Source: an uncultured delta proteobacterium | GTDB lineage: Bacteria > Desulfobacterota > Binatia > Binatales > Binataceae | NCBI GenBank assembly: GCA_963710425.1 | Contig: CAVQAR010000018.1 | Location: 71,506 to 135,505 of the forward strand | Length of the DNA stretch: 64,000 bases | Reading direction: 5' to 3' | Shown: positions 1-64,000 of the stretch, piece after piece | How positions within the stretch are numbered: position 1 is the first letter of the stretch | Layout: each line of letters begins with the position of its first letter | Notes under the pieces: generated by a model | Seen by the model: only the letters and a program-made list of their open reading frames with translations | Databases searched by the model: none | What the model was told of the DNA's origin: nothing | Program-made: the position numbers and the translations under genes

Positions 1-829
1 AATGCTTGCGGCTCTTGAGCCGCACCCCGGCCGGCACGATCAGCGTGCCTGCGTCGCGCGCCGGATCGAGCGCAGCAGTCACGATTCCGGCTTCGCGTCC
101 GCGCGCGATAATCACTGCGATTCCGGCGCGCGCCGCCTGCCGCGCCGCCTTCAACTTGGTCGCCATCCCGCCGCTGCCAAGCGGCCCCGCCTTCTCGGCC
201 ACCAGCCCGCGCATCTCGGCTTCGGGATCGTTGATCACTGGAATCAGCCGCGCATCGGCACGCTCGCGCGGGTCGCCGGTCAGGACGCCATCGACGTCGC
301 TCAAAATAATCAACAGCTGCGCCTGCACCAGACTCGCGACCAGCGACGAGAGCACGTCATTGTCGCCGAGCCGAATTTCCTCGACCGCGACCGTGTCGTT
401 CTCGTTGACGATCGGGATCACGCCCGCGCCGAGCAGTTCAGTAACAGTTTGATTCGCATTCTGACGGCGCCGGCGCTCGGCCAAATCCTGATGCGTCAAC
501 AAAATCTGCGCGACGCTTCGATCGTGGCTCCCGAATGCGCGCGCCCACGCCGACATCAGCTCGATCTGCCCGGTGGCGGCCGCAGCCTGCCGCGCCGCGA
601 TCGTCGCGCCGTGCAGCTTCGACAACCGCGCGCGTCCCGCCGCGACCGCTCCCGACGTGACGATCACGATTTCCTGTCCCGCGCGCACCGCCGACTCGAT
701 CTGCGCCGCGAGCTGCTCGATCACATCGACGCGCAGCCCCTCGACGTCGGACAACACCGCGCTGCCGACCTTGATCACGACGCGCCGTGCGCGCCCAACC
801 GTCGATTCCTTATAGTTCAGTTGGGACAT
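1..829 (-). CDS. proB: glutamate 5-kinase (partial, C-terminus runs off left edge)
   Basis: Absent from the ORF track because it is open at the edge. Reverse translation from ATG at 829 gives MSQLNYKESTVGRARRVVIKVGSAVL..IVIVTSGAVAAG..PIVNENDTVAVEEIRLGDND..ILSDVDGVLTGDPR. Lies directly downstream of obg with a ~20 nt overlap. Confidence 0.9.
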   Translation of the reverse strand, partial: MSQLNYKESTVGRARRVVIKVGSAVLSDVEGLRVDVIEQLAAQIESAVRAGQEIVIVTSGAVAAGRARLSKLHGATIAARQAAAATGQIELMSAWARAFGSHDRSVAQILLTHQDLAERRRRQNANQTVTELLGAGVIPIVNENDTVAVEEIRLGDNDVLSSLVASLVQAQLLIILSDVDGVLTGDPRERADARLIPVINDPEAEMRGLVAEKAGPLGSGGMATKLKAARQAARAGIAVIIARGREAGIVTAALDPARDAGTLIVPAGVRLKSRKH

Positions 830-1829
830 GCGCCGGCTGTTCCATCGTATGAAGCATTCGCGCGATCGCAGCGACCAGCGGCGCCAGCTTTTCATTCTTA
901 TCCGCAGAAATCGGAAACACTTCGAGGCCGGTAAGCTTGCGCAGCTTGCGCGCGATCTTTGTCACCTCGGCCGCTTCGAGCAGATCGATCTTGTTAAGCG
1001 CGACCAGCGCCAGCCGCTCCGCGAGCATCGGATCGAACGCCGCGATTTCTCCGCGGACAGTCGTAAACGCCGCCGCGGGATCGTCGGTCGCATCAATCAC
1101 GTAAACGATAAGCCGCGTGCGCATGATGTGCCTCAAGAACCGGATGCCCAGCCCGAGCCCCTTGTGCGCTCCCTCGATCAGCCCGGGAATATCCGCGAGC
1201 GTGAAACTTTCCTCGTCGGAAATCGACACGCGCCCGATATTCGGCGCCAGCGTGGTGAAAGGATAGGGCGCGATCTTCGGCCGCGCCGCGCTGAGCGCGG
1301 TCAGCAGCGTCGATTTGCCCGCGTTCGGAAGTCCCACGAGGCCGGCTTCCGCGACCAGCCGCAGTTCCATCCGAATCCATCGCTGCTCGCCCGCGGTTCC
1401 CGGCGTCGCGATTCGCGGCGAGCGCCGGGTTGACGACGCGAAATGCATATTGCCGCGGCCGCCCTCGCCACCTTGCGCGATAACCGCGGTGTCACCCGGC
1501 ATCACGAGGTCCGCGAGCGTTTTGCCGCTTTCCTCATCGAAGACGATCGTGCCGGGCGGGACGCGCACGACGATATCGTCGGCGCCGTGACCGTATTGTT
1601 CCTTGCCGCGCCCGGGCTCGCCGTCTTTCGCGATCAGACGCGGCTGATATTTGAAATCGAGCAGCGTCGAGAGGCCTTCATCGACCTGGAAGATTACGCT
1701 GCCGCCGCGCCCGCCGTTGCCGCCCGCCGGCCCGCCGAACGGCCGATACTTCTCGCGCAAAAACGCAATCGCCCCGTCGCCCCCCTTCCCGGCATGCACA
1801 AACACCCTGGCTTCATCGATAAATCGCAT
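810..1829 (-). CDS. obg: GTPase Obg/CgtA
   Basis: 339 aa: MRFIDEARVFVHAGKGGDGAIAFLREKYRPFGGPAGGNGGRGGSVIF (Obg fold glycine-rich N-domain), followed by G-domain GLVGLPNAGKSTLL and DIPGLIEGA. Confidence 0.95.
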   Translation of the reverse strand: MRFIDEARVFVHAGKGGDGAIAFLREKYRPFGGPAGGNGGRGGSVIFQVDEGLSTLLDFKYQPRLIAKDGEPGRGKEQYGHGADDIVVRVPPGTIVFDEESGKTLADLVMPGDTAVIAQGGEGGRGNMHFASSTRRSPRIATPGTAGEQRWIRMELRLVAEAGLVGLPNAGKSTLLTALSAARPKIAPYPFTTLAPNIGRVSISDEESFTLADIPGLIEGAHKGLGLGIRFLRHIMRTRLIVYVIDATDDPAAAFTTVRGEIAAFDPMLAERLALVALNKIDLLEAAEVTKIARKLRKLTGLEVFPISADKNEKLAPLVAAIARMLHTMEQPAHVPTEL

Positions 1830-1838
1830 GACAGACCG

Positions 1839-2216
1839 TTATAGTATCAGCCATCGCGCCTGCCCGGTCGCCCTTGGTGCGCCGCTCCATTCGCTGCGCA
1901 CCTTTTTTTCTGAGCCGTCCCGGGCGATCGCCTCTCGTTTCGCAACGTAGCGCTCTATCCGCACTCCGCGGTCCGTTTTACGTGCCTGAGCCAAATCGAA
2001 GGCAAGCTGCATTCGCATCAGATGTTCCATCTTCGGCCCAAACGCCTTCTCGACCCGCAAACCCATCTTGGTCGTAAGAGCGGTTTTCTCGTTAAGCAGA
2101 CTCGAGAGCGCCTGCCGCCCGACCCCGAGGACCTTCGCTGCCTCGGTTACAGTCAGTCCGAGAGGCTCGATCACCTGACGGCGGATCAAACCACCAACAT
2201 GCGGAGGATTTTTCAT
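1839..2216 (-). CDS. higA: HigA-family antitoxin (XRE helix-turn-helix)
   Basis: MKNPPHVGGLIRRQVIEPLGLTVTEAAKVLGVGRQALSSLLNEKTALTTKMGLRVEKAFG. Start moved to the internal Met at 2216. Lies immediately downstream of higB. Confidence 0.8.
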   Translation of the reverse strand: MKNPPHVGGLIRRQVIEPLGLTVTEAAKVLGVGRQALSSLLNEKTALTTKMGLRVEKAFGPKMEHLMRMQLAFDLAQARKTDRGVRIERYVAKREAIARDGSEKKVRSEWSGAPRATGQARWLIL

Positions 2217-2238
2217 CGCCTGATCTCCAGGGACTCCT

Positions 2239-2523
2239 TCAATGATAATCAACAAAATCGAGGTCGAATGCGTCACCATTCTCAAACCGAAAGATCACTC
2301 GCCAGTTTCCGCTCACTGTCACGCTCCAAAATCCCTTCAGTTCCCCCTTCAGGGGATGCAGCCGCCAGCCTGGGAAAAGTCCAACTTCTTTTGCGTTTGC
2401 CGCCTCGTCGATCGCCAGCAGAATGTCGGAGATCTTCTCCACTTGGGCCGCCGGAAGTTCCCGCCCATCCGCGCTTTCGTACAGCCGCCTCAAGCCGCGG
2501 TGCCGAATCGAACGAATACCCAT
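2239..2523 (-). CDS. higB: HigB/RelE-like plasmid-maintenance killer toxin
   Basis: 94 aa: IRHRGLRRLYE..LHPLKGELKGFWSVTVSGNWRVIFRFENGDAFDLDFVDYH. Typical HigB signature in toxin-first gene order. Confidence 0.85.
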   Translation of the reverse strand: MGIRSIRHRGLRRLYESADGRELPAAQVEKISDILLAIDEAANAKEVGLFPGWRLHPLKGELKGFWSVTVSGNWRVIFRFENGDAFDLDFVDYH

Positions 2524-2625
2524 TCAATATTGATCATCGTCTGTCGCGCGACAGGCGTCAACTGATTGCGACTTCGTCAGCGATGACCGCGGCTGCGATG
2601 CGAGCGGATCTGCGTCAGCAGACGC

Positions 2626-3654
2626 CTACAGACAAATCTCCGCCAGCGCGCGCACCGTGTTGATATCGCCGGTGCCGATCAGCATCGTCTTGACCGGCGA
2701 CGCCTTCCACGCCTTCAGCCGGTCCGCGATTCGCTCGCGATTGCCGACCAGCGCGACTTCGTCCACCAGCTTGTCCGGCACCATCGCCATCGCCTCGGCC
2801 TTTTTGCCCGCGAGGAACGCGTCCTGGATTTTTCCCGCGACCTCTTCGTAGCCGAGCCGCTTGGCGTAGTCGTTGTAGAAATTTTTCGAGCGCGCGCCCA
2901 TCCCGCCGATGTACAGCGCGAGCATCCCCTTCACCGGCATCCGGCACTTCTCGACGTCCGGCCCCATGATACAGGTGACGAACGGCGCGACGTCGAAATT
3001 GTCGAGGCTCTTTTTGCCGCCGGTCTTCGCGAACCCTTCCTTCAGCGGCGCGTCGTAGATGTCGAATCGCTCGGGATTCATCCAGACCGGAATCACGCCG
3101 TCCGCAATCTCGCCCGCCAGCGCGATTCCCTTCGGACTGATCGACGCGGTGTAAATCGGCATGTCCTTGCGCCCGTGCAGGATACTCTTGAGCGGCTTGC
3201 CGAGACCCGACGCGCCCGCGCCGGTGTACGGGATGTCGTATTCCTTGCCGTGATGCTCGACCGCAACTTCGCGCGCGAGAATCGTGCGGACGATCTCGAT
3301 ATACTCGCGCGTGCGCTGCAGCGGTTTGCCGTACGACACGCCATGCCAGCCCTCGACCACTTGGGGTCCCGACGGCCCGATCCCCAGGATGAAGCGGCCG
3401 CCCGACAGCGCGTCGATCGTCATCGCGGTCATCGCAGTCATCGCCGGCGTGCGCCCCGGCATCTGCATGATACCAGTGCCGAGCCGGATCTTTTTGGTCA
3501 TCGCGCCGATCCACGCCAGCGGCGTGATCGCGTCGGAGCCGTACGCCTCGGCGGTCCACACCGAGTCGAAACCCGCGCGCTCGGCCTCGAGGATCGTGTC
3601 CATCGGCAAGCCCATCTGCGCGCCCGAATAGCCGGAGAGTAAACCTAGTCGCAT
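2626..3654 (-). CDS. luciferase-like (LLM class) flavin/F420-dependent oxidoreductase
   Basis: MRLGLLSGYSGAQMG..ERAGFDSVWTAEAYGSDAITPLAWIGAMTKKIRLGTGIMQMPGRTPAMTAM..LSGGRFILGIGPSGPQVVEGWHG. Start taken at the MRLGLL Met (3654). Confidence 0.85.
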   Translation of the reverse strand: MRLGLLSGYSGAQMGLPMDTILEAERAGFDSVWTAEAYGSDAITPLAWIGAMTKKIRLGTGIMQMPGRTPAMTAMTAMTIDALSGGRFILGIGPSGPQVVEGWHGVSYGKPLQRTREYIEIVRTILAREVAVEHHGKEYDIPYTGAGASGLGKPLKSILHGRKDMPIYTASISPKGIALAGEIADGVIPVWMNPERFDIYDAPLKEGFAKTGGKKSLDNFDVAPFVTCIMGPDVEKCRMPVKGMLALYIGGMGARSKNFYNDYAKRLGYEEVAGKIQDAFLAGKKAEAMAMVPDKLVDEVALVGNRERIADRLKAWKASPVKTMLIGTGDINTVRALAEICL

Positions 3655-3712
3655 CGAAATTCCTCCATCGCGAGTCGCGAAAATAAACGGCGAAATCAAG
3701 AATCAAAACACT

Positions 3713-3749
3713 AAAAAAAGAAGCCCCACGGCGTGACCGCAGGGCTTCG
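3713..3749 (-). terminator. Rho-independent terminator after rpmA
   Basis: On the minus strand, GAAGCCC-loop-GGGCTTC is followed by TTTTTTT, 27 nt after the rpmA stop. Confidence 0.65.
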
Positions 3750-3775
3750 ATTTGAACTTGCTGGATAACGGTTCC

Positions 3776-4057
3776 CTAGGCAGACGCCCCTGCGGTATCA
3801 CCGGCGGGGAGCGGCTCGACGCTCACTTGCCGCTTCTCACCCTTCGGCTCGTACTTAACCACACCGTCGATGAGCGCGTAAATCGTGTAGTCGCGGCCGA
3901 GACCGACGTTGCGCCCCGGATGCACGCGCGTGCCGCATTGACGGACGAGGATATTGCCGGCCCTGACGGTCTGGCCCGCGTAAATCTTGATACCCCGGCG
4001 CTGGCCCGGACTGTCGCGGCCATTGCGCGTCGAACCTTGGCCTTTTTTGTGCGCCAC
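3776..4057 (-). CDS. rpmA: 50S ribosomal protein L27
   Basis: [65 protein letters not shown]. Confidence 0.97.
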
Positions 4058-4120
4058 GCAGTGTCTCCCTGGGATGAGCGGCTTTCTGGGCCGCGGTTCA
4101 ATTAAAGAATCGCGCGACGC

Positions 4121-4435
4121 TTATGCGCCGGCGGAAATTTCCTCGATCTTCAGAACAGTCAGTTCCTGCCGATGCCCGCGTTTGCGTCGATAATTCTTGC
4201 GGCGCTTTTTCTTGAACACGATTATCTTCGTGCCGCGCGGCTGCTGGACGATCTTCGCCGTCACCGACGCGCCCGCGACCACCGGAGTGCCGATCTTCGG
4301 CGCTTCGCCGCCGACCGCCAGCACCTGGTCAAGTGAAATTGCCGCGCCAACCTCGCCTTCGAGCCGCTCGACCGTAATCTGGTCGCCGACGCCGACGCGG
4401 TACTGTTTTCCGCCTGTCTTTACTATTGCAAACAT
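4121..4435 (-). CDS. rplU: 50S ribosomal protein L21
   Basis: [56 protein letters not shown]. Confidence 0.97.
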
Positions 4436-4820
4436 CGCTTATGCCGAACGAACAGAATTATCGGACGCGGTGGGCCAAGTCAACGCATCGGCGCCGACCG
4501 CTTACGGTTCACTTTGAAATTCTCGCGTAAGCGACCACTCACAGAATCTCAAGACAGAGCTTTCACGACGTAATTGAGTGTTAATCGAGTCGACTCCAGC
4601 CTGGTTCGGCACGGCGATCAACAGCCTGACTGTGCAGATGACGACTGGTCGTCCTAGCAAGTCATGAGTTCGCAGAGTAACTCGCAATGATCGTCGATCG
4701 AACAGAAACAACTGACCGTAGTCAACCGTCACCAAATCTTCAGCACGTCGCCAGAAGCATTAAACTCGCCAATCGCCGACTAGGATAGTTCATCGTCGCG
4801 ATACGCGACCCGATGGCTGA

Positions 4821-5360
4821 TCAGTCAATCCCGAGGCGTTCGCGACCCTCAGGCGAGATCATCTGCGGGGTCCATGGCGGATCCCACACCAGATCGACGT
4901 CCGCCTCCGACACTCCCGGCAGGCTCATGATCTTGTGGCGCGCGTCAGTCGCGATCGACGCCCCCATGCCGCAGCCCTGCGCCGTCAGCGTCATCTTGAC
5001 TTCGACTTTCTTGGTGCCGTCGTCCGCGTCCTTCACTTCCATGCCGTAGACGAGGCCGAGATCCACGATATTGACGGGAATCTCGGGATCGAAGCAGGTC
5101 TTGAGCTGCTCCCAGACCATCGCTTCGAGGTCGCCACCGCCCGACGCCGACACGACGCCCGCGTCTTGGGGCGTTTTCCCGAGCGCGTCGGCGTCCTTGC
5201 CCGCGACGCGGAACAAGCCGCCATACGCTGGAACTTGCAGGGTGAAGGTTCCGCCGAGCGATTGCGTGATAAAGGCTTCGAGGCCCTTCTCGAGCATCAT
5301 CTTGTTTCCAGCCGGGACCTGGACGCCTTCGATTTCGCGCGCCAATTCAACACGTTCCAT
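4821..5360 (-). CDS. sufT: Fe-S cluster assembly protein SufT (DUF59/MIP18 family)
   Basis: MERVELAREIEGVQVPAGNKMMLEKGLEAFITQSLGGTFTLQV..FRVAGKDADALGK..CFDPEIPVNIVDLGLVYG..MTLTAQGCGMG..VDLVWDPPWTPQMIS. The tracked ORF start (5492) runs into a repeat element, so the start is taken at 5360. Confidence 0.8.
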   Translation of the reverse strand: MERVELAREIEGVQVPAGNKMMLEKGLEAFITQSLGGTFTLQVPAYGGLFRVAGKDADALGKTPQDAGVVSASGGGDLEAMVWEQLKTCFDPEIPVNIVDLGLVYGMEVKDADDGTKKVEVKMTLTAQGCGMGASIATDARHKIMSLPGVSEADVDLVWDPPWTPQMISPEGRERLGID

Positions 5361-5435
5361 ATGACGAATACCTTCCTTGTAAGAATAAGCATTGTACCGC
5401 GCCGATTCAGCCCGAGCCATAGCGAGAGAACGCGA

Positions 5436-5873
5436 TTGAATGTGAAACCCTCCGCGGGTTTCACGCTTCCGCGGCAGGGGTGACCCCTGCACCCGGTGAA
5501 AAGTACTAATCGCAAAATGGCGAGGACGCCATTTTGCTCAAGGTTCTTTTGTCCCGTGTCATTCAGTTCCTTGTGTCATTCAGAGCGGAGCGAAGAATCC
5601 CGGTTTTTTTCTGTGTCCTTGCAGGCCGCTGCGGCCTCCGATACCTCGCCCGTTATTTTTACGGGAGAGGCGGCCGGACGCATCGCGGCCGGTAGGTGAG
5701 GGTGCTGGGGCTCAAGCTGCCCGGAAGGAGCGGGGATTCTTCGCTGCGCTCTGAATGACACAAGAAAGAACTCAGAGCAAAATGGCGTCCTCGCCATTTT
5801 GCGATTGATACTGGGTGCAGGGGTCACCCCTGCCGCGGAAGCGTGAAACCCGCGTAGGGTTTCACATTCAATG
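5436..5873. repeat. ~438-bp nested palindromic composite of intergenic hairpin-repeat modules
   Basis: Left arm 5436-5540 is the reverse complement of right arm 5775-5873 (modules GTGAAACCC..GGGTTTCAC, GCAGGGGTSACCCCTGC, GCAAAATGGCG..CGCCATTTTGC). An inner inverted pair GTGTCATTCAGAGCGGAGCGAAGAATCCC (5574-5601) / GGGATTCTTCGCTGCGCTCTGAATGACAC (5733-5761) flanks a ~130-nt core. The core carries a module also seen at 19548-19608. Confidence 0.9.
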
Positions 5874-6120
5874 AAGGGGGATGAACTTTTAAGCCTGAAC
5901 CTGTCGCCCACAACCTGCTAGCTTGATCTGTCGTGCATTGCACTCAAAATACCATCCCAACAATCCGTCGCGAAAAAACAAGATTCGACGGAACGAACCC
6001 ACCGATAGTGGTATGACAACCGCTGACCACAACCCATGGTATAAATCACGCCCTCGCGGCGATCTCGCGTTGCGATTTCGAGCCACTACTGATAGCGAAG
6101 AGGGGGCGAAGGGCAGGCGG

Positions 6121-8001
6121 ATGGAAGAAGCGATCATATCGGGCGGCAATCAGCGTCAATTCGGCGTTTCGGCCAAGCAGAAGCTGTATCAATATCTGTG
6201 CTCGCGGCCAGCGGGAGCTGACGCGAGCGAGCTCATCGGCCTGCTGCTCAGCGGCGTCGGCTCCGATCCTGAACTCGGTGCGCGACTGGTTCGGCAGATA
6301 CTCGACGGCGATCCGAATTTTATCTTCGATGCGGATACGGCGCAGTGGCGGCTGGCGGATAGTGATCGCATTCGCGTCGGACTTGACGATGCTGAGTTTA
6401 CGGTCGTCGATCTCGAGACCACCGGTGGACGCGCGGGGCCGGGGACGATTATCGAAATCGGCGCCTACCGAATGGTTGGTAAGCGGCTCACCGACACCTT
6501 CTCGCAACTGGTTCGGCCACAAGGCGGTGTGGTGCCGAGGTTCATCACCGGGCTGACATCAATAACGACCGAGATGATTCACGAGGCGCCGCCGATCGAG
6601 CACGTGCTGCCACGGTTTCGCGAGTTCATGGGCGACCGCGTGATGGTCGCGCACAACGCCGCCTTCGATTTCGGTTTTTTAGACTTTGAATATCGCCGCA
6701 TCTTTGGAATCGGGCTCGCAACCCGGTGCTATGCACGCTGCGGATGGCGCGACGGTTCATGCCGTCGCTCAAGCGCCGCCGGCTCGACTTGCTCGCCGGG
6801 CATTTCGGACTCTCGCAAGAGGGACGGCATCGCGGACTCGGCGACGCGCGGATGGCGGCCGAGATTCTTTCGATTTTTCTCGAGATGGCGCAGCGGATGG
6901 GCATCACGCGTCTCGATCGATTGCTCGACGACCATCATCGCGGAATTGCGGGCCAGACGTATCGAGCGTCACGTGCCGCCCGAGGAAATCGCGGCGCTTC
7001 CGCATGCGCCCGGCGTCTATATGATGCGCAACGAGCGCGGCGACTTGCTCTATATCGGCAAGGCGCGTCGGCTCCGGGAGCGGGTGAGCTCGTACTTCAG
7101 CGCATCGGTGAGGGCAAAAACCGCGGAGCTGATCTCGCACGTTTACAAAATCGAGACGCGGGTAACGCGCTCGCCGCTCGAGGCGGCGCTCGACGAAGCG
7201 CGGCTGATTCGCGAGCTGAAACCGCCGTACAACCGGATGCTGAAATCGGCGGCCCCGGCGTTTTTTATCAAGGTCGATATGATGGACGAGTTTCCGCGCG
7301 TGACGCTGTCCACCAAGATGACCGCCCGGCGCGGCGTGATGCATCTCGGACCGTTCATCGGCCGCCGCGGTATCGAGCATTCAGTGCGCGCGCTGTCGCG
7401 AATCCTCGGGCTGCGCACCTGCGGCGGTAAGCTCGCGCCGAGCGAGGAAATCTCGCCATGCATCTACGGCCAGATGGGCCACTGCACCGCGCCGTGCAAC
7501 ATGAGTATCGACGCCGACGGCTACGCCGAGCGGGTTCGCCGCGCAGTTGGATTTCTACGCGGACGCAGCGGTCCGATTCTCGGTGAACTGGCGCGGGCGC
7601 GCGACCAGGCCGCGGCGGCGATGCGCTTTGAGGAGGCCGCGCGCTTTCGGCATCATCTCGAAGCGCTGACTACGCTGGCGCATCGCGCGACCCGCCTGAG
7701 CGAAGTAGTGACGGAAAATAATCTCGTGATCGTGACCGGCGAGGGCGCAGATCGCGCGGCGCACGTCGTGCTTTCGGGACGACTCGCGATGACGCGCCGC
7801 CCGGAGAACGCCGAGGCCGCGGCTGAGGTGCGGGATTTCGTCGCCGCAAACTACGAACGATACAAGTTGAAAGCGGTCGAGCGCGGCGAGCTCGAAGAAA
7901 TGTCGATCGTCGCGCGATGGCTCCGCGAGCGCACCCCCGACGAAGGCCGTCTTGTCTATCTCACAGCTCCACATCTGGATCCGGCCGCTCTGGCAAGCTG
8001 A
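6121..8001 (+). CDS. DEDD (DnaQ/epsilon-like) 3'-5' exonuclease fused to a GIY-YIG UvrC/Cho-like nuclease; two compensating frameshifts inside the exonuclease domain
   Basis: Exo I motif FTVVDLETTGG, Exo II VAHNAAFDFGFL. The Exo III segment (NPVLCTLRMARRF..HRGLGDARMAAEI) is encoded only in the alternative frame (tracked ORF 6726..7430). GIY-YIG motif: PGVYMMRNERGDLLYIGKARRLRERVSSYF..IRELKPPYN. Start taken at ATG 6121. Confidence 0.8.
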   Translation: MEEAIISGGNQRQFGVSAKQKLYQYLCSRPAGADASELIGLLLSGVGSDPELGARLVRQILDGDPNFIFDADTAQWRLADSDRIRVGLDDAEFTVVDLETTGGRAGPGTIIEIGAYRMVGKRLTDTFSQLVRPQGGVVPRFITGLTSITTEMIHEAPPIEHVLPRFREFMGDRVMVAHNAAFDFGFLDFEYRRIFGIGLATRCYARCGWRDGSCRRSSAAGSTCSPGISDSRKRDGIADSATRGWRPRFFRFFSRWRSGWASRVSIDCSTTIIAELRARRIERHVPPEEIAALPHAPGVYMMRNERGDLLYIGKARRLRERVSSYFSASVRAKTAELISHVYKIETRVTRSPLEAALDEARLIRELKPPYNRMLKSAAPAFFIKVDMMDEFPRVTLSTKMTARRGVMHLGPFIGRRGIEHSVRALSRILGLRTCGGKLAPSEEISPCIYGQMGHCTAPCNMSIDADGYAERVRRAVGFLRGRSGPILGELARARDQAAAAMRFEEAARFRHHLEALTTLAHRATRLSEVVTENNLVIVTGEGADRAAHVVLSGRLAMTRRPENAEAAAEVRDFVAANYERYKLKAVERGELEEMSIVARWLRERTPDEGRLVYLTAPHLDPAALAS

Positions 8002-8049
8002 TCGCGCAACTTGCCGAAACAGCTTCGGCGATCATAAAATCAGATAATC

Positions 8050-8316
8050 ATGAAATCAGAAATCTCAGCCACCGAAGCGGCGCGACGATTTTCAGAAGTC
8101 GTGAACCGCGTCCGATATCGAAACGAGACGTTCGTAGTAAAACGAGGTGGCGAACCTGTCTGCGAGATCGTCCCCGTCCGCACCAAAACCTTCACCGGCC
8201 GCGACTTCGTTGAGTTGCTGCGCTCTTTGCCGCATCCCGGCGAAGAATATCTGCACGCAGTCGAAAGGCATGTGCGAAGGCAACCGAAGGCTGAGAAGTC
8301 GAAGTGGCGGCGCTGA
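8050..8316 (+). CDS. vapB: Phd/YefM-type antitoxin (VapB partner)
   Basis: MKSEISATEAARRFSEVVNRVRYRNETFVVKRGGEPVCEIVP. Overlaps the downstream PIN toxin gene by 13 nt. Confidence 0.75.
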   Translation: MKSEISATEAARRFSEVVNRVRYRNETFVVKRGGEPVCEIVPVRTKTFTGRDFVELLRSLPHPGEEYLHAVERHVRRQPKAEKSKWRR

Positions 8317-8705
8317 TCGATTCCAGCGTCTTCATTGCGGGCGAGCGCGGCCGCATCGATCTGGCCGACCTTCTAGCATCGCTCGGGAGCGAACCTGTTG
8401 CGCTATCCGCAGTGACCGCCTCGGAACTGATCTACGGCTTGCATCGCGCTCGAACGACCGCGCAACGAGAAAGCCGCAATGCCTACCTCGAGGCGATATT
8501 CTCGCGGATCACGGTGCTAGCGTTCGATCTTACCGTCGCACGAGGCCATTCAGCGATTTCTGCTGAGCTGGACCGCACCGGACGCCAAGTCGGCGCACAC
8601 GATCTGATGATCGCTGCGACTGCGATGGCTCACGATTACCGCGTTGCGACGCGAGATCTCAGGAGCTTTTCGAAAATCCCTGGTCTCGAGACTGTAAGGA
8701 TCTAA
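8304..8705 (+). CDS. vapC: PIN-domain ribonuclease toxin VapC
   Basis: ALIDSSVFIAGERG..SAVTASELIYG..VLAFD..HDLMIAATAMAHDYRVATRDLRSF, with the acidic PIN residues in the expected order. Confidence 0.85.
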   Translation: MAALIDSSVFIAGERGRIDLADLLASLGSEPVALSAVTASELIYGLHRARTTAQRESRNAYLEAIFSRITVLAFDLTVARGHSAISAELDRTGRQVGAHDLMIAATAMAHDYRVATRDLRSFSKIPGLETVRI

Positions 8706-8716
8706 CAGCGCGCGAC

Positions 8717-9409
8717 TCACCCCTTCAAATTCTCGGCGAATAGCTTCAGGGTTCGCTCCCATGCGTCCTTTGCTTCCTCAGGACGATACACATCGGGACG
8801 GGTGTCGTTGAAGAATCCGTGCGAGCATCCTTTGTAGATCTTGACCTCGCCCCTCTTGTCGAATTTTTTCAGAGCCGCTGCGAGCCGATCGACGTCGGGC
8901 CGCTGGATCCATCCGTCGTTCTCGCCGTAGGCGTAGAAGACCGGACAGTTGAGCTGCTGGAGTTTTTCATCCGCCGGTATCTCGCCATAGAACGGAGCCG
9001 CGGCCGCGATCTCTTTGCTCTCGCACGGCAACAGCAGCGCGTAGCTGCCGCCCATACAGAATCCCGTGATACCGATGCGGCTCGAACGCGTCTCACTCTG
9101 CGCGCGCAGCCATTCCAGGGTGGTCTGAAGATCCTCGATGCCTTCTTCCTTCTTCAGTCCGCCCATGAGCTGCGCGGCGGTATTGGGATCAGTCGCGACC
9201 TTGTGGCCCTGGCGCGAGTACAAGTCGGGCGCGATCGCAAAGTAACCTTCGCGTCCCAGCCGCCGCGCAACGTCGCGGATATGCTCGTTCAGCCCCCACC
9301 ATTCCTGCACGACGATCGCCGCCGGCGACGTTGCCGCGCCCGCTGGCTCCGCCACAAATGCCTTAATCGTGCACGCCCGCCCTGCATAACTCACTTCATG
9401 CGTGACCAT
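8717..9409 (-). CDS. dienelactone hydrolase family protein
   Basis: 230 aa: AIVVQEWWGLNEHIRDVARRLGREGYFAIAPDLY..IGITGFCMGGSYAL..YKGCSHGFFND. Confidence 0.85.
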   Translation of the reverse strand: MVTHEVSYAGRACTIKAFVAEPAGAATSPAAIVVQEWWGLNEHIRDVARRLGREGYFAIAPDLYSRQGHKVATDPNTAAQLMGGLKKEEGIEDLQTTLEWLRAQSETRSSRIGITGFCMGGSYALLLPCESKEIAAAAPFYGEIPADEKLQQLNCPVFYAYGENDGWIQRPDVDRLAAALKKFDKRGEVKIYKGCSHGFFNDTRPDVYRPEEAKDAWERTLKLFAENLKG

Positions 9410-9483
9410 CTTTATTCACCTCGAAAATACAAACTGGTTTCGATGAACAATTTCCCCACTCGCGCAGGTTCTGCGCGCAGCAT

Positions 9484-10204
9484 TTATCCTCTAGCTTCAT
9501 TACTATTTGCGTTTTCAGCCGCCGTCGCGTCGCGCAGAGCCGCACGAGCGAGAATCCGCGTCGAGTCCAGGATCGGCAGCGACGATTCGGCGGGACTGAT
9601 GAGTAGTGGAATCTCGGTGCAGGCCAGCGCGACCGCATCGCAGCCATTGTCGCCAAGCTCGCGAATCACATTCTGAAAGTATGCGCGCGACTCCGGAACG
9701 AAACGCGCGTATACCAGTTCCTCATAGATGATCCGATTGATACGCGCGCGTTGTTCGGCGTTCGGAACTGCGATAGTCGATACCGGCCGGAGCCAGTTTG
9801 GACGGATACACGGGACCTTCCATCAGGTAGCGCGTTCCGAGAATCGCGAGCCGCTTGAACCCGCGCCGCCGCGCCTCGTTGGAAACTTCCTCGGCGATGT
9901 GAATCCACGGCGCCGGCGAATGCTCGCGCACCAGATCGAGCCCCTGATGAACCGTGTTGTCGGGACAAATCAGCAATTGTGCTCCGGCCCGGACGACCCT
10001 CGCCGCCGACTCCAGCATCATCTCACCCACCGCATCCCATCGGTCTTCATCAATCAGCCACTGATAGTTGCGCAGCGAGAATCCGTGCAGGCTTACCTCC
10101 GGATGGTCATGCGGGCCGAGCATCGCCGCCCCTTCAAGACAGATCGTGCGGTAACACAGCGCCGCACCTTCGGCGCTAACCGCAACAATACCGATATGCT
10201 TCAC
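9484..10204 (-). CDS. aspartate/glutamate racemase family protein, interrupted by one frameshift near 9770
   Basis: The N-part is ORF 9722..10204 (MKHIGIVAVSAEGAALCY..LLICPDNTVH). After ..APAGIDY the sequence continues as VPNAEQRARINRIIYEELVYARFVPESRAYFQNVIRELGDNGCDAVALACTEIPLL in the frame of ORF 9484..9669. Confidence 0.8.
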
Positions 10205-10264
10205 AGATCTGTTCGTTCCAAAAGCCGACGACTAACTAAAAATTTGTCCCCTGGCGCTCCCCAT

Positions 10265-11176
10265 CTACTCCGCGGCTGAGACTGGGATGAAACCGGTCGT
10301 GCCGTTCTTCAGCCGGATCTGCAAATAGTCGCCGGCGATACCGGTGACGTGAACGTACTTCTTGCGGCGTACTTCGCCGATGGTCGAGCTGGTCGAATCC
10401 GGGTTTTCATACACCGGCGAATTTTTGGTCAACAGAAAAAGTTTGTTGAGCGGCTTGATCTGCGGTGCCGCACCGCCTGGTGCCGGCGGAGGTACCGCCG
10501 CTACTGCGTTCGGCGGCGCGCCGGGCGGCGGCGCCATCGTAGCGGCGGTCGCGGCGGGCGCCGGCATCAACTTGGTGTCGAGTGCGCGCACTTCATCGAA
10601 TTCCGCATTGGACTCCGCCGCGCGACCCGGCTCCGACGCCAACAGATTCGCCAGCGCGAGGTGAGCCTTCGCATTCTTGGGATTGAGTCCGATCGCGGTG
10701 CGGATTTGATCTTCAGCTGCAGCGGTCTTGCCTTCCTGCCTGAGCACTTCGGCCAAATCCAGATGGTAGCTGTCGCGATCGGGCTCGAGCGCCACCGCGG
10801 CGCGGTACTGATTTTCCGCCAGACCGCGCTGGTTCTGATCACCATAGAGATTTCCGAGCGCGACATGGGTCGCCGCATTTTTCGGATCGATCTCGAGCAC
10901 CTTCATGAACTCGATTTGGGCGTCGCCGCCCTTGTGCTCGAACACGTAGAGATTTCCAAGCGCGATATGGACCCGGGGGTCGTTGGGCGCGATCTTCTGC
11001 GCATCCAGATACGCCACTTCCGCTTGGGGGAGCTGGTTCGCCTTCATGTCGGCGTCGCCTTCGGCGAGTAAGTCGTCGGCGGTTTTGTGATGGCATCCGG
11101 CCGCTATCAGGATCATCGCGCCGGCGACGATCATCGTCGTTATCCGGGCCGGTACGTTTCGATTCGTGTTCATCAA
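10265..11176 (-). CDS. TPR-repeat lipoprotein with C-terminal SH3-like domain
   Basis: Signal peptide plus lipobox LIAAGC. Several TPR units (ALGNLY.., DPKNAATHVALGNLY.., NPKNAKAHLALANLL), a Pro/Ala linker, and the C-terminal segment VYENPDSTSSTIGEVRRKKYVHVTGIAGDYLQIRL. Confidence 0.7.
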   Translation of the reverse strand: MMNTNRNVPARITTMIVAGAMILIAAGCHHKTADDLLAEGDADMKANQLPQAEVAYLDAQKIAPNDPRVHIALGNLYVFEHKGGDAQIEFMKVLEIDPKNAATHVALGNLYGDQNQRGLAENQYRAAVALEPDRDSYHLDLAEVLRQEGKTAAAEDQIRTAIGLNPKNAKAHLALANLLASEPGRAAESNAEFDEVRALDTKLMPAPAATAATMAPPPGAPPNAVAAVPPPAPGGAAPQIKPLNKLFLLTKNSPVYENPDSTSSTIGEVRRKKYVHVTGIAGDYLQIRLKNGTTGFIPVSAAE

Positions 11177-11404
11177 GTACGGTCCTCCGAGACCATCCGC
11201 TGCGATCGAGCAAGGATCGGACCAGTGGCGGAAAATTCTACAACCCTCGTGGAATTGAGCGGAAAACTAGTGTCAAGCATTCCAGTTCGCTCTCGGTTTT
11301 GCGCGCGAAACGGGTAATTCTTACATTCCGAACCCAGCGATGCCTAGTTGCGGCGGCAAACTTTCCGTTGGATGGCGGGATTTGTTAGGTTATAAAGATA
11401 CGCC

Positions 11405-12049
11405 GTGCGCTTCATCCTGATTGCCGCCAAGCAACTCGACTTCGCCAAGACCCGGCTCGCGCCGGTCCTGCCTCCCATTGAGCGTCGCGAGCTGGCCGAG
11501 GCGATGTTTCGCGACGTGCTGGCCAGTTCGCTCGGGAGTACCGCCGCCGACCACGTCGCTGTGGTGACCTCCGACGCGGGCCTGCTCGCGATGGCGCGGG
11601 CGGCCGGCGCGCTACTCATCGACGAGGAATATCCGCGCGGCCTGAACGTCGCGGTCGCGCTCGGGACCTCGGCTCTCATTGATCAGGGCGCGCGAACTGT
11701 TTGCACCGTCCTGTCTGACATCCCGCTGGTCGAGGCCGACGATATCGACGCGGTGTTTGCCGCGATGCCCGACGGACGCGGCGCCGTGCTGGTTCCGTCG
11801 CGCGATTTCTCCGGCACCAACATCATATGCCGCTCACCCGCCGACGCGGTCCCGACTCGATTCGGCCGCATGAGCCTGCTGCGGCATCTGGACGATTGCC
11901 GCGGTGCCGACGTTCCAGCTAGAGTGCTGCGACTTGCGCGGCCCGCGCTGGATCTCGACGTGATCGCCGATCTCGCCGAGTTCGAGCGCGCCGGGTCAGG
12001 CACGCATACTCAAAACCAGTTGGCCCGTCTCCACATTGCCCACCACTAA
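11405..12049 (+). CDS. cofC: 2-phospho-L-lactate (or PEP) guanylyltransferase, F420 biosynthesis
   Basis: MRFILIAAKQLDFAKTRLAPVL..RRELAEAMFRDVL..VLSDIPLVEADDIDAVF..VLVPSRDFSGTNIIC..FGRMSL..H..LDLDVIADL. GTG start. Confidence 0.75.
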   Translation: MRFILIAAKQLDFAKTRLAPVLPPIERRELAEAMFRDVLASSLGSTAADHVAVVTSDAGLLAMARAAGALLIDEEYPRGLNVAVALGTSALIDQGARTVCTVLSDIPLVEADDIDAVFAAMPDGRGAVLVPSRDFSGTNIICRSPADAVPTRFGRMSLLRHLDDCRGADVPARVLRLARPALDLDVIADLAEFERAGSGTHTQNQLARLHIAHH

Positions 12050-12066
12050 AAATTGAAAAACCGCTG

Positions 12067-12843
12067 ATGTCGATCGTTGAAATGATTGAGCGCCTCGGCG
12101 CTCTCGTGCTCGACAGCATTGTCCGCCTCGGCTGGTTCGTGCTTTTTTTGCTGGGATCGGTCTTCTATGTGTTCGTCCCGCCGTTCAAGCCGCGCCTGTG
12201 GATTCGGCAGATACGGACCATCGGGGCTGACTCGCTTTTCCTGATCATCCTGATCGGCGGCTTCACCGGCATGGTGCTCGGGCTGCAAGGGTACACCACG
12301 TTGCGCCGGTTTGGCTCCGAAGGCGCGCTGGGTACCGTCGTTGCCCTGGTGCTGGTGCGCGAGCTCGGTCCGGTGCTGGCCGCCATCATGATCACAGCGC
12401 GCGCCGGCTCCGCGATGGCGGCCGAGCTCGGCTCGATGCAAGCCACTGAACAGATCGACGCGCTCACCGTGATGGCGATCAATCCGGTGCAATACCTGGT
12501 CTCGCCGCGGATGCTCGCGGGCTTGTTCAGTTTTCCATTGCTGACCTCGATCTTCGACGTGGTTGGAATCTACGGCGGCTACATGGTCGGCGTCGGGCTG
12601 ATGGGCGCGCCGTCGGGCGCTTACTTCAACGGTATCGCCGCGAACATGAGCGGCCACGACATCAGGCTGGGCCTCTACAAGGCGATCGTCTTCGGCGTGA
12701 TCGTGATGTGGGTCTGTTGCTACAAGGGATACCACGCCGAACGGATGGCGACCGGGGTCAGCCGAGCCACTACTGAAGCCGTCGTGCTGTCGAGCGTCCT
12801 GATTCTGGCGTTCGACTATTTTCTCACGTCAATTCTTTTGTGA
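12067..12843 (+). CDS. mlaE: phospholipid ABC transporter permease MlaE
   Basis: 258 aa: RELGPVLAAIMITARAGSAMAAELGSMQATEQIDALTVMAINPVQYLVSPR. Confidence 0.9.
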   Translation: MSIVEMIERLGALVLDSIVRLGWFVLFLLGSVFYVFVPPFKPRLWIRQIRTIGADSLFLIILIGGFTGMVLGLQGYTTLRRFGSEGALGTVVALVLVRELGPVLAAIMITARAGSAMAAELGSMQATEQIDALTVMAINPVQYLVSPRMLAGLFSFPLLTSIFDVVGIYGGYMVGVGLMGAPSGAYFNGIAANMSGHDIRLGLYKAIVFGVIVMWVCCYKGYHAERMATGVSRATTEAVVLSSVLILAFDYFLTSILL

Positions 12844-12872
12844 TAACGCGGATCGATTTGATTTGGTAAGTC

Positions 12873-13700
12873 ATGAGCCAACCTGAAATCAGCCATCGCC
12901 AAAACGCTGTGGAGAGTCGCGCGACGGTGGGCAATGGCAATGCCGTCGAAGTGCGCGATCTGCACAAGCGCTTCGACCATCAGCAAGTGCTCGACGGTAT
13001 CGCGCTCGATTTCCCGGCCGGCCAGATCACGACCATCGTCGGCCCCAGCGGCAGCGGCAAGACCGTGCTGCTCAAGCATCTCAACCTCCTGCTGCGGCCG
13101 GATTCGGGCAGCATCGTGATCGACGGCGTGGACGTGACGAAAGTTGGCGGACGATCGTTGGATGCAGTTCGCGAAAAACTCGGGATGCTCTTTCAGTCCG
13201 GCGCGCTCTTCGATTCGATGTCAGTTTTCGACAACATCGCGTTCCCATTGGTCGAGAAAACGAAACTGACTCGCGAGGAGATCGCCGATCGCGTCCGCCA
13301 AACGCTGCAAGCAGTCGGGCTCGAGGGCATGGACAACAAGTTTCCCTCGCAGTTGAGCGGTGGGATGCAAAAGCGCGCCGCACTCGCGCGAGCTTTGATA
13401 CACCGCCCGAAAATCCTGATGCTCGACGAGCCGACCACCGGTCTCGATCCCACTCGAACCACCGCGATTCACGAACTTATCCGGCGCACCCAAATCGACT
13501 TTCACCTGACCGTCGTGATGGTCAGTCATGACGTGCCGGCGGTCTTCAGGATTTGCGACCGGGTCGCGTTCCTCCATAATGGCAAAACTCGTCTCAACGG
13601 CACGGTCGATGAAGTGATGGCGGCCGACGACGAGATCTTCAAACGCTTTCTGGCGGGCAAAGCATCCGGCGAGGAGAATGAGACGGCCCTCGCGGGCTGA
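12873..13700 (+). CDS. mlaF: phospholipid ABC transporter ATP-binding protein MlaF
   Basis: Walker A GPSGSGKT, signature LSGGMQKRAALARAL, Walker B ILMLDEPTTGLD. Confidence 0.9.
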   Translation: MSQPEISHRQNAVESRATVGNGNAVEVRDLHKRFDHQQVLDGIALDFPAGQITTIVGPSGSGKTVLLKHLNLLLRPDSGSIVIDGVDVTKVGGRSLDAVREKLGMLFQSGALFDSMSVFDNIAFPLVEKTKLTREEIADRVRQTLQAVGLEGMDNKFPSQLSGGMQKRAALARALIHRPKILMLDEPTTGLDPTRTTAIHELIRRTQIDFHLTVVMVSHDVPAVFRICDRVAFLHNGKTRLNGTVDEVMAADDEIFKRFLAGKASGEENETALAG

Positions 13701-13711
13701 GACAGAGCATT

Positions 13712-14266
13712 ATGTACGCAAGTCGAACCACGCAATTCATCGTCGGGATTTTCTCGATTCTGGGGATCATCGCGCTGGCGATTCTGTCGCTGTCGCTCGG
13801 CAAGATTCCGCTGTTCCCTCCGCCGGGGTACACCCTCTACGCAAGTTTCGATAATATCTCCGGCTTGAAGACCGGCGATCAGGTTCAACTGGCCGGCGTG
13901 CAGATCGGCAAAGTTGTGAATATCGGGATTAAGGATTATCGCGCGCGAGTTGCCCTGCGAGTAAATGAAGGCGTGCAGATCGACGAGGACGCGATCGCCG
14001 CGATCAAGACCAGCGGCATCATCGGTGACAAGTACGTGTCGATCCAGCTCGGTCCGAGCGATCACTACCTCAAGGACGGCGACACGATTCGGCAGACCCA
14101 GTCAGCCTTCGTGCTCGAGGACGCGATCGGCCAGCTGATCAACAGTTCCGGCAGCAGCAACAACTCTGATAAGGATTCAAAATCTTCGAGCACAGATTCG
14201 AAGACCTCGAACTGCAACTGCGCGGACACCAACGCAACCCAGAAGCCCGAAAAACCCAAGAAGTAA
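13712..14266 (+). CDS. mlaD: MCE-domain protein MlaD
   Basis: N-terminal TM followed by ASFDNISGLKTGDQVQLAGVQIGKV..ALRVNEGVQIDEDAIAAIKTSGIIGDKYVSI. Ser/Lys-rich tail. Confidence 0.85.
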   Translation: MYASRTTQFIVGIFSILGIIALAILSLSLGKIPLFPPPGYTLYASFDNISGLKTGDQVQLAGVQIGKVVNIGIKDYRARVALRVNEGVQIDEDAIAAIKTSGIIGDKYVSIQLGPSDHYLKDGDTIRQTQSAFVLEDAIGQLINSSGSSNNSDKDSKSSSTDSKTSNCNCADTNATQKPEKPKK

Positions 14267-14296
14267 CCGGCGCAAAACTGGACCGTATCTAAAAAA

Positions 14297-14965
14297 GTGA
14301 AAAATATGATGACGCCAAATTCAATCCAGCGATTCCTGCACCGACGCGCGATCGTAATCCTCACGTTGGCAGCGGTTCTCGTCGTCAGTCTTGCGCCGTC
14401 GCGCTTTATCGCGCCGGCCTGGGCCGACGATCCGATGTCGGTCGTGAAGACCACCGTCAACCAGGCCCTCGAGGTGCTGCAAGACAAGAGCACTCCGCTG
14501 GCCCAGCGCCAGGACAAGCTTCGCCAGATTGTCGCGCAGACTTTCGATTTCACCGAGATGGCGAAGTCGGCCCTCGGCTATCACTGGAAGGAGATCACGC
14601 CCGCTCAGCAGCAGGAGTTCACCAACGCATTCATCGCCTTCATCGAGGATTCTTACCTCAGCAAGATTAACGACTACCGCGGACAGGTGGTGAATTTCCT
14701 GCGGGTGTCGAACGAAGGACCTCAATACGCCCAGGTCGCCACCGACATCGTTCAGCCCAAAGGCGATGCGATCCATGTGAATTACCGACTCCTGCAAGAG
14801 GGCGGCACGTGGAAAATTTACGACGTGACGGTCGATGCGATCAGCATCATCGCGAACTATCGCAACCAGTTTAATCGCGTAATGAACAGTAAGGGCTATG
14901 ACACTCTAATTGCCGACTTGAAGGCCAAGCAGGCAGCTCTTGCCGCAAGTCTCGCCAACCACTAG
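14297..14965 (+). CDS. mlaC: MlaC/Ttg2D periplasmic phospholipid-binding protein
   Basis: Signal peptide followed by VKTTVNQALEVLQDK..RQDKLRQIVAQTFDFTEMAKSALGYHWKEITPAQQQEF..WKIYDVTVDAISIIANYRNQF. Confidence 0.85.
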   Translation: MKNMMTPNSIQRFLHRRAIVILTLAAVLVVSLAPSRFIAPAWADDPMSVVKTTVNQALEVLQDKSTPLAQRQDKLRQIVAQTFDFTEMAKSALGYHWKEITPAQQQEFTNAFIAFIEDSYLSKINDYRGQVVNFLRVSNEGPQYAQVATDIVQPKGDAIHVNYRLLQEGGTWKIYDVTVDAISIIANYRNQFNRVMNSKGYDTLIADLKAKQAALAASLANH

Positions 14966-15041
14966 TGGGTATGGATTCGACGAGGCTCGACAGGTAACTT
15001 CAAAGGTGGAATCCAGGACGATACCCGAATTGGAGACGCAA

Positions 15042-15856
15042 ATGAGATCTGGTCCGAAACAAATCAAAAAGACAGCAGTGCTATGGACGATGCTCGCGTC
15101 GTCCATGCTCGCCGTGGTTTCGTTTGCCACCCCGGGCTGGAGCCAGGACGTCGCTCCGCTCGCAACCGGGCATGACCGGCCGCCCAATCAGCGGCGCAGC
15201 CCCCGCCCGGCGAAAACCAGGGCGTTTACACCGATCCCTTGTCGGGGTTCAACGAGCCGATGTTCACCTTCAACCTCAAGCTTGACGATTGGGTGCTGCG
15301 ACCGGTCGCCAGCGGATACTCGTTCATCGCTCCGCAGCCGGTGCGCGAAGGCGTCGGCCGATTCTTTGACAACGTCAGCGTCATCCCGCGTTTCGCCAAC
15401 AACCTGTTCCAGCTCAAGCTGGCCGAGGCCGGCACCGAAGTCGCGCGCTTCGGAATCAACACGACACTCGGATTGGCGGGCTTCTTCGATCCTGCCGACT
15501 TATGGTTCGGGCTCGAAGAGCATCCCAACGATTTCGGCCTGACCATTCGCTACTACAATATTCCGACCGGCCCGTACGTGATGCTGCCGTTCTTCGGACC
15601 TTCCACTGTTGGCGACACGGTCGGGCTGGTGGCCGACGGTGCGATGGATCCGCTCAACTACCTGGTTCCGTGGTACGTAACGATTGCGGTGCACACCGGC
15701 CAGCGCGTGGTTGAGGCGGTGAACTACCGTTCGCTGCACATGAACCAGTTCGAGGAAGCCGATCGCTACGCGATCGATCTCTACGGCGCAGTTCAGGACG
15801 CATACCTGCAGACCCGGGCCCACGAGGTCAAGAAGCTCCACGAAGAAGAGTGGTAA
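15042..15856 (+). CDS. mlaA: MlaA/VacJ family outer-membrane protein, one frameshift near 15175
   Basis: The signal peptide (MRSGPKQIKKTAVLWTMLASSMLAVVSFA) is in the frame of ORF 14940..15542. The VacJ domain (DPLSGFNEPMFTFNLKLDDWVLRPVASGY..GLAGFFDPA..GPYVMLPFFGPSTVGD) is in the frame of ORF 15239..15856, which is open from 15176. Confidence 0.85.
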
Positions 15857-15888
15857 TCCAAAGCTGACTCGACTCTAAATTTGTCGCC

Positions 15889-15930
15889 AAACGCGCCGCG
15901 GAACAAAAGTCCCGCGGCGCGTTTCTTTTT
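15889..15930 (+). terminator. Rho-independent terminator after mlaA
   Basis: AACGCGCCGCGG-loop-CCGCGGCGCGTT followed by TCTTTTT. Confidence 0.7.
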
Positions 15931-15939
15931 GGTGCCCTA

Positions 15940-16040
15940 GAGCAAAGTAGTGCGCCGCGCGCAACTTTGCGATTGACACTGGGTGCAGGGGTCACCCCTG
16001 CCGCGGAAGTGTGAAACCCGCGGAGGGTTTCACATTAAAT
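15940..16040 (+). repeat. intergenic hairpin-repeat modules (GCAAAGT..ACTTTGC plus two-hairpin unit)
   Basis: GAGCAAAGTAGTGCGCCGCGCGCAACTTTGCG followed by CACTGGGTGCAGGGGTCACCCCTGCCGCGGAAGTGTGAAACCCGCGGAGGGTTTCACATTAAAT. Lies between the convergent genes mlaA and lipA. Confidence 0.9.
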
Positions 16041-16071
16041 CAAGTGATTTCCCCTTCCCCAGCCGCGCCCG

Positions 16072-16936
16072 CTACTGAACATGTTCCCACGCATGATACG
16101 AACTCCTCACCAGCGGCCCCGACTCCACATGATGGAACCCGAACGCGAGCGCCGCAGTCTTGATCTCCGCGAACTCCGCCGGCGGCACATATCGCGCCAC
16201 TGGAATATGATCGGCTGACGGCCGCAGATACTGCCCGAGCGTCAGGATGTCGCATTCGACCGCGCGCAAATCGCGGATCACGTCGAGCAGTTCGTCGTTA
16301 CTCTCGCCCAACCCGAGCATCACGCCCGCCTTGGTGAACATCGGCTTCCCGAGCCGTCGCGCAACAGTCTTTCGCATGACGGATCACGCCGAGCGATCGC
16401 GCGTAATTCCCGCCCGGCCGAACTGAACGGTAAAGACGGGGCACCGATTCAATATTGTGGTTGTAGATATCGATTGGCGATTCCACCACCGTCTCGACAC
16501 TCGCGAACGATCCCTGGAAGTCCGGCACCAGCACCTCGACTCGCGCCGGCTCGGGATTCGCTTTGATCGCGCGCGCAGTCGCCGCAAAATGCGCCGCGCC
16601 GCCGTCGGCCAGGTCGTCGCGATCGACCGACGTGACCACCACATGCTGCAACCCCAGCCGCGCGACGGCCTCGGCGATTCGGCGCGGTTCGTCGATGTCC
16701 AGCGGACGCACCTTGCCGTGCGCGACCGCGCAGTACGGGCAATTGCGCGTGCACACGTCGCCCATCAGCATGAAGGTGGCCGTGCGATGGGAAAAGCATT
16801 CGCCGATATTCGGACAGCACGCTTCCTGGCAAACCGAATGCAGCTTGAGCTCGCCGAGAATCGCCTTGGTCCGAAAGTACTCCGGCGAAACCGGCGCACG
16901 CACTTTGATCCAGTCCGGATGTTTCCGCTCAGCCAT
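16072..16936 (-). CDS. lipA: lipoyl synthase, one frameshift near 16375
   Basis: ORF 16298..16936 carries [13 protein letters not shown] and the radical-SAM motif [10 protein letters not shown]. The C-terminal part ([41 protein letters not shown]) is in ORF 16072..16377. The join lies at ..SLGVIRHAK / KTVARRLG. Confidence 0.9.
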
Positions 16937-17615
16937 CGCCAGCCATCACCCCAGGCGTCGGCCCGATTTGCGCGGCCTCCGCTGAAACCATCTCGTAATT
17001 GAAGACCCGCGCGAAACTCTCGCGCATCACCTCGGCAAACTCGCGCACTGACACCGCGCCCTTCGTCACCTCGCACACCGACGTCATGCGGCATCCCTCG
17101 ATCCCGCACGGCACGATCGAATCGAAATAGCTGAGCTCAGTGGATACGTTGAGCGCAAATCCATGCCACGTAGTCCAGCGCCGAATACCGACGCCGATCG
17201 ATGCGATCTTGCGCCCGCCAACCCACACCCCAGTCATCCCATCACGCCGTCCCGCGTCGATTCCAAATTTCGCGAGCGCATCAATCATCGCCGCCTCGAG
17301 CCTACGCAAATATTTGGTAACGTCGCGATCGCGCCCTTCAAGTTTAAGGATCGGATAGCCGATCAATTGCCCCGGCCCGTGATAAGTAACCTGCCCGCCA
17401 CGCGAAACCCGCCGAACCGGCACATCTTGCCGATCACCCACGATAAACCGCGCATCCGCTCCACGCCCAAGCGTAAAAACATGCGGATGCTCCATCATCA
17501 GCAGCGTATCCCCGACCCTCCCATCGATCCGCTTCGCCAGCATCTCAGTCTGCAAAGAAAGCGCGTCGTCATATTCGACCAATCCCAGATCGGCGACTGT
17601 CAGAGACCTTCGCAC
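16929..17615 (-). CDS. lipB: octanoyltransferase LipB
   Basis: LLMMEHPHVFTLGR..RGGQVTYHGPGQLIGYPIL..VWVGGRKIASIGVGIRRWTTWHGFALNV. Confidence 0.9.
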   Translation of the reverse strand: MRRSLTVADLGLVEYDDALSLQTEMLAKRIDGRVGDTLLMMEHPHVFTLGRGADARFIVGDRQDVPVRRVSRGGQVTYHGPGQLIGYPILKLEGRDRDVTKYLRRLEAAMIDALAKFGIDAGRRDGMTGVWVGGRKIASIGVGIRRWTTWHGFALNVSTELSYFDSIVPCGIEGCRMTSVCEVTKGAVSVREFAEVMRESFARVFNYEMVSAEAAQIGPTPGVMAGDG

Positions 17616-17635
17616 AACTACCTCTGCGCGATTGT

Positions 17636-17895
17636 CCCCCTTCCCTCGAGGGAAGGGGTTAGGGATAGGTTGTTAGGGGTTAGGTTCTCACTCATCGTTC
17701 GCTGCCGTCTTTGTGTCATTCAGAGCGAAGCGAAGAATCCCGAATCCTTCCTTTAGCGTCTTCGTCAAAACTCTATCGCTCCTGCATCATCCGCGATGCT
17801 CACATCGCCATCGAGCCCCGCCCCCTGAGAGCAAAGTAGCGCGCCGCGCGCAACTTTGCGCTTCTCACTGGGTGCAGGGGTCACCCCTGCCGCCC
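17636..17895 (+). repeat. cluster of intergenic repeat modules
   Basis: 22-nt perfect palindrome CCCCTTCCCTCGAGGGAAGGGG (17637-17658). G-tract GGGGTTAGGGATAGGTTGTTAGGGGTTAGG. TGTGTCATTCAGAGCGAAGCGAAGAATCCC (17711-17742). GAGCAAAGTAGCGCGCCGCGCGCAACTTTGCG followed by a truncated CACTGGGTGCAGGGGTCACCCCTGCC. Confidence 0.9.
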
Positions 17896-17958
17896 GCCGC
17901 GCAGGCGATTATTTCTTTCTTCGCCTTATTCTCATCGCCAATTGCGTTGATAGCTTCC

Positions 17959-19371
17959 TCAAAAGTCTATCGCTTCCCCATCAGCCGCCAAAGCCGCCTG
18001 CATAATCGCCTCCGACATCGTCGGATGCGGATGCGCCGTTTTCCCAATCTCCGTGACCGTCGTCTCGAGCGCCTTGCCGAGCACCACTTCCGAAATAATA
18101 TCGGTCGCTGCGTGTCCGATAATCTGGCATCCGATCACTTCGCCGTATTGTTTGGTCGCGACGATTTTCACAAAGCCCGCAGTCTCGCCAATCGCCACCG
18201 CCTTGCCCATCGCGCGAAACGGAATCTTGCCGACTTTCACCTCGATCCCTCGCGCTTTCGCCTCTGCCTCGCTGAGACCCACCGTCGCAACTTCCGGCTC
18301 GCAGTAGATACATCCCGGAATCGCGAGCAGGTCGAAGCCCGGCTCGCGCACCCCCGCCATGATTTCCACCGCCGCAATTCCCTCCGAACTCGCCTTATGC
18401 GCCAGTAGCGGCGGCCGAATCACGTCGCCGATCGAGTAGATACTCGGCACGTTGGTCTGAAACGAATCGTTAACTTTTATAAATCCGCCGCGCTCGAGCT
18501 CGACGCCAAGCTTTTCAAGCCCGAAGTTCATGCTGAGCGGCGTACGCCCGACCGCGACCAGCACCACTTCAGCCTCGACCGACTTCTCCGCGCCATCGGC
18601 ATTCACCGTGACGGCCCACAGTTCACCCTTGCGCGCCATCGACTTGTATCCATGCCCGAGCATCACCGTGATTCCACGTTTGATGAACGCGCGCCGCAAC
18701 TCCTCGGCGACCTCGGCGTCGACTCCGGGCAGCATCTGCTTCTCGAGCTCGACGATCGTCACCTTGGCCCCGAACGCGCTGTAAAAATAACCAAACTCGA
18801 GCCCAATCGCGCCCGCGCCAATCACGACCACGCTCGCCGGCATCGTATCGAGCACCAGCGCCTCGTGGCTGGTAACAACCCCGTCGCCAACCTTCATCCC
18901 CGGGAACAATTTCTCTCCCGACCCAGCCGCAATCAGAATTCTCTCGCCCTCGAGCGCCGCAACCGCCGGCGCCTGTTTTCCCTGAACTTGTTTGAGCGCA
19001 ACCGAATGCGCCCCGGTGACCATCGCGTCAGCCTCGAAGTAATCAATCTTGTTTTTCCGAAACAGGTAGAGCACGCCCTTGGAAAGCTTCTCCGCGGCCG
19101 CCCGCGATCGCGCGATCACCTTGGCAAAATCAAACCGAACCTCGCCGGTCTCAATCCCATGCTCTTTCGAAGCTCCGCGAATCGTATCCATCGCCATCGC
19201 CGAACTAAGCAGCGCCTTGGACGGAATACACCCCCAATTCAAACAAACCCCGCCCGGCCGATCGCGCTCGATCACCGCCACCCGCATCTTCAACTGCGCC
19301 GCCCGAATCGCCGCAACATACCCCCCAGGCCCCGAACCAACGACAACAAGGTCATACCGAGAATTATCCAA
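17959..19371 (-). CDS. lpd: dihydrolipoyl dehydrogenase
   Basis: YDLVVVGSGPGGYVAAIRAAQL, redox disulfide GGVCLNWGCIPSK, and C-terminal HAHPTMSEA. Start placed at TTG 19371 (GGAAGGG 7 nt upstream) because the tracked start 19494 lies inside a repeat. Confidence 0.92.
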   Translation of the reverse strand: MDNSRYDLVVVGSGPGGYVAAIRAAQLKMRVAVIERDRPGGVCLNWGCIPSKALLSSAMAMDTIRGASKEHGIETGEVRFDFAKVIARSRAAAEKLSKGVLYLFRKNKIDYFEADAMVTGAHSVALKQVQGKQAPAVAALEGERILIAAGSGEKLFPGMKVGDGVVTSHEALVLDTMPASVVVIGAGAIGLEFGYFYSAFGAKVTIVELEKQMLPGVDAEVAEELRRAFIKRGITVMLGHGYKSMARKGELWAVTVNADGAEKSVEAEVVLVAVGRTPLSMNFGLEKLGVELERGGFIKVNDSFQTNVPSIYSIGDVIRPPLLAHKASSEGIAAVEIMAGVREPGFDLLAIPGCIYCEPEVATVGLSEAEAKARGIEVKVGKIPFRAMGKAVAIGETAGFVKIVATKQYGEVIGCQIIGHAATDIISEVVLGKALETTVTEIGKTAHPHPTMSEAIMQAALAADGEAIDF

Positions 19372-19428
19372 GATGAAACCCTTCCAAGTGTTTGGTTTTA
19401 TTATTCCCTGAATCAGAACTTGATCGTA

Positions 19429-19800
19429 GTGAAACCCGCCGTGGGTTTCACGCTTCCTTGGGCAGGGGTAACCCCTGCACCTTTGATAAAGCAACGATGC
19501 TGGGTATCTCTGTTAAAACGGGGTTGCGGTGGTGCTGAAGAATTTACCTCGCCCGTTACTTTACGGGAGAGGCGGCCGGACGCATCGCGGCCGGCAGGTG
19601 AGGGTTCTGCGACTCAACCCTAAAGCTGGCGTGCTCACTTTTTGTGTCATTCTAGAGCGCGCCTCAAATGATTCCCTTCCACCAGCCGAAGCCCTGAGCG
19701 CAGCCGAAGGGGAAGAATCCCGGCTCTTAACCTCTCTCTGTCAGGGAGGGTCGACGCACGTCCTCGTGCGTCGGGTGAGGGTCCAAATTCCTGGTTCCTG
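19429..19800. repeat. cluster of intergenic repeat modules upstream of lpd
   Basis: Inverted two-hairpin unit at 19429-19482. Core module CCTCGCCCGTTACTTTACGGGAGAGGCGGCCGGACGCATCGCGGCCGGCAGGTGAGGGT, matching 5646-5703. An expanded GTGTCATTC..GAAGAATCCC module. Hairpin CGACGCACG-TCCT-CGTGCGTCG followed by GGTGAGGGT. Confidence 0.85.
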
Positions 19801-19812
19801 CTTTGCTTCGCC

Positions 19813-20091
19813 TCAGTGCTGCAAAGTAGCGAGCCAGCGCTCCACGACGCTTCTGGCCAGCGTCGTATGTCCAACTCCGCGACGCTTTGCCAGCTTCTTG
19901 AGAGTCTCCAAGTCGTCCTTGTAGAGCCGCAGAGCGATCTGCTCTGTGCGAGCGGGTCGAATCTGGACTTCGAGATCTTCGAGTTGGTCGCCGAATTCTT
20001 CGATGCTGTGACGATCCCAGAACTTGCGCTCAGCGCGATCGCTTTTGAAAATCGGAAGCTTGCGCTTTTTTTCAATCATCTTCATCGTCAT
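19813..20091 (-). CDS. brnA: BrnA-like (CopG/RHH) antitoxin
   Basis: 92 aa: ..ERKFWDRHSIEEF..IALRLYKDDLETLKKLAKRRGVGHTTLARSVVERWL. Overlaps the upstream toxin gene by 4 nt. Confidence 0.7.
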   Translation of the reverse strand: MTMKMIEKKRKLPIFKSDRAERKFWDRHSIEEFGDQLEDLEVQIRPARTEQIALRLYKDDLETLKKLAKRRGVGHTTLARSVVERWLATLQH

Positions 20092-20462
20092 TTTCCGCGC
20101 CTCCAGTTGCGGTAATTTCGGATCTCATCCGGAGCCGAGACGCGCGCACTGACGCACAGCCGCATCGATACGTCGAATTCCAACCGCTGAACGCGTTCGC
20201 CCGCAGGCTGCATAACAAACACGCCGGCTTCTTCGAGATCTCGTGGTTGCGCGGCGCGCAGCACACAGGTCAGAAACTCGCCATCACCCAACGGAGCTAC
20301 CACGAACCACCTCGTCCGAGTTCCTCGACCGCCTCGTCGGATGCGCGCCCGACCATGGCGGCTAAAGACCGCGTCCGCAACGTCATCAGCGTCGATGTCG
20401 CGCTCGGCTACATGTTCAAGGCTGGCGGCGGTGAATACCAGCGTCCAACCCAACATCTGCAT
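20088..20462 (-). CDS. brnT: BrnT-like (DUF497-like) toxin, divergent
   Basis: The C-terminal MRLCVSARVSAPDEIRNYRNW resembles the RIISAR.A...E...Y tail of DUF497 toxins, and the gene is paired with a BrnA-like partner. Start assumed at the internal Met (20462); the N-terminal boundary is uncertain. Confidence 0.55.
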   Translation of the reverse strand: MQMLGWTLVFTAASLEHVAERDIDADDVADAVFSRHGRARIRRGGRGTRTRWFVVAPLGDGEFLTCVLRAAQPRDLEEAGVFVMQPAGERVQRLEFDVSMRLCVSARVSAPDEIRNYRNWRRGK

Positions 20463-20572
20463 ACCATAATGGTATGCATAATGGGGATTCCTGCGCAAGC
20501 CGCGCACCCTTCTTGGTCTGATTAATTCGGCGATGAACCGTTCAGCCTGACCCTCCAGGCCGACAAGGAATC

Positions 20573-21342
20573 TCAGTCCCGCGCGAGAATCGCCGACATC
20601 GAAAAACATATTTTCTCGCGGACCCAAAAAGGCAGCCGCCGCGATTGCCCTTCAAACCAGTAACAGAGACGCGCCAGTTGCCGATAATTAATCATCGAAA
20701 AGCCGCAGTGACCGGTGATGAAAGGACTCGCCATCAGATCGATCTCGATCGGATGCAAGCCAGCCTTATGCGCAATCGCAGTCAGCTCCCCCATTGTGAT
20801 CAAAAACAAGTGACCATCGGCGTCGGGCTTGAATTGTTCCGACTCGAGCGCATCGAAGTCCGCGATCTTCGAATGAGTCGGCAAGCGGCTGCGAAAATAG
20901 GATCCATTCGGAGTAGTGAGAAAGATGCGCCCGTTCGCCGTGAGGAATCGCGCCAGGTGACGCAGGAAGTCGTCGGTATGCGCGATATGTTCAACCACTT
21001 CCGTCGCGATAACCAAATCGAACCGTCCAGTCGTGTCCGGATCGAGATCAAACAAGTTGCCGGGAAGCACCTCGATGCGATCCCGCGTCTGAAAGTTCGC
21101 GACCGCAGTCGTAAGCTCATCCGCGCGCAAATCGTTTACCGCAACGCTGACTCCGCGCGCCGCAAGGCATGCGCTCAGGGCGCCATCGCCAGCCGCCACT
21201 TCCAGTACCCGCTCGGCTTGAGCGCCAATACACTCTCCAGCGTGGTGAGCACCCGCAAACGTCCAAACGCCCCGTACGATGGAGGCCAGGCGGAACCGTA
21301 GTTCCAGCCGTCCACATCGTTCTGCCTGCTCGCGTCGGTCAT
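20573..21342 (-). CDS. class I SAM-dependent methyltransferase, one frameshift near 21197
   Basis: The N-part (MTDASRQNDVDGWNYGSAWPPSYGAFGRLRVLTTLESVLALKPSG) is in ORF 21175..21411. It continues as RVLEVAAGDGALSACLAARG..DLVIATEVVEHIAHTDDFLRHLARFLTANGRIFLTTPN in ORF 20573..21199. Confidence 0.75.
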
Positions 21343-21635
21343 CGGGCGAATCGCGGACAACCCAACGTCGCAGGTGGTTTTAAATAGTGAGTATGCGGGC
21401 AAGGCGTCCAATCAAATTATGATGACAAACTGTGGGTCGTGTTCAAATATTTGCTTCGCGGACCCCCCTGAACTTTTTCGAAATCGCGTAGCGCTCATCA
21501 ACGTCATCCGACGGCGCGCCTGCGTCGCGCTAGACATCATCAGCGGCGATCTCTCGGGCCGCTTTTCTGTCGCTCTATAGCTCAGCCATATGGAGGAATC
21601 CCCTATCTGGTATTTTCCCGACTCGCCGCCTACTC

Positions 21636-21664
21636 GAAAAGAGGCCGGAGCGGGCGCTCCGGCC
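21636..21664 (-). terminator. putative terminator after the 868-aa secreted-protein gene
   Basis: On the minus strand, GGCCGGAGCG-CC-CGCTCCGGCC is followed by TCTTTTC. Confidence 0.55.
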
Positions 21665-21675
21665 CGCGCGGTGAA

Positions 21676-24279
21676 CTAGTTCTCGGGAATAACCAGTGAG
21701 TAGCTGAAGCTCAGGCTTTGACAGTTGAGACCTTCATTGTAGGGACCGTAAGTGCCGCCACTTGTCGGTACTCCAACATCGGCTGCAAAGATTCCAGATC
21801 GCGATGTGAAAGGAGTCTCAGAGGTCAGTTTGTGAGAAGGCCCGGACGGAGAACTAAATGATGGATAGGCATCCGGATCCTCGGCGCCAGTGGTCAGGCA
21901 ATCCTCATCAAACAGATATAGCAACGTGCTCTCTCCAGCAGGCGAATTATTATTGTTCGGCGACAGTTTATTAGTCGTGACAATGTTTCCGGAGCCACTG
22001 CCAGGATTTCCATTGAGGACGTAGTTTCCCGGGATGTTCGCGCTTGCTCCGCGATATGCCACCATAAATCCAATAACCTCAGACCCATTGGTCTTCGGGT
22101 CAATCTTCAATTTGTATGTGCCGGTATCATTAGGCTGACTACCGTAGACGTAAAGAGCCACGAAAGACGTGTCACTTCCTATCGCGTCGCTTGAAACAAG
22201 TCCGCGGGTGCCGAACTGGTCTTTCAAGGCAATCCACCCTGTGGGAAGCGTGAGACGGCTGGGGTCCGTCGCTTCTCCGATATATATCGTCGCTACAAAA
22301 ACGTCGCCGAATTGAGAACCGGCTGGAGCCGTGTAGGCCAAGTTACAGTTGAATCCGGAACCGTTACTGCACTCGTCTTCGCCAACAGTGCCATCCTCCG
22401 TCGACACTGGCACGCTGTAGCCGACAAAGTACGGCAGCGGCTCGGCCAACTCGGTTATCTGGGTAGATTCGTTAGACCCTAAGGGCGTGGGTGACGCGCT
22501 TGGACCGCCGTTTGAGTACTCCTGAACCGTCCAAAATCCGCTGCCTTCATTTGGACTCCCTAAGTTAGGGTCCCAAATTGTTGACATGTAGTCACCCCAC
22601 CGCTGTTGCGGACTGGATTCGAGGCAGTTGGTGTCTCCGTAGTACGAGCTTCGGCTCGCATTCCCGAGAATTCCATATCCTAGGCTGGGCGGGTTTTGTG
22701 CGAAGCTATTGTTGTTGGGAATGAAGCCCTTGTCTAAGTACCAGTTTGGGTAGATGTTTGAGTTTAAGGCAAAGGTCTGGAACGTAGATGCAATGTCGAG
22801 ATCGTTGTCCATCGTAATCGTAGGATAACCCGCCCAAAAGTTGGGGCCATCTATGTACCATCCGTTCCACTGGCCGACACCATTGGGGTCGGTGGGGAAG
22901 CTTTCAATTTGCCCGACGAAGTAAAGGGCCTGGACGGTGTTGTTGGTACTGTCTCCAGCCTGAAACGAAGTGAGCAAGTAGTGTTTGCCGTCATTTCCTG
23001 ATTGAACGATCACGCTAGCGATTCTGTCGTCCTGAAGCGACACTTCGCACGCAGTCCCTGCACCGCAGGTGTCGTGCTGGGCGAGGGTGAACAGACCTGC
23101 AGTTCCCAAGACACCGTTGGTTGGACTAGTAATGGTCCCATTGTTCACAGTGCTCGGTCCAGGGCCAACATAGTTACCACTTGCATCTATTGAGGTAACC
23201 TGAACGAAGGGAGGTTTAGATGCTGTCACTTCGGGCGCAACCAAGAAGATAGGTTGATTTGCGCCGCCGGATATATCTCTCGAAGGCCTGGCATTGAAGA
23301 AGGCGTTGGCTTTCTGCGTCTGCCCTAGGGTCTGCGGAGCTGGAGATTTCGTGAGGACGCTAGAGGGAATCAGAACGATTTGATCGGTGCCGGCAGTACC
23401 CCCTCCCGCCGGCGAGCAGCGTAACGCGATCGCTACCCAAGTTTGGTTGTAGCCCATGATCGGCATATCGGGTGCGGGATGCGCCGAATCGACACTCGAG
23501 CAAACGTTACTGATCTTGTAGAAGTTCCAACCCATGGTTGCATCAGAACTCTGCGAGAATGCGAAGAAGAGATCGCCGTTGCTGAGATTGGTGGGTAGCG
23601 AGAGCGTCGAAACCAGCCACCGCTGAGCGAACGGATCGTATGCGACTTGAGTGTCAGTCAGTTTTGGCTGAGGCGAGAGAGTAAACCAGAAGTTAGAAAG
23701 CGTCTCAGGCGTGCCCTGTACTTGCCCCTGTTTGTTGAATACCCAAATACCGGAATTCAGTAGTTGTACGATCTGGTTGGACTGGTTGGACGAAACATCG
23801 GCGGCAACGTCTGGCGGCGCCAATGTACAAGCGTCCATGGAGCCGCCCGAGAATGGAGTTCCGAATGGTCCAACTACGGCAGCCAAAGCGGTTTGCGCAT
23901 CTAGCGAGGATTCAGGGCCCGGTCCGGCTGGTATTGGTGTCGTTGCAGGAGTTCCCCGAGGCGCGCTCGCGCCGCTCGAAAAGTCGGGGGGGTACGCGAT
24001 CGGAGGCGGGGGTTCGGTAGCGGCGGAAGCGCACAGCGATGACATTTGCCAATCCCCTCTCGTGTATGCGACATGAGCCGCGGTCTTGTCTGCGATCTGT
24101 TGACAGCGTGCCCGGAAATCAGACCATTGCTTTGGAACCCAACCGGCCGGCGGGGTCGTAGGAATGGCAATTTGAACGTGCGGCAAAGGCGTTGGCTGCT
24201 GCGCGTTGGCGCTCAGCACGATCAAGGCTGCTCCCGTCGCGAGGAAAAAGACGATCTCCGTTGCTTTTACTAATTTCAT
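21676..24279 (-). CDS. large secreted protein of unknown function (868 aa from MKLVKA)
   Basis: Signal peptide MKLVKATEIVFFLATGAALIVLSANAQQ. Asn/Ser/Thr/Gly-rich, with an RWGDYMS motif. The C-terminal ~230 aa module resembles the C-terminal region of 25400..28797. Lower G+C than the flanks. Confidence 0.7.
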   Translation of the reverse strand: MKLVKATEIVFFLATGAALIVLSANAQQPTPLPHVQIAIPTTPPAGWVPKQWSDFRARCQQIADKTAAHVAYTRGDWQMSSLCASAATEPPPPIAYPPDFSSGASAPRGTPATTPIPAGPGPESSLDAQTALAAVVGPFGTPFSGGSMDACTLAPPDVAADVSSNQSNQIVQLLNSGIWVFNKQGQVQGTPETLSNFWFTLSPQPKLTDTQVAYDPFAQRWLVSTLSLPTNLSNGDLFFAFSQSSDATMGWNFYKISNVCSSVDSAHPAPDMPIMGYNQTWVAIALRCSPAGGGTAGTDQIVLIPSSVLTKSPAPQTLGQTQKANAFFNARPSRDISGGANQPIFLVAPEVTASKPPFVQVTSIDASGNYVGPGPSTVNNGTITSPTNGVLGTAGLFTLAQHDTCGAGTACEVSLQDDRIASVIVQSGNDGKHYLLTSFQAGDSTNNTVQALYFVGQIESFPTDPNGVGQWNGWYIDGPNFWAGYPTITMDNDLDIASTFQTFALNSNIYPNWYLDKGFIPNNNSFAQNPPSLGYGILGNASRSSYYGDTNCLESSPQQRWGDYMSTIWDPNLGSPNEGSGFWTVQEYSNGGPSASPTPLGSNESTQITELAEPLPYFVGYSVPVSTEDGTVGEDECSNGSGFNCNLAYTAPAGSQFGDVFVATIYIGEATDPSRLTLPTGWIALKDQFGTRGLVSSDAIGSDTSFVALYVYGSQPNDTGTYKLKIDPKTNGSEVIGFMVAYRGASANIPGNYVLNGNPGSGSGNIVTTNKLSPNNNNSPAGESTLLYLFDEDCLTTGAEDPDAYPSFSSPSGPSHKLTSETPFTSRSGIFAADVGVPTSGGTYGPYNEGLNCQSLSFSYSLVIPEN

Positions 24280-24341
24280 GTTCCCCTTTATTGTGCCTAC
24301 GCGTTCAATTTCAATGCGCGACACTCTTTGTGTGACAGTTA

Positions 24342-24524
24342 GTTAACATTGACTACCGAGAGTTCACACACGATGCGCATTGAAAGTCAATCAGAGTGTT
24401 ACGATCAGCGGAATGCATAGCGTCTGAACCACGTTATTCTCTAGACTACTCAACTCGGCGATGAAAACCGCGATTGCCGGGTCGTCCCGAGACGCGAAAA
24501 TGTGCGCTTCGCCTCCCTGAACTC
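24342..24524. repeat. 183-bp direct repeat, copy A (5' leader/promoter region of 21676..24279)
   Basis: Near-identical to 25078-25260, including a 56-bp identical stretch CAGCGGAATGCATAGCGTCTGAACCACGTTATTCTCTAGACTACTCAACTCGGCGA. Confidence 0.9.
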
Positions 24525-25021
24525 GGAAAACTGGAGAAAGGACCGGGGGATAAGACAACCGAGCTCAACGCCGCAGAGACGGCATCTGCGGCATCTGATG
24601 TCGGACCGATGGGAGCGGGCGCGGGTTGCGCGCGCAGAATATATCCGGACGCACCACCGGGCTGCGGAAAAGGACCTTGGGGCTGGTCGGTAGGAGACGG
24701 GAAGGTGTTGGGCTGATTTAATTTGCCTGATTTCTGCAGTCTCCATAAATCTTGAGCGTATCCACAGATATAGACGCATCCCATATAGAAGCTGAGATTC
24801 ATGCACATCTGTCTAAACGAGGCCCAGTTTCCAGACCGGAGCTCGAAGTTCGGCGGTGGTGGCGATGCGGGCACGTCAGAACACCAGTTCGGATTGAGCA
24901 GTGCGGCAGGAGTTGGCTGCGGCGTGGCACCACGCGGAAGCTGCGCTTTAGCATTGGCGACCATGAGCGCTGATCCTGTCGCGATAAAGACCACGATAGC
25001 TGTGGCTTTTACGAAGTTCAG
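24446..25021 (-). pseudogene. truncated, diverged paralogue of the N-terminal module of 21676..24279
   Basis: Signal-peptide region NFVKATAIVVFIATGSALMVANAKAQ compares with MKLVKATEIVFFLATGAALIVLSANAQQ. WASFRQMC compares with WSDFRARC. CTG stands where the paralogue has ATG. The reading frame runs out into repeat copy A and stops at 24446. Confidence 0.6.
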
Positions 25022-25077
25022 TTTCCCCTTATTCTTACCGATCGAATGTTAAGTACCGCACATTTGGCTAACTGAGA

Positions 25078-25260
25078 GTTAACTTTGACTACCGAGAGTT
25101 CACACCCGATTCGCTGTGAAAGTCAATCGAAAGTTTACGCTCAGCGGAATGCATAGCGTCTGAACCACGTTATTCTCTAGACTACTCAACTCGGCGACGA
25201 AACCCGCGATTTCCGGGTCGTCCCGAAACGCGAAAATGTGCGCTTCGCCCCCCCTGAACT
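25078..25260. repeat. 183-bp direct repeat, copy B (upstream of truncated paralogue)
   Basis: See copy A. A third partial copy of the distal end (GCTTCGCGGACCCCCCTGAACTTTTT) lies at ~21452-21477. Confidence 0.9.
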
Positions 25261-25399
25261 TTTTAGCCTTACGCAATCCAAACTTTGATGAGATAATATC
25301 ACTGATGTTCGATTGTTTTCGATCACCGCCCGCATTGTCTAACGTTTCAGTTTGAGTCCGCGCGATAACCGCCCGAAAGTCCGCCGCAAGGTATCAGGA

Positions 25400-28300
25400 A
25401 TGTACTCGAAACGGACTTTTTCAGTATCTATTCTTGCGCTATTGGCTTTTTCGCTCTCTACCGCCCGCGCGCAGAACCTGCCGCCACCCGGCGCCTATCA
25501 GCCGATTCCGAATTTCACCGGCATTGGCGCGGGCCTTCAGTTCCGCGAGGCGATCAACGATCGCTTTTCCGGGGCGCAGCCCATGGTGCCGGAGTTCGTG
25601 GCCCCGAGTCTTCGCAAATTTGCCCGCGGAGCAGGACGGTACGTTGCTCTACTGCAAAGACTGCAAGCGATCGACGCCGTGCGTCGGCGGAGGCAGTGGC
25701 GCGTGGGCGCTGGGGACGCGCGGGAGTTGGTCGTGCTCGACTGGCGCACTCGAGGCGAGCCTCAACGCAAATGGCAACAAGCTCACATCGTTGGCCAACG
25801 GAACCGCGACCGGGGATTCGCTCGCATTCGGGCAGACCGGCGCGCAACTCAACACGCTGGCGGGCGCGAAGGGCGATGGCACCGACAGCATCAGCGCTTT
25901 CAACGTCAACGGCGTCTTCAATGTCAGGGCTTTCGGCGCCAAATGCGACGGTAGCACTGACGATGCGGCCGCGATTCAATCGGCGCTAACCGCCGCGAAT
26001 GCATCCGAGACTGCGGCAGGAGCGGCGACGGTCTTTGTTCCGGCAACGACATCATCATGTAAGATCAGCCGGCCGATAGTTAATGCGTCGCCGACCAACC
26101 AGCGCACCGTAGCCCTTTTCGGCGCTGGCGCAACCGCATCTACCATCTCACCGACCTTTACCGGACCGGCTATTGTTCTCGTTGGTCAAGGCCCGGCGTC
26201 GCAGGTCAAGACTTCGCTCACCAACAATATCATTCCGGGCGGCTCAGGCTTTTCGATGACGTGGGCCAGCGGCTCCAACGACTACTTCGACCTGTCAGAA
26301 GTCTTACCCTCGAATATCAACGTGCAGCCTTACGTCGGGGTGTTCAATGGGGATAGTCAGTGGGACATTCGGCTGTTCTTCAAGCCAACTGACCTATCGG
26401 CTACGCATTGCCTATGGGCCAGCACCGGCGCGTTCAATACTGTGCTCTATAGCGGCGGCGACATAGGTGGCGGCGGGATGGGCTACCTATGCACAGAAGC
26501 AGACGGCAAGCTGCATGGGATGCTCAACGTCAGTGGCACGCTCATAAAGGTCGCGAGCAGTGCGCTGACCGTGAACACCGTCTATGAAGCCGAGCTGAAT
26601 CTCGATAGCAGCCACAACGTCAACTTGTTCGTCGGCACCGGTGGCACGGTCACGCGAGTAGCACAGACTGCTTCCAGCGGTACGGCGATTACGCAACGAG
26701 CGGATGAGAACGACCTGCTAGGTAACGGATTACCTACCTGGCCCTACGCTTTGGGAAATAACGTAAACAACTGGCAGGGCGCGATCCAGTCAGTTCAGAT
26801 TTCCAACACCGCCCGTCATACAGGAACGAGCTACACTGAGGACACGGCTAATTTCGCGGCTGATGGCAACACTTTCTTTCTGGATAACTTCGACCTTAAC
26901 CAGTTTCCCGGCGGCATTGCCGTTGCGCCAATTACCCAGGTGGATGCTCCCGCGAATGCGTGGATGGCGTTGCATATAGGAGAGCTAGGCTGTTGCGGCG
27001 GTACTTATAACGTCAGCGGCCTGAATATTACCAGCAGCACAGTCGGTATCTACGCGGATGCGGCGGCCGTTGATATCTCCCATGTTACCACCAACGCTAC
27101 GATGTATGGCATCGAGGTCTCGCGCACGGCGGGCTTCAACAGTTTTATCCACGACATCACCGAGTTCCAGGGCGTTGACAATAGCGCGGGCGGGGTCGTC
27201 GGCATTCTGTCGCTGGGCGGAATCACTTTCATTAGAGACGTGATTCTTAATCAGGCGAATATGTTTCCGATCTACACGACCGGCTCTTCAGTGGTGAATG
27301 CTTACATAGCCACTAACAACCGGAATATGTGCGGCGTCGGTGTCGAGACCTTCGCACAGGGAGTAAACGTGTTGCCGGTTCATCTTGAGCACATAGTTGC
27401 CGACACCGAAAATGGCGGCAACTTTCCCGGCATATGTATAAGTGGCAACGGTCCTGTGTCGGTAACCGGCAGCGTAATCGCACCTTCCGGAACCGCATCA
27501 TCCATTCAACTACTCGGAGCGGTCGGTCCTATCACGCTCCAGGGCAATAACTTTCTGCAAAGCTCAAATGCGATCGTAGATACTACCTACGCAACGCCCA
27601 CTGCAGGCGCGTCGATCGTATTTGACAATAATGTGTACGCTGGGGGCTATACCCCGCTCGGCGGTACTTACACGAACTTTGGCTTTCCCTACTCCACGAT
27701 AGGCCACACGCCGACCTTCCATCATTTGCAAATCCCGGTCGTGCCCACGCCAGAGCTGGGAGCTGTCAACAACCAACCGCTATGTATCGGTACGACAACC
27801 TGTGCATACCCGGTCCCCACTGACGCTCATGTCGGCGACGTCGAGATAGCCGCGCCCGCGATTCAAGGCGGGGCAGTGGGCACGGTAACGGCTCCTGCGG
27901 GCTGGACGCTTGCTTGTACCGCCGACAACAGCCCGAATGGCGACTACGTTCCGGTCTATTGGCACGTCGTCACAGCGAATGACACTGCTACCTATACCTG
28001 GACAGCGGGCAATTCGATGGTATGGCGCGGCGGCATAGCGTCCTTCTCCGGGATCAATCAACTCGCGCCGGTCGATCAGTGCGTGACGTTCGACTGCGAA
28101 CGGGACTACGTCGATTACGCTGACAGGAATGACTTCAAGCGACCAGAACGACATTGCCATATTTCTGACTGACAATGTCGGGAACAACGGCATAATGATG
28201 ACCTTACCATCGCCGCCTGCGGGTGTGGTGATGGATTTCTTCGGGCAGTCTAACTCGGAGAGCATCTGGTCCTACTTGCCCCAATCAACCACCATACCCA

Positions 28301-28797
28301 ATGTCAATATAAGTAACAACGGAACCGCAACCAATTTCGCAGGCGTCCAGTTGGCGCTGCGGCCTGCGGTTAGTCAGACGGGTCTTATGACCGCTGGTGA
28401 GGGAGCTCCGCCGCTCTACCAGGGCGAGCCAGGTGCTATGCTTCAAAGCCTCGCGACCAACATGCCCATCGAAGCTCCTAACGTTATCGGGACGGTTACA
28501 ACCTCGACCACCATTTCCTTTGCCAAACAATCGGTACAAGACATCACCACTGCGACTTCCGGACTGACCTATACGCTCTCCACTGTGGGCGTGACGCCTA
28601 ATCAAGACGTAATGATTCGCTCTCACATAGCTGGGGCAATCACCGGGCCGCTGTGGGCGACGTCAAGCGGCGCAATCAAATGGGCCGGAGGTAGCGCGCC
28701 CATCTCGAGCGGCATCAACGGCTATACAGACATCCTACGACTCTACTTCGACGGAACGAACTGGCAGGAAGTATCGAGGAGCATCGGGAATCATTAG
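25400..28797 (+). CDS. very large secreted right-handed beta-helix (pectate-lyase-3/tailspike-like) protein, frameshifts near 25603 and 28090
   Basis: Signal peptide MYSKRTFSVSILALLAFSLSTARAQ (frame of ORF 25352). After a CCCC run it continues as ANLPAEQDGTLLYCKDC..NVRAFGAKCDGSTDDAAAIQSAL (ORF 25434..28172). The C-terminal module continues in ORF 28129..28797, whose frame is open from 28087. Confidence 0.75.
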
Positions 28798-30491
28798 AAC
28801 CGGTGATAGATCAAAACGCCACCGACATGCACGGGACTTGTACCCAGCACCGAATTCAAATCGGACCATCCACTACTAACACTGTCGTTCACGATAACAC
28901 TGCGAACGCCATATGTGGTAAGGAACGCTTTGAGTTGATCTCCGCGCGCCAAAGTGATTTTTCCAGGTCGGAATAAGTCCCGGGTCTCTTCCAGGTCGAA
29001 ACCAGGAGGAATACCGCCGACGTATCCTCCGGCCATTCGAAAATAGATACCTGCCTGTGCCTGCCACAGCATCGAATTCCCATCTGAGCTGTTCGGAAGC
29101 ACCAGGACGATTTCATCGCGATCGATATATCTTGTGAATAGCGGGGTTCCGAAAAACTCCGGGGTATCAACCGCAGTAACAGCACGGTCAGTGGCCGGTA
29201 CTGCGGGCAAAATAAAAAGAACTGACAATAGTAATCCCAGGGCTCGGTGCCAATTTACCTTGAGACGGTCGAGGAACAGCACCGTCAGCATCGCTAAGTC
29301 CAGGTAACAATATAGCGCCAGGCGGAGCGGAAGGGCTTGTCCGATGAATGGCAGCTTCCAGAAGAGAGTCCACGGCAGCCAAATGGTGTGTTGCCCGATC
29401 TGTCGGTATGCGCCTAGTGACAGCAGCCACGCGATCGCGCCGACAATTAAAAGTATTCTGACAGTTGCCGACTGCCATTGCTTGACGATCGAATATAGCA
29501 CTACGAACAGAAAAAAGGGGCCGAGGTAAAATCGGGTTTCGAAAACGGTCCGGTCACCCAGCAGGCTCGCGGATTGATGATGTAAGGCAGCGAGTATTTG
29601 AGAGTAGCTCACGAGAAGGTCGGGTGGCGGAACGAATAGAGCACCTAATCCGGAATTAAAAAACGATCCGCCCGCAATGAGCTGCTCGCGATACGTTATC
29701 GCGTAATAGATATATGGCGAAATCACGATCGCAGTAACCATCGCCGATACGCAAAGTAATTTGAATAGTCGCACCATGATCGGTCGAAAGTGCGCCGGCA
29801 GAACCAGCTTAGCCACAAGTATAGTGAGAGTGCCCATCATCGCAGCCGTCATAAGTGTCTCAGCCGCGGTTAGACACTGGGCCGTCGCCAACAACGAACA
29901 CATACCGATGAAGTGCCACGACCTCATGTTGTGTTCAATAAAATGGAGAGCAAGGTACAACAGGAGCGGCACCCATGGCGAGAATGTCAGGAAAAGGTGT
30001 CCCGCCAATTCGTGGCCCAAAACAGACGGCGAGAAGCCATAAATATATCCGCCGGTAAGTGCAACCAGAAACCGGTTGCTCAGCCTGGTGCATACCAGGA
30101 ACGCTGCCGTCGCGTTAAGTGCTGGAGCCATCAGGCAAAGCAGGTTGTACGAGACTACCGGACCGAATCGACGAGTTATGGGAGATGCCAGAAGACTAAG
30201 GCCAGGCATCGAGGTAGCCCACGCGAGATTATAACCGATCGGCGCCCAGATGACCTTTGTCAGGAACGGATTGAGGTGATGTGCAAGTGCGTGCGGCCAC
30301 CAGGTTAAGAACCACATCATGACCGACGGGTCGGTATCATAACCGACGTAAACCCGGGCGGGTGATCCAACTACCTGGAGGCCGAAGAAACCGATCGAAA
30401 TGGCCAAATACAGCACGAAAGCTATCGCTACCGCACCGGGCCGACTTGCGTTCTTGACCATTACAGGGTTGTCCGGAGAAAGTACGGTCAA
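28794..30491 (-). CDS. polytopic membrane protein with C-terminal soluble domain (GT-C-like, putative periplasm-facing glycosyltransferase)
   Basis: 565 aa with ~12 hydrophobic segments, followed by ..LPNSSDGNSMLWQAQAGIYFRMAGGYVGGIPPG... No family confidently recognised. Confidence 0.6.
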   Translation of the reverse strand: MTVLSPDNPVMVKNASRPGAVAIAFVLYLAISIGFFGLQVVGSPARVYVGYDTDPSVMMWFLTWWPHALAHHLNPFLTKVIWAPIGYNLAWATSMPGLSLLASPITRRFGPVVSYNLLCLMAPALNATAAFLVCTRLSNRFLVALTGGYIYGFSPSVLGHELAGHLFLTFSPWVPLLLYLALHFIEHNMRSWHFIGMCSLLATAQCLTAAETLMTAAMMGTLTILVAKLVLPAHFRPIMVRLFKLLCVSAMVTAIVISPYIYYAITYREQLIAGGSFFNSGLGALFVPPPDLLVSYSQILAALHHQSASLLGDRTVFETRFYLGPFFLFVVLYSIVKQWQSATVRILLIVGAIAWLLSLGAYRQIGQHTIWLPWTLFWKLPFIGQALPLRLALYCYLDLAMLTVLFLDRLKVNWHRALGLLLSVLFILPAVPATDRAVTAVDTPEFFGTPLFTRYIDRDEIVLVLPNSSDGNSMLWQAQAGIYFRMAGGYVGGIPPGFDLEETRDLFRPGKITLARGDQLKAFLTTYGVRSVIVNDSVSSGWSDLNSVLGTSPVHVGGVLIYHRF

Positions 30492-31179
30492 TGCGCCTTC
30501 TTCGCAACAACAGCTATCGAGCTGGAGAAGCGGCGTAGTAGGCCTAGACTAACCATTCGCTCGATCGTACCGCCAATTGGACCTTTCCATCCAAAACCGA
30601 CTGCATAGTAGCGCTCGATGATAAACCACGGGGCGAGCAAGCGACGCACCTGTTGTGGGGAATACTCGCGGATGTGATGTTCCGCCAGCCGCACCGTAAG
30701 GTCACGAGCTTTGATCATGCTGACGATGCGACCGGCATTCCAGAGATTTGGAACCGTGAAGAACAGCAGACCACCGGGCTTGAGCAACGCGCGCAATCTC
30801 CCGTATGACTTCCCATATCGTCCGGTACGTGCTCTGCAGTCTCGGAGCAGATAGCAGCGTCGAAAGCGGAATCGCGATAGGGCATTTGAGTCGCGTCTGC
30901 CTGTATGAGTCTCATGTCGCCAGATCTCGGCTGCGCCAGCCTTAGAAAGTTGTAGGTGTAGTCAAGGCCGTGGACTTGCTTGCCCATCGCGGCGATTTCG
31001 CGCGCATAGCTAGGATCGGCCCCGCAGCCGACATCGAGAATGTTTTTGAACCGATGAGAGTTATCCCGAGCCATCATGACGACGGCCTTGATTATGCTAT
31101 CGCTGGAACAGCGGATCTCGGCGCCGCTCGACAGAACCTGGGCGCCTTGGCGCTCATAGTCTTTTCGGCCAAGTGCCAT
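30488..31179 (-). CDS. class I SAM-dependent methyltransferase, frameshift(s) near 30790-30820
   Basis: ILDVGCGADPS..MRLIQADATQMPYRDSAFDAAICSETAEHVPDD is in ORF 30715..31251. LKPGGLLFFTVPNLWN is in ORF 30488..30796. ATG 31179 overlaps the upstream stop (ATGA). Confidence 0.75.
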
Positions 31180-31607
31180 CAGAGCTGCGAGGCGGAATCT
31201 GAGCGCCGATAAACCGTAAAGTACTTGCCCTTGAACGCTACCACTCCCCATTTTGATAATTGGTCCTTAAACTCCGGCCATCCGTTCAGAAACCCCAAGC
31301 TATTAGGCACCTCTGGCACGATTGCTATCCGAGCGGCGGACAGCTGATCGAACTTGCGGGCTAGTTCACTGGGCGTCGTCTCACCGCGCACCAAGGTGAC
31401 CCCTACGAGCGGGGCCATCCCGGCAAATAACAGCTGGGCGGAGCCGTCGTACATAAGCACCACAGAGGAGTTGCCCTTGGCCAGATCGAGGACTTGCGTC
31501 CACTCCTGGCGTTCGTCAGGGCTTGCCCACAGCCCAGCGGTAGCGGTGCCGGGTGCGGTGTTGAACCATGCGTGAAGGTTCTGATCGATCATTCCTTTCT
31601 GGCCCAC
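31179..31607 (-). CDS. hypothetical soluble protein; possibly the frameshifted C-terminal domain of 31589..32755
   Basis: 142 aa with no TM segment. GTG start overlaps the preceding membrane-protein ORF by 19 nt. The other GT-C-like proteins here carry a comparable C-terminal domain. Confidence 0.5.
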   Translation of the reverse strand: MGQKGMIDQNLHAWFNTAPGTATAGLWASPDERQEWTQVLDLAKGNSSVVLMYDGSAQLLFAGMAPLVGVTLVRGETTPSELARKFDQLSAARIAIVPEVPNSLGFLNGWPEFKDQLSKWGVVAFKGKYFTVYRRSDSASQL

Positions 31608-32755
31608 CGCACCAGTATGATCAGCAGCCAGACCAACTTCTCAGAATACTTCGACCATAGCGTCATCGCCCCCACTCCCATCGGTAATAGATAGGGGTAG
31701 GAGGTCCATGAAGAGTAGTTTCCGAAGAATAGTGTGATGAAGGCGAGGTGCATGACGGCGCAGAAGAACGTGAGCTCGCCAGCAGGGGAGGGTTCTTCGC
31801 GATTTCTGAAACTTGCGAGCACGGCAACGGCTGACCTACATCCGCCCGCAATCAGCACGACCGACGCAGCGAACCAGAAAGCGACCGTGGTGCCGAAATA
31901 GTAGCCGAGATGTACTCCGGGAAAGTACCAAAAGTCCCGGCCGGTGCCGGTGAAGAATCCGTTGTTGGCGGCGCGATACATCTCAGCCCCCGTGAGCGGG
32001 AGCGAGAGCCTGAACGTCGCAGAGGATCCGTAGAGCGCCATCGACGCCGCCAGCACGACCGCCGCCGTCACCACGGCTGGCTGGACCTCACGAGCAAGGA
32101 ATCGGGCGGTCAACTTCGATTTCTTCCACAGCGCGGCGACGATAAAAACCAGCAGCAGGAAGCCATATACGAACCCCATGCTCGGTTTGACGAGGGCCGC
32201 GCCGGTGGCCAGCGCCAGCGCATAGGACCGCCGCCCGTCAGCCTGCGCGGCAAGCGCCCACACCATCAAAATTCTCTCGAGCTCGTGCGCGAGAGTGATA
32301 TCCATCAGTATTGAAAACGGAACGGTCACCACGATCAGTGCCAGCGCGGACCCTCGGAATTTCATTGAAGCTGCGAATCGGGCAAGGCCGAGGGCGAATA
32401 TCAAGTCGCATATCGTCGCAGCGCTGAAAAATGCGTCAGGGGTCAATCCGAACAGGCCGAACCAGAGTTGGCCGAAGAGCAGCGAAAGCGGGCCGTAGGG
32501 ATAACCAAAATCCACGCCGGGTCGATAGCCATGATGGATTAGATACTGGGCATTCAAACTCAGTCCGTAATCTCCGAAGGCAGTGCCGTCGAATCCGAGG
32601 CGAGTCGGAATTTGAAAGAACACAATCGCCAGGACTTCTATGGCGAGAATCGCCCAGAACCACTTCTGGACGATCAAAATGATCGAAGCGGGCGGATACG
32701 TCTGATCGCGGACTAGTATTTTATTGGTGGCCGATGCTGCTTTCATTTCAGGCAT
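31589..32755 (-). CDS. polytopic membrane protein (GT-C-like)
   Basis: 388 aa with ~10 hydrophobic segments and a lumenal-loop-like GYRPGVDFGYPYGPLSLLFGQLWF. Confidence 0.6.
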   Translation of the reverse strand: MPEMKAASATNKILVRDQTYPPASIILIVQKWFWAILAIEVLAIVFFQIPTRLGFDGTAFGDYGLSLNAQYLIHHGYRPGVDFGYPYGPLSLLFGQLWFGLFGLTPDAFFSAATICDLIFALGLARFAASMKFRGSALALIVVTVPFSILMDITLAHELERILMVWALAAQADGRRSYALALATGAALVKPSMGFVYGFLLLVFIVAALWKKSKLTARFLAREVQPAVVTAAVVLAASMALYGSSATFRLSLPLTGAEMYRAANNGFFTGTGRDFWYFPGVHLGYYFGTTVAFWFAASVVLIAGGCRSAVAVLASFRNREEPSPAGELTFFCAVMHLAFITLFFGNYSSWTSYPYLLPMGVGAMTLWSKYSEKLVWLLIILVRWARKE

Positions 32756-33141
32756 CCGGCATTCTTCGCCAATGTTTGCTCAGTGGCAATCCTGCCAGTC
32801 GCGATGAGTGAATAGCGCCCTTCGTAGACGAAGAGACGGCGATGAGAGGCCCTTTTGAGCGAGGAATTGGCGGGCGTAAGCTAATCCAGAATAGATATAA
32901 CGTCTCTTGACTATACCTATAGTTTCTGTAACTATCATCGTTCTCCTGAGCAGAGCGGTCGGTAGCGCGACCAAGTCTTCGGCTGAGAGTCTGGTTTCTT
33001 GGCCTCTGACGGTTTCGTGCGGTACTGTTGACGGCGTCTCTAAAGTGCTCTGGTTTTCGCGTTTCAACTTAACCCAGCCCTTCAAGGGAGGGCGGACGCA
33101 TGGCGCACGCTATTGATTCCTAATGATTTCCACCTGAACCG

Positions 33142-33537
33142 ATGGAGCATTCCGGCATGAAAAAGCTCCTATTTGTAGCATCGAGCTCGGCTCTGTTCCT
33201 GTTGGGTTCCGCTATGGCAGCGTCGAGTGCTGATATCGTGGGCACCATCGTGAATCCGGCAGGCGCGCCAATTGCGGGCATGACGGTCTCGGTCCAGAAT
33301 CAGGCGGGTGCTGCGGTGGGCAGTGGCGTGACCGACACGGACGGCCAGTATGTGATTCACGGCCTCGTCCCCGGGACCTACACTCTGATTTCCAAGGGTC
33401 AATCGGCGGTTGCGTACGTCGGCGACCAGGGTCTTACGGTGGATTGGGGCGTCGCGCCAAATTCCCAGATCATCGCAGCTGCAAGGCAGGGCACGACGGC
33501 ACAGTCAGCGGTACCGTCATCGCCAAACAGTCGATAG
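33142..33537 (+). CDS. small secreted carboxypeptidase-regulatory-like (Cna/prealbumin fold) domain protein
   Basis: Signal peptide MKKLLFVASSSALFLLGSAMA followed by IVGTIVNPAGAPIAGMTVSVQNQAGAAVGSGVTDTDGQYVIHGLVPGTYTL. Confidence 0.7.
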   Translation: MEHSGMKKLLFVASSSALFLLGSAMAASSADIVGTIVNPAGAPIAGMTVSVQNQAGAAVGSGVTDTDGQYVIHGLVPGTYTLISKGQSAVAYVGDQGLTVDWGVAPNSQIIAAARQGTTAQSAVPSSPNSR

Positions 33538-33659
33538 TTTGGTTGCCAAACAGATCGGCGAACGAAATGGCGATCGAAAACGACAAAGATCTCAACAATG
33601 GCGACGGCGTAGGCTTGATCTAGTCGCCCTTAATAGCCGATTATGAGCGCTACAATAGA

Positions 33660-34916
33660 TTGTATAAACGTCGCGTGACGGGTTTGCTGAAATATTTTTC
33701 CAAAGCAGTTTCCTCCGCAGCGGCAATTTTCGCCTTGGCTGGTACGGTGGCGGTTTTCGGCTGCGCATCGAAGGCTCCGGACCCACAGGTGGCACAGGTT
33801 TCAGGCACGCCGCCTATAGCCGACAGTCGCATTCCGAGTTCGGCGAGCTCACCGCAGAACCAGGAGCGGTTGAAGGCCCTGTTTGAAAAGCGGTCCGCAA
33901 AAGACGTGGCATCTACCGATTATCCGGTCGGACCCGGCGACGTTATCGAGATTTCGGTTCCGGGCGTGGACGATCTGAAGGAACGCACGGTCCGGGTGAG
34001 CGGCCAGGGTCAAATCGATCTTCCGCTTATTGGAATAATCCAGGTTGGCGGTCTGACCGAGGGTGAGGTCAGGGACAAGCTGAAAGAAGCGCTCACCAAG
34101 TATATGTACAGTCCGCAGGTGGACGTTTTCGTCAAGGAATATCACAGCCGGCAAGTCGCAGTGGTGGGCGCGGTCCGCGCACCGGGTCTGATCGTGCTGA
34201 CCGGCGCGGGCGAGAGTATCCTCGACGCGATTAGTCAGGCGGGCGGGATGACGGCGGACGCGGCCGACGAAATAGTAGTCCTGCCGCAAATCGAGGGCAG
34301 CCGCACGAAACTGCAGCAGTTGGCGGCGGCATACGAGCAGGATCCCAAGTCGAGCGGCGCGCCGGTCACGGCCGATGGATCGAGAAATGAGCCCAGCCAA
34401 CAGCCGCAACCGGGCATGCCCGACGTCTCTCGCGATACACCCCACACCGGCATCACGCTGGCTTCGCTCGGACAGAACATCAGCAACGGGCCGGCGGTGG
34501 TGATACCGCTGAAGAGCGGAGCGTTTCAGGGCAGCCTCAGCTATACCAACATGCCAGTCGAACCGGGGGACATTATCGTGGTACCCGGAGGCGGCAACGT
34601 CATGGTGACCGGATGGGTTTACAGACCGGGATTTTTTGCGGTCGGATCGGGGCTGACGGTGCTGGGCGCGGTCGGCTCGGCGGGCGGAGCGATGTACGCG
34701 TCCGATGCGTCCTCGGCGACACTGATTCGCAGCGACGGCGCGGGGAACAAGGTTTCGATTCCGGTGAACCTCGAGAAAATTGCGACCGGCCAGGAAGCTG
34801 ACATCCCGGTTCGCGCAAACGACGTTATTGATGTACCGTACTCGGACCTGAAAATCGGTCCCTACGTCGTTTACAACATCCTGACGCGCATGGCAGTACC
34901 GTTGCCCACGTTCTAA
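33660..34916 (+). CDS. wza: outer-membrane polysaccharide export lipoprotein (Wza/OPX family)
   Basis: Lipobox AVFGCAS. Poly_export motif DYPVGPGDVIEISVPGVDDL..VSGQGQIDLPLIGIIQVGGLTEGEV. SLBB repeats (VAVVGAVRAPG.., VMVTGWVYRPG..). Confidence 0.85.
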   Translation: MYKRRVTGLLKYFSKAVSSAAAIFALAGTVAVFGCASKAPDPQVAQVSGTPPIADSRIPSSASSPQNQERLKALFEKRSAKDVASTDYPVGPGDVIEISVPGVDDLKERTVRVSGQGQIDLPLIGIIQVGGLTEGEVRDKLKEALTKYMYSPQVDVFVKEYHSRQVAVVGAVRAPGLIVLTGAGESILDAISQAGGMTADAADEIVVLPQIEGSRTKLQQLAAAYEQDPKSSGAPVTADGSRNEPSQQPQPGMPDVSRDTPHTGITLASLGQNISNGPAVVIPLKSGAFQGSLSYTNMPVEPGDIIVVPGGGNVMVTGWVYRPGFFAVGSGLTVLGAVGSAGGAMYASDASSATLIRSDGAGNKVSIPVNLEKIATGQEADIPVRANDVIDVPYSDLKIGPYVVYNILTRMAVPLPTF

Positions 34917-34929
34917 ACCAAGGAAGTAA

Positions 34930-37320
34930 ATGACTCAGCCCTCGCCATATTTTATTCGTCGAAATCAAGAGGTCATTGCCGAGCCGTTCGACAGCTCGAT
35001 GCGCCGCAATTTTAACGACGAGGAAGAGCGCCAACTCGATCTTCTACGCTACTGGATCACCCTCAGGAAGCATCGCTGGCTAATCCTGGCTATCACCGCG
35101 GCTTTGATGGTGATAGTTGCGATCAAGGTTTCCCTGGCGGTTCCGTTGTACACCGCGCAAGCCACGGTTCTGCTCCGCTCCGATACTCCGCAGCTGCTCG
35201 AGAATCGCTCGCAAGCGAACAATCAGTCCTACGAGTACAGCGACGGTTCCGACTTCGTGAAGACTCAGGTCGAGATCCTGCGCAGCCGCACGCTCGCCGC
35301 CCATGTCGTCCAGGATGAAGGCTTGGCAAATGATCCGGCGTTCACCGGCAAGAGCAGCAAGCCGCGCGAGCATGGAACCCTGACCAGTGCCTTCAAGCAT
35401 TGGCTCGCAGGCGTTTTCGGATCGAAACCAGCTAAGCCGGTTCCGGCCGCGCGACAGCCGGATTCAATCGCGGGCCTGGTTGGCGCTTACCTGGGATCCT
35501 TTCAGATCAAAACGATTCCTGACACCGACATGGTGGATATCATTTTCACCACCACCAACCCGCAGCTCTCGGCGCGGTTGGCCAACGCCCATGCCCACGC
35601 ATACATCCGCGAAGGAATCGAATTGCATACCCAGGCCAATGCCGAGGGTGAGAGATTCCTGCGCGAAAAGCTGGTCGAGCTGAGAGAGAAATTGGAAAAA
35701 TCCGAACTCGCGCTCAACAACTATCGGCGTGACAAAGGAATCGTGCCGGGTCTCATGTCGATGGACGGCAAGGAAACCGTCGTAATCGATCGGCTGTCAG
35801 ACTTGAGTAAGCAGCTGACCAACGCCCAGGTCGCGAGGATCGGACTCGAGGCCGAGGTCGAACAGATCAACAAGCATCAGTTCACGGTAGTGCCGCAAGA
35901 GACGGGCACTCCTGCCGGCGGGGGCCTGGCTACGCAGCTCGCCAGTGCGATGAGCGACTACGCCGCGATGTCCAAGCAGTTCAAGCCCGACTATCCGCCG
36001 CTGGCCCAGCTTAAGGCGCGGATCGATCGCCTCCAGCAGACTGACAACGAAACCACCGAGAAGTACGCCCAAAGCGTCGAGGCGTCCTACGGCGCGGCGA
36101 AGATTAAAGAGGCTGGTCTCCAGGAAGAGTTGAACCGTGTGCGCGCCGAAGCGCTCGGTCTCAATGACGCCTCGGTCGAATACGCCATCCTGCAGCGCGA
36201 AGTTGATACTAATCGCGAGCTCTACAACAGCGTCCTGCAGCGGATGAAAGACGTAGGACTCGCGGCCGAGAGTCAAACCTCGAACACCGTGGTGGTTGAC
36301 GACGCGGTCGCGCCGGGCGGCCCCTCGAGTCCTCATCCGTTGACCGCGATTTTGCAAGCGATGGCTTTTGGGCTGGCGCTCGCGATCGGTTTGGCGTTCC
36401 TCATCGAGTACCAGGACAAGACCCTCAAGACGCCCGATGAAATCGAAGCGTATCTGAGGTTGCCGAACCTGGCCTCAGTACCGTCCTTTGCGCGGGTCGA
36501 GGCGAAGCAGTTCGGCAACGCCAGGATCAACGGCAATGGTACCGCCAATCTCCCGGCGAAAAACCTGGAGATCGCCGGTTCGCTCAGCCGGTACTCGGTG
36601 ATCGGCGAGGCGTACCGCGGGCTTCGGACCGCGTTGATGCTGTCGCGCGCCGGTTCCCCGCCCAAATCCATTCTTATCACCAGCTCGTCGAACTCCGAGG
36701 GCAAGACCGTCAGCGCGATCAACACCGGCGTCGTTTTCGCCCATACCGGCGCCAGGGTTCTGATCATTGATGCGGACCTTCGACGCCCGCGATGCCACAA
36801 AGTACTTGGCATCGAAAATCGCCAGGGGCTGACCGAGGTGTTGGCGGGGACGAATAAAGTCGATCAACTTATCCGCGATACTGGAATCGAAGGGCTCTGG
36901 CTGCTGACCGCAGGTTCGATACCGCCGAATCCTTCGGAGTTGATCGGTTCGGAAAGGATGCGCGAGACACTGGCTAGCATGGTGGTTGAATTCGATCTCG
37001 TGATCGTCGATTCGCCGCCGCTGATGCCGGTGACCGACGCGATGCTGCTTTCGACCATGGTTGATGGCGTGGTCCTGGTCGTCAACTCCAAGAAGACCGC
37101 CAAACAACTCGCGCGGGCGGCGCTGGCGCGGCTCGAATTTGCGCGGGCCAAGCTTTTCGGCGTGCTGCTCAACGAAGTTGACGTGAACAGTCCGCATTAC
37201 CGGTACTACAGTTCGTATCACGGCGGTTATGGTGATTATCATCCGTACACCTCCGACCCCGCCGATCAGGCCGATCCCGATCAGGACATCGCGGCCGAAG
37301 AGCCAAAACTCAACACCTGA
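34930..37320 (+). CDS. wzc: polysaccharide co-polymerase with C-terminal BY-tyrosine kinase (Wzc/GumC/EpsB type, PCP-2a)
   Basis: Wzz-like N-terminus with TM, a coiled-coil and a second TM. Walker A SSSNSEGKT, VLIIDADLRRP, DLVIVDSPP, and a C-terminal Tyr cluster HYRYYSSYHGGYGDYHPY. Confidence 0.9.
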   Translation: MTQPSPYFIRRNQEVIAEPFDSSMRRNFNDEEERQLDLLRYWITLRKHRWLILAITAALMVIVAIKVSLAVPLYTAQATVLLRSDTPQLLENRSQANNQSYEYSDGSDFVKTQVEILRSRTLAAHVVQDEGLANDPAFTGKSSKPREHGTLTSAFKHWLAGVFGSKPAKPVPAARQPDSIAGLVGAYLGSFQIKTIPDTDMVDIIFTTTNPQLSARLANAHAHAYIREGIELHTQANAEGERFLREKLVELREKLEKSELALNNYRRDKGIVPGLMSMDGKETVVIDRLSDLSKQLTNAQVARIGLEAEVEQINKHQFTVVPQETGTPAGGGLATQLASAMSDYAAMSKQFKPDYPPLAQLKARIDRLQQTDNETTEKYAQSVEASYGAAKIKEAGLQEELNRVRAEALGLNDASVEYAILQREVDTNRELYNSVLQRMKDVGLAAESQTSNTVVVDDAVAPGGPSSPHPLTAILQAMAFGLALAIGLAFLIEYQDKTLKTPDEIEAYLRLPNLASVPSFARVEAKQFGNARINGNGTANLPAKNLEIAGSLSRYSVIGEAYRGLRTALMLSRAGSPPKSILITSSSNSEGKTVSAINTGVVFAHTGARVLIIDADLRRPRCHKVLGIENRQGLTEVLAGTNKVDQLIRDTGIEGLWLLTAGSIPPNPSELIGSERMRETLASMVVEFDLVIVDSPPLMPVTDAMLLSTMVDGVVLVVNSKKTAKQLARAALARLEFARAKLFGVLLNEVDVNSPHYRYYSSYHGGYGDYHPYTSDPADQADPDQDIAAEEPKLNT

Positions 37321-37374
37321 TCGGGTCCTCCGCGAGCCTCTCTCCCACTCCGGGAATTCCAAATCGTTACATCC

Positions 37375-40279
37375 GTGCAAAAACTGGATCGCCTGGCTGC
37401 CGGCGCAATAGTAGTTCTCCTGATCGCCAGCCCGCTGGCGTTCGGCAGCGTCCATCCGTTGGCGTATGGTCCGATGGAGGCGGTGCTGTTCGGATTGGTG
37501 ATCGTGTGGATGGTCAAGCGCGCGTCGCTGTCGCGTTCGTCTGACGCATCGGGCGGCGCCGGTGCTTTCGCGGGCGGAAAATTCGCACTTGCGATCGCCC
37601 TGTTCACCGGCTTCGCGCTGGTGCAGTTGACTCCGTTGCCGCCGGCCGTCGTTCGCGCGCTGTCACCAGCGGCCTACAATTTGTACGTCGAAACGCTCGA
37701 GGGCTGGCCGGGTGTCGCCCCTTACCAGCGCGTTGATACAGTCCCCCAGACTCAGACCGCTTCAGCGCCGGCGCTGGTAATCCTGCCGACCCGGGAACAG
37801 GTGCAGCAAGGAGCGCCAGTTCCGTTTGCGCCCGCGACTCACGCGACCGCCGCTTCATCGAAAGCGCTCGACCGACGCCGCCCTCAATCAACCGCCGGCA
37901 GTATCGACCTTGGCCGCCTCCATCTACGGATCGCGATGGCGTCCATTATCGATCGCGCCATTGCTGACCTGGTCGGCATTGCTGGCGATACTCGCATGCG
38001 CATCGGGCTTCATGTTCGTCGCTTACTATCCGTTCGCGGAGCAGCCGGACTCGCGCTCCGACTCTCAATTTCTGCGCGCAATATTGCTCGCCATCATCGC
38101 GGCCGGATTACTGGTAGCGTTCGTCGGCATCGTCGAGCGTGCGACCTGGAACGGAAAGATGCTCTGGTTTTTCGTTCCGTACGACTGGGGGCAGGCGATG
38201 TTCGAGCCGTTGCCGCGTGCGCGCGGGCCGTTCGTGAATCCCGATCATTTCGCCGGATACCTCGCGATGGTCTTTCCGTTGACCCTTGCGTGCGCGTTGT
38301 TTCCGAATCTGCTGACCCCGCAACGCGCTCCGCTGGCTTTCAGAATCACATGCGCAGTGGCCGCGTTCGTAATCCTGGTCGCTGTGTTGTTGAGCTTGTC
38401 GCGCGGAGGATGGCTCGGTCTCGCCGTCGGGTCGGCTGTCATGCTGCTGCTCGCGACGCCGCGTGGGATTCGCATTGCCCGGAAAACTGCGCACGAAAAG
38501 GATCCTGAACCCAATCCTGAGCGTCAGCTTTTGGCCTTCGCCCGATCGAACCGATTGAGACTGGCGCTGGCCGGCGGCGCGATGGTGGTCGCAGTGGCGC
38601 TGCTCTTCGTCGGCCCCGACGCGAGGTTCGACGCGGCGCTGCGCGTTCATGACTCAGTCTCCTCGGACTACACAATTCTCGACCGAATCTCGGCCTGGAA
38701 GAGCGGTCTCGCAATGTTCCGTGATTTCCCGCTCGCGGGCGCCGGTCTGGGCGCGTCACCTGAAATTCTTCCCCGCTACCAACTCCCGCCGTGGACGGAA
38801 TTATATTTCAACCACGCGCATAACGACTATCTCGAGCTGATGGCGGAAACCGGAATCGTCGGGACCGCCTTGTTCGCATGGTTCGCATACCTCCTGATCG
38901 ATCGACTCAGGCGCGGTGCCCGCTGGCTGACTCCGGCGGTGACGCCGGCATACGCGGGAGTGGTCGGCGGGATTGCCGCCATGTGCATGATCGATTTGTT
39001 CGATTTCGATCTGCGCATACCCGCGACTGCGCTGCTGTTCTCGGTTCTGCTCGGGCTCGCGATACGCCTTGGCAAGACGCCCGCCGCGGAAAGCGAGAAA
39101 ACCAATCGCCGCTCGCGCGCCTTCGGTCCCCTCGCATTCGGCGTATCACTCGCGGCAGTAGTTCTAATCGTCGCCGCGATGAGTCAGGGCAGTATTGTCT
39201 ATCCCTACAATCTGACGCAGCCGCAGAATCTCGCGCAGGCGCGCGCCCTGTTGAGCACCTATCCCGCCAATCGCTTCTCCCACTTGTCGCTGATTGCCCT
39301 CGAGGGCGACGCGATGACCGAATCATTGCGCCAGGCCGAACTTCAGCGCGCGGTCTGGACCGATCCGATCGATCCAACTACCCGCGATCGATACGCGCGA
39401 GCGCTCATGGTGGCGGGAAAACGCGACGACGCGCTCAAGCAGCTCGAGATCTCGATAGAAAACTCACCGGCGCTGCGAACCCATCCTTATCTCGACCCGC
39501 GCCTCCTAATCTGGCTGCCAGTTGCGGATAGGAAAGCAATCGAAGCCGGATTGGTCGAGGCGGTTAGCCGCGGATACCTCTACGCGCCCGACGCTCTCGG
39601 CGAATTCTACCGCGCGTTCGGCCGCTACCCCGACGCGGCGAAGATGTACGCCGAGGTTGCGTCGCGCGAACGCGATCCCGACAAGCGCGCCGAGTACCTG
39701 CGAGAATCGGGCGAAGCGTATGCCCATAGTGACTTCGCGCAGGCGATGGCGAAATTTCGCGAGGCGCAGGATCTCGCGCCCGACAATTCGCTCATCTACT
39801 GCGACATGGTCACGATGGTCATCGGGCCGCATCGCGACTTCAACCTCGCCCATAAAACCATCGCACAGGGTATCGAGAACGGCGCGGACCCCTTCCAGCT
39901 CTGGACCGCTCTGGCAGACGCTTCCGAGGCTGCCTTCGATCGCTCGCGGGCGGAGTCAGCGCTCGAGCAGGCGCTGAAGTATCAGCCCAATTCGTTTCCA
40001 ACATTGATCCGGCTGGCCGACCTTTATGTCCTGGATGGGAGGTCGGATCGCGCGGTCGCTACGATCGACCGGGCGCTCGAGATCGAGCCGGATTCCGCGC
40101 CGCTGTATTCCCGGCTTGGGCAGATTGAAGAAAGTCAGTATCACTACTACGCCGCGGAGCAGGCCTATCGCAAAGCCGCCGCCCTGGCGCCGGACAACCG
40201 CCAGTATCGCGAGGCGGTCGCGGAGTTCGGGCGCAAGCTCGACGCCGCCGCCGCGGCGACCAAATCACAGGCGCATTGA
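37375..40279 (+). CDS. O-antigen ligase/Wzy_C-family membrane protein fused to C-terminal TPR domain, frameshift within 37830-37900
   Basis: The N-terminal TMs are in ORF 37375..38508. The rest is in ORF 37826..40279, with LLSLSRGGWLGLAVG, GAGLGASPEI and NHAHNDYLELMAETGIVG, followed by TPR repeats. Confidence 0.8.
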
Positions 40280-40303
40280 CTCGGTGCCAGTCGTTGCCGT
40301 CGG

Positions 40304-41561
40304 ATGAAAATCCTGTACTTGAATCCCTCCGGGGTTTTCGGTGGCGCGGAGCAGAGTCTGCTGGACGTCATTGCCAGCGTGGGCGCGGCGCGGCCCGATT
40401 GGAATCTCTCGCTTATCGCCGGCGGCGACGGACCGTTGCTTGAACGCGCGCGCGAACTGGGAATCGCGGCGACAGTCGCTCCGATGCCCGAGTCGTTGGC
40501 GCAAATCGGTGACGCGGGCGTCGCCGGCCCCGCGGGAACCCAAGTCGGAAGATTTTCGTTGGCGGCGTCGATGGCGCTCGCCGCGGCTCCAACTGTCTTC
40601 TACGCGCGGTCGCTGCGCCGCAAGATCAACGCACTCTCGCCGACGTTGATTCACACCAACGGCTTCAAGATGCACCTGCTCGGAGCATGGGCCGCCGGCA
40701 AGACTCCGGTTATCTGGCACGTGCACGACTACGTGAGCATGCGGCCGGTCATGGCGCGATTGATGCGCCTGCGAGCACATCGATGCGCCGCCGCGATCGC
40801 CAATTCCAACAGCGTCGCCGCCGATCTTCGCGCGACCTGCCCGGACCGCAGTGGGGCGGGCCGCCGTGCCCGCCATCGACATTTCGATATCACCACCGTT
40901 TACAACGCGGTCAACCTCGATCGCTTCAAACCAGACGGCAATGTCGCTCCGACTCGATGAACTCTCCGGGCTCTCGCCGGCTCCGCCCAACACTATTCGC
41001 GTGGGACTGGTTGCGACTTTCGCGCGATGGAAAGGGCACGAAGTATTTCTGCGCGCGCTCGCGGCGTTGCCGGCTGGCGTATCAGTCCGCGGATACATAG
41101 TTGGCGCGCCCGTGTATCAAACGCGTGGCAGCCAATATTCGATGCCTGAACTGCGTGCGATGGCGGCGCAGCTCGGACTCACCGGTCGAGTCGGTTTCAC
41201 CGGATTTGTTGACGATGTGAGCGCTGCGATGCGCGCGCTCGACATCGTGGTGCATGCGAGCACACAGCCGGAGCCGTTCGGCCTGTCGATAATCGAGGCG
41301 ATGGCGTGCGGCAAGCCGGTGATCGCGAGCCGCGCGGGCGGCGCCGCGGAAATCGTCGAAGCGTCGGGGGGCGCGCTGTTTCATAGTCCCGGCGATGCGG
41401 CTGACCTGGCGAATCGAATCGCACAACTGGCCGGCGATTCGGCCAAACGCCGATGCCTGGGATGCGCGGGGCGGGCGGCCGCCGAACGATTGTTTGCCCG
41501 GCCACGGCTCGCGCAGCAACTGATCCAGATTTACGAACGCGTCGCGAGTGCGAGGGCCTGA
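40304..41561 (+). CDS. GT-B (family 4-like) glycosyltransferase, frameshift near 40945
   Basis: MKILYLNPSGVFGGAEQSLLD (ORF 40304..40960), followed by VGLVATFARWKGHEVF..QPEPFGLSIIEAMACGKPVIASRAGGAAEIV (ORF 40851..41561). Confidence 0.85.
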
Positions 41562-42715
41562 TGCGGGTTCTGCATATCGTTAGCGGCCGTCTTTATGGCG
41601 GCGTCGAGACGGCGCTGGTCACGATGGCGCGATGCCGCCTGCTATGCCCCGAGATCGATCCGGAGTTCGCCGTTTGTTTCGACGGCCGCTTGCACGCCGA
41701 GCTGACGGCAGCCGGCGCGCCGGTTCACATGCTGGGCGAGGTCCGTGTCAGGCATCCACTTTCGATATTGCGTGCACGGCGCAGGCTCGATGAACTCCTC
41801 GACGAGCGCGCGGCCGACGTCGTGATGTGCCACCTGGCGTGGGCGCAGGCGATCTTCGGTCCGGTGGTGCGCGCATCTGGCGTTCCGCTGGTATTCTGGG
41901 CGCACGATGCGACCGATACCCTCCACTGGCTGGACCGATGGGCTCGGTTGACCCCGCCCGACCTCGCGATTTGCAACAGCAATTTCACCGCCGCGACGAT
42001 GCTCCGTTTGTATCCGCGAGTAGCTACTCAGGTAATTTATTGCCCGGTGAGTCCGCCGGCATTCAACGCTTCCGTGAGTGATCGCGCCGAAGTGCGTCGT
42101 GAATTCAACACTCCGCTGGACGCCACCGTGATTGTCCAGGTGAGCCGGATGGAAGAATGGAAGGGGCAGAGACTCCATCTCGAGACACTCGGCCAATTGC
42201 GCGATCTGCCCGGATGGGTCTGCTGGATCGTTGGATCAGCGCAGCGTCCGGATGAAGCGCGCTACGAGCGCGAGCTGCATGCGGCCGCGAAGCAACATGG
42301 AATCGAACAACGCGTTCGGTTCGTGGGTCAGCGTTCGGATGTCTCGCGGATTCTGTCGGCCGCCGACATATGTTGCCAGCCGAATACCGGTCCGGAACCG
42401 TTCGGTCTCACCCTGATCGAAGCACTCCAGGCCGGCCTACCGGTCATCACCAGTGCGATGGGCGGTGCGACTGAGATCGTCAACGATTCGTGCGGAATAC
42501 TCGTGCCAGTCGGCAGTATTGCTGATCTGGCGTCGGCGCTGAGACTGCTCGTCAATGACGCGCAACTTCGCCGTTGCCTCGGTGGGTCGGGCCCCGCGCG
42601 TGCGCGTGAGTTGACCGATCCTGCGGCTCAGCTTTCACGTTTGAGAGGTGCGCTCGCAGGACTGCCTGTGCGGCAAGAACTGAACAGCAGTCGTCAGGGT
42701 CTTCACCCGGCCTGA
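41561..42715 (+). CDS. GT-B (family 4-like) glycosyltransferase
   Basis: MRVLHIVSGRLYGGVETAL..GPEPFGLTLIEALQAGLPVITSAMGGATEIV. The ATG overlaps the previous stop (TGATG). Confidence 0.88.
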   Translation: MRVLHIVSGRLYGGVETALVTMARCRLLCPEIDPEFAVCFDGRLHAELTAAGAPVHMLGEVRVRHPLSILRARRRLDELLDERAADVVMCHLAWAQAIFGPVVRASGVPLVFWAHDATDTLHWLDRWARLTPPDLAICNSNFTAATMLRLYPRVATQVIYCPVSPPAFNASVSDRAEVRREFNTPLDATVIVQVSRMEEWKGQRLHLETLGQLRDLPGWVCWIVGSAQRPDEARYERELHAAAKQHGIEQRVRFVGQRSDVSRILSAADICCQPNTGPEPFGLTLIEALQAGLPVITSAMGGATEIVNDSCGILVPVGSIADLASALRLLVNDAQLRRCLGGSGPARARELTDPAAQLSRLRGALAGLPVRQELNSSRQGLHPA

Positions 42716-43393
42716 GGTTTCATCTGGCGGACCAGCACGCACAACAGGTCACCCGGATACTGATTCGGAAACATGCTGGCCAATAAGGCGGCTACCATCC
42801 GGGGCGCAAGCCGCGAACCTGATCCACCGACCGGCGGATAAGTCCATCGCTGGACCGTCTCGAGGCCGTAGCGCGGCAGCAATCGATCGAGGCACGTTAT
42901 AAAAACCGGGTAGATATGGGTGGGTTCGAATGGAACATTTGTGCGATCGAAACCCGCGAGCTTTCCCGTGATCGCAAACCTCACTCTCGCGCGCACCGAA
43001 TGGACATTTGGCGTCGTCAGGAGGAAGTATCCGTCGGCGGCAAGATGGCGGCGCACGTGACCCAGTAGATGCCCCGGATTCTCCATATGCTCGAGCACCT
43101 CGATTGCGGTTATCAGACCGAATTTGGCGTCGCCGAGACCGAGATCCGAGATTGTCGAGGTCAGCCTGCGAGCAGGTGTACCCACTCCCTGCTTCCATGG
43201 GAACCATCGATCCGTTATCGACCCCGCGCAGGTCAGTGAATCCGTGACGCGCCAATCGCGCGAGCCAGGCTCCGCTGCCACAGCCGAGATCAAGGACGGG
43301 GGTCTGCAAGTCGATGCCTGACAGGGTTGCAAGCTTCACCAGCAAGGCCTCGTGCAAGCCCGCCAGCGTCAACTCGGCCAAATCTTCAGCCAT
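42703..43393 (-). CDS. class I SAM-dependent methyltransferase, frameshift near 43210
   Basis: VLDLGCGSGAWLARLARHGF is in ORF 42749..43393. FGLITAIEVLEHMENPGHLLGHVRRHLAADGYFLLTTPN is in ORF 42703..43332. Confidence 0.8.
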
Positions 43394-43490
43394 AGATCAA
43401 GTTAGAACCTGACTGTTAACAAAGACGATTCAGAATCAACCAGATTATCGCCCGTACTGAAAGAATTGTCGAAGCCCACGCGGCCGGAGC

Positions 43491-44986
43491 GTGCCCAACA
43501 GGATCCGTCGCAGACCGTCCTTCGATTCCTGCCGTCATCACGCTTGCGATCGTTGCTCTCGGTATCGGATTAAGGGCTTGGCACTACTCCGCAAATCCCT
43601 CGCTCAATCACGACGATATATGCGTGGCCCTGAACCTGATTGGACGGAGCGCCGGCGGCCTCATGCACACGCTCGATTTCGACCAGGCCGCGCCGCTTGG
43701 ATTTTTGTGGATCGAGCGCGCGATGGTTTGCCTGTTCGGTCCGGGCGAGATGGCGCTGCGCCTGCTGCCGTTCGTATTCGGATGCGTCTCGGTGATCCTC
43801 CTTGCGCGGCTTGCGACTACGCTCTTGCCGCCGTTCGAAGCGATCGCCGTAATTGGATTCTTCGGGTTTTCCCAGGCACTGATCGAATCGGCCATCCAGG
43901 TCAAACCCTACTCGCTGGACATCCTGGCTACGATCGTCCTGGTGTCCGTATTTCTGCCGCTCACGCGGCACTCCACGCGTCCATCGGAGCTGATCGCGGC
44001 CACTATCTCGGGGGCATTCGCGCTGTGGTTTTCCTTTCCGGCGGTGTTCGTGCTGGCTGGGATGGGCGCGGTTACCGCCAGTCTCGCGATAGTCGATCGG
44101 AATATCGCCACGGCTCCGCCGCTTGCTCCCGGTCTTTTGCGCCTGGGCGGTTTCCGCCGGATGCGCTTACTGGATTTCGCTGCGCGGGGCGCTATTGAAC
44201 GGGAGCCTCGCGCACCGCGAGTTCGTCCACATGTTCCCACTGCATGCACCGGCGCTCATCGTTCCATGGATTATCGAAGGCGTCACCACCCTCGGGTCAA
44301 TCAGCACTTCGGTTTGGCTGGCCCCGCTAGCAGGCGTCGCGTTGCTCCTCGCGGTGGCGCTGATGCTCTGGCGCCGCGACCGGCTCAGCCTGCTGCTGGC
44401 CGCGCCGATCGCTCTTTGTTTGATCGCATCGGTAGCGCAAAAGTATCCGTGGATTCCCCGGCTGCTATTTTTTGCCGTGCCGCTCACGCTGCTGATCACC
44501 GCGCGCGAGATTGGCGGCTTCGTGCGCGATCGCGCGCCCGCGCTGCGAATGCTCACCGTTTCGATCGCTGGTATCGCGCTCGTTTATGCGGGGCTGAGTG
44601 CGTTCAAGAATGTGGTCGTTAACGACGGCGGGTTCGATGATCCGCGGGGAGCGGTGGCGGCGATTGCAAAGGCATGGCAACCAGGCGACCGAATCTACGC
44701 GAGCGGCCCCGCAATGCCCTGCATCATCTACTACCGTATGCTGTTGCATGCGGATCAACTTGATTTCGTCAGCTCCCGCAATCCGGTTTACGTTCCCGGC
44801 CAGGTCCAACGAATAGTCCCGCTGCCCAAGACTCAAGGGCGTTTGTGGTTTCTCTATTTCGCGCCAAACGAAAAAGACTTTGACCAACGCATCCTGACCA
44901 ATTTCAATCAGGCCGGCTCGCTGGTCTCGCGCGCGCGCTACAAGAATTTCATCGTCGCGCTGTGGGATCTGAGCCCGACTCCGTGA
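43491..44986 (+). CDS. polytopic membrane protein with C-terminal soluble domain (GT-C/ArnT-like), frameshift near 44115 and probably near 43505
   Basis: TM-rich N-part: ..IPAVITLAIVALGIGLRAWHYSANPSLNHDDICVALN..FDQAAPLGFLWIER.. (frame of ORF 43624). It continues as LLPVFCAWAVSAGCAYWISL.. (ORF 44123..44986). The only upstream start (GTG 43491) is in another frame. Confidence 0.65.
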
Positions 44987-44987
44987 G

Positions 44988-45824
44988 CTATTGTCTGATC
45001 GCAACGATGTATTGCGTACAAGCAAACGGGCGCAAGCGCATCAACGTGTCTGCCGCAAGCAGCTTGATTCCGCGTTTCCATCGCGACTGACTCTTGCCGG
45101 GCCCCATCCCCATGAACTTAATTTCAGCGACCGAGAAACGCGCTTCGTTGAGCGCCCACACAACCTCTTCCACCGTGTACTCCCGGTAGTGGATATCGCC
45201 GGCATCGATGATCTGGCTCTCGGAAAATTTGGGTTTGCCGATGAAGTCTCTTGTGCCCCACAGCGAATGCCGGTCAAGCGCGATTCGCGCCGCGTTCATG
45301 AGCGTCGATGGATTCGGCGTGGTCAGAATCAGGATTCCGTTGCGGGACAGGATTCGGTGAATCTCATGCAGCAGGCCCAATGGATGGTTCAGAACGTGCT
45401 CGAAAACTTCTCCGAGCAACACCAGTTGAAATGACTCGTCGGCGATTTCCTTGAACGGTTGCTGATCGTTTAAATTGGATTCGAAATACTCGATGCCTTG
45501 CTCCTTGAACATCGCATCTCTTTCTTGAATGGCCCAACTATCCGTCGCCGTCACCTTGAAGCCGTGCATCGCGAACAGAGAGCTGACGTATCCGTTGCCG
45601 CATCCGATATCCAGCACCTTGGACGACTCGGGCGAAAGACGCGATCGCGCGTCGCTCAGCATCATCAGCACCCGGCGAGAGTTCTCCGGCCAGTACTGGT
45701 CGATGAACCACCGGTTGCCTTTGAATCCCTCGAGCAGCCGGTCGATTGCCAGATTTGTTTCGTTGGCTGACACCGCGCGGTTTGTCCAAATCGAAATGTA
45801 TCTCTGCCAGCCATACACCCGCAA
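44988..45824 (-). CDS. class I SAM-dependent methyltransferase
   Basis: 278 aa: VLDIGCGNGYVSSLFAMHGFKVTATD..FQLVLLGEVFEHVLNHPLGLLHEIHRILSRNGILILTTPN. Confidence 0.88.
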   Translation of the reverse strand: MRVYGWQRYISIWTNRAVSANETNLAIDRLLEGFKGNRWFIDQYWPENSRRVLMMLSDARSRLSPESSKVLDIGCGNGYVSSLFAMHGFKVTATDSWAIQERDAMFKEQGIEYFESNLNDQQPFKEIADESFQLVLLGEVFEHVLNHPLGLLHEIHRILSRNGILILTTPNPSTLMNAARIALDRHSLWGTRDFIGKPKFSESQIIDAGDIHYREYTVEEVVWALNEARFSVAEIKFMGMGPGKSQSRWKRGIKLLAADTLMRLRPFACTQYIVAIRQ

Positions 45825-45844
45825 ATAAGTGAGAACGTAGTTTC

Positions 45845-47179
45845 GTGGAAGGAATAGTTCTTTGCGGACTCGCTCTGCTTGCGTGCTTTATCGCCGGGCG
45901 GCGGTCGCTGACTACCGGTCTCGGAGTCTTGATGGGCCTGGGTTACGGTTACGGCATGATCCGCGCCAACGTGCCCGACTCGCTGGCACACTTCATCTTC
46001 GATGCCGGTGTCGCCGGCTTCTACTTGTCCCTCATGACGCGGCGCATGACTCCTGCGCAGCGGCGCCGCGTTCAGGTTCTGATGCCATGGCTCGCACTGC
46101 TGGTCGGTTGGCCGGTTCTGCTGTTTTTTCTTCCGGTCCAGGATCCATTGGTGCAGTTAGTCGGTCTTCGCGGACAGATATTTTTCCTGCCGTTCCTGTT
46201 AATCGGTGCGATGCTCGAATCGGAGGACTACTACGTGCTGGCCAAGTGGCTGGCGGTGCTGAATCTGATTGCATTTGGATTTGCCGTCGCCGAGTACTTC
46301 AAAGGTCTTGAAAGTTTTTTTCCCAGGAACGCAGATACTGCGACTATCTATAGTTCCAACGACATCGCCGGATACACCCAGTACCGAATTCCATCAACTT
46401 TCGTAACCTCGGCGTCTTACTCCGGGGTAATGGTCCTGACGATGCCTCTGCTGCTGAACGCGTGGACCCAAAAGCGCACCGGACGGCTCGAATACTGGCT
46501 GTTCATGGTGGCTCTGGTGGCCTCTTTGCTCGGTGTCTTCATGGGCGCATCGCGCTCCTGGGCCGGTCTCATGATCCTGGCGGTTGGCAGCACTTTCCTC
46601 ATGGGACAAATGAACGTCAGGGTTCTGCTCGGCTCGATCGCGTTGGCAGTCTGCGTGGGCTTGATCGTCGCGAACAACCCGCGGTTGCAGAGATTCACGA
46701 CTCTTCAGGATACCGACATGGTAGAAAGTCGATTCGCAACCAGCGTCAACGAATCGTTCGTTGACGCGCTGCATGACTATCCGATGGGCAATGGTCTGGG
46801 TGGCGGCGGAACCAGCATTCCGTACTTTCTCCAGGATCGCGTCAAAGATACGGTCGTGATGGAAAACGAGTACGGGAGAATCTTGCTCGAAACCGGCATT
46901 CCGGGGCTGCTTATTTGGCTGATCTTTATTTTGTGGGCAGTTGCCCATAGTATCCCCGACGGCGAATGGGCACTCGCACTCAGGCTAACCCGCAATCTTC
47001 TGGCTCTTTGTTTTGCTACCGCGGTGCTCGGGACCGGCCTTTTGACCTGGATACCCGGAACCCCAATGGTGTTGGCCTTTTTGGGATGGACAACGACCGC
47101 GTGGGTGAGGGCGCCCGCCGCCAGTCGCGTCGCGCAACCACAAGTCAGCCCGGCGGCCTTTGCTACAAATCGAAGATAG
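45845..47179 (+). CDS. O-antigen ligase/Wzy-like polysaccharide polymerase family membrane protein
   Basis: 444 aa with ~10 TM segments: GASRSWAGLMILAVG, PMGNGLGGGG, ENEYGRILLETGIPGLLIWL. Confidence 0.75.
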   Translation: MEGIVLCGLALLACFIAGRRSLTTGLGVLMGLGYGYGMIRANVPDSLAHFIFDAGVAGFYLSLMTRRMTPAQRRRVQVLMPWLALLVGWPVLLFFLPVQDPLVQLVGLRGQIFFLPFLLIGAMLESEDYYVLAKWLAVLNLIAFGFAVAEYFKGLESFFPRNADTATIYSSNDIAGYTQYRIPSTFVTSASYSGVMVLTMPLLLNAWTQKRTGRLEYWLFMVALVASLLGVFMGASRSWAGLMILAVGSTFLMGQMNVRVLLGSIALAVCVGLIVANNPRLQRFTTLQDTDMVESRFATSVNESFVDALHDYPMGNGLGGGGTSIPYFLQDRVKDTVVMENEYGRILLETGIPGLLIWLIFILWAVAHSIPDGEWALALRLTRNLLALCFATAVLGTGLLTWIPGTPMVLAFLGWTTTAWVRAPAASRVAQPQVSPAAFATNRR

Positions 47180-47209
47180 CCGTGCCGTCCTCAAACGAGA
47201 GCGATCAAA

Positions 47210-48377
47210 ATGAAGGGGACGTTGGAACCGTGGGTGCTGGTCTGTGGCGGCTTCCATCTCAAGGGTGGGATGGACCGCGCGAATGCGGCGCTGGCCACGT
47301 TTCTGGCGTCACGTGGGCATCGCGTCCATCTGGTGGCGCACGAGGTTGCTCCGAGTCTCGCTGCGATGGAGGGTGTGACAACTCACCTCGTCGCGAGGCC
47401 CGCCGGCTCGTATTTTCTCGGATACTCGACGCTTCATCGGCGCGGTCGCGATGGTCGCGCGCGCGGTGCAGGCGAAATCGCCCGACGCCCGCGTAGTCGT
47501 CAACGGCGGCAATTGCTCCTGGCCGGATATCAATTGGGTTCATTACGTTCATCACGCATGGCGGCCTTCGGGCGCGGGTCGGGGAGCGTGGTTCAAATTC
47601 AGGACTGCGGTCGAGAGCACGCTCGCCCGAAGATCGGAATTGCGATCGCTGTCGGAGGCAAGGATTATCATCGCAAATTCACAACGGACTCGCGGTGACA
47701 TTATCGATCTGGGGATTCCCGCGGCGCGCGTGCACACCGTTTACCTTGGCTCGAATCCGGAGTGGCAGCCGGTTACGCCGCGGATGCGCGCGCAGGCGCG
47801 GGAGCGGCTCGGATGCGGGCGCGAGGGTCCAGTCGCTGCATTTGTCGGTGGACTCGGCCGCGACGACCGAAAAGGATTCGACACGATGTTGGCGGCGTGG
47901 ATTAGTCTGTGCGCCGATCCGCGATGGGACGTCGATCTGCTCGTCGCCGGAGGAGGCCGCGAAGTTGAAAGCTGGAAGTATCGCGTCGAACGAGCCGGCC
48001 TGGCGCATCGAATCAGGATGCTGGGCTTCACCGAGCGAGTTGACGAAGTGTTGGCCGCATCCGACGTGCTCGTGAGTCCGGTCCGCTACGAGGCCTACGG
48101 ACTGAACGTTCACGAGGCGATTTGCTGCGGGGTTCCGGCGATTGTGAGTGCATGCGCCGGTGTCGCCGAACGTTATCCTGCGCAACTCGGCGGCTTGCTG
48201 CTGCGCGATCCCGACGACGTTGGAGAGCTGGTCGAGCGAATGCGCGGTTGGCGTCAATCAATCGATGCGTGGAAAGAATCGGTGAAGCCGCTGACCGCGG
48301 AATTCCGAAGCCGTAGCTGGGAGACGATGGCGCAGGAATTCGTAGCGCTCGCGCAAAATTCTGCGGACCACGATTAA
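47210..48377 (+). CDS. GT-B (family 4-like) glycosyltransferase, frameshift near 47425
   Basis: VLVCGGFHLKGGMDRANAALATFLASRGHRVHLV is in ORF 47210..47698. VVVNGGNC..AFVGGLGRDDRKGFD..RYEAYGLNVHEAICCGVPAIVSACAGVAE is in ORF 47451..48377. Confidence 0.85.
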
Positions 48378-48387
48378 GTAACCAGCA

Positions 48388-49256
48388 ATGTCAGCCGCAC
48401 CCAAATCCGCAGTTTCGTTTTCCACTGGTAATGAGCCGCCCAAGCCGTTGATTGCGATCGAAGCCGGCCGCGGATGGGCCGGGCTGGACCTCCGCGATCT
48501 CTGGCTTCATCGCGATCTGTTCGTCTTTCTGATTTGGCGCGACGTCAAGGTCCGCTACAAGCAGACCGTGCTGGGCGCGGCGTGGGCGATTCTCCAGCCG
48601 TTCCTGACCATGGTGATATTTACCCTGTTCTTCGGCAGACTCGCGAAGGTCCCCTCCGACGGAATTCCATATCCGATTTTCGCATACGCTGGATTGTTGC
48701 CCTGGACGTTTTTCTCCAATGCGATTACCGCCAGCAGCAACAGCCTGGTCGGCAACGCTGCCTTGATCACCAAAGTTTATTTCCCGCGCATGGTGATTCC
48801 CGCCGCCGCGGTCGGCGCCGGCCTGGTCGATTTGGCGATCGCCGCGCTTATCCTCGTCGTGATGATGGCGTATTACGGCTTCGGCCTCGGCTGGAGCGCG
48901 CTGATGCTGATACCGCTGGTGCTGTTGACCGCGCTGTTGGCGCTGGGGTTGGAATGTGGATGTCGGGACTCAACGTGAAGTATCGCGACGTTCGCTATGC
49001 GCTGCCGTTCTGCGTCCAGCTCTGGATGTATGCGACGCCGATCATCTATCCGATCAGCTTCATCCCCGAGCGATGGCGTTGGATTTTGGTGCTCAACCCT
49101 TTAACCGGTATCATCGATGGCTACCGATCGGCGTTGTTCAGCCGGCCGTTCCCATGGTCGGAGTTCACCGTCTCGACGATTCTGACGCTGCTCTTCCTGG
49201 TCTATGCGGCGTACTCGTTCAAGCGCATGGAGCGTGACTTCGCCGACGTCATCTGA
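48388..49256 (+). CDS. wzm: ABC-2 type polysaccharide/O-antigen export permease, frameshift at a G-run near 48947
   Basis: LWLHRDLFVFLIWRDVKVRYKQTVLGAAWAILQPFL..ITKVYFPR is in ORF 48388..48978. GMWMSGLNVKYRDVRYALPFCVQLWMYATPIIYP is in ORF 48474..49256. Confidence 0.88.
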
Positions 49257-49264
49257 TTTTCACG

Positions 49265-50614
49265 ATGCATCCGATCATCAAAGTTGAGAACCTGGGCAAG
49301 CGCTACAGTATCGGGCGTCGCCAGTCTTACCACACGCTGCGCGAGAGTTTGATCGAAACGGTGAGCCGCGCCGGTGCGCGGCATAGCTGGCCTCCTGAGC
49401 CGCAACGGTCATGAAAAACGCGATCGGCGCGAACCGCATGTCTGGGCGCTCAAGGATTTGAGCTTCGAGGTCGCGCCCGGTGAGGTGCTTGGAATCATCG
49501 GGCGCAACGGCTCGGGCAAATCCACGCTGCTCAAGATTCTTTCGCGGATCACCGAGCCGACCACCGGCCGCTTCGAGCTGTACGGCAGGGTCGGTAGTCT
49601 GCTCGAAGTAGGCACCGGATTCCATCCGGAGCTTACTGGTCGCGAGAACATGTATTTGAGCGGCGCGATCATGGGAATGCGGCGGGCGGAGATCGCGCGG
49701 AAATTCGACGAGATGGTCGCGTTCGCCGAGATCGATCAGTTCGTTGACACTCCGGTGAAGCACTATTCCAGCGGCATGTATGTCCGCCTGGCATTTGCCG
49801 TCGCCGCCCACCTGGAGCCGGAGATTCTTCTGGTAGATGAAGTGCTGGCGGTCGGCGACGCCGCCTTTCAGAAAAAATGCCTCGGCAAGATCGGCGAAGT
49901 TGCCAAGCTGGGAAGAACCGTGATGTTCGTCAGCCACAACCTGGCCACGATCCAGTCGCTATGCGACTCCTGCATGCTGCTGGCCGCTGGACAGTTGATT
50001 CTTAAGGGACGGCCGAGCGAGGTGATCGCTCACTACCATCAGCAAGATACTTTCGATCATCATGGGTATCGCTCGCTGATGCCGGACGGTGCCGACCGAT
50101 CCGCAACCCGGCGGAACAATGGAATCGGTCGAGCTTCTCGGAGAAGATCGCGCGCGAGTCGGTTCATTCCCGATGGGTGAGTCGCTCATCGTGAGCGTCA
50201 AATTTCGATCGTCGAAACCAATCCGCCCAGCCCTGACTGTCGCCGTGCGCACCGAAGCCGGTTGGCCGGTGTTTGCGGTGAGTAATCGACTGACCGGCGA
50301 GGGCGCCGGATTCGAAAGCCACGCTCGGCGGATCGATCGAGTGCAAAATTATTCGTCCGCCGTTGCTGCCCGGAAGATATCTACTGGATTTGTTTCTCGG
50401 GAACCTCGCCGACATTACCAAGGACTCCCACGTCGTCCGCGACGCACTTAGCGTTGAGGTAATGCCGGTCGACATACTGCGCACCGGCAGATTGCCGTGG
50501 CCGGAAAATGGTCCGGTGCTATGCGGCAGTCAGTTTACGGTTGCGCCGGATGATGGCGCCGAAAAGACAGCTCGCCTGGGCAAAGCCGCAAACGGTCACA
50601 CTCTCCCTTCCTGA
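49265..50614 (+). CDS. wzt: polysaccharide/O-antigen export ABC ATPase with C-terminal Wzt_C-like carbohydrate-binding domain; frameshifts near 49370, 50085 and 50300
   Basis: [17 protein letters not shown] (frame 2), then [47 protein letters not shown] (ORF 49374..50180). Next [27 protein letters not shown] (ORF 50089..), then [26 protein letters not shown] (ORF 50363..50614, frame open further upstream). Confidence 0.85.
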
Positions 50615-50620
50615 AGACGG

Positions 50621-51823
50621 ATGCTGATTCGCGTAGTTGATTATCTCGCCAGTCAGGGTGGAGGGGTGCGATTCACCGGAGAAACAATCGCAGGAATTTT
50701 GCGCCTTCGCCCCGACGCCAGAATTGAAATCGTCAGCACCGCAGCCGGACTGAACTCATATCGCAATGCGCTGATCGGATGCGACGGACAGATCCGATTC
50801 AGCGAGATCAAACCAGTTGGCTGTTGGAAGGGCGGAAACAATAGGGTTCTGAATATTCCAGGTACCGGCCAGTTGGTCCAACTTCTGCGCGGCGGCAGAG
50901 ATTGGTCCTATGAGCTTCCGCGCGCAGTCTATCGGGGATGTGATGTCGTATGGCTGCCGTGGGCAAACCGCCATCTCATACCAAATAGCGACGGCTGCCC
51001 AATCGTGGCAACGATCCACGATTTAATTCCCCTGGAGCATCCGAATGTCAGCACGGCGCCCTGGCGCGAAGCTGAACAAGCATCCTTACGATCTCTACGC
51101 GAGAGCCGCGCCCGCGTCGTCACTTCTTCGATTGCGACGGCGCGCGCGCTTGCCCGGCTTGGCGCGATTCCATTTGAGGAAATCAAAGTGTTTCCGCTCG
51201 GCGACGATCATGGTTTTGATGGGTCAGTGCAGATGCCGGGTGGTTGGGAATGGTACCAAAAGCCCTATCTGATTTATCCGGCGAATATTTCTCCGCACAA
51301 GAATCACGAAACGCTGCTGGCGGCGATCGGTCGATGGAAGAATCGCTGTTCCCTGGTGCTGACCGGCGGCGGCACTGAGTCTATCGCCAGTGGAGAAGGG
51401 CGCGGCGGTGAGTTGCGTCTCAAGGCCGAACGCGAAGGACTTCGCATCGGAATCGACGTTATCCCACTCGGCGCAATTGACGCGCCGTTGTTCTTTTCAC
51501 TCCTCGCCAATGCGTGGGCCTGCGTAATACCAAGCATTGCCGAAGGCGTGTGCCTGCCGGTGCTCGAGGCCATGGTCCGGGGCGTGCCGCTGGTATGCTC
51601 TGACATTGCGCCCATCCGCGAACAGTTCGAGCGCCTCGGCGGCACAGGTCTGTGGTTCGATTCGCAGGATGTCGCCGGGCTCTCGGCACGGCTCGAGGAA
51701 TTGTTCGGGAACTACGCGAACCTCAAAGCCACCGCAGTCGATCAGGTCGGGAGATTGCGAAGACTTTCGTGGTCGCAGGTCGCGGAAGACTACTTGTCGA
51801 TACTGGGAGTCGCGCAACATTGA
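50621..51823 (+). CDS. GT-B (family 4-like) glycosyltransferase
   Basis: 400 aa: ..ATIHDLIPLEHP..YLIYPANISPHKNHETLL..IAEGVCLPVLEAMVRGVPLVCSDIAPIREQ. Confidence 0.85.
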   Translation: MLIRVVDYLASQGGGVRFTGETIAGILRLRPDARIEIVSTAAGLNSYRNALIGCDGQIRFSEIKPVGCWKGGNNRVLNIPGTGQLVQLLRGGRDWSYELPRAVYRGCDVVWLPWANRHLIPNSDGCPIVATIHDLIPLEHPNVSTAPWREAEQASLRSLRESRARVVTSSIATARALARLGAIPFEEIKVFPLGDDHGFDGSVQMPGGWEWYQKPYLIYPANISPHKNHETLLAAIGRWKNRCSLVLTGGGTESIASGEGRGGELRLKAEREGLRIGIDVIPLGAIDAPLFFSLLANAWACVIPSIAEGVCLPVLEAMVRGVPLVCSDIAPIREQFERLGGTGLWFDSQDVAGLSARLEELFGNYANLKATAVDQVGRLRRLSWSQVAEDYLSILGVAQH

Positions 51824-52665
51824 TGCGATCATTGCGCCCTCGCCCCGGACGTTGGTGGAATCTTACAAAACTGTCGCTGCGCGACGCGACCTTCCTCCCG
51901 CCGCTGATTGGTATCGCGACGAATTGGCGCGAAGTTTGGTCCGCACGCGCGAGCCAGCACGCGCCGCCCGTTCGCCTGCGCAATGGTCAGACTGTCTTTC
52001 ACTCCGGCTACGGCTGGGAAGTGATTGGCCTCCTGAATGAGGTTCACCACGTTCGCATCTACGATCAGGAACTCGGCGATTTCATCGACGGCGGAGTAAT
52101 CGTCGATATCGGCGCCAACATCGGCGTCGTCACCATGAATTATCTCTCGCGCTATCCGAATGCGACCGTACAAGCATACGAACCGAATCCGCGGACCTAT
52201 CGGATTCTGGAACAGAATATCGCGGCACAGATCTCTTTCCGGTCGCGCGCGCCTGTGGAACGAAGCGGTCGGCAGGAGTCCGGGAACAATAAGCTTGACC
52301 AGCGCAGGACCAAGCACGTTGTTCAGCGCATACACCAAAGCCGAAAACCCCGCCGAAGTCGTGGAAGCTCGCTTGATCGACCTGGATCAGGTTGTGCGAC
52401 GATGCGAGTCATACGGCAAACCAATCAAAGTTGTAAAAATAGATACCGAGGGAGCCGAAGCGGATATTCTCGAAGGAGCCGCTGAATTCCTCACTGCAAA
52501 TGGTTTCTCAATTTGTGATCGAGTACCACGATGCGTTCGTGCCCGGTGCACGATCGCGCTGCATTGCTAGGCTCGAGGACGCCGGGTTTCGATGCAGGTG
52601 GCGGCCAATCGCGAGCCAGCCAGGTGTCGGGATGATCTACGCGGTGAATCGGAACGCATTCCTGA
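51823..52665 (+). CDS. FkbM-family methyltransferase, frameshifts near 52232 and 52495; 3' end unresolved
   Basis: VIVDIGANIGVVTMNYLSRYPNATVQAYEPNPRTYRILEQNI, then RLWNEAVGRSPGTISL..KVVKIDTEGAEADILEGA (ORF 52160..), then QFVIEYH (ORF 52500..). The ATG overlaps the previous stop (TGATG). Confidence 0.7.
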
Positions 52666-52694
52666 AAGATCTCGGTCCCGCTAAAAACTTCCGC

Positions 52695-53827
52695 TTGCAG
52701 CATTGGCACATCATAACCGGCGGCTATCCTCCGCAGCCCGGTGGAGTGAGTGACTATACGCGTCAGGTCGCAGTTGAACTGGCGCGCGCCGGCGACGTGG
52801 TGAACATCTGGGCTCCCGCTTGTGGACATGGCCGATCCGATCGATGCCGGCGTCGCGGTGCATCGCTTGCCCGGCCATTTCGGACCGCGCGCGATCGCGC
52901 TTCTCGATCGTCAGCTCAACAGGAACCCGGCGCCGTATCCTGGTGCAGTACGTGCCGCATGCGTTTGGTTTCAAGGCGATGAACTTTCCCTTCGTCTCAT
53001 GGCTGTACGCGCGACGCCGCGCGAATATCTCGGTCATGTTTCACGAGGTTGCCTATCCGGTCGATCCGTCGCAGTCGCTCAAACACAACCTGCTCGGTGT
53101 GGCGACGCAAAAGATGGCTGCGATTGTTGCGCGAGCGGCCGGCCGAATCTTCGTCTCCACTTCTTCATGGGAATCGCAATTGCGCGCACTTTCCGGAACT
53201 GCAAAACCAATCGTATCGATTCCGGTTCCGAGCAATCTCCCAGTGGTCGAAGATTGTATGGCGGTGCAGGCTATACGACAGCGCCACTGGCCGGTCGAAG
53301 GACCAATCGTCGGACATTTCGGAACCTACGGCGACAGCATCGCCAAACTGCTCGACCGAATTCTTCCGGCGGTACTTGTCGATGTCCCGCACGCGTCGGC
53401 GTTTCTCATCGGACGCAACAGCGAGGTTTATCGCGAAAGATTGATCGCCACGAATCCACAAGTTGCCCGCAGAATTGCCGCGACTGGAATGCTCGGAGAG
53501 CGCGACGCGTCGGCGCACATCAGCGCCTGCGATTTGATGCTGCAACCGTATCCCGACGGCATCAGCACGCGGCGCACGAGCGCGATGGTCGCTCTAGCGC
53601 ACGGGCGCGCGCTCGCCACCACCTCGGGCCATCTGACCGAATCGCTATGGGCAGAGAGCGGGGCAGTCGCCATCTCGCCGCTGAATGAACCGCTCGAGAA
53701 TGCCCGTCTGGCTAGCAGCATTCTGCTCGACGCGCCGCATCGCCAGCAGCTTGGTTCGGCCGGCCGCGCGCTTTACCGCAGTCAGTTCGACATCAGTAAT
53801 ACCGTTGCAGCGTTGCGTGCTGCGTAA
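52695..53827 (+). CDS. GT-B glycosyltransferase, frameshifts near 52815 and 52932
   Basis: Starts at a TTG, (M)QHWHIITGGYPPQPGGVSDYTRQVAVELARAGD. Continues as VDMADPIDAGVAVHRLPGHFGP (ORF 52822..), then RRILVQYVPHAFGFKAMNFPF..GHFGTYGD..QPYPDGISTRRTSAMVALAHGRALATT (ORF 52820..53827). Confidence 0.7.
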
Positions 53828-55092
53828 TGCGTATCGCGGTTGCAAACTTCAGCTCGCGCCGGGTTGGAGGCGCTGAAAGTTACATCGAGGAGGTCATCGC
53901 CGAGTTCGCCAACTCCGGCCATGACGTCGGTCTCTTCGTCGAACTTGATGTCCCAGCCGATCGCGCTGCGATTCGGCTCCCTCGCGAATCGCCGCTATGG
54001 TGCGTCGCGAACGAATCTATGACTGGCGCGCTCGCTGCGATGCGCGAATGGCATCCCGATCTGATCTTTGCGCATGGATTAGTTAGTCCCGAGAATGAAG
54101 CCGCGACGTTGTCGGTCGCTCCCAGTGTGTTCTTCGCGCATGGGTACTACGGCACCTGCATCTCCGGCGCCAAGACCAATAGCTTTCCGAATGTCGTTCC
54201 GTGCACGCGGATCTTCGGTCCCAAATGCCTTCTGCACTTCTACCCGCGGCGCTGTGGAGGGCTGAGTCCCGTCACCGCGTTGATCGAATACCGCCGCCAG
54301 GCAGATCGCCTCAAGCTGCTTCGAAGTTACCGCGCAATACTCACTGACTCGACGCATATGCGCGAGGAATATCTCCGCCACGGGTTCGATCCCAACATAG
54401 TAATCAGGAGTTCGTACCTTCGGGATACAAGCCCGGGCCTGGATGTCTCGATCGAATCGGCGAATCGCGACACCAACGGTACCGCATCCGGCGGCCCTGC
54501 GCGGCTGTTGTTTCTCGGACGAATGGATGCGCTCAAGGGCGGGTTGATACTGTTGGACTCCTTGCCGATAGTCGCGGCTGCACTCGACCGGCCGATAGAA
54601 CTGACGTTCGGCGGCGACGGCCCATGTCGCGATTCGTGGGCCCGTCGCGCGCAATCAATCAGCGCAAAAGACACTCGCGTGAAGATTGTGTTCGAGGGAT
54701 GGTTGGGAGCTGAACGCATCGCGGAACTCCAGGCTTCATCAGATTTGCTCGTGATGCCCAGTTTGTGGCCCGAGCCGTTCGGCCGAGTTGGTCTCGAGTC
54801 GGGATCGAAGGGCCTGCCGGTCGCCGCGTTCGCGGTCGGAGGAATCCCGGACTGGCTGCACGACGGAGTCAACGGCTACATGGCAGTCGGCGATCCGGCA
54901 ACTTCTGACGGTCTGGCGGATGCGGTCGTAAAATGTCTCCGCTCGCCGGCCGAGCACGCGCGACTACGTCGTGGCGCAATCGCTATGGCAAGCCGTTTCA
55001 ATCTGCACAATCACATGGCGCAGCTTTACGATCTCTTTGAGCAGGTCGCTGGACGTTCAGTGTCCGGCGAAGCCGAGATGTCATCGCATTGA
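53827..55092 (+). CDS. GT-B (family 4-like) glycosyltransferase
   Basis: 421 aa: MRIAVANFSSRRVGGAESYIEE..LLFLGRMDALKGG..WPEPFGRVGLESGSKGLPVAAFAVGGIPDWL. Confidence 0.85.
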   Translation: MRIAVANFSSRRVGGAESYIEEVIAEFANSGHDVGLFVELDVPADRAAIRLPRESPLWCVANESMTGALAAMREWHPDLIFAHGLVSPENEAATLSVAPSVFFAHGYYGTCISGAKTNSFPNVVPCTRIFGPKCLLHFYPRRCGGLSPVTALIEYRRQADRLKLLRSYRAILTDSTHMREEYLRHGFDPNIVIRSSYLRDTSPGLDVSIESANRDTNGTASGGPARLLFLGRMDALKGGLILLDSLPIVAAALDRPIELTFGGDGPCRDSWARRAQSISAKDTRVKIVFEGWLGAERIAELQASSDLLVMPSLWPEPFGRVGLESGSKGLPVAAFAVGGIPDWLHDGVNGYMAVGDPATSDGLADAVVKCLRSPAEHARLRRGAIAMASRFNLHNHMAQLYDLFEQVAGRSVSGEAEMSSH

Positions 55093-56291
55093 TTTCCGAC
55101 GCTCGCGAATCGCGACTACGAGTATTGTTTTTCGTTGAAGGCTTTACCGACATCCGCTTCGTGATCGGACTCAGCGAGCTTTGCGACCTCACAATGGTCG
55201 TGCCGGAACGGCAATACCTTGAAAGTGGGCTCAAGGGACGAATCGAGAGCGCCGGTTGCCGGATCGATGTAATAACTGTGCCGGGCGGCCGGCCGGCTTT
55301 TCAATTTCGCTCGCTGCGACGCCTCTGGTCGCTCGCGCCACGCTTCGACGTAATCCTTGCGCAAGAGGTTCTGCGCGGCGCCCTCAATGCCAACATCGTT
55401 GGCACGATTCGAAGGGTCCCGGTGGTAACGTACATGTGCGCCTCTCCGCTGGAGTATTTCCGATGTCGGCGCGAACGCGTGCAGATTTCAGCTCCCATTT
55501 CATTATTGGGCCAGTCCGTGATCTCGACCTTGATGACTGTGAATGGAAAGCTCGCGACTCAATGCGTGGCGATGGGGCGCTACCTTGCCGGCGTCGCGGG
55601 CAAATATTGTTCGACCGTTAGCGTCGGGCTCTACTATGGAATCGATACCAACGTCTTCCGCCCCGTGACAGTGGCCGAGCGCTCTCAGCTTCGTGAGCGT
55701 CTCGACCTCCCGCTCGATAAATTTATCGTCTTCCTTTCAAGTCGAATCAGCCACGAGAAGGATCCCGAGACGGTTTTGCGCGCGGTTTCGATTGCCCGCC
55801 GCAACGGTCTCGACGCGATTCTGCTCAATCTGGGCGGCGGTTTCCGCGACTTCCTGAATCTCGCCCACGAACTCGGACTTCCAGATGTCGACCGCTGGAT
55901 TATCGGGCGTCCCGCCGCGAATCCGATTACCGAGGTTCATCGTTTTTTCCAGGCCGCCGACGCGACTGCTCTCGCTTCTCTGGCCGAGGGTCTCGGAATT
56001 TCTCCACTCGAGTCGCTTGCCTGTGGCACTCCCGTCGTCGCTACCGCTGTTGGCGGGATGGCGGTGGAACTGGAGGGTTATGCCCGCCTGGTTCCGCGCC
56101 GCGATGCGGAAGCGATGGCGCGCGAGCTTTTGTGGATTGCCGCAAATCGCGAGGCGGCCAGCGCGCAGGCGCTGAAGGGACGCGATCACGTTGTGCGCGA
56201 GTGGCGCCGCGAGAAGGCATTCGCCGATTTGCTGGCTGTGCTCGAATCTGTTTCAGGGTTGCGTCAACAATCAAATCTCAAGAGCGCGTGA
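55089..56291 (+). CDS. GT-B (family 4-like) glycosyltransferase
   Basis: 400 aa: ..FIVFLSSRISHEKDPE..LAEGLGISPLESLACGTPVVATAVGGMAVEL. 4-nt overlap with the upstream gene. Confidence 0.85.
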   Translation: MISDARESRLRVLFFVEGFTDIRFVIGLSELCDLTMVVPERQYLESGLKGRIESAGCRIDVITVPGGRPAFQFRSLRRLWSLAPRFDVILAQEVLRGALNANIVGTIRRVPVVTYMCASPLEYFRCRRERVQISAPISLLGQSVISTLMTVNGKLATQCVAMGRYLAGVAGKYCSTVSVGLYYGIDTNVFRPVTVAERSQLRERLDLPLDKFIVFLSSRISHEKDPETVLRAVSIARRNGLDAILLNLGGGFRDFLNLAHELGLPDVDRWIIGRPAANPITEVHRFFQAADATALASLAEGLGISPLESLACGTPVVATAVGGMAVELEGYARLVPRRDAEAMARELLWIAANREAASAQALKGRDHVVREWRREKAFADLLAVLESVSGLRQQSNLKSA

Positions 56292-56304
56292 TAAGGTCTC
56301 GCAA

Positions 56305-57078
56305 TTGATTGAAGGCGTTCAGACCGGGCATTACGCTCGCAAGCAAATCTTTTCCCGCAGCGCGATTGTTGCCTGGAGCCATCGCAGCCGCTTTCGGTAT
56401 GCCCGCAAACTAGTCGAGCCGTACGCCGGCCGCCGCCTGCTCGACTATGGTTGCGGTGACGGCACGTTCCTCGCGCAAGTCTGCGATCTGTTCCCGAATG
56501 CAGCAGGCGCCGACGTCGATTCGCGCCAGAACGACGACTGCCGCAAGCGCTTCGCCGCGCATCCCGGGATTTCATTTCTTTCAATCGACGAACTCGAGCA
56601 ACCGGCTCATCGCGGCCGCTACGACGTCGTGACCTGCATGGAAGTACTCGAGCATTGCATTCCGGAAACGACTGAAAAGGTGATCGGCGACTTGCGCCGG
56701 CTGGTTGCGCCGGGTGGAACGGTCGTCATCAGCGTCCCAATCGAAATTGGACCGACCTTGCTTGGCAAGCAGATGATCAGAGCGCTCGCGGGATGGCGTT
56801 CGATCGGCGACTACAAGTTCCGCGAGAAATACACCGCCGCCGAGCTTGCCACGATGCTGCTCGCGGATGAAGGGACTGCAATTCAGCGTCCGATCCATCC
56901 AGCACCGGATGGCAGCCAGCCGTCTCACGGTCACAAGGGATTCAACTGGCGGGCGCTGCGCCATCGGCTGCAGGACGAATTCGAAATCAGAACAACACGT
57001 TTCTCTCCGCTAGAGTTCCTGCGTGGCTATGCCAGCAGCCAGGCGTGGCTGATATGCGCGCCGCGTCCTCGCAGCTAG
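56305..57078 (+). CDS. class I SAM-dependent methyltransferase
   Basis: [57 protein letters not shown]. Start tentatively at TTG 56305 (the tracked ORF starts inside the previous gene). Confidence 0.8.
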
Positions 57079-57082
57079 TCAG

Positions 57083-58261
57083 GTGCAAGCCAAACCCCGG
57101 GTCGCCGTCATTTCCGATTTCATCGAGGAAGGATGGCCGAGCATGGACCTGGTCGCCGAGATGCTGTGCGATCACCTGGCCCGTGACCATGCAAAATGCT
57201 TCGAGGTCGAACTGGTGCGGCCGCGTTTCATCTGGCCTTCGAGCCATCGCAGAATCACGAACGAACGATGGATCACCGCGGCAAGACTGTTTAACCGCTT
57301 TGCGGTTTACCCACGATGGATCTCGCGCAATCGATCGCGCTTCGACATTTTTCATATTGTCGATCACAGCTACAGTCACTTGATTCATCATTTGCCGGCC
57401 GATCGATGCGTCGTCACATGCCACGATCTCGACACCTTCAAGTGTCTGCTGGAGCCGGACCGTGAGCATCGTTCGTGGGCCTTTCGCGCGATGACGCGGC
57501 GAATCTTGGGAGGCTTCCGTAAAGCCGCCAGGGTGACCTGCGTTAGCAGCGCGACTCGCGACGACATCGTCAGGCGCGGACTTATTCCGAGCGATCGCCT
57601 GGAAGTGGTGCCCAACGGTGTGCATCCGATCTTTACTGCGGTCGCCGATCCCGATGCAGACGCGGAAATTTGCAGGCTTCTCGGACGACGTAACATCGGC
57701 TCGATCGAAATATTGCACGTCGGAAGTACCCAGCCGCGCAAACGAATCGATCTGCTGCTCAGAATCTTTGCGGCGGTGCGTGCGAACCATCCCGGCGCGC
57801 GGCTGGTGCGCGTCGGAGGCGGCTTGACGACGCAGAATCGGAGTCTTGCCGAACAGCTTCACGTATCGGACGCGATCACGATCCTTCCGTTTTTGGAATG
57901 TCGCACGCTTGCTGCCGCTTATCGAAGGGCGGACGTTCTCGTGCTGCCATCGGACGCGGAGGGCTTCGGACTTCCAATCATCGAGGCCCTGGCCTGTGGT
58001 GCTCCGGTGATAGCCAGCGATCTGCCCGTTCTGCGCGAGGTCGGTGGCAACGCGGTGCGCTACTGTGCAGTCGGTGACGTGGACGCGTGGAGTAGTGCGA
58101 TCATCGACGTGATTCGCGAGCGCGATGCCAATGGCGATGCCCGTCTTGAAAGACGCGCCCGCGCAACCGCGCATGCGTCGCGATTCAGTTGGAGCGCGAA
58201 TGCCGAGCACGCGGCGCACACCTATCGCGAGTTACTGGATCGCGCGAAACCGCGCACCTGA
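57083..58261 (+). CDS. GT-B (family 4-like) glycosyltransferase
   Basis: 392 aa: ..[48 protein letters not shown]. Confidence 0.88.
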
Positions 58262-58275
58262 CAAGCAAGGACTCG

Positions 58276-59370
58276 GTGCCTGACGCCCATCTCCGCGTAG
58301 TTCATCTTGTACCGCAGCTGTTTGGCGCGCACGACGCAGTTTATGGCGGCGCCGAACGATACGCACTCGAACTCGCGACACACATGGCGGAGCGCGTCGA
58401 CACTATCCTGCTGACCTTCGGCGACCGCGCTCGCGAAGAGACCATCGGCAAACTACGCGTCAAAGTAATCGGCAATCCCCACCATGTACGCAATCAAAAG
58501 AACAACATGCTTGCATGGGGCCTGTTCCCGCAGTTGCGGCGCGCGGACGTCGTGCACTGCCATCAGCAGCACCTGCTCGCGAGCAGCCTCGCCGCCCTTT
58601 ACTGCCGGATGAACGGGCGCAAGGTGTTTGCCAGCGACCTCGGCGGCGGCGGCTGGGACATCTCGAGCTACATTTCTACCGACGCTTGGTATCACGGTCT
58701 GCTTCACATCAGCGAATACAGCCGAATGATCGCAGGACATGAAAACAATCCTCGCGCGCACGTGATCCTTGGCGGCGTCGATACGCGGAAATTTTCCCCC
58801 GCGCCTTCGATCAATCCTCGCGACTACGTTCTTTTCGTCGGCCGGCTCCTGCCACACAAGGGAATCGATAATTTGATTCGCGCGATGCCCGACGACCTCG
58901 AGCTTCAGATTATTGGACAAGCCTACGACCAGCGTTACTTCGACGACCTCGCGCGTCTGGCCGAATCCAAGCGCACGATCTTTCGCCGCGACTGCGACGA
59001 CGCCCAATTGATCGACGCCTACCGCGGAGCGCTCTGCGTCGTGCTGCCAAGCGTCTATCAAACCATGTACAACGACTATTCCCCGGTACCTGAACTCCTG
59101 GGCCAGACCTTGCTCGAAGGGATGGCGTGTGGGGTCCCGTCGATATGCACCAGGGTCGCGAGCATGCCCGAAATTGTCGACGACGGAGTAACCGGGTTCA
59201 TCGTGCCTCCGAACGACCCGGCCGCATTGCGCGAGAAGATCTCTTGGCTGCGCAATCATCCCACCGACGCCGCGGCGATGGGCCGTCGCGCGCGTGAACG
59301 CGTGCTCGACAAGTTCACCTGGCCGCAGGTGGTAGATCGCTGCTTAACGATCTATGACGCCGCACAGTGA
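58276..59370 (+). CDS. GT-B (family 4-like) glycosyltransferase
   Basis: LRVVHLVPQLFG..YGGAERYALELA..VLFVGRLLPHKGIDNLI..LLEGMACGVPSICTRVASMPEIV. Start tentatively at GTG 58276. Confidence 0.85.
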   Translation: MPDAHLRVVHLVPQLFGAHDAVYGGAERYALELATHMAERVDTILLTFGDRAREETIGKLRVKVIGNPHHVRNQKNNMLAWGLFPQLRRADVVHCHQQHLLASSLAALYCRMNGRKVFASDLGGGGWDISSYISTDAWYHGLLHISEYSRMIAGHENNPRAHVILGGVDTRKFSPAPSINPRDYVLFVGRLLPHKGIDNLIRAMPDDLELQIIGQAYDQRYFDDLARLAESKRTIFRRDCDDAQLIDAYRGALCVVLPSVYQTMYNDYSPVPELLGQTLLEGMACGVPSICTRVASMPEIVDDGVTGFIVPPNDPAALREKISWLRNHPTDAAAMGRRARERVLDKFTWPQVVDRCLTIYDAAQ

Positions 59371-59549
59371 CGTGCGCGGTCTACGCGAATGTTAAATTCA
59401 CGTAGCACAATTGACGTACAGGTCGATCCCCTGCCATCATTAGTAACAGAGAAGTTCCGCTCTCTTTAGAATCGCCGGAAAGATGCTCAGATAGAAGGGG
59501 CCGCAGCGCTCCTTCACTGTCTCCGGGGGCTTAATTTTCGCTGTCTGAG

Positions 59550-60830
59550 TTGATCGATTTCACGAAGCGGCGCCGCCGCGAGACCTCAACCAACGGTCTC
59601 GACGGCGGTATCATCTTAAAGCTTTCTGGGGCAACCTTGGGCCACCCGCAAAAACTAAGCGTTCTCCACATTGGCAAGTTCTATCGGCCTCATCTCGGCG
59701 GTATTGAGACACATGTCGAATCGCTTTGCCATGGATTGCGCAAATCGATGGACGTGCGCGTGCTGGTGGCCAGCAACCGCCGGTACCGCGAGAACAGCGT
59801 GATCGACGGGATTCCCGTAACCCGGGTTCACGTCCCTGTGACTATCGCCGGCGCCCCAATCTGTCCGGGCATGGTTGGACAGATTCGCAAGAACCGCCCC
59901 GACATCATCCATCTTCATCTGCCAAATCCCACTGGTGTCCTGGCAGTGCTGGCTAGCGGATACCGGGGACGAGTCGTCGTCACCTGGCACAGCGACATAG
60001 TGCGCCAGCGCCGGCTCGCCCGCCTGTATCGACCGATCGAACGGATTTTACTCAACCGGTGTTCCACGATCATCGCTTCTTCGCCCGCTTATATTGCCAG
60101 CTCGCCGGTGCTCCGCGAACACGCCGATCGATGCCGCTCGATCCCGTTTGGAATCGACGCGGAGAAATTCGACGTCCGTCACGTTGACCAGGCGCTGCTT
60201 CGCGATCTGCGCGATCGCTTCGGACCGAGAATGATCCTGTCAGTCGGACGACTGGTCTATTACAAGGGAATTCAGTTTCTTATCCAGGCGATGGCGAAAG
60301 TCGACGCCAAACTGGTGATTATCGGCGAGGGACCGATGCGCCCGTCCCTCGAGCAGGAAGTGGCAGCGCTCGGAATCGCCGACCGGGTTATCTTTCTCGG
60401 CCGGGTTCACGACAATCTCACTACCTATTTCCACGCCGCCGACGTCTTCGCGCTGCCGTCTTGCGAACGCAGCGAGGCCTTCGGGATAGTTCAATTGGAA
60501 GCGATGGCGTCCGGTAAGCCTGTGATCAACACGCAGATCGATTCGGGCGTTCCGTACGTATCCCTCGACGGGATCACCGGTATCACGGTCGAGCCAAGAA
60601 GTTCGGAAGCGATGGCCGCGGCCCTGAACCGGTTGTTTGACGACCCCGAGTTACGACGACGGATGGGGCAAGCCGGCCGTCACCGGGTGCAAACAGAATT
60701 TAACCTCGACCTGATGGTGCGGCGGACGATGGAAATATATGAACAAGTCGGTGCGAGAGAGATAAGCGCCCATTTTGAAAGCAACGGGGCTGCGCGAGGC
60801 GAGTTTACATCGCATGTTGCAATGCGATAG
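59550..60830 (+). CDS. GT-B (family 4-like) glycosyltransferase
   Basis: LSVLHIGKFYRPHLGGIETHVESL..ILSVGRLVYYKGIQFLI..RSEAFGIVQLEAMASGKPVINTQIDSGVPYV. The true start may lie downstream of 59550. Confidence 0.85.
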   Translation: MIDFTKRRRRETSTNGLDGGIILKLSGATLGHPQKLSVLHIGKFYRPHLGGIETHVESLCHGLRKSMDVRVLVASNRRYRENSVIDGIPVTRVHVPVTIAGAPICPGMVGQIRKNRPDIIHLHLPNPTGVLAVLASGYRGRVVVTWHSDIVRQRRLARLYRPIERILLNRCSTIIASSPAYIASSPVLREHADRCRSIPFGIDAEKFDVRHVDQALLRDLRDRFGPRMILSVGRLVYYKGIQFLIQAMAKVDAKLVIIGEGPMRPSLEQEVAALGIADRVIFLGRVHDNLTTYFHAADVFALPSCERSEAFGIVQLEAMASGKPVINTQIDSGVPYVSLDGITGITVEPRSSEAMAAALNRLFDDPELRRRMGQAGRHRVQTEFNLDLMVRRTMEIYEQVGAREISAHFESNGAARGEFTSHVAMR

Positions 60831-60965
60831 TTGGCCGGACATCAACACAAGTTGTTTTCTTTTCCGCCAAAACACTCGGGTTGAAGCGGTTTTCGTCAAA
60901 CCTGACTGTATGTCATAGTACGGCACGGAATGGACGCCACAACTGAACGTGGTGTTGATTAGTAC

Positions 60966-61718
60966 GTGAAGGAGAGCAAAATGACCTCTTGGCGAATAAC
61001 GGCGCTGGCGTTCGTGGCGCTGCTGACGATTGTGGCGGTCCCGTCCGCGCACGCCCAGAATACCGTCGGCACTATCACGCAAATTACCGGCGCCGCGACT
61101 ATCCAGCGAGGTGGCGCGACCATTGCCGCGGTGCCGAACATGCCGGTGATGCTGCACGACAAGATTGTGACCGGGGCCGGCGGAAGCCTGACCATCGGCT
61201 TAGTGGATAACAGCTCTCTACAATTAGGCGAATCCTCGACCATTACTATCGACGATAGCGTTCTGGTCAATGGAGTCGGCGCGCCCAGCAAGGTCGGTCT
61301 GCTCGGGGGCGACTTGCACACTGTAATATTGGGCGCGATGCGCGGCACTTCGACCACCTTCCAGGTCAATACACCTAACGCCATCGGAGCGGTTCGCGGA
61401 ACCTCCTGGCATGAGCACTACGACGAGGACGAGCATAAAGAATCCAAGGGTTGCCGCCAGACCACTGAGGTTGACGTTGACGACGGCACGGTGCAGGTCT
61501 GCAATACCGAGAATCCGCCTGTATGTAAGGATATCCACCAAGGCCAGCACACCTACGTCAGATGCGGCGCATTCTGGCAGGGAGGCGGCTTGGGTGGAGT
61601 GGCTGCGGGAGCGCTTGGAGTAGGCTTGGCAGCCGGTATTGGCGTCGGAGTAGCGGCAGGAGCCGGATCTTTTAACGGCGGCGGCGGTAACGGCGGTCCA
61701 TCTACAGGTTCCAAGTGA
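60966..61718 (+). CDS. secreted FecR-domain protein with Gly-rich hydrophobic C-terminus
   Basis: Signal peptide ..ALAFVALLTIVAVPSAHA. FecR-like segment TGAATIQRGGATIAAVPNMPVMLHDKIVTGAGGSLTIGLVDNSSLQLGESSTITID. C-terminal GGLGGVAAGALGVGLAAGIGVGVAAGAGSF. Confidence 0.7.
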   Translation: MKESKMTSWRITALAFVALLTIVAVPSAHAQNTVGTITQITGAATIQRGGATIAAVPNMPVMLHDKIVTGAGGSLTIGLVDNSSLQLGESSTITIDDSVLVNGVGAPSKVGLLGGDLHTVILGAMRGTSTTFQVNTPNAIGAVRGTSWHEHYDEDEHKESKGCRQTTEVDVDDGTVQVCNTENPPVCKDIHQGQHTYVRCGAFWQGGGLGGVAAGALGVGLAAGIGVGVAAGAGSFNGGGGNGGPSTGSK

Positions 61719-61780
61719 TCGACCGGCGACGTTGAATCTGTATCGTCGAAAAGCGGCCGATCAAGTAAGAGTACTGGTCG

Positions 61781-62167
61781 ATGAGCCTGATTGTCGGACT
61801 CGATCACGTAAACCTTCTCATCGACAGCGGCGACGACACGCTCTCGCGGGCACGAGCGTTTTACCAGGAACTGCTCGGCCTCGAACCGCTCGAGCGTCCC
61901 GCCAACACCGACAGCGGCAATCCCGGCGCATGGTACCAATGCGGCGTCCAGCAACTGCATCTGACCACCGAAAAAGACGCGTCGATGGTCAATCGGAAGT
62001 CGCGCCGACACCCCGCCTTCCGCGTCTCCAATCTCGAAGCACTGCGCCAGAGACTCGAAACGGCCGGCATTGAAATAATCGCAGGCAACCGATTCCCCGG
62101 CCAGGAACGCTTCTTCGTACGCGACCCTTGGGGTAACCGCCTCGAATTCGTAGAACGCTCAGCTTAA
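61781..62167 (+). CDS. VOC/glyoxalase-family protein
   Basis: 128 aa: GLDHVNLLI..FYQELLGLEP..HPAFRVSNLEALRQRLETAGIEI..RFFVRDPWGNRLEF. Confidence 0.8.
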   Translation: MSLIVGLDHVNLLIDSGDDTLSRARAFYQELLGLEPLERPANTDSGNPGAWYQCGVQQLHLTTEKDASMVNRKSRRHPAFRVSNLEALRQRLETAGIEIIAGNRFPGQERFFVRDPWGNRLEFVERSA

Positions 62168-62195
62168 CTTGTCCGATTCCCGCAACGCGATTGTT

Positions 62196-62287
62196 CCCCT
62201 TCCCTCGAGGGAGGGGGTTCTCCCAACAATCCGGTTCCACTTCCGCGAGGCTCTCGAAAAAAGGGGTTAGGGGTTAGGTTCCTGGGG
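62196..62287 (+). repeat. intergenic repeat modules (palindrome plus GGGGTTAGGGGTTAGG tract)
   Basis: CCCCTTCCCTCGAGGGAGGGGG (compare 17637-17658) and GGGGTTAGGGGTTAGGTTCCTGGGG (compare 17655-17690). Lies between convergent genes. Confidence 0.85.
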
Positions 62288-62302
62288 AGAACAGCCCCCT
62301 AC

Positions 62303-62905
62303 TCAGTACCCGCCCATACCCGGCGATTCCATCGCGCCCGGCGTCGCCTCTGCAACCGGCGTCGCCTCGCCCAGCGGCGTGGACTGCGGTGCCGGCGTCC
62401 CGACCGGCGCGCCGAACGGCGCCATCGCTTCGTGGCCGTATTTCATCGCCTCGAGCGGACGTCCCGAAATCACGTTCGAAGTCGCGGGCGCCGGGCTCTC
62501 GACCAGCGTGTCCGCGACACCTTCGCGCTCGAACGGCCGGCGCACATCGAGCGGCGCAGGCTCGAGGACATGGCCGACATTGATGTCGGCGTTATCGACC
62601 CGAATCCTGCTGACGAGAATCAGGCCGCGTTCCGCGCGAAGATCGTAAACTCCCGGAGGTAAATCCGCCGTGAACGATCCATCGGGCGTGGTCGGCGCGA
62701 CGTAGATATCGCTGGTCACGCGATTCTCATAATGAAGCTGACGCCGCTCCGCCGGTTTCCCGTTGCGGTACGACATCATCCCGCTAACATTCGCCGCCCC
62801 CGCCATCCGCGCTCCCACCGCAATACCCGCGCCGACAGCAACCGAAAGAACAATCGCCGCGAAACGAAAATCGCGTCCCGACTTGCGCTTGGAAATATTC
62901 TTCAC
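62303..62905 (-). CDS. secreted carboxypeptidase-regulatory-like domain protein
   Basis: TM/signal segment FAAIVLSVAVGAGIAVGA, then YVAPTTPDGSFTADLPPGVYDLRAERGLILVSRIRVDNADINVGHV. Pro/Ala/Thr-rich tail. Confidence 0.6.
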   Translation of the reverse strand: MKNISKRKSGRDFRFAAIVLSVAVGAGIAVGARMAGAANVSGMMSYRNGKPAERRQLHYENRVTSDIYVAPTTPDGSFTADLPPGVYDLRAERGLILVSRIRVDNADINVGHVLEPAPLDVRRPFEREGVADTLVESPAPATSNVISGRPLEAMKYGHEAMAPFGAPVGTPAPQSTPLGEATPVAEATPGAMESPGMGGY

Positions 62906-63017
62906 GACGACTCCATGGGAAGTAAGTTTCGCGCCCGCTGAATTGTAGCCGCTCGCGGCATTTCCATCAAAGCCTGTGCATCGCCTATGCTTTCAAAAAA
63001 TCTCGACGAGGAAAACG

Positions 63018-63371
63018 ATGGAACGCATAACCCTTTTTCACAACCCCGGATGAGGCAACTCACGCGGCGCGCTTGATCTTCTTCGCGCCCGCAAGGTCGA
63101 GTTCGACCTCATCGATTATCTAAAAGATCATCCGACCCGCGATCAGCTCGAGAAAATAGTCGGCATGCTCGACGGCCCGGTCGCCGACCTGGTCCGCAAG
63201 GACAAGCGCTTCAAGGAGCTCGGCTTGAATCCCGGTGACTACGCCGACAAGAAGGCGGTCGTCACGCTCCTGCTCGAGCATCCCGAGCTGATGCAGCGCC
63301 CAATCGTAATTCGCGGCAAGCGCGCAATAATCGCGCGCCCCCCGGAAAAACTCGAAGCTCTATTGTCCTGA
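63018..63371 (+). CDS. arsC: ArsC-family (glutaredoxin-type arsenate reductase-like) protein with in-frame TGA at the catalytic Cys position; candidate selenoprotein
   Basis: ATG 63018 opens MERITLFHNPG-TGA(63051-63053)-GNSRGALDLLRARKVEFDLIDYLKDHPTRDQLEKIVGMLDGPVADLVRKDKRFKELGL..HPELMQRPIVI. This is in frame with tracked ORF 63165..63371. It aligns with the ArsC HNPxCxxSR motif, with TGA in place of the Cys codon. Confidence 0.7.
63064..63092 (+). promoter_or_regulatory. SECIS-like stem-loop downstream of the in-frame TGA
   Basis: GCGGCGCG (63064-63071) pairs with CGCGCC(C)GC (63084-63092) with one bulged C. 12-nt loop CTTGATCTTCTT. The stem starts 10 nt after the TGA. Confidence 0.5.
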
Positions 63372-63440
63372 CACTGGGTGCAGGGGTCACCCCTGCCGAA
63401 GGAAGCGTGAAACCCACCGCGGGTTTCACATTAAATTAAG
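63372..63440 (+). repeat. two-hairpin intergenic repeat unit
   Basis: CACTGGGTGCAGGGGTCACCCCTGCCGAAGGAAGCGTGAAACCCACCGCGGGTTTCACATTAAATTAAG. Lies between the convergent genes arsC and rpmB. Confidence 0.9.
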
Positions 63441-63456
63441 TGAATTGCGCGTCGCG

Positions 63457-63645
63457 CTACGCGCTCTTCTTAACCTTGCCCGCGCGAATACATCGCGTGC
63501 AGACCAGGATTCGCTGCACGTTGCCGTTAATCTCGGCGCGCACTTCCTGCAGGTTGGGATTCCATCGCCGCTTGGTCTTGTTGTTGGCGTGGCTGACGTT
63601 GTTGCCGACTGACGGATGCTTTTTGCAGTATGCGCAATGTCTCAT
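63457..63645 (-). CDS. rpmB: 50S ribosomal protein L28
   Basis: [60 protein letters not shown]. Start at the internal Met (63645); the tracked start 63816 is an upstream extension. Confidence 0.9.
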
Positions 63646-63689
63646 TGGTCTTCCGTTCGATCCTTGAAAATCCTCACAGGTGAATCCTG

Positions 63690-64000
63690 CTAGGGTAGCC
63701 CGACCTGCGGCCGCGTGAAAGAGGGCGAATACCGCGCCTTCAGCAGCGCATCGCCGACCGCCTCCGACGACAACACCGCGCCCGCGTCGCATCCGCACTT
63801 GAGGCTCATCAGCCACGCACTGCGCCCGAGCGCACCGGCATAACTGTCGAGCTGTTCCTTCAGCCCTTTCGGCGCGTCCTTGTCCTCGACCGTCACGTCC
63901 TTGGCGCTGACGATCACGTCGTTCGGTATCGAGCCGGTCTGCTCGCTGAAGAGCTGCTTGATCATCGCGATGAACGCCTGATGGTCGAGCGCGGGCACGT
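63690..64000 (-). CDS. hypothetical protein (partial, N-terminus beyond right edge)
   Basis: Open frame to the window end: ..[84 protein letters not shown]. Family not recognised. Confidence 0.4.

Follow-up and report, generated by a model that had tools for sequence, protein, structure and literature searches.

A conserved polysaccharide locus of Candidatus Binatus combines Wza/Wzc with a Wzm/Wzt exporter in the flippase slot of related loci

Gene content of the locus

A 64,000-nt stretch of DNA (the window) from Candidatus Binatus (Binataceae), a soil-dwelling member of the uncultured Binatia, carries a capsule-type sugar-coat gene cluster at 33.1–60.8 kb. Pfam and NCBIfam profile searches recovered Wza, Wzc, two Wzy_C-type proteins, Wzm/Wzt, ten GT4 glycosyltransferases, four methyltransferases and one weakly GT-C-like membrane protein, which bears out the parts list of the original prediction. 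About 10 of the 22 genes of the locus are frameshifted. As the breaks are mostly single-base insertions compared with a relative that is ~90% identical in DNA and has the same gene order with all genes intact, the frameshifts, for which the original prediction had foreseen repair, most likely stem from assembly errors; intact orthologues were used for some of the profile checks. Proteins share 93–98% amino-acid identity with this relative at 90.4% nucleotide identity, including those from the “broken” genes. The genome scores 65% complete at 4.3 Mb, compared to more than 90% for congeners of similar size, which fits indel errors throughout the genome.

The locus starts with a gene for a small secreted CarboxypepD_reg-like protein of prealbumin fold (33142–33537; PF13620, 49.5 bits); this and all genes below lie on the plus strand unless stated otherwise. 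In the related loci L030 and L032, wza likewise follows a small gene of this kind. It is followed by a Wza-type OPX lipoprotein (33660–34916) with a Poly_export domain, two SLBB domains and the lipobox VFGC, and by Wzc (34930–37320), a PCP-2a protein with Wzz, GNVR and AAA_31 (P-loop kinase) domains. Wzc exceeds the TIGR01007 cut-off with 186 bits. The Walker A' and Walker B motifs of its BY-kinase domain are intact, and its C-terminal tail carries the tyrosine cluster HYRYYSSYHGGYGDYHPY, with 8 Tyr in 18 residues. A Wzb phosphatase was not seen at the locus, nor were KpsS/KpsC-type genes among the scanned products.

The next gene (37375–40279; assembly frameshift near 37867) encodes a Wzy_C membrane protein (79 bits) fused to a TPR solenoid of ~350 aa, and is a single open frame of 1013 codons, stop to stop, in the related locus L019. 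The protein carries HNDYLELMAETGIVG, the histidine motif of WaaL/PglL ligases. Its only solved homologue by sequence, the O-oligosaccharyltransferase 9rmk, aligns with it across the HN motif (FxHxHN..LLAE.GI.G). The AlphaFold model (pLDDT 79) shows the HN loop, then four helices, then the TPR domain, for which a periplasmic location is predicted. Two GT4 glycosyltransferases follow, at 40304–41561 (frameshift near 40952) and 41453–42715. By these assignments, the conserved head of the locus comprises the small secreted protein, Wza, Wzc, the His-motif Wzy_C/TPR protein and these two GT4s.

The second Wzy_C-like protein, Wzy2 (45845–47179), scores 29.8 bits against Wzy_C, slightly below the Pfam cut-off of 31.7, and is further supported by 1719 homologues and by an AlphaFold model whose top PDB match is WaaL (7tpg). 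At the position of the ligase histidine it has ENEYGRILLETGIPG, with a glutamate (E340) that is invariant across 32 homologues. Rather than as two Wzy-like proteins, as predicted, the pair is better described as a His-motif protein of ligase type that bears a periplasmic TPR domain, and a His-less Wzy_C. A further, conserved His-motif Wzy_C of 451 aa is encoded elsewhere in the genome (contig C18, 3794–5146) and appears to be a better WaaL candidate than Wzy2.

Wzy2 is preceded by a polytopic PMT_2/GT-C-like membrane protein (43491–44986; weak PMT_2 match, frameshift near 44110), which is intact in L019 (524 aa). It is unrelated to the profile of the MOP flippase family A2, with an hhalign probability of 0.1. 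The gene is flanked by two SAM methyltransferase genes on the minus strand (42749–43393, frameshift near 43149, and 44988–45824). Downstream of Wzy2 lies a GT4 (47210–48377; frameshift near 47449) that adjoins the translocase in most relatives. The translocase itself consists of the ABC-2 permease Wzm (48388–49256; frameshift near 48948), which scores higher as an O-antigen-type Wzm than as KpsM, and the ATPase Wzt (49374–50614; frameshifts near 50095 and 50307) with a C-terminal carbohydrate-binding domain (Wzt_C, 39 bits in an intact orthologue). Full-length Aquifex WzmWzt (8dku) is the top PDB match (E 4e-65).

The remaining genes encode a GT4 (50621–51823), an FkbM-family methyltransferase (51652–52690; frameshifts near 52228 and 52488; PF05050, 43.8 bits in the intact L019 orthologue), a GT4-like protein (52690–53827) with several frameshifts whose gene is distinct from the FkbM gene in L019, two GT4s (53827–55092 and 55089–56291), a SAM methyltransferase (56191–57078) and two more GT4s (57083–58261 and 58189–59370). 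A terminal GT4 (59550–60830) has a Glyco_trans_4_2 signature, and a GT4 with the identical Pfam signature closes the locus in genome G006 and on the P0057 contig. The variable, cassette-like body of such loci comprises a His-less Wzy_C, a GT4, a single translocase of the inner membrane and, for tailoring, further GT4s along with methyltransferases and acyltransferases. The locus had been described as a co-directional block, which is not the case here: the two minus-strand methyltransferase genes break the plus strand into three transcription blocks and place wza/wzc and wzm/wzt in separate ones. In L021 and L032 the entire run from wza to wzm/wzt is co-directional.

Missing genes and exchange of the translocase among relatives

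Profile searches confirmed that the window holds no MOP flippase, no primer transferase of the Bac_transf or WecA type and no sugar-nucleotide (NDP-sugar) genes. The MOP flippase profiles (PF01943, PF13440 and A2) match only on contigs C13 and C14 and at 23.5 kb on C18. The case of a Wzx flippase and a primer transferase just outside the window was looked for and not found; the nearest such genes lie ~80–86 kb upstream and belong to another locus that looks self-contained, and the 21 kb upstream of our locus hold housekeeping genes. The primer transferase is absent from the window but not from the genome, as the orthologue of a WecA-like enzyme that flanks the locus in relatives is found, unlinked, on contig C9. 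Each of the other three Wzx genes of the genome lies 1–6 kb from a Bac_transf primer transferase, and those on C13 and C14 also have a Wzy_C gene at 4–15 kb and an OPX-like gene at 9–10 kb. These three loci look self-contained. Contig C10 carries a second group of Wzy_C-like, GT4 and wzm/wzt genes without Wza/Wzc, so that Wzy_C plus ABC exporter may form an independent module.

The original prediction had proposed a synteny comparison with related genomes. We found the order Wza-Wzc-Wzy_C/TPR-GT4-GT4 ... second Wzy_C-GT4-translocase in ~20 Binataceae loci. In this modest sample, which is not an exhaustive survey, 8 loci (G000, L019, G011, G004, G015, G017, L021 and L032) carry Wzm/Wzt as their translocase, and 11 (G003, G006, G007, G009, G012, G016, G018, L025, L026, L028 and the P0057 contig) carry a MOP (Wzx-like) flippase of ~530 aa. 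We assign the ~530-aa protein to the MOP flippases because its profile matches the teichoic-acid flippase 9xzn (E 6.8e-7), PF01943 matches weakly, the L022 member matches PF13440, and 11–12 hydrophobic segments are present. The two translocases are mutually exclusive in the 12 congeners with the locus: an A2-type flippase was found nowhere in the ABC-variant genomes searched (G000, G004, G015 and G017), and no Wzt was found in the MOP-variant genomes at E ≤ 1e-30. In a tree of Wzy2, the clade of the window is nested among MOP-variant loci with 100/100 support and a second ABC clade stands apart, so that at least two switches are needed.

A proposed single pathway and its alternatives

Gene identities, conservation, slot exchange and motifs could be read directly from the data, all of which are comparative. 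They indicate that the hybrid cluster is genuine and conserved, and that its mix of Wza/Wzc and Wzm/Wzt is not due to chance adjacency. The hybrid content and the missing gene classes of the original prediction are thus real, and although three of its points had to be amended, the slot exchange among congeners favours its reading of an ABC-exported glycan that is handed to the Wza/Wzc line. The ABC pump sits where close relatives have a Wzx flippase, so the two assembly routes of the textbooks look like modules of one pathway that can stand in for each other.

We give an even chance to a single pathway in which the ABC exporter takes the place of Wzx and feeds the Wzy_C/Wzc/Wza line. From the gene content we infer its biochemical steps, all of them, and the coupling of the exporter to Wzc/Wza. 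The unlinked WecA-like transferase would prime undecaprenyl phosphate, and in the cytoplasm the GT4s would assemble the glycan and the SAM and FkbM methyltransferases would O-methylate it. Wzt would recognise the glycan via its binding domain, and Wzm/Wzt would move it, lipid-linked, over the inner membrane, the step of Wzx in the sister loci. Both Wzy_C proteins would act on it in the periplasm, where the variable His-less Wzy2 probably joins units and the conserved His-type TPR protein probably hands the product on to an acceptor or acts as an export scaffold. Wzc and Wza would then take the product out of the cell. Against a single pathway, binding-domain Wzt proteins are known only from the export of completed, capped polymers, where no Wzy polymerase is needed. 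Descriptions of PCP-2a kinases are limited to Wzy-dependent routes, whereas PCP-3 proteins are described for ABC routes (review PMC12220298). Also pointing away from it are the two minus-strand genes between wza/wzc and wzm/wzt, the Wzy2 homologues in L023 and L027, which have no Wza/Wzc inside 10 kb, and the C10 group.

It is possible, though we think it rather unlikely, that two glycans are made in one neighbourhood. The body would then make up an ABC pathway of O-antigen type, in which Wzy2 ligates the glycan to lipid A-core or a different lipid, and Wza, Wzc and the Wzy_C/TPR protein would serve a different polymer whose flippase is encoded elsewhere. E. coli O8/O9a with its WecA priming is a model for such a body, and Klebsiella, where cps and rfb are neighbouring loci, is a model for the layout. 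The Wzt binding domain is typical of capped O-polysaccharides, FkbM and SAM methyltransferases are present, and priming by an out-of-locus WecA-type enzyme, as on C9, is normal for the ABC O-antigen route. The C10 group, the structural match of Wzy2 to WaaL and the minus-strand genes that part head and body in this genome fit as well. However, Wzy2 has the invariant glutamate in place of the ligase histidine, the 451-aa protein is the better WaaL candidate, and Wzy2 orthologues are found in plain MOP-type loci. Moreover, the head would be left without its own flippase and polymerase in the ABC-variant genomes, those searched being entirely devoid of the locus-type MOP flippase, and the co-directional linkage of head and body is kept over ~20 loci, down to 36–47% identity.

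We consider a glycoprotein product improbable. In this case, the Wzy_C/TPR protein with its His motif would act as an O-oligosaccharyltransferase of the PglL/WsfB type and transfer a methyl-decorated glycan, ABC-exported or Wzx-flipped, to secreted or surface proteins, similar to the Geobacillus S-layer glycan pathway. This is in accordance with its homology to 9rmk, the predicted periplasmic location of the TPR domain and the small secreted prealbumin-fold proteins on the locus flanks. PglL as well as WsfB has been reported to carry a C-terminal TPR motif, and WsaB to be encoded beside a TPR protein (PMC2943079). Polysaccharide export scaffolds are also built from TPR domains, however, and the most conserved partners of the protein are Wza and a Wzc with full BY-kinase, both of them hallmarks of the export of high-molecular-weight polysaccharides. 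The analysis identified no acceptor protein, and the genome yielded no PEP-CTERM tails. Finally, a decaying pseudogene array, with the mixed content as debris of two former loci, is suggested by the many frameshifts but is highly improbable given their mostly single-base nature, the protein identity above DNA identity, the completeness that fits indel errors and the intact versions that recur in many genomes.

Comparison with known systems

The locus shares with group 1 capsule loci (Wzx/Wzy; E. coli K30, Klebsiella cps) the OPX lipoprotein Wza, the PCP-2a protein Wzc with kinase and tyrosine cluster, and the layout of a conserved export head followed by a variable region with transferases, a Wzy_C-family protein and a translocase. 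It differs in that it lacks a MOP flippase and a WbaP/WcaJ gene, shows no Wzb phosphatase, and has an ABC-2 exporter in the flippase slot and an extra conserved His-motif Wzy_C/TPR protein. Like the capped-chain ABC O-polysaccharide route (E. coli O8/O9a; Aquifex aeolicus WzmWzt, PDB 8dku/7k2t), it pairs Wzm with a Wzt that bears a C-terminal carbohydrate-binding domain, contains GT4 transferases as well as methyltransferases, and has WecA-type priming encoded elsewhere in the genome. Unlike in that route, wzm/wzt is found in linkage with Wza, a BY-kinase Wzc and a pair of Wzy_C proteins, and congeners have either wzm/wzt or a MOP flippase in this slot. Group 2/3 capsule export (KpsMT-KpsE-KpsD) follows the same logic of an ABC exporter leading to a PCP/OPX trans-envelope conduit, but the PCP of our locus is a PCP-2a with kinase rather than a PCP-3, the permease scores higher as Wzm than as KpsM, and KpsS/KpsC-type genes were not seen among the scanned products.

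The S-layer glycan pathway of Geobacillus stearothermophilus comprises Wzm/Wzt, the methyl-capping WsaE, the Wzy_C transferase WsaB and the TPR protein WsaA (PMC2943079). This pathway and PglL-type O-oligosaccharyltransferases (PDB 9rmk) resemble our locus in the ABC export of a methylated glycan and in a His-motif Wzy_C transferase tied to TPR repeats, whereas Geobacillus is Gram-positive and without OPX/PCP proteins, and our locus has a second, His-less Wzy_C. In complementation between Campylobacter and E. coli, the ABC transporter PglK and Wzx are reportedly interchangeable in flipping lipid-linked oligosaccharides. There, one step can be carried out by either type of transporter, ABC or MOP, as proposed for our locus; PglK is an MsbA-like half-transporter whose swap was tested experimentally, while the putative swap in the Binataceae loci is a natural one, involves an ABC-2 Wzm/Wzt and is deduced from synteny.

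Gene content and reading frames of the locus

The gene content that the original prediction assigned to 33.1-60.8 kb was borne out by ORF listing together with Pfam and NCBIfam scans. The locus encodes a small secreted CarboxypepD_reg-like protein, the OPX lipoprotein Wza (lipobox VFGC), the PCP-2a Wzc with a complete BY-kinase domain (Walker A', Walker B and the tyrosine cluster HYRYYSSYHGGYGDYHPY), a Wzy_C protein with fused TPR repeats (37375-40279), a second and weaker Wzy_C-like protein (Wzy2; 29.8 bits against a Pfam cut-off of 31.7), Wzm and Wzt, ten GT4 glycosyltransferases, four methyltransferases (three SAM-type, one FkbM-type) and a polytopic protein that is weakly PMT_2-like. Housekeeping genes (Obg, exonuclease, ABC ATPase, lipoamide dehydrogenase) fill the 21 kb at the start of the window. 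As GT4 enzymes commonly take common donors, e.g., GDP-Man, UDP-Glc and UDP-GlcNAc, the absence of sugar-nucleotide genes is not odd in itself. A scan of 42-51 kb for promoters and terminators gave none that exceeds the shuffled expectation.

Several genes of the locus are broken by frameshifts. Locus L019, on a 1.15-Mb contig of 'MFD10064.bin.1.24', aligns to the window over 21.3 kb with 90.4% DNA identity and the same gene order, and in L019 each gene is one open frame. The alignment contains 29 gaps, and since these are mostly single surplus bases on the window side and the L019 counterparts are intact, we rejected a reading of the broken genes as pseudogenes. Their protein identity to L019 reaches 93-98% (93% for Wzy_C/TPR, as much as 98% for Wzm and 95-99% for Wzt) and is above the DNA identity, and the genome has a completeness score of 65% at a size equal to that of congeners scoring >90%. 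Errors of assembly are the most likely cause of the frameshifts, so the annotation is based on the intact proteins of L019. Between 37325 and 54023 the gene-breaking insertions are frequently found 1-3 bases ahead of a GAT(C)/CGAT context, as in CCG[A]CTCGAT, CCG[A]GAT, TCG[C]GATGG, GCA[C]AGATC and ATG[G]CCGATC. The pattern resembles systematic miscalling of bases close to a methylation motif in an assembly of long reads, which would explain the low completeness score. Annotated in this way, 51652-52690 ('X') is an FkbM methyltransferase and 52690-53827 ('Y') a separate GT4-like gene. The apparent read-through of the FkbM gene into the next glycosyltransferase (52500-52982) was dismissed as an indel artefact; the L019 frames are separate and adjacent (15936-16826 and 16827-17930).

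Two further observations concern proteins in and around the locus. The GT-C-like membrane protein has a paralogue at C24:151785-153293 on another contig of this genome, 78% identical over 503 residues. Upstream of the locus, 25434-28172 (+) encodes a secreted protein of 912 aa whose beta-helix (PF12708) is like that of pectate lyases and epimerases. Proteins of like kind adjoin Wza in one relative's locus (L031) and lie near Wzy2 in another (L027), and the 912-aa protein may be a glycan-modifying or -degrading enzyme travelling with the locus.

Translocases in the genus

The original prediction that the window holds neither a flippase nor a primer transferase held up in six-frame searches of the whole 4.3-Mb assembly. 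The window gave zero matches to PF01943, PF13440 or our profile of a ∼530-aa flippase type (A2, described below). Three MOP flippases (C13, C14 and C18:23.5 kb), four Bac_transf genes (C13, C14, C18:18 kb and C10) and two PF00953 genes (both on C9) were found, all outside the window, and the closest flippase/primer pair lies 80-86 kb upstream. We also considered a flippase hidden among unannotated membrane proteins, but the product of 28794-30491 and the GT-C-like protein are both unrelated to the flippase profile.

Homologues of Wzy2, the TPR-fused protein and Wzt were located in 30 relatives, and the genes around them were compared; in many of the compared loci the synteny rests on ORF lists and Pfam. 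The TPR-fused protein is present in 12 of the 19 genomes of the genus, Candidatus Binatus. Five of these 12 (this genome, G004, G011, G015 and G017) have the order Wza-Wzc-Wzy_C/TPR ... Wzy2-GT4-wzm-wzt, which we refer to as the ABC variant; G011 has a short contig and is visible from Wzy_C/TPR onward only. The same order is seen in L019, in a Binataceae MAG (L021) and in a locus of an NCBI assembly (L032), and in the latter two the locus is a single co-directional run.

The other seven (G003, G006, G007, G009, G012, G016 and G018) have a ∼530-aa polytopic protein. In six of them it lies downstream of the TPR protein at a distance of 3-17 kb, and in G018 it is on a different contig. It comes after Wzy2-GT4 also in the metagenome loci L025, L026 and L028 and on the P0057 contig. 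We assign it as a MOP flippase based on a profile match to the teichoic-acid flippase 9xzn (E 6.8e-7), weak PF01943 matches, a PF13440 match in a distant member from a Bryobacterales locus, and 11-12 hydrophobic segments. A 527-aa protein of L031 is not of this type, and L030 and L031 were therefore left out of the tally.

No flippase of the A2 type was found anywhere in the ABC-variant genomes searched (this genome, G004, G015 and G017), and the MOP-variant genomes gave no Wzt at E<=1e-30. Thus, among the genomes searched, Wzm/Wzt and the ∼530-aa MOP flippase are mutually exclusive in the genus. In a maximum-likelihood tree of Wzy2 the clade of the window is nested among MOP-variant loci with support of 100/100, and G015 and G017 group apart in an ABC clade of their own; this branching requires at least two translocase switches. 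The G011 proteins are 84% (Wzy2) and 92% (TPR protein) identical to those of this genome and L019, but its Wzt is only 62% identical to that of L019, a drop that points to recombination at a cassette boundary.

The intact orthologue of the exporter scores 81.7 bits against PF01061 (Wzm permease) and 77.7 bits against PF00005 (Wzt ATPase), its NCBIfam matches include Wzm/RfbD and Wzt/RfbE near the top, and the PDB entry 8dku is matched at E 4e-65. The Wzt_C binding domain exceeds its cut-off of 30.4 bits both in L019 (39.2 bits) and in G004, G017 and G011 (40.6-46.2 bits), and the record of L032 lists it as well; in the ABC-variant genomes it was present wherever the C-terminus was read. FkbM and SAM methyltransferases accompany this Wzt_C-bearing Wzt in the locus.

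A second polysaccharide group lies outside the window at C10:78-98 kb, with a Bac_transf primer (C10:78499), GT4 genes and a Wzy_C-like gene lacking the histidine of the ligase motif (C10:92576-94024, minus), followed by GT4-wzm-wzt at C10:94.9-97.4 kb. Compared with the window proteins, its Wzm is 63-71% and its Wzt nucleotide-binding domain 59% identical; tblastn matches end at Wzt residue 261 and show no binding domain. A corresponding pair of Wzy_C-like and Wzt proteins is encoded on a second contig of G004, and a second Wzt is found in G017.

The two Wzy_C proteins and a candidate initiating enzyme

The TPR-fused protein is 36-52% identical across the genus, and its gene directly follows wzc wherever the upstream side was read. 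Its Wzy_C domain scores 79 bits. WaaL-type ligases carry the periplasmic motif H[NSQ]X9GXX[GTY], which is fitted by HNDYLELMAETGIVG in the TPR-fused protein; in 25 homologues the Asn is invariant and the His nearly so. This stretch aligns with FTHSHNIVLQLLAEMGISG of the oligosaccharyltransferase 9rmk, HN on HN, and 9rmk is the only solved sequence homologue. The structural model (pLDDT 79) has four helices between the motif loop and a TPR solenoid of ∼350 residues, which would place the TPR domain on the periplasmic side. Foldseek matches were dominated by TPR proteins. In G004 an AsnB-like asparagine-synthase homologue of 634 aa directly follows the Wzy_C/TPR gene (L013:4321-6225); the Paenibacillus alvei S-layer glycan locus also has an asparagine-synthase homologue, wsfA (PMC2943079).

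Wzy2 belongs to a family of >1700 proteins of ∼445 aa, and its gene sits in the variable region of the locus. The closest match to its model is WaaL 7tpg, which is weak (E 4e-4, TM 0.45-0.48). At the ligase motif Wzy2 reads ENEYGRILLETGIPG, without the catalytic histidine, and 32 homologues all have Glu in the place of E340. A Glu is found at this position also in the divergent second Wzy_C proteins of three MOP-variant genomes (G007, G009 and G016), and the His motif is absent from the Wzy_C proteins encoded 4-15 kb away from the flippases of C13 and C14. C18:3794-5146 encodes a conserved 451-aa Wzy_C protein with the His motif, which is the better O-antigen-ligase candidate in the genome. 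This distribution of the motif suggests that proteins of the His type are ligases and those of the His-less type polymerase-like enzymes.

In G006 and on the P0057 contig the 3' end of the locus is met by a convergent gene for a ∼630-aa protein with WecA-type PF00953 and CoA_binding_3 domains. Its orthologue here, C9:348644-350482 (-), is 57% identical to that of G006 over 601 residues and has dehydrogenase and protease genes as neighbours. This unlinked WecA-like gene probably encodes the initiating enzyme of the locus. Both the C9 protein and L010:5856-7766 (about 612-636 aa) combine the transferase with a C-terminal region of extra membrane segments and CoA_binding_3, a fused architecture that to our knowledge is not that of characterised WecA or WbpL enzymes.

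Pathway interpretation and comparison with known systems

The whole case rests on comparative genomics of uncultured bacteria. A conserved head (from the small secreted protein and Wza through Wzy_C/TPR to two GT4 genes), a cassette-like body (Wzy2, GT4, translocase and tailoring genes) and an either/or translocase are most simply accounted for by a single pathway, in which Wzm/Wzt would perform the step done by Wzx in the sister loci. We give this an even chance. Wzt binding domains are known from systems exporting finished, capped polymers. PCP-2a proteins have been described with Wzy-dependent systems and PCP-3 proteins with ABC systems (PMC12220298). That both the binding domain and PCP-2a are usual in other contexts counts against a single pathway, as do two minus-strand genes that interrupt head and body in this genome, Wzy2 homologues without Wza/Wzc nearby, and the second Wzy_C-like/GT4/wzm/wzt group on C10. 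We propose only tentatively that Wzm/Wzt and Wzx are cassettes that replace each other in nature. In the ABC variant the O-antigen-type ABC-2 exporter would pass undecaprenyl-linked glycan units to a polymerase of the Wzy type and an export line of Wzc/Wza; the periplasmic TPR-ligase would add an attachment or scaffold step.

The main rival is that the body is an O-antigen-type ABC pathway with Wzy2 as its ligase. We regard this as unlikely, as Wzy2 lacks the histidine of the ligase motif, the product of C18:3794-5146 is a better candidate for the role, and the head would be left with no flippase or polymerase in ABC-variant genomes. A glycoprotein product, which we consider quite improbable, would be backed by the PglL-like motif and TPR domain of the Wzy_C/TPR protein and by a precedent in the Geobacillus S-layer, where Wzm/Wzt and a methyl cap occur together with a Wzy_C transferase and a TPR protein (PMC2943079).

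The individual parts are all known already, and we found no description of the conserved combination or of a natural MOP/ABC-2 alternation in the literature searched; searches on pathways with PCP-2a and Wzm/Wzt and on Binatota polysaccharides gave no direct precedent. Each textbook route has its own set of parts: Wzx/Wzy goes with PCP-2a and OPX, and ABC either with PCP-3 and OPX or with WaaL. Here a natural swap is seen in one genus, where the translocase is either a MOP flippase or Wzm/Wzt with a binding domain, never the two together, while the export head and the pair of Wzy_C proteins remain constant. If the parts cooperate, translocation is a modular step, a co-polymerase with tyrosine-kinase domain is compatible with an ABC exporter, and marker-gene pathway calls in metagenomes need care. 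Should the cassette proposal be true, it would add a further assembly route, one that cuts across the textbook division into Wzy- and ABC-dependent pathways and departs from the usual association of PCP-2a with Wzy and of PCP-3 with ABC. The His-motif Wzy_C proteins with a predicted periplasmic TPR domain, encoded right after Wzc in the loci examined, form a large uncharacterised family. The present value lies in a clear testable hypothesis and intact sequences for reconstitution.

Among known systems, a PEP-CTERM/exosortase link gave sub-threshold NCBIfam XrtA-associated matches only, and the six-frame translations contained no PEP-CTERM tails. Group 2 (Kps) capsules use a kinase-free PCP-3 of the KpsE type, whereas the PCP of the window has a complete BY-kinase, and no KpsS/KpsC Kdo-linker transferases were among the Pfam/NCBIfam matches of the locus products. 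The Wzy_C domain and His motif of WaaL/PglL-type ligases are found in the TPR-fused protein but not in Wzy2. With the Wzx/Wzy-dependent pathway the locus shares OPX and a PCP-2a with BY-kinase; it differs in lacking Wzx and the initiating phosphoglycosyl transferase. It has two Wzy_C-family proteins, of which Wzy2 may be the polymerase. With the ABC-dependent O-polysaccharide pathway it shares the Wzm ABC-2 permease and the Wzt ATPase. That pathway needs no Wzy, PCP-2a or OPX, yet all three are kept across the eight ABC-variant loci.

Follow-up and report, generated by a model that had tools for sequence, protein, structure and literature searches.

The first selenocysteine-containing members of the ArsC family (Sec-ArsC; COG1393/TIGR00014, with a UxxS motif) were predicted in metagenomes of the Sargasso Sea (Zhang, Fomenko and Gladyshev 2005; PMC1088965), and the family is listed in the selenoproteome reviews of 2022 and 2026 (PMC9312934, PMC13188914). 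In the consensus description of bacterial SECIS elements, one of the two leading loop nucleotides is a G, as a rule with G or U after it, and 16 to 37 nt separate the UGA from the loop (PMC13188914). The known Sec-ArsC proteins come from marine plankton, whereas the gene analyzed here belongs to terrestrial Binatia of peat and soil. Like the marine genes, it matches both TIGR00014 and Pfam ArsC, places the predicted Sec at the nucleophilic Cys within a UxxS motif (here U-G-N-S), has widespread Cys homologues, and contains, within the coding sequence past the UGA, a stem-loop whose loop includes a G. It differs from the consensus model in that the conserved hairpin is found 46 nt from the UGA instead of 16 to 37 nt. 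The selenoprotein family is a known one, and its occurrence in Binatota, a soil phylum, confirms existing knowledge and adds to it. With the protein family already known, a further member would not surprise a specialist.

The window, that is, the whole stretch of DNA that was analyzed (64,000 nucleotides of contig CAVQAR010000018.1), almost certainly contains at positions 63018 to 63371 a real selenoprotein gene encoding an ArsC-type arsenate reductase. The features to which we refer are the following.

63008 to 63012, plus strand: Shine-Dalgarno motif GAGGA, 5 nt upstream of the ATG (direct sequence reading).
63018 to 63371, plus strand: full-length arsC-like gene, almost certainly a selenoprotein gene, 117 codons including Sec12 (translation, family profiles, alignment to 1I9D, pN/pS).
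63051 to 63053, plus strand: in-frame UGA, predicted Sec codon U12, motif U-G-N-S (orthologue codons; aligned to Cys12 of R773 ArsC).
63064 to 63092, plus strand: GC-rich hairpin H1 (folding), a possible spacer hairpin, unsupported as a SelB-binding element.
63093 to 63110, plus strand: hairpin H2, stem 63094-63099 with 63104-63109, tetraloop AGUU at 63100-63103 (RNAalifold consensus).

Translation of the 117-codon frame from ATG 63018-63020 to its own stop, TGA 63369-63371, on the plus strand reads MERITLFHNPG-TGA(63051-63053)-GNSRGALDLLRARKVEFD..., the TGA at 63051-63053 being the sole internal stop. Re-reading the DNA bore out every sequence statement made about this frame in the preliminary description (ATG 63018, 117 codons, internal TGA), as well as its warning that ORF callers would miss the N terminus. 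The arsC entry in the mechanical ORF list for the window begins only at ATG 63165 and spans just 68 amino acids, because no in-frame ATG, GTG, or TTG occurs between the TGA and that position, and a public call, P0096, is 96 amino acids long, with upstream DNA that reads MERITLYHNPG-TGA-GSSRGALE. Among the protein clusters at 90% identity from peat and soil metagenomes, dozens consist of fragments of 95 to 99 amino acids without the active site, and at least one NCBI assembly contains such fragments too.

Family profiles and structural alignment place the product among the ArsC proteins. With Cys substituted for Sec, TIGR00014 is its best model by far (100.8 bits, narrowly under the equivalog cutoff of 106.05; the next model, NF007456, gives 74 bits), and Pfam ArsC (PF03960) matches residues 7 to 114 with 47.2 bits against a cutoff of 24. 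The alignment with R773 ArsC (PDB ID 1I9D) is colinear over residues 1 to 112 (E = 4.6e-18; 4.5e-18 for the PDB ArsC chains) and sets position 12 on Cys12, in line with the earlier proposal that the protein resembles ArsC and that the TGA falls on the nucleophilic cysteine. The HNPxCxxSR loop and Arg60 (LVRKD), Arg94 (MQRPIV), and Arg107 (IARPPE) of R773/E. coli ArsC (PDB IDs 1I9D and 1JZW) are found at identical positions in the window protein; we take Cys12 and these three arginines of R773 ArsC to be residues with catalytic roles. The R773 enzyme, however, has Cys12 and 141 amino acids, while the window protein has a predicted Sec and 117 amino acids, without the C-terminal extension.

The genomic setting differs as well. 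The R773 and E. coli genes belong to an arsRBC operon, whereas the window gene stands alone amid the housekeeping genes rpmB, mutL, miaA, and accA. The neighbors of arsC, both in the window and in four orthologous loci (L002 and L083-85), are genes for a glyoxalase and an unknown protein, rpmB, a gene for an unknown 411-amino-acid protein, mutL, miaA, and accA, and no arsenic resistance gene (arsR, arsB, or acr3) was found beside arsC in these neighborhoods. An association with arsenic genes is a typical feature of the ArsC family, not a defining one. Since arsC lies outside any ars operon, arsenate is perhaps not the physiological substrate. We infer that the enzyme could reduce arsenate and that it would benefit from a selenolate.

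Evidence for Sec comes from codon 12 in related genes. Our orthologue set covers 80 species-level genomes, mostly of Binatia and represented by independent assemblies, which together with the window give 81 genes (54 to 96% amino acid identity to the window). Codon 12, embedded in the pattern HNP(G/A)-x-G(N/S/K/Q)S(R/K), is TGA in 44 of them (43 and the window) and TGC or TGT in the other 37, so that the comparison with relatives proposed in the preliminary description returned both kinds of codon. The presence of TGA at codon 12 is far beyond chance, because the same codon is occupied in 44/81 orthologues from independent assemblies. The preceding residue covaries with it: residue 11 is Gly before U in 44/44 TGA genes and mostly Ala before C in the Cys genes. 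On a neighbor-joining gene tree, at least 14 switches between U and C are required. Many TGA genes, the window's among them, also terminate with TGA; therefore, UGA is not reassigned in these organisms.

This pattern can be set against two readings in which the TGA has no decoding function. In one of them, the TGA is a nonsense mutation of TGC or TGT, from either of which it is a single base away, in a pseudogene or truncated gene that yields a C-terminal fragment or nothing; that automatic callers annotate C-terminal fragments only would fit such a history. However, a fragment starting at M50 would be devoid of the active site, and the TGA is kept in 44 species-level genomes whose proteins share 57 to 96% amino acid identity. 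Purifying selection acts over the whole frame of the TGA genes, with pN/pS values of 0.25 for the 11 upstream codons (1 to 11), 0.43 for codons 13 to 49, and 0.33 for codons 50 to 116, similar to those of the Cys genes. Moreover, none of the 81 genes contains a second in-frame stop, no copy carries a frameshift, and a Shine-Dalgarno-like motif is conserved upstream of codon 1 in 42/44 TGA genes. In the other reading, positions 63051 to 63053 contain a sequencing or assembly error. Only one base would have to be wrong, and nothing further speaks in favor of an error, whereas a further 43 assemblies, which stem from different projects and technologies and include long-read MFD MAGs and palsa, SPRUCE, and JGI metagenomes, have TGA at this codon too, and the identity of residue 11 follows that of codon 12. 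With purifying selection before as well as after the TGA, no other stop, and a Shine-Dalgarno motif in 42/44 genes, both readings are in effect excluded; we regard a pseudogene as very improbable and an error as scarcely credible.

The mRNA structure downstream of the UGA proved to be different from what had been proposed. The preliminary description singled out H1 as a SECIS-like hairpin, and H1 can indeed fold in the window as drawn, as an 8-bp stem with a single bulged C below a loop of 12 nt, at a free energy of -10.7 kcal/mol. Were H1 the functional SECIS, and H2 accessory or unrelated, the spacing would be satisfactory, as 18 nt lie between the UGA and the H1 loop, within the range of 16 to 37 nt. 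Sec genes also have the more stable H1 region on average, at -15.3 kcal/mol against -11.0 kcal/mol in Cys genes. Conservation argues otherwise. Among the 44 TGA genes, 76% of the H1 cells are paired, which is not above shuffled controls, there are no compensatory changes, and the pairing register shifts from one orthologue to another, without covariation in any fixed register. In the window itself, the fold of the whole region is no better than that of shuffled sequences (z = -0.75). As drawn, the 12-nt loop starts with CU and departs from both the 3- to 9-nt loop rule and the loop-G rule; the majority register gives a 4-nt loop (AUGC, CUUC, AUAC, and others) that is unconserved and has no G at the first two positions. 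Nearly identical GC-rich hairpins are present in Cys genes too, since the peptide SRGALExLRAR is encoded here with CGC and GCG codons, and variability at the third positions of the region is just a little lower in Sec genes. We therefore find it improbable that H1 is the functional SECIS. Of the original proposal, the foldability of the hairpin stands; the conservation among TGA-bearing orthologues that was to be looked for is absent from H1 and present in the next hairpin, H2.

H2, and not H1, is the conserved SECIS-like element, and it is specific to TGA genes. RNAalifold proposes it as the consensus structure in TGA genes only, with a stem of 7 bp in most orthologues and 6 bp in the window, where A63093 and C63110 are mismatched. 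In TGA genes, 96.3% of the cells are paired, four of the seven pairs show compensatory changes, and the remaining three are invariant, while in Cys genes 71.8% are paired and covariation is not above shuffled controls. The compensatory variants (AAG..CUC, GAU..AUC, GGU..ACC, GGC..GCC, AGU..ACU, and GGCA..UGCC) alter the amino acids encoded at codons 26 and 31. Between these codons, third-position entropy at codons 27 to 30 is 0 to 0.16 bit in Sec genes (gene mean, 1.08) versus 0.49 to 1.67 bit in Cys genes, and the mean minimum free energy (MFE) of the H2 region is -10.45 kcal/mol versus -4.6 kcal/mol. The loop of the TGA genes is AGUU in 38 cases, CGUG in 3, and AGGU in 3, and thus conforms to NG(U/G)N in 44/44. 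Recent Cys derivatives (L003 and L060) still have the intact hairpin, which is degraded in older Cys lineages. The H2 core, GTCGAGTTCGAC, occurs just once in the window; shuffled controls, however, give a comparable count, and uniqueness alone is not significant.

Compared with the bSECISearch criteria of Zhang and Gladyshev (2005), for which we follow PMC13188914 (a loop of 3 to 9 nt, an upper stem of 4 to 16 bp, and an MFE of -7.5 kcal/mol or lower), H2 agrees in its loop (4 nt), stem (6 to 7 bp), loop G, and MFE, the value of -7.8 kcal/mol in the window being barely past the threshold. It departs from the spacing rule, with 46 nt (63054 to 63099) between the UGA and the loop. The SECIS of E. 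coli fdhF has a GGUC loop and an 18-nt spacing between UGA and loop, and the spacing of its minimal SECIS is 11 nt. H2 is reminiscent of this type in being a short hairpin located within the ORF after the UGA, with a 4-nt loop that has a G followed by U or G at positions 2 and 3. Two traits set it apart: the distance to the loop, which is 18 nt in fdhF and 16 to 37 nt in the bSECISearch model and includes a separate GC-rich hairpin in the window, and the bulged U, for which no counterpart is evident in H2.

The UGA could also be recoded without Sec, for instance by a stimulated near-cognate read-through that places Trp, Cys, or Arg at the codon; H2 would then be a generic stimulator of read-through or pausing. 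The distance of H2 from the UGA, greater than in typical SECIS elements, would be compatible with this, as would the searches for the Sec machinery: E. coli SelA, SelB, and SelD (NC_000913) gave no tblastn match at an E value of 1e-3 or lower in the window and the loci L001 to L080 (about 1.3 Mb of flanks), and ARAGORN found no tRNA whatever, hence no tRNA-Sec, in the window and 60 orthologue loci. Against it, the codon coincides with a redox-active Cys position at which the alternative codon is always Cys, the signature of a Sec/Cys pair; the N-G-(U/G)-N tetraloop of H2 fits the SelB recognition pattern of the consensus model; and selenoproteins of this family have already been catalogued from other bacteria. 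Recoding without Sec is accordingly a distinctly unlikely alternative to Sec insertion. As for the machinery itself, these searches covered only parts of genomes (the window and the orthologue flanks), and the absence of Sec genes there counts neither for nor against the Sec explanation.

Searches for other elements of a Sec system in the same DNA were also carried out. Rfam yielded nothing relevant, either in the whole window at gathering thresholds or in positions 62950 to 63450 at E values up to 10, where the sole match, AS-traI (E = 0.96), is a chance match. A scan for SECIS-like hairpins after every TGA in the window returned 28 matches, arsC included; the remaining matches fall outside credible coding frames. 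When read-through frames were compared with standard ORFs for U/Cys pairs in the window and all loci, the arsC control gave 33/33 Cys, and all non-arsC matches were low-complexity shadow frames. A codon usage scan for TGA-interrupted genes proposed five candidates, which resemble off-frame or antisense artifacts, and its filter missed arsC itself. A search with the H2 core across 1.39 Mb of loci gave no convincing second selenoprotein. Finally, a long-range pairing of GAUGAGG in the UGA region with CCUCAUC just past H2 appears in the MFE fold of the window and is unconserved in orthologues.

We consider it highly probable that the gene encodes a Grx-type ArsC-family reductase of Candidatus Binatus-like Binatia, in which the UGA specifies Sec12; H2 would recruit SelB, and H1 may serve as a spacer. 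The central proposal of the preliminary description, a UGA decoded as Sec at the nucleophilic Cys12, thus finds support in the TGA/Cys pairing, in selection, and in a hairpin specific to TGA genes. Translation would start at ATG 63018, and at the UGA the ribosome would receive SelB with Sec-tRNA(Sec), recruited by an mRNA structure within the coding sequence. H2, with its SECIS-like loop and stem, would be the conserved part of this structure and the site bound by SelB. The 3' end of H1 abuts H2 in 34/44 Sec genes; H1 probably folds away 26 to 29 nt between the UGA and H2, which would leave about 10 to 13 single-stranded nucleotides after the UGA and bring H2 next to the mRNA entrance of the ribosome. 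The resulting spacing would resemble the 11 nt of the minimal fdhF SECIS from E. coli. Since H1 shows no covariation in any fixed register, its role as a spacer is a conjecture. Tentatively, one may go further and propose that the arsC genes of Binatia contain a distinct, bipartite class of SECIS, in which H2, about 40 nt past the UGA, is brought to the ribosome only by way of the sequence-variable H1; we see this as possible but doubtful.

If such a bipartite organization were real, SECIS tools that require 16 to 37 nt would systematically miss selenoprotein genes in Binatota, and the use of Sec, exchanged for Cys time and again (at least 14 switches on the gene tree), would be an undescribed trait of this phylum. 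The finding also bears on the tuning of bacterial SECIS predictors, since an element tied to UGA lies outside the spacing window of the standard ones. For annotation, it means that public calls for Binatia arsC are systematically wrong. Together, the 44 genes with TGA and the 37 with Cys amount to a clean natural experiment that pinpoints the mRNA nucleotides tied to UGA recoding. In the literature library searched, no report linking Binatota or Binatia to Sec was found, and the gene described here points to Sec decoding in Binatota, an abundant uncultured phylum of soil and peat.

Direct reading and translation agree with the preliminary description on the frame, the ATG and the in-frame TGA of the arsC-like gene, which lies with two hairpins, H1 and H2, as follows.

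63008-63012, forward strand: Shine-Dalgarno (SD) motif GAGGA, read from the sequence, upstream of ATG 63018
ATG 63018 to stop TGA 63369-63371, forward strand: arsC-like gene of 117 codons, from translation
63051-63053, forward strand: in-frame TGA, codon 12, read from the sequence
63064-63092, forward strand: hairpin H1, 8 bp with a bulged C and a 12-nt loop, -10.7 kcal/mol as drawn
63093-63099 paired with 63104-63110, forward strand: hairpin H2, loop 63100-63103, alignment columns 43-49 with 54-60

Translation from ATG 63018 gives MERITLFHNPG-TGA-GNSRGALDLLRARKVEFDLIDYLKDHPTRDQLEKIVGMLDG...EALLS. For profile and PDB comparison, Cys was put in for the TGA. The resulting 117-aa product matches Pfam ArsC at 47.2 bits (cut-off, 24), and among NCBIfam models it scores best with that for arsenate reductase (glutaredoxin), TIGR00014: 100.8 bits, just below the equivalog cut-off of 106.05. 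In the PDB search, its residues 1-112 give a colinear alignment with ArsC of plasmid R773 (1I9D and 1JZW; E ~5e-18), with product position 12 on Cys12 and with Arg60, Arg94, and Arg107 at the same positions. In the ArsC family, Cys12 is established as the nucleophile and the three arginines as arsenate-binding. Both the likeness to ArsC and the placement of the TGA at the catalytic-Cys codon, as first proposed, are thus borne out.

The mechanical ORF list of the window opens only at ATG 63165 and yields 68 aa, because no in-frame ATG, GTG, or TTG lies between the TGA and that position. Such truncation by ORF callers, which had been anticipated, is also seen in public data. Among the proteins that our search recovered are many full-length orthologues of 116 aa with HNPACGNSR, as well as "ArsC" clusters of 95 to 99 aa whose start is an internal Met shortly past the active-site loop (P0059, P0070, P0082, P0088, P0091, P0094, P0096, P0107, P0109, P0112, P0114, and P0119); these are present in ENA, JGI, NCBI, and Logan, with 27 to 93 member sequences in some. 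We followed P0096 (96 aa; present in NCBI GCA_052916045.1 and in two JGI metagenomes) back to its DNA (loci L083-L085, positions 3001-3291), where the sequence 5' of the call reads MERITLYHNPG-TGA-GSSRGALE, which shows that a TGA-bearing gene had been called too short. Mis-annotation of TGA-bearing arsC is probably widespread, this one cluster being the one traced to DNA.

By the source names of its nearest proteins and genomes, the organism belongs to Binatia (Candidatus Binatus/Binataceae). We compared the window gene with the best 80 orthologous loci from GTDB representatives, one genome per species (81 genes with the window). Read directly, codon 12 is TGA in 43 of the 80 loci and in the window, and TGC (34) or TGT (3) in the other 37, that is, 44 TGA genes versus 37 Cys genes. 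The TGA genes share 57 to 96% amino-acid identity with the window gene and come from unrelated projects, long-read MFD MAGs, palsa, SPRUCE, and SMAG among them. None of the 81 genes contains a further in-frame stop. In the TGA genes, pN/pS is 0.25 over codons 1-11, 0.43 over codons 13-49, and 0.33 over codons 50-116, with similar values in the Cys genes, and 42 of 44 have an SD motif ahead of codon 1. Many TGA genes, including that of the window, also terminate at TGA, so in these genomes UGA continues to act as a stop.

Together with the P0096 trace, these results make two readings untenable. A pseudogene would have to keep the TGA in 44 of 81 genes with intact frames, purifying pN/pS, and an SD motif; a sequencing error would have to recur at the same codon across unrelated projects, long-read MAGs included. 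Selenoproteins are classically recognized by TGA/Cys pairing at a redox-active position, as seen here, and we consider it very likely that the UGA at codon 12 is decoded as selenocysteine (Sec). Neither selA, selB, selC, and selD nor a second selenoprotein gene was found in the window or the orthologous loci (~1.3 Mb of flanks in the sel search).

Residue 11 covaries with position 12 (window 63048-63053; L001-L080): all 44 TGA genes encode HN(P/Q)-G-U, while the Cys genes mostly encode HN(P/Q)-A-C, with S/V-C in Actinomycetota and G-C kept in a few (L047-L049 and L060). This could reflect structural accommodation of selenium or an effect of UGA context (GGA/GGC UGA G). Three loci (L035, L037, and L043) have Binatia-like arsC and synteny, yet their MAG titles name Candidatus Acidiferrales, Gammaproteobacteria, or Actinomycetes, and L042 and L043 are identical across the arsC stretches compared, which suggests mis-binning or mislabelled MAGs.

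A conserved, SECIS-like hairpin does follow the TGA, but it is H2, at 63093-63110, and not the structure originally named. Directly 3' of H1, H2 has the core GUCG-AGUU-CGAC with three flanking pairs, and it is the sole RNAalifold consensus structure of the TGA set; nothing comparable came from the Cys set. Its pairs form in 96.3% of cells in the TGA set; three are invariant and four have changed on both sides (43/60: GC, AU, GU; 44/59: AU, GC, GU; 45/58: UA, CG, GC; 46/57: GC, AU). The covariation score, counted for the two-helix structure, was reached by none of 500 shuffles, whereas pairing of H2 in the Cys set falls to 71.8% and does not exceed that of shuffles. Codons 26 and 31 change in concert (K..L, D..I, G..T, G..A, S..T, and G..V); since these compensatory changes alter amino acids, the constraint acts on the RNA. 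The tetraloop of the TGA genes (AGUU in 38, CGUG in 3, AGGU in 3) is always N-G-(U/G)-N, the consensus-model pattern, while Cys genes carry ACUU, ACCA, AAUU, and others. Third-position entropy over codons 27-30 is 0 to 0.16 bit in TGA genes versus 0.49 to 1.67 bit in Cys genes (gene-wide mean, 1.08), and the mean MFE of the H2 region is -10.5 versus -4.6 kcal/mol. On a neighbor-joining protein tree, Sec and Cys forms interleave and require at least 14 switches by Fitch parsimony, an approximate figure, since a tree of a 116-aa protein has weak resolution. Young Cys derivatives keep H2 (L003 and L060) or show one lesion (the loop G in L011, one stem pair in L013), and older Cys clades have lost it. 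Covariation, loop, synonymous freeze, MFE, and decay in Cys lineages thus tie H2 functionally to the UGA. No Rfam family matched it.

H1, the hairpin proposed in the preliminary description, can form as drawn but is not supported as the SECIS. Taken as a whole, the region is no more stably folded than its shuffles (z = -0.75), and across the 44 TGA genes, H1 shows no compensatory change, with 76% of cells paired (no excess over shuffles) and 73.5% in the majority register, which is no better than that of the window. Cys genes form much the same GC-rich hairpins, a consequence of the region's coding for SRGALExLRAR with CGC, GCG, and GGC codons. H1 also departs from the published bacterial SECIS model in loop size and loop G. 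Its 3' end abuts H2 at column 42 in 34 of 44 TGA genes, though registers differ among orthologues, and its mean stability is -15.3 kcal/mol in TGA versus -11.0 in Cys genes, a comparison that is not phylogenetically independent.

The model calls for a loop of 3 to 9 nt, a stem of 4 to 16 bp, a G within the first two loop positions, 16 to 37 nt from UGA to loop, and an MFE of at most -7.5 kcal/mol, and a subset of bacterial elements deviates from the consensus (PMC13188914). H2 conforms in loop, stem, loop G, and energy and departs in spacing (46 nt from UGA to loop). We infer that H2 is the SelB-binding SECIS core. Folding of H1 would leave ~10 to 13 nt single-stranded after the UGA and place H2 beside the mRNA entrance, comparable to the E. 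coli fdhF minimal SECIS, where the spacing is 11 nt. That H1 acts as a spacer is a tentative and somewhat doubtful hypothesis.

By analogy with the R773 ArsC mechanism, the selenolate of the predicted Sec-ArsC would attack arsenate in place of the Cys12 thiolate, with resolution then via GSH and glutaredoxin. Since the gene lies outside any ars operon, arsenate is uncertain as the physiological substrate. In the window, arsC neighbors genes for a glyoxalase and an unknown protein as well as rpmB; beyond arsC in L002 and L083-L085 come an unknown 411-aa protein, mutL, miaA, and accA. ARAGORN found no tRNA gene in the 64-kb window and 60 orthologous loci (L001-L060; ~1 Mb in total), a notable paucity, though weaker than the count implies since the loci are largely syntenic. 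Elsewhere in the window, a same-strand ORF run (52800-60830) looks like a polysaccharide biosynthesis cluster, with at least one clear GT4 glycosyltransferase (59550-60830; Glycos_transf_1 and Glyco_trans_4 domains) and, by eye, several more glycosyltransferases and a methyltransferase-like ORF (56191-57078). The ORF at 60966-61718 encodes a protein that looks secreted, carrying a FecR domain and a C-terminal tail rich in Gly (GGGLGGVAAGALGVGLAAGIGVGVAAGAGSFNGGGGNGG). At ~5480-5830, the hairpin scan found a perfect 10- to 11-bp inverted repeat, GCAAAATGGCG-AGGA-CGCCATTTTGC (-16 kcal/mol), which probably serves convergent genes as a bidirectional terminator.

A Sec-containing arsenate reductase (COG1393/TIGR00014, motif UxxS) was predicted in 2005 from Sargasso Sea data, with 14 sequences (PMC1088965), and Sec-ArsC is included in the 2022 (PMC9312934) and 2026 (PMC13188914) reviews of prokaryotic selenoproteomes. 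The window gene matches the UxxS motif exactly (U-G-N-S) and differs from the Sargasso Sea sequences in its lineage, Binatota, for which our literature search found no link to Sec. The Sec-ArsC family is therefore already known; novelty here lies in the Binatota lineage and in where the conserved hairpin sits. The case is solid and can help gene annotation and the tuning of SECIS models, but it will be no surprise to specialists.
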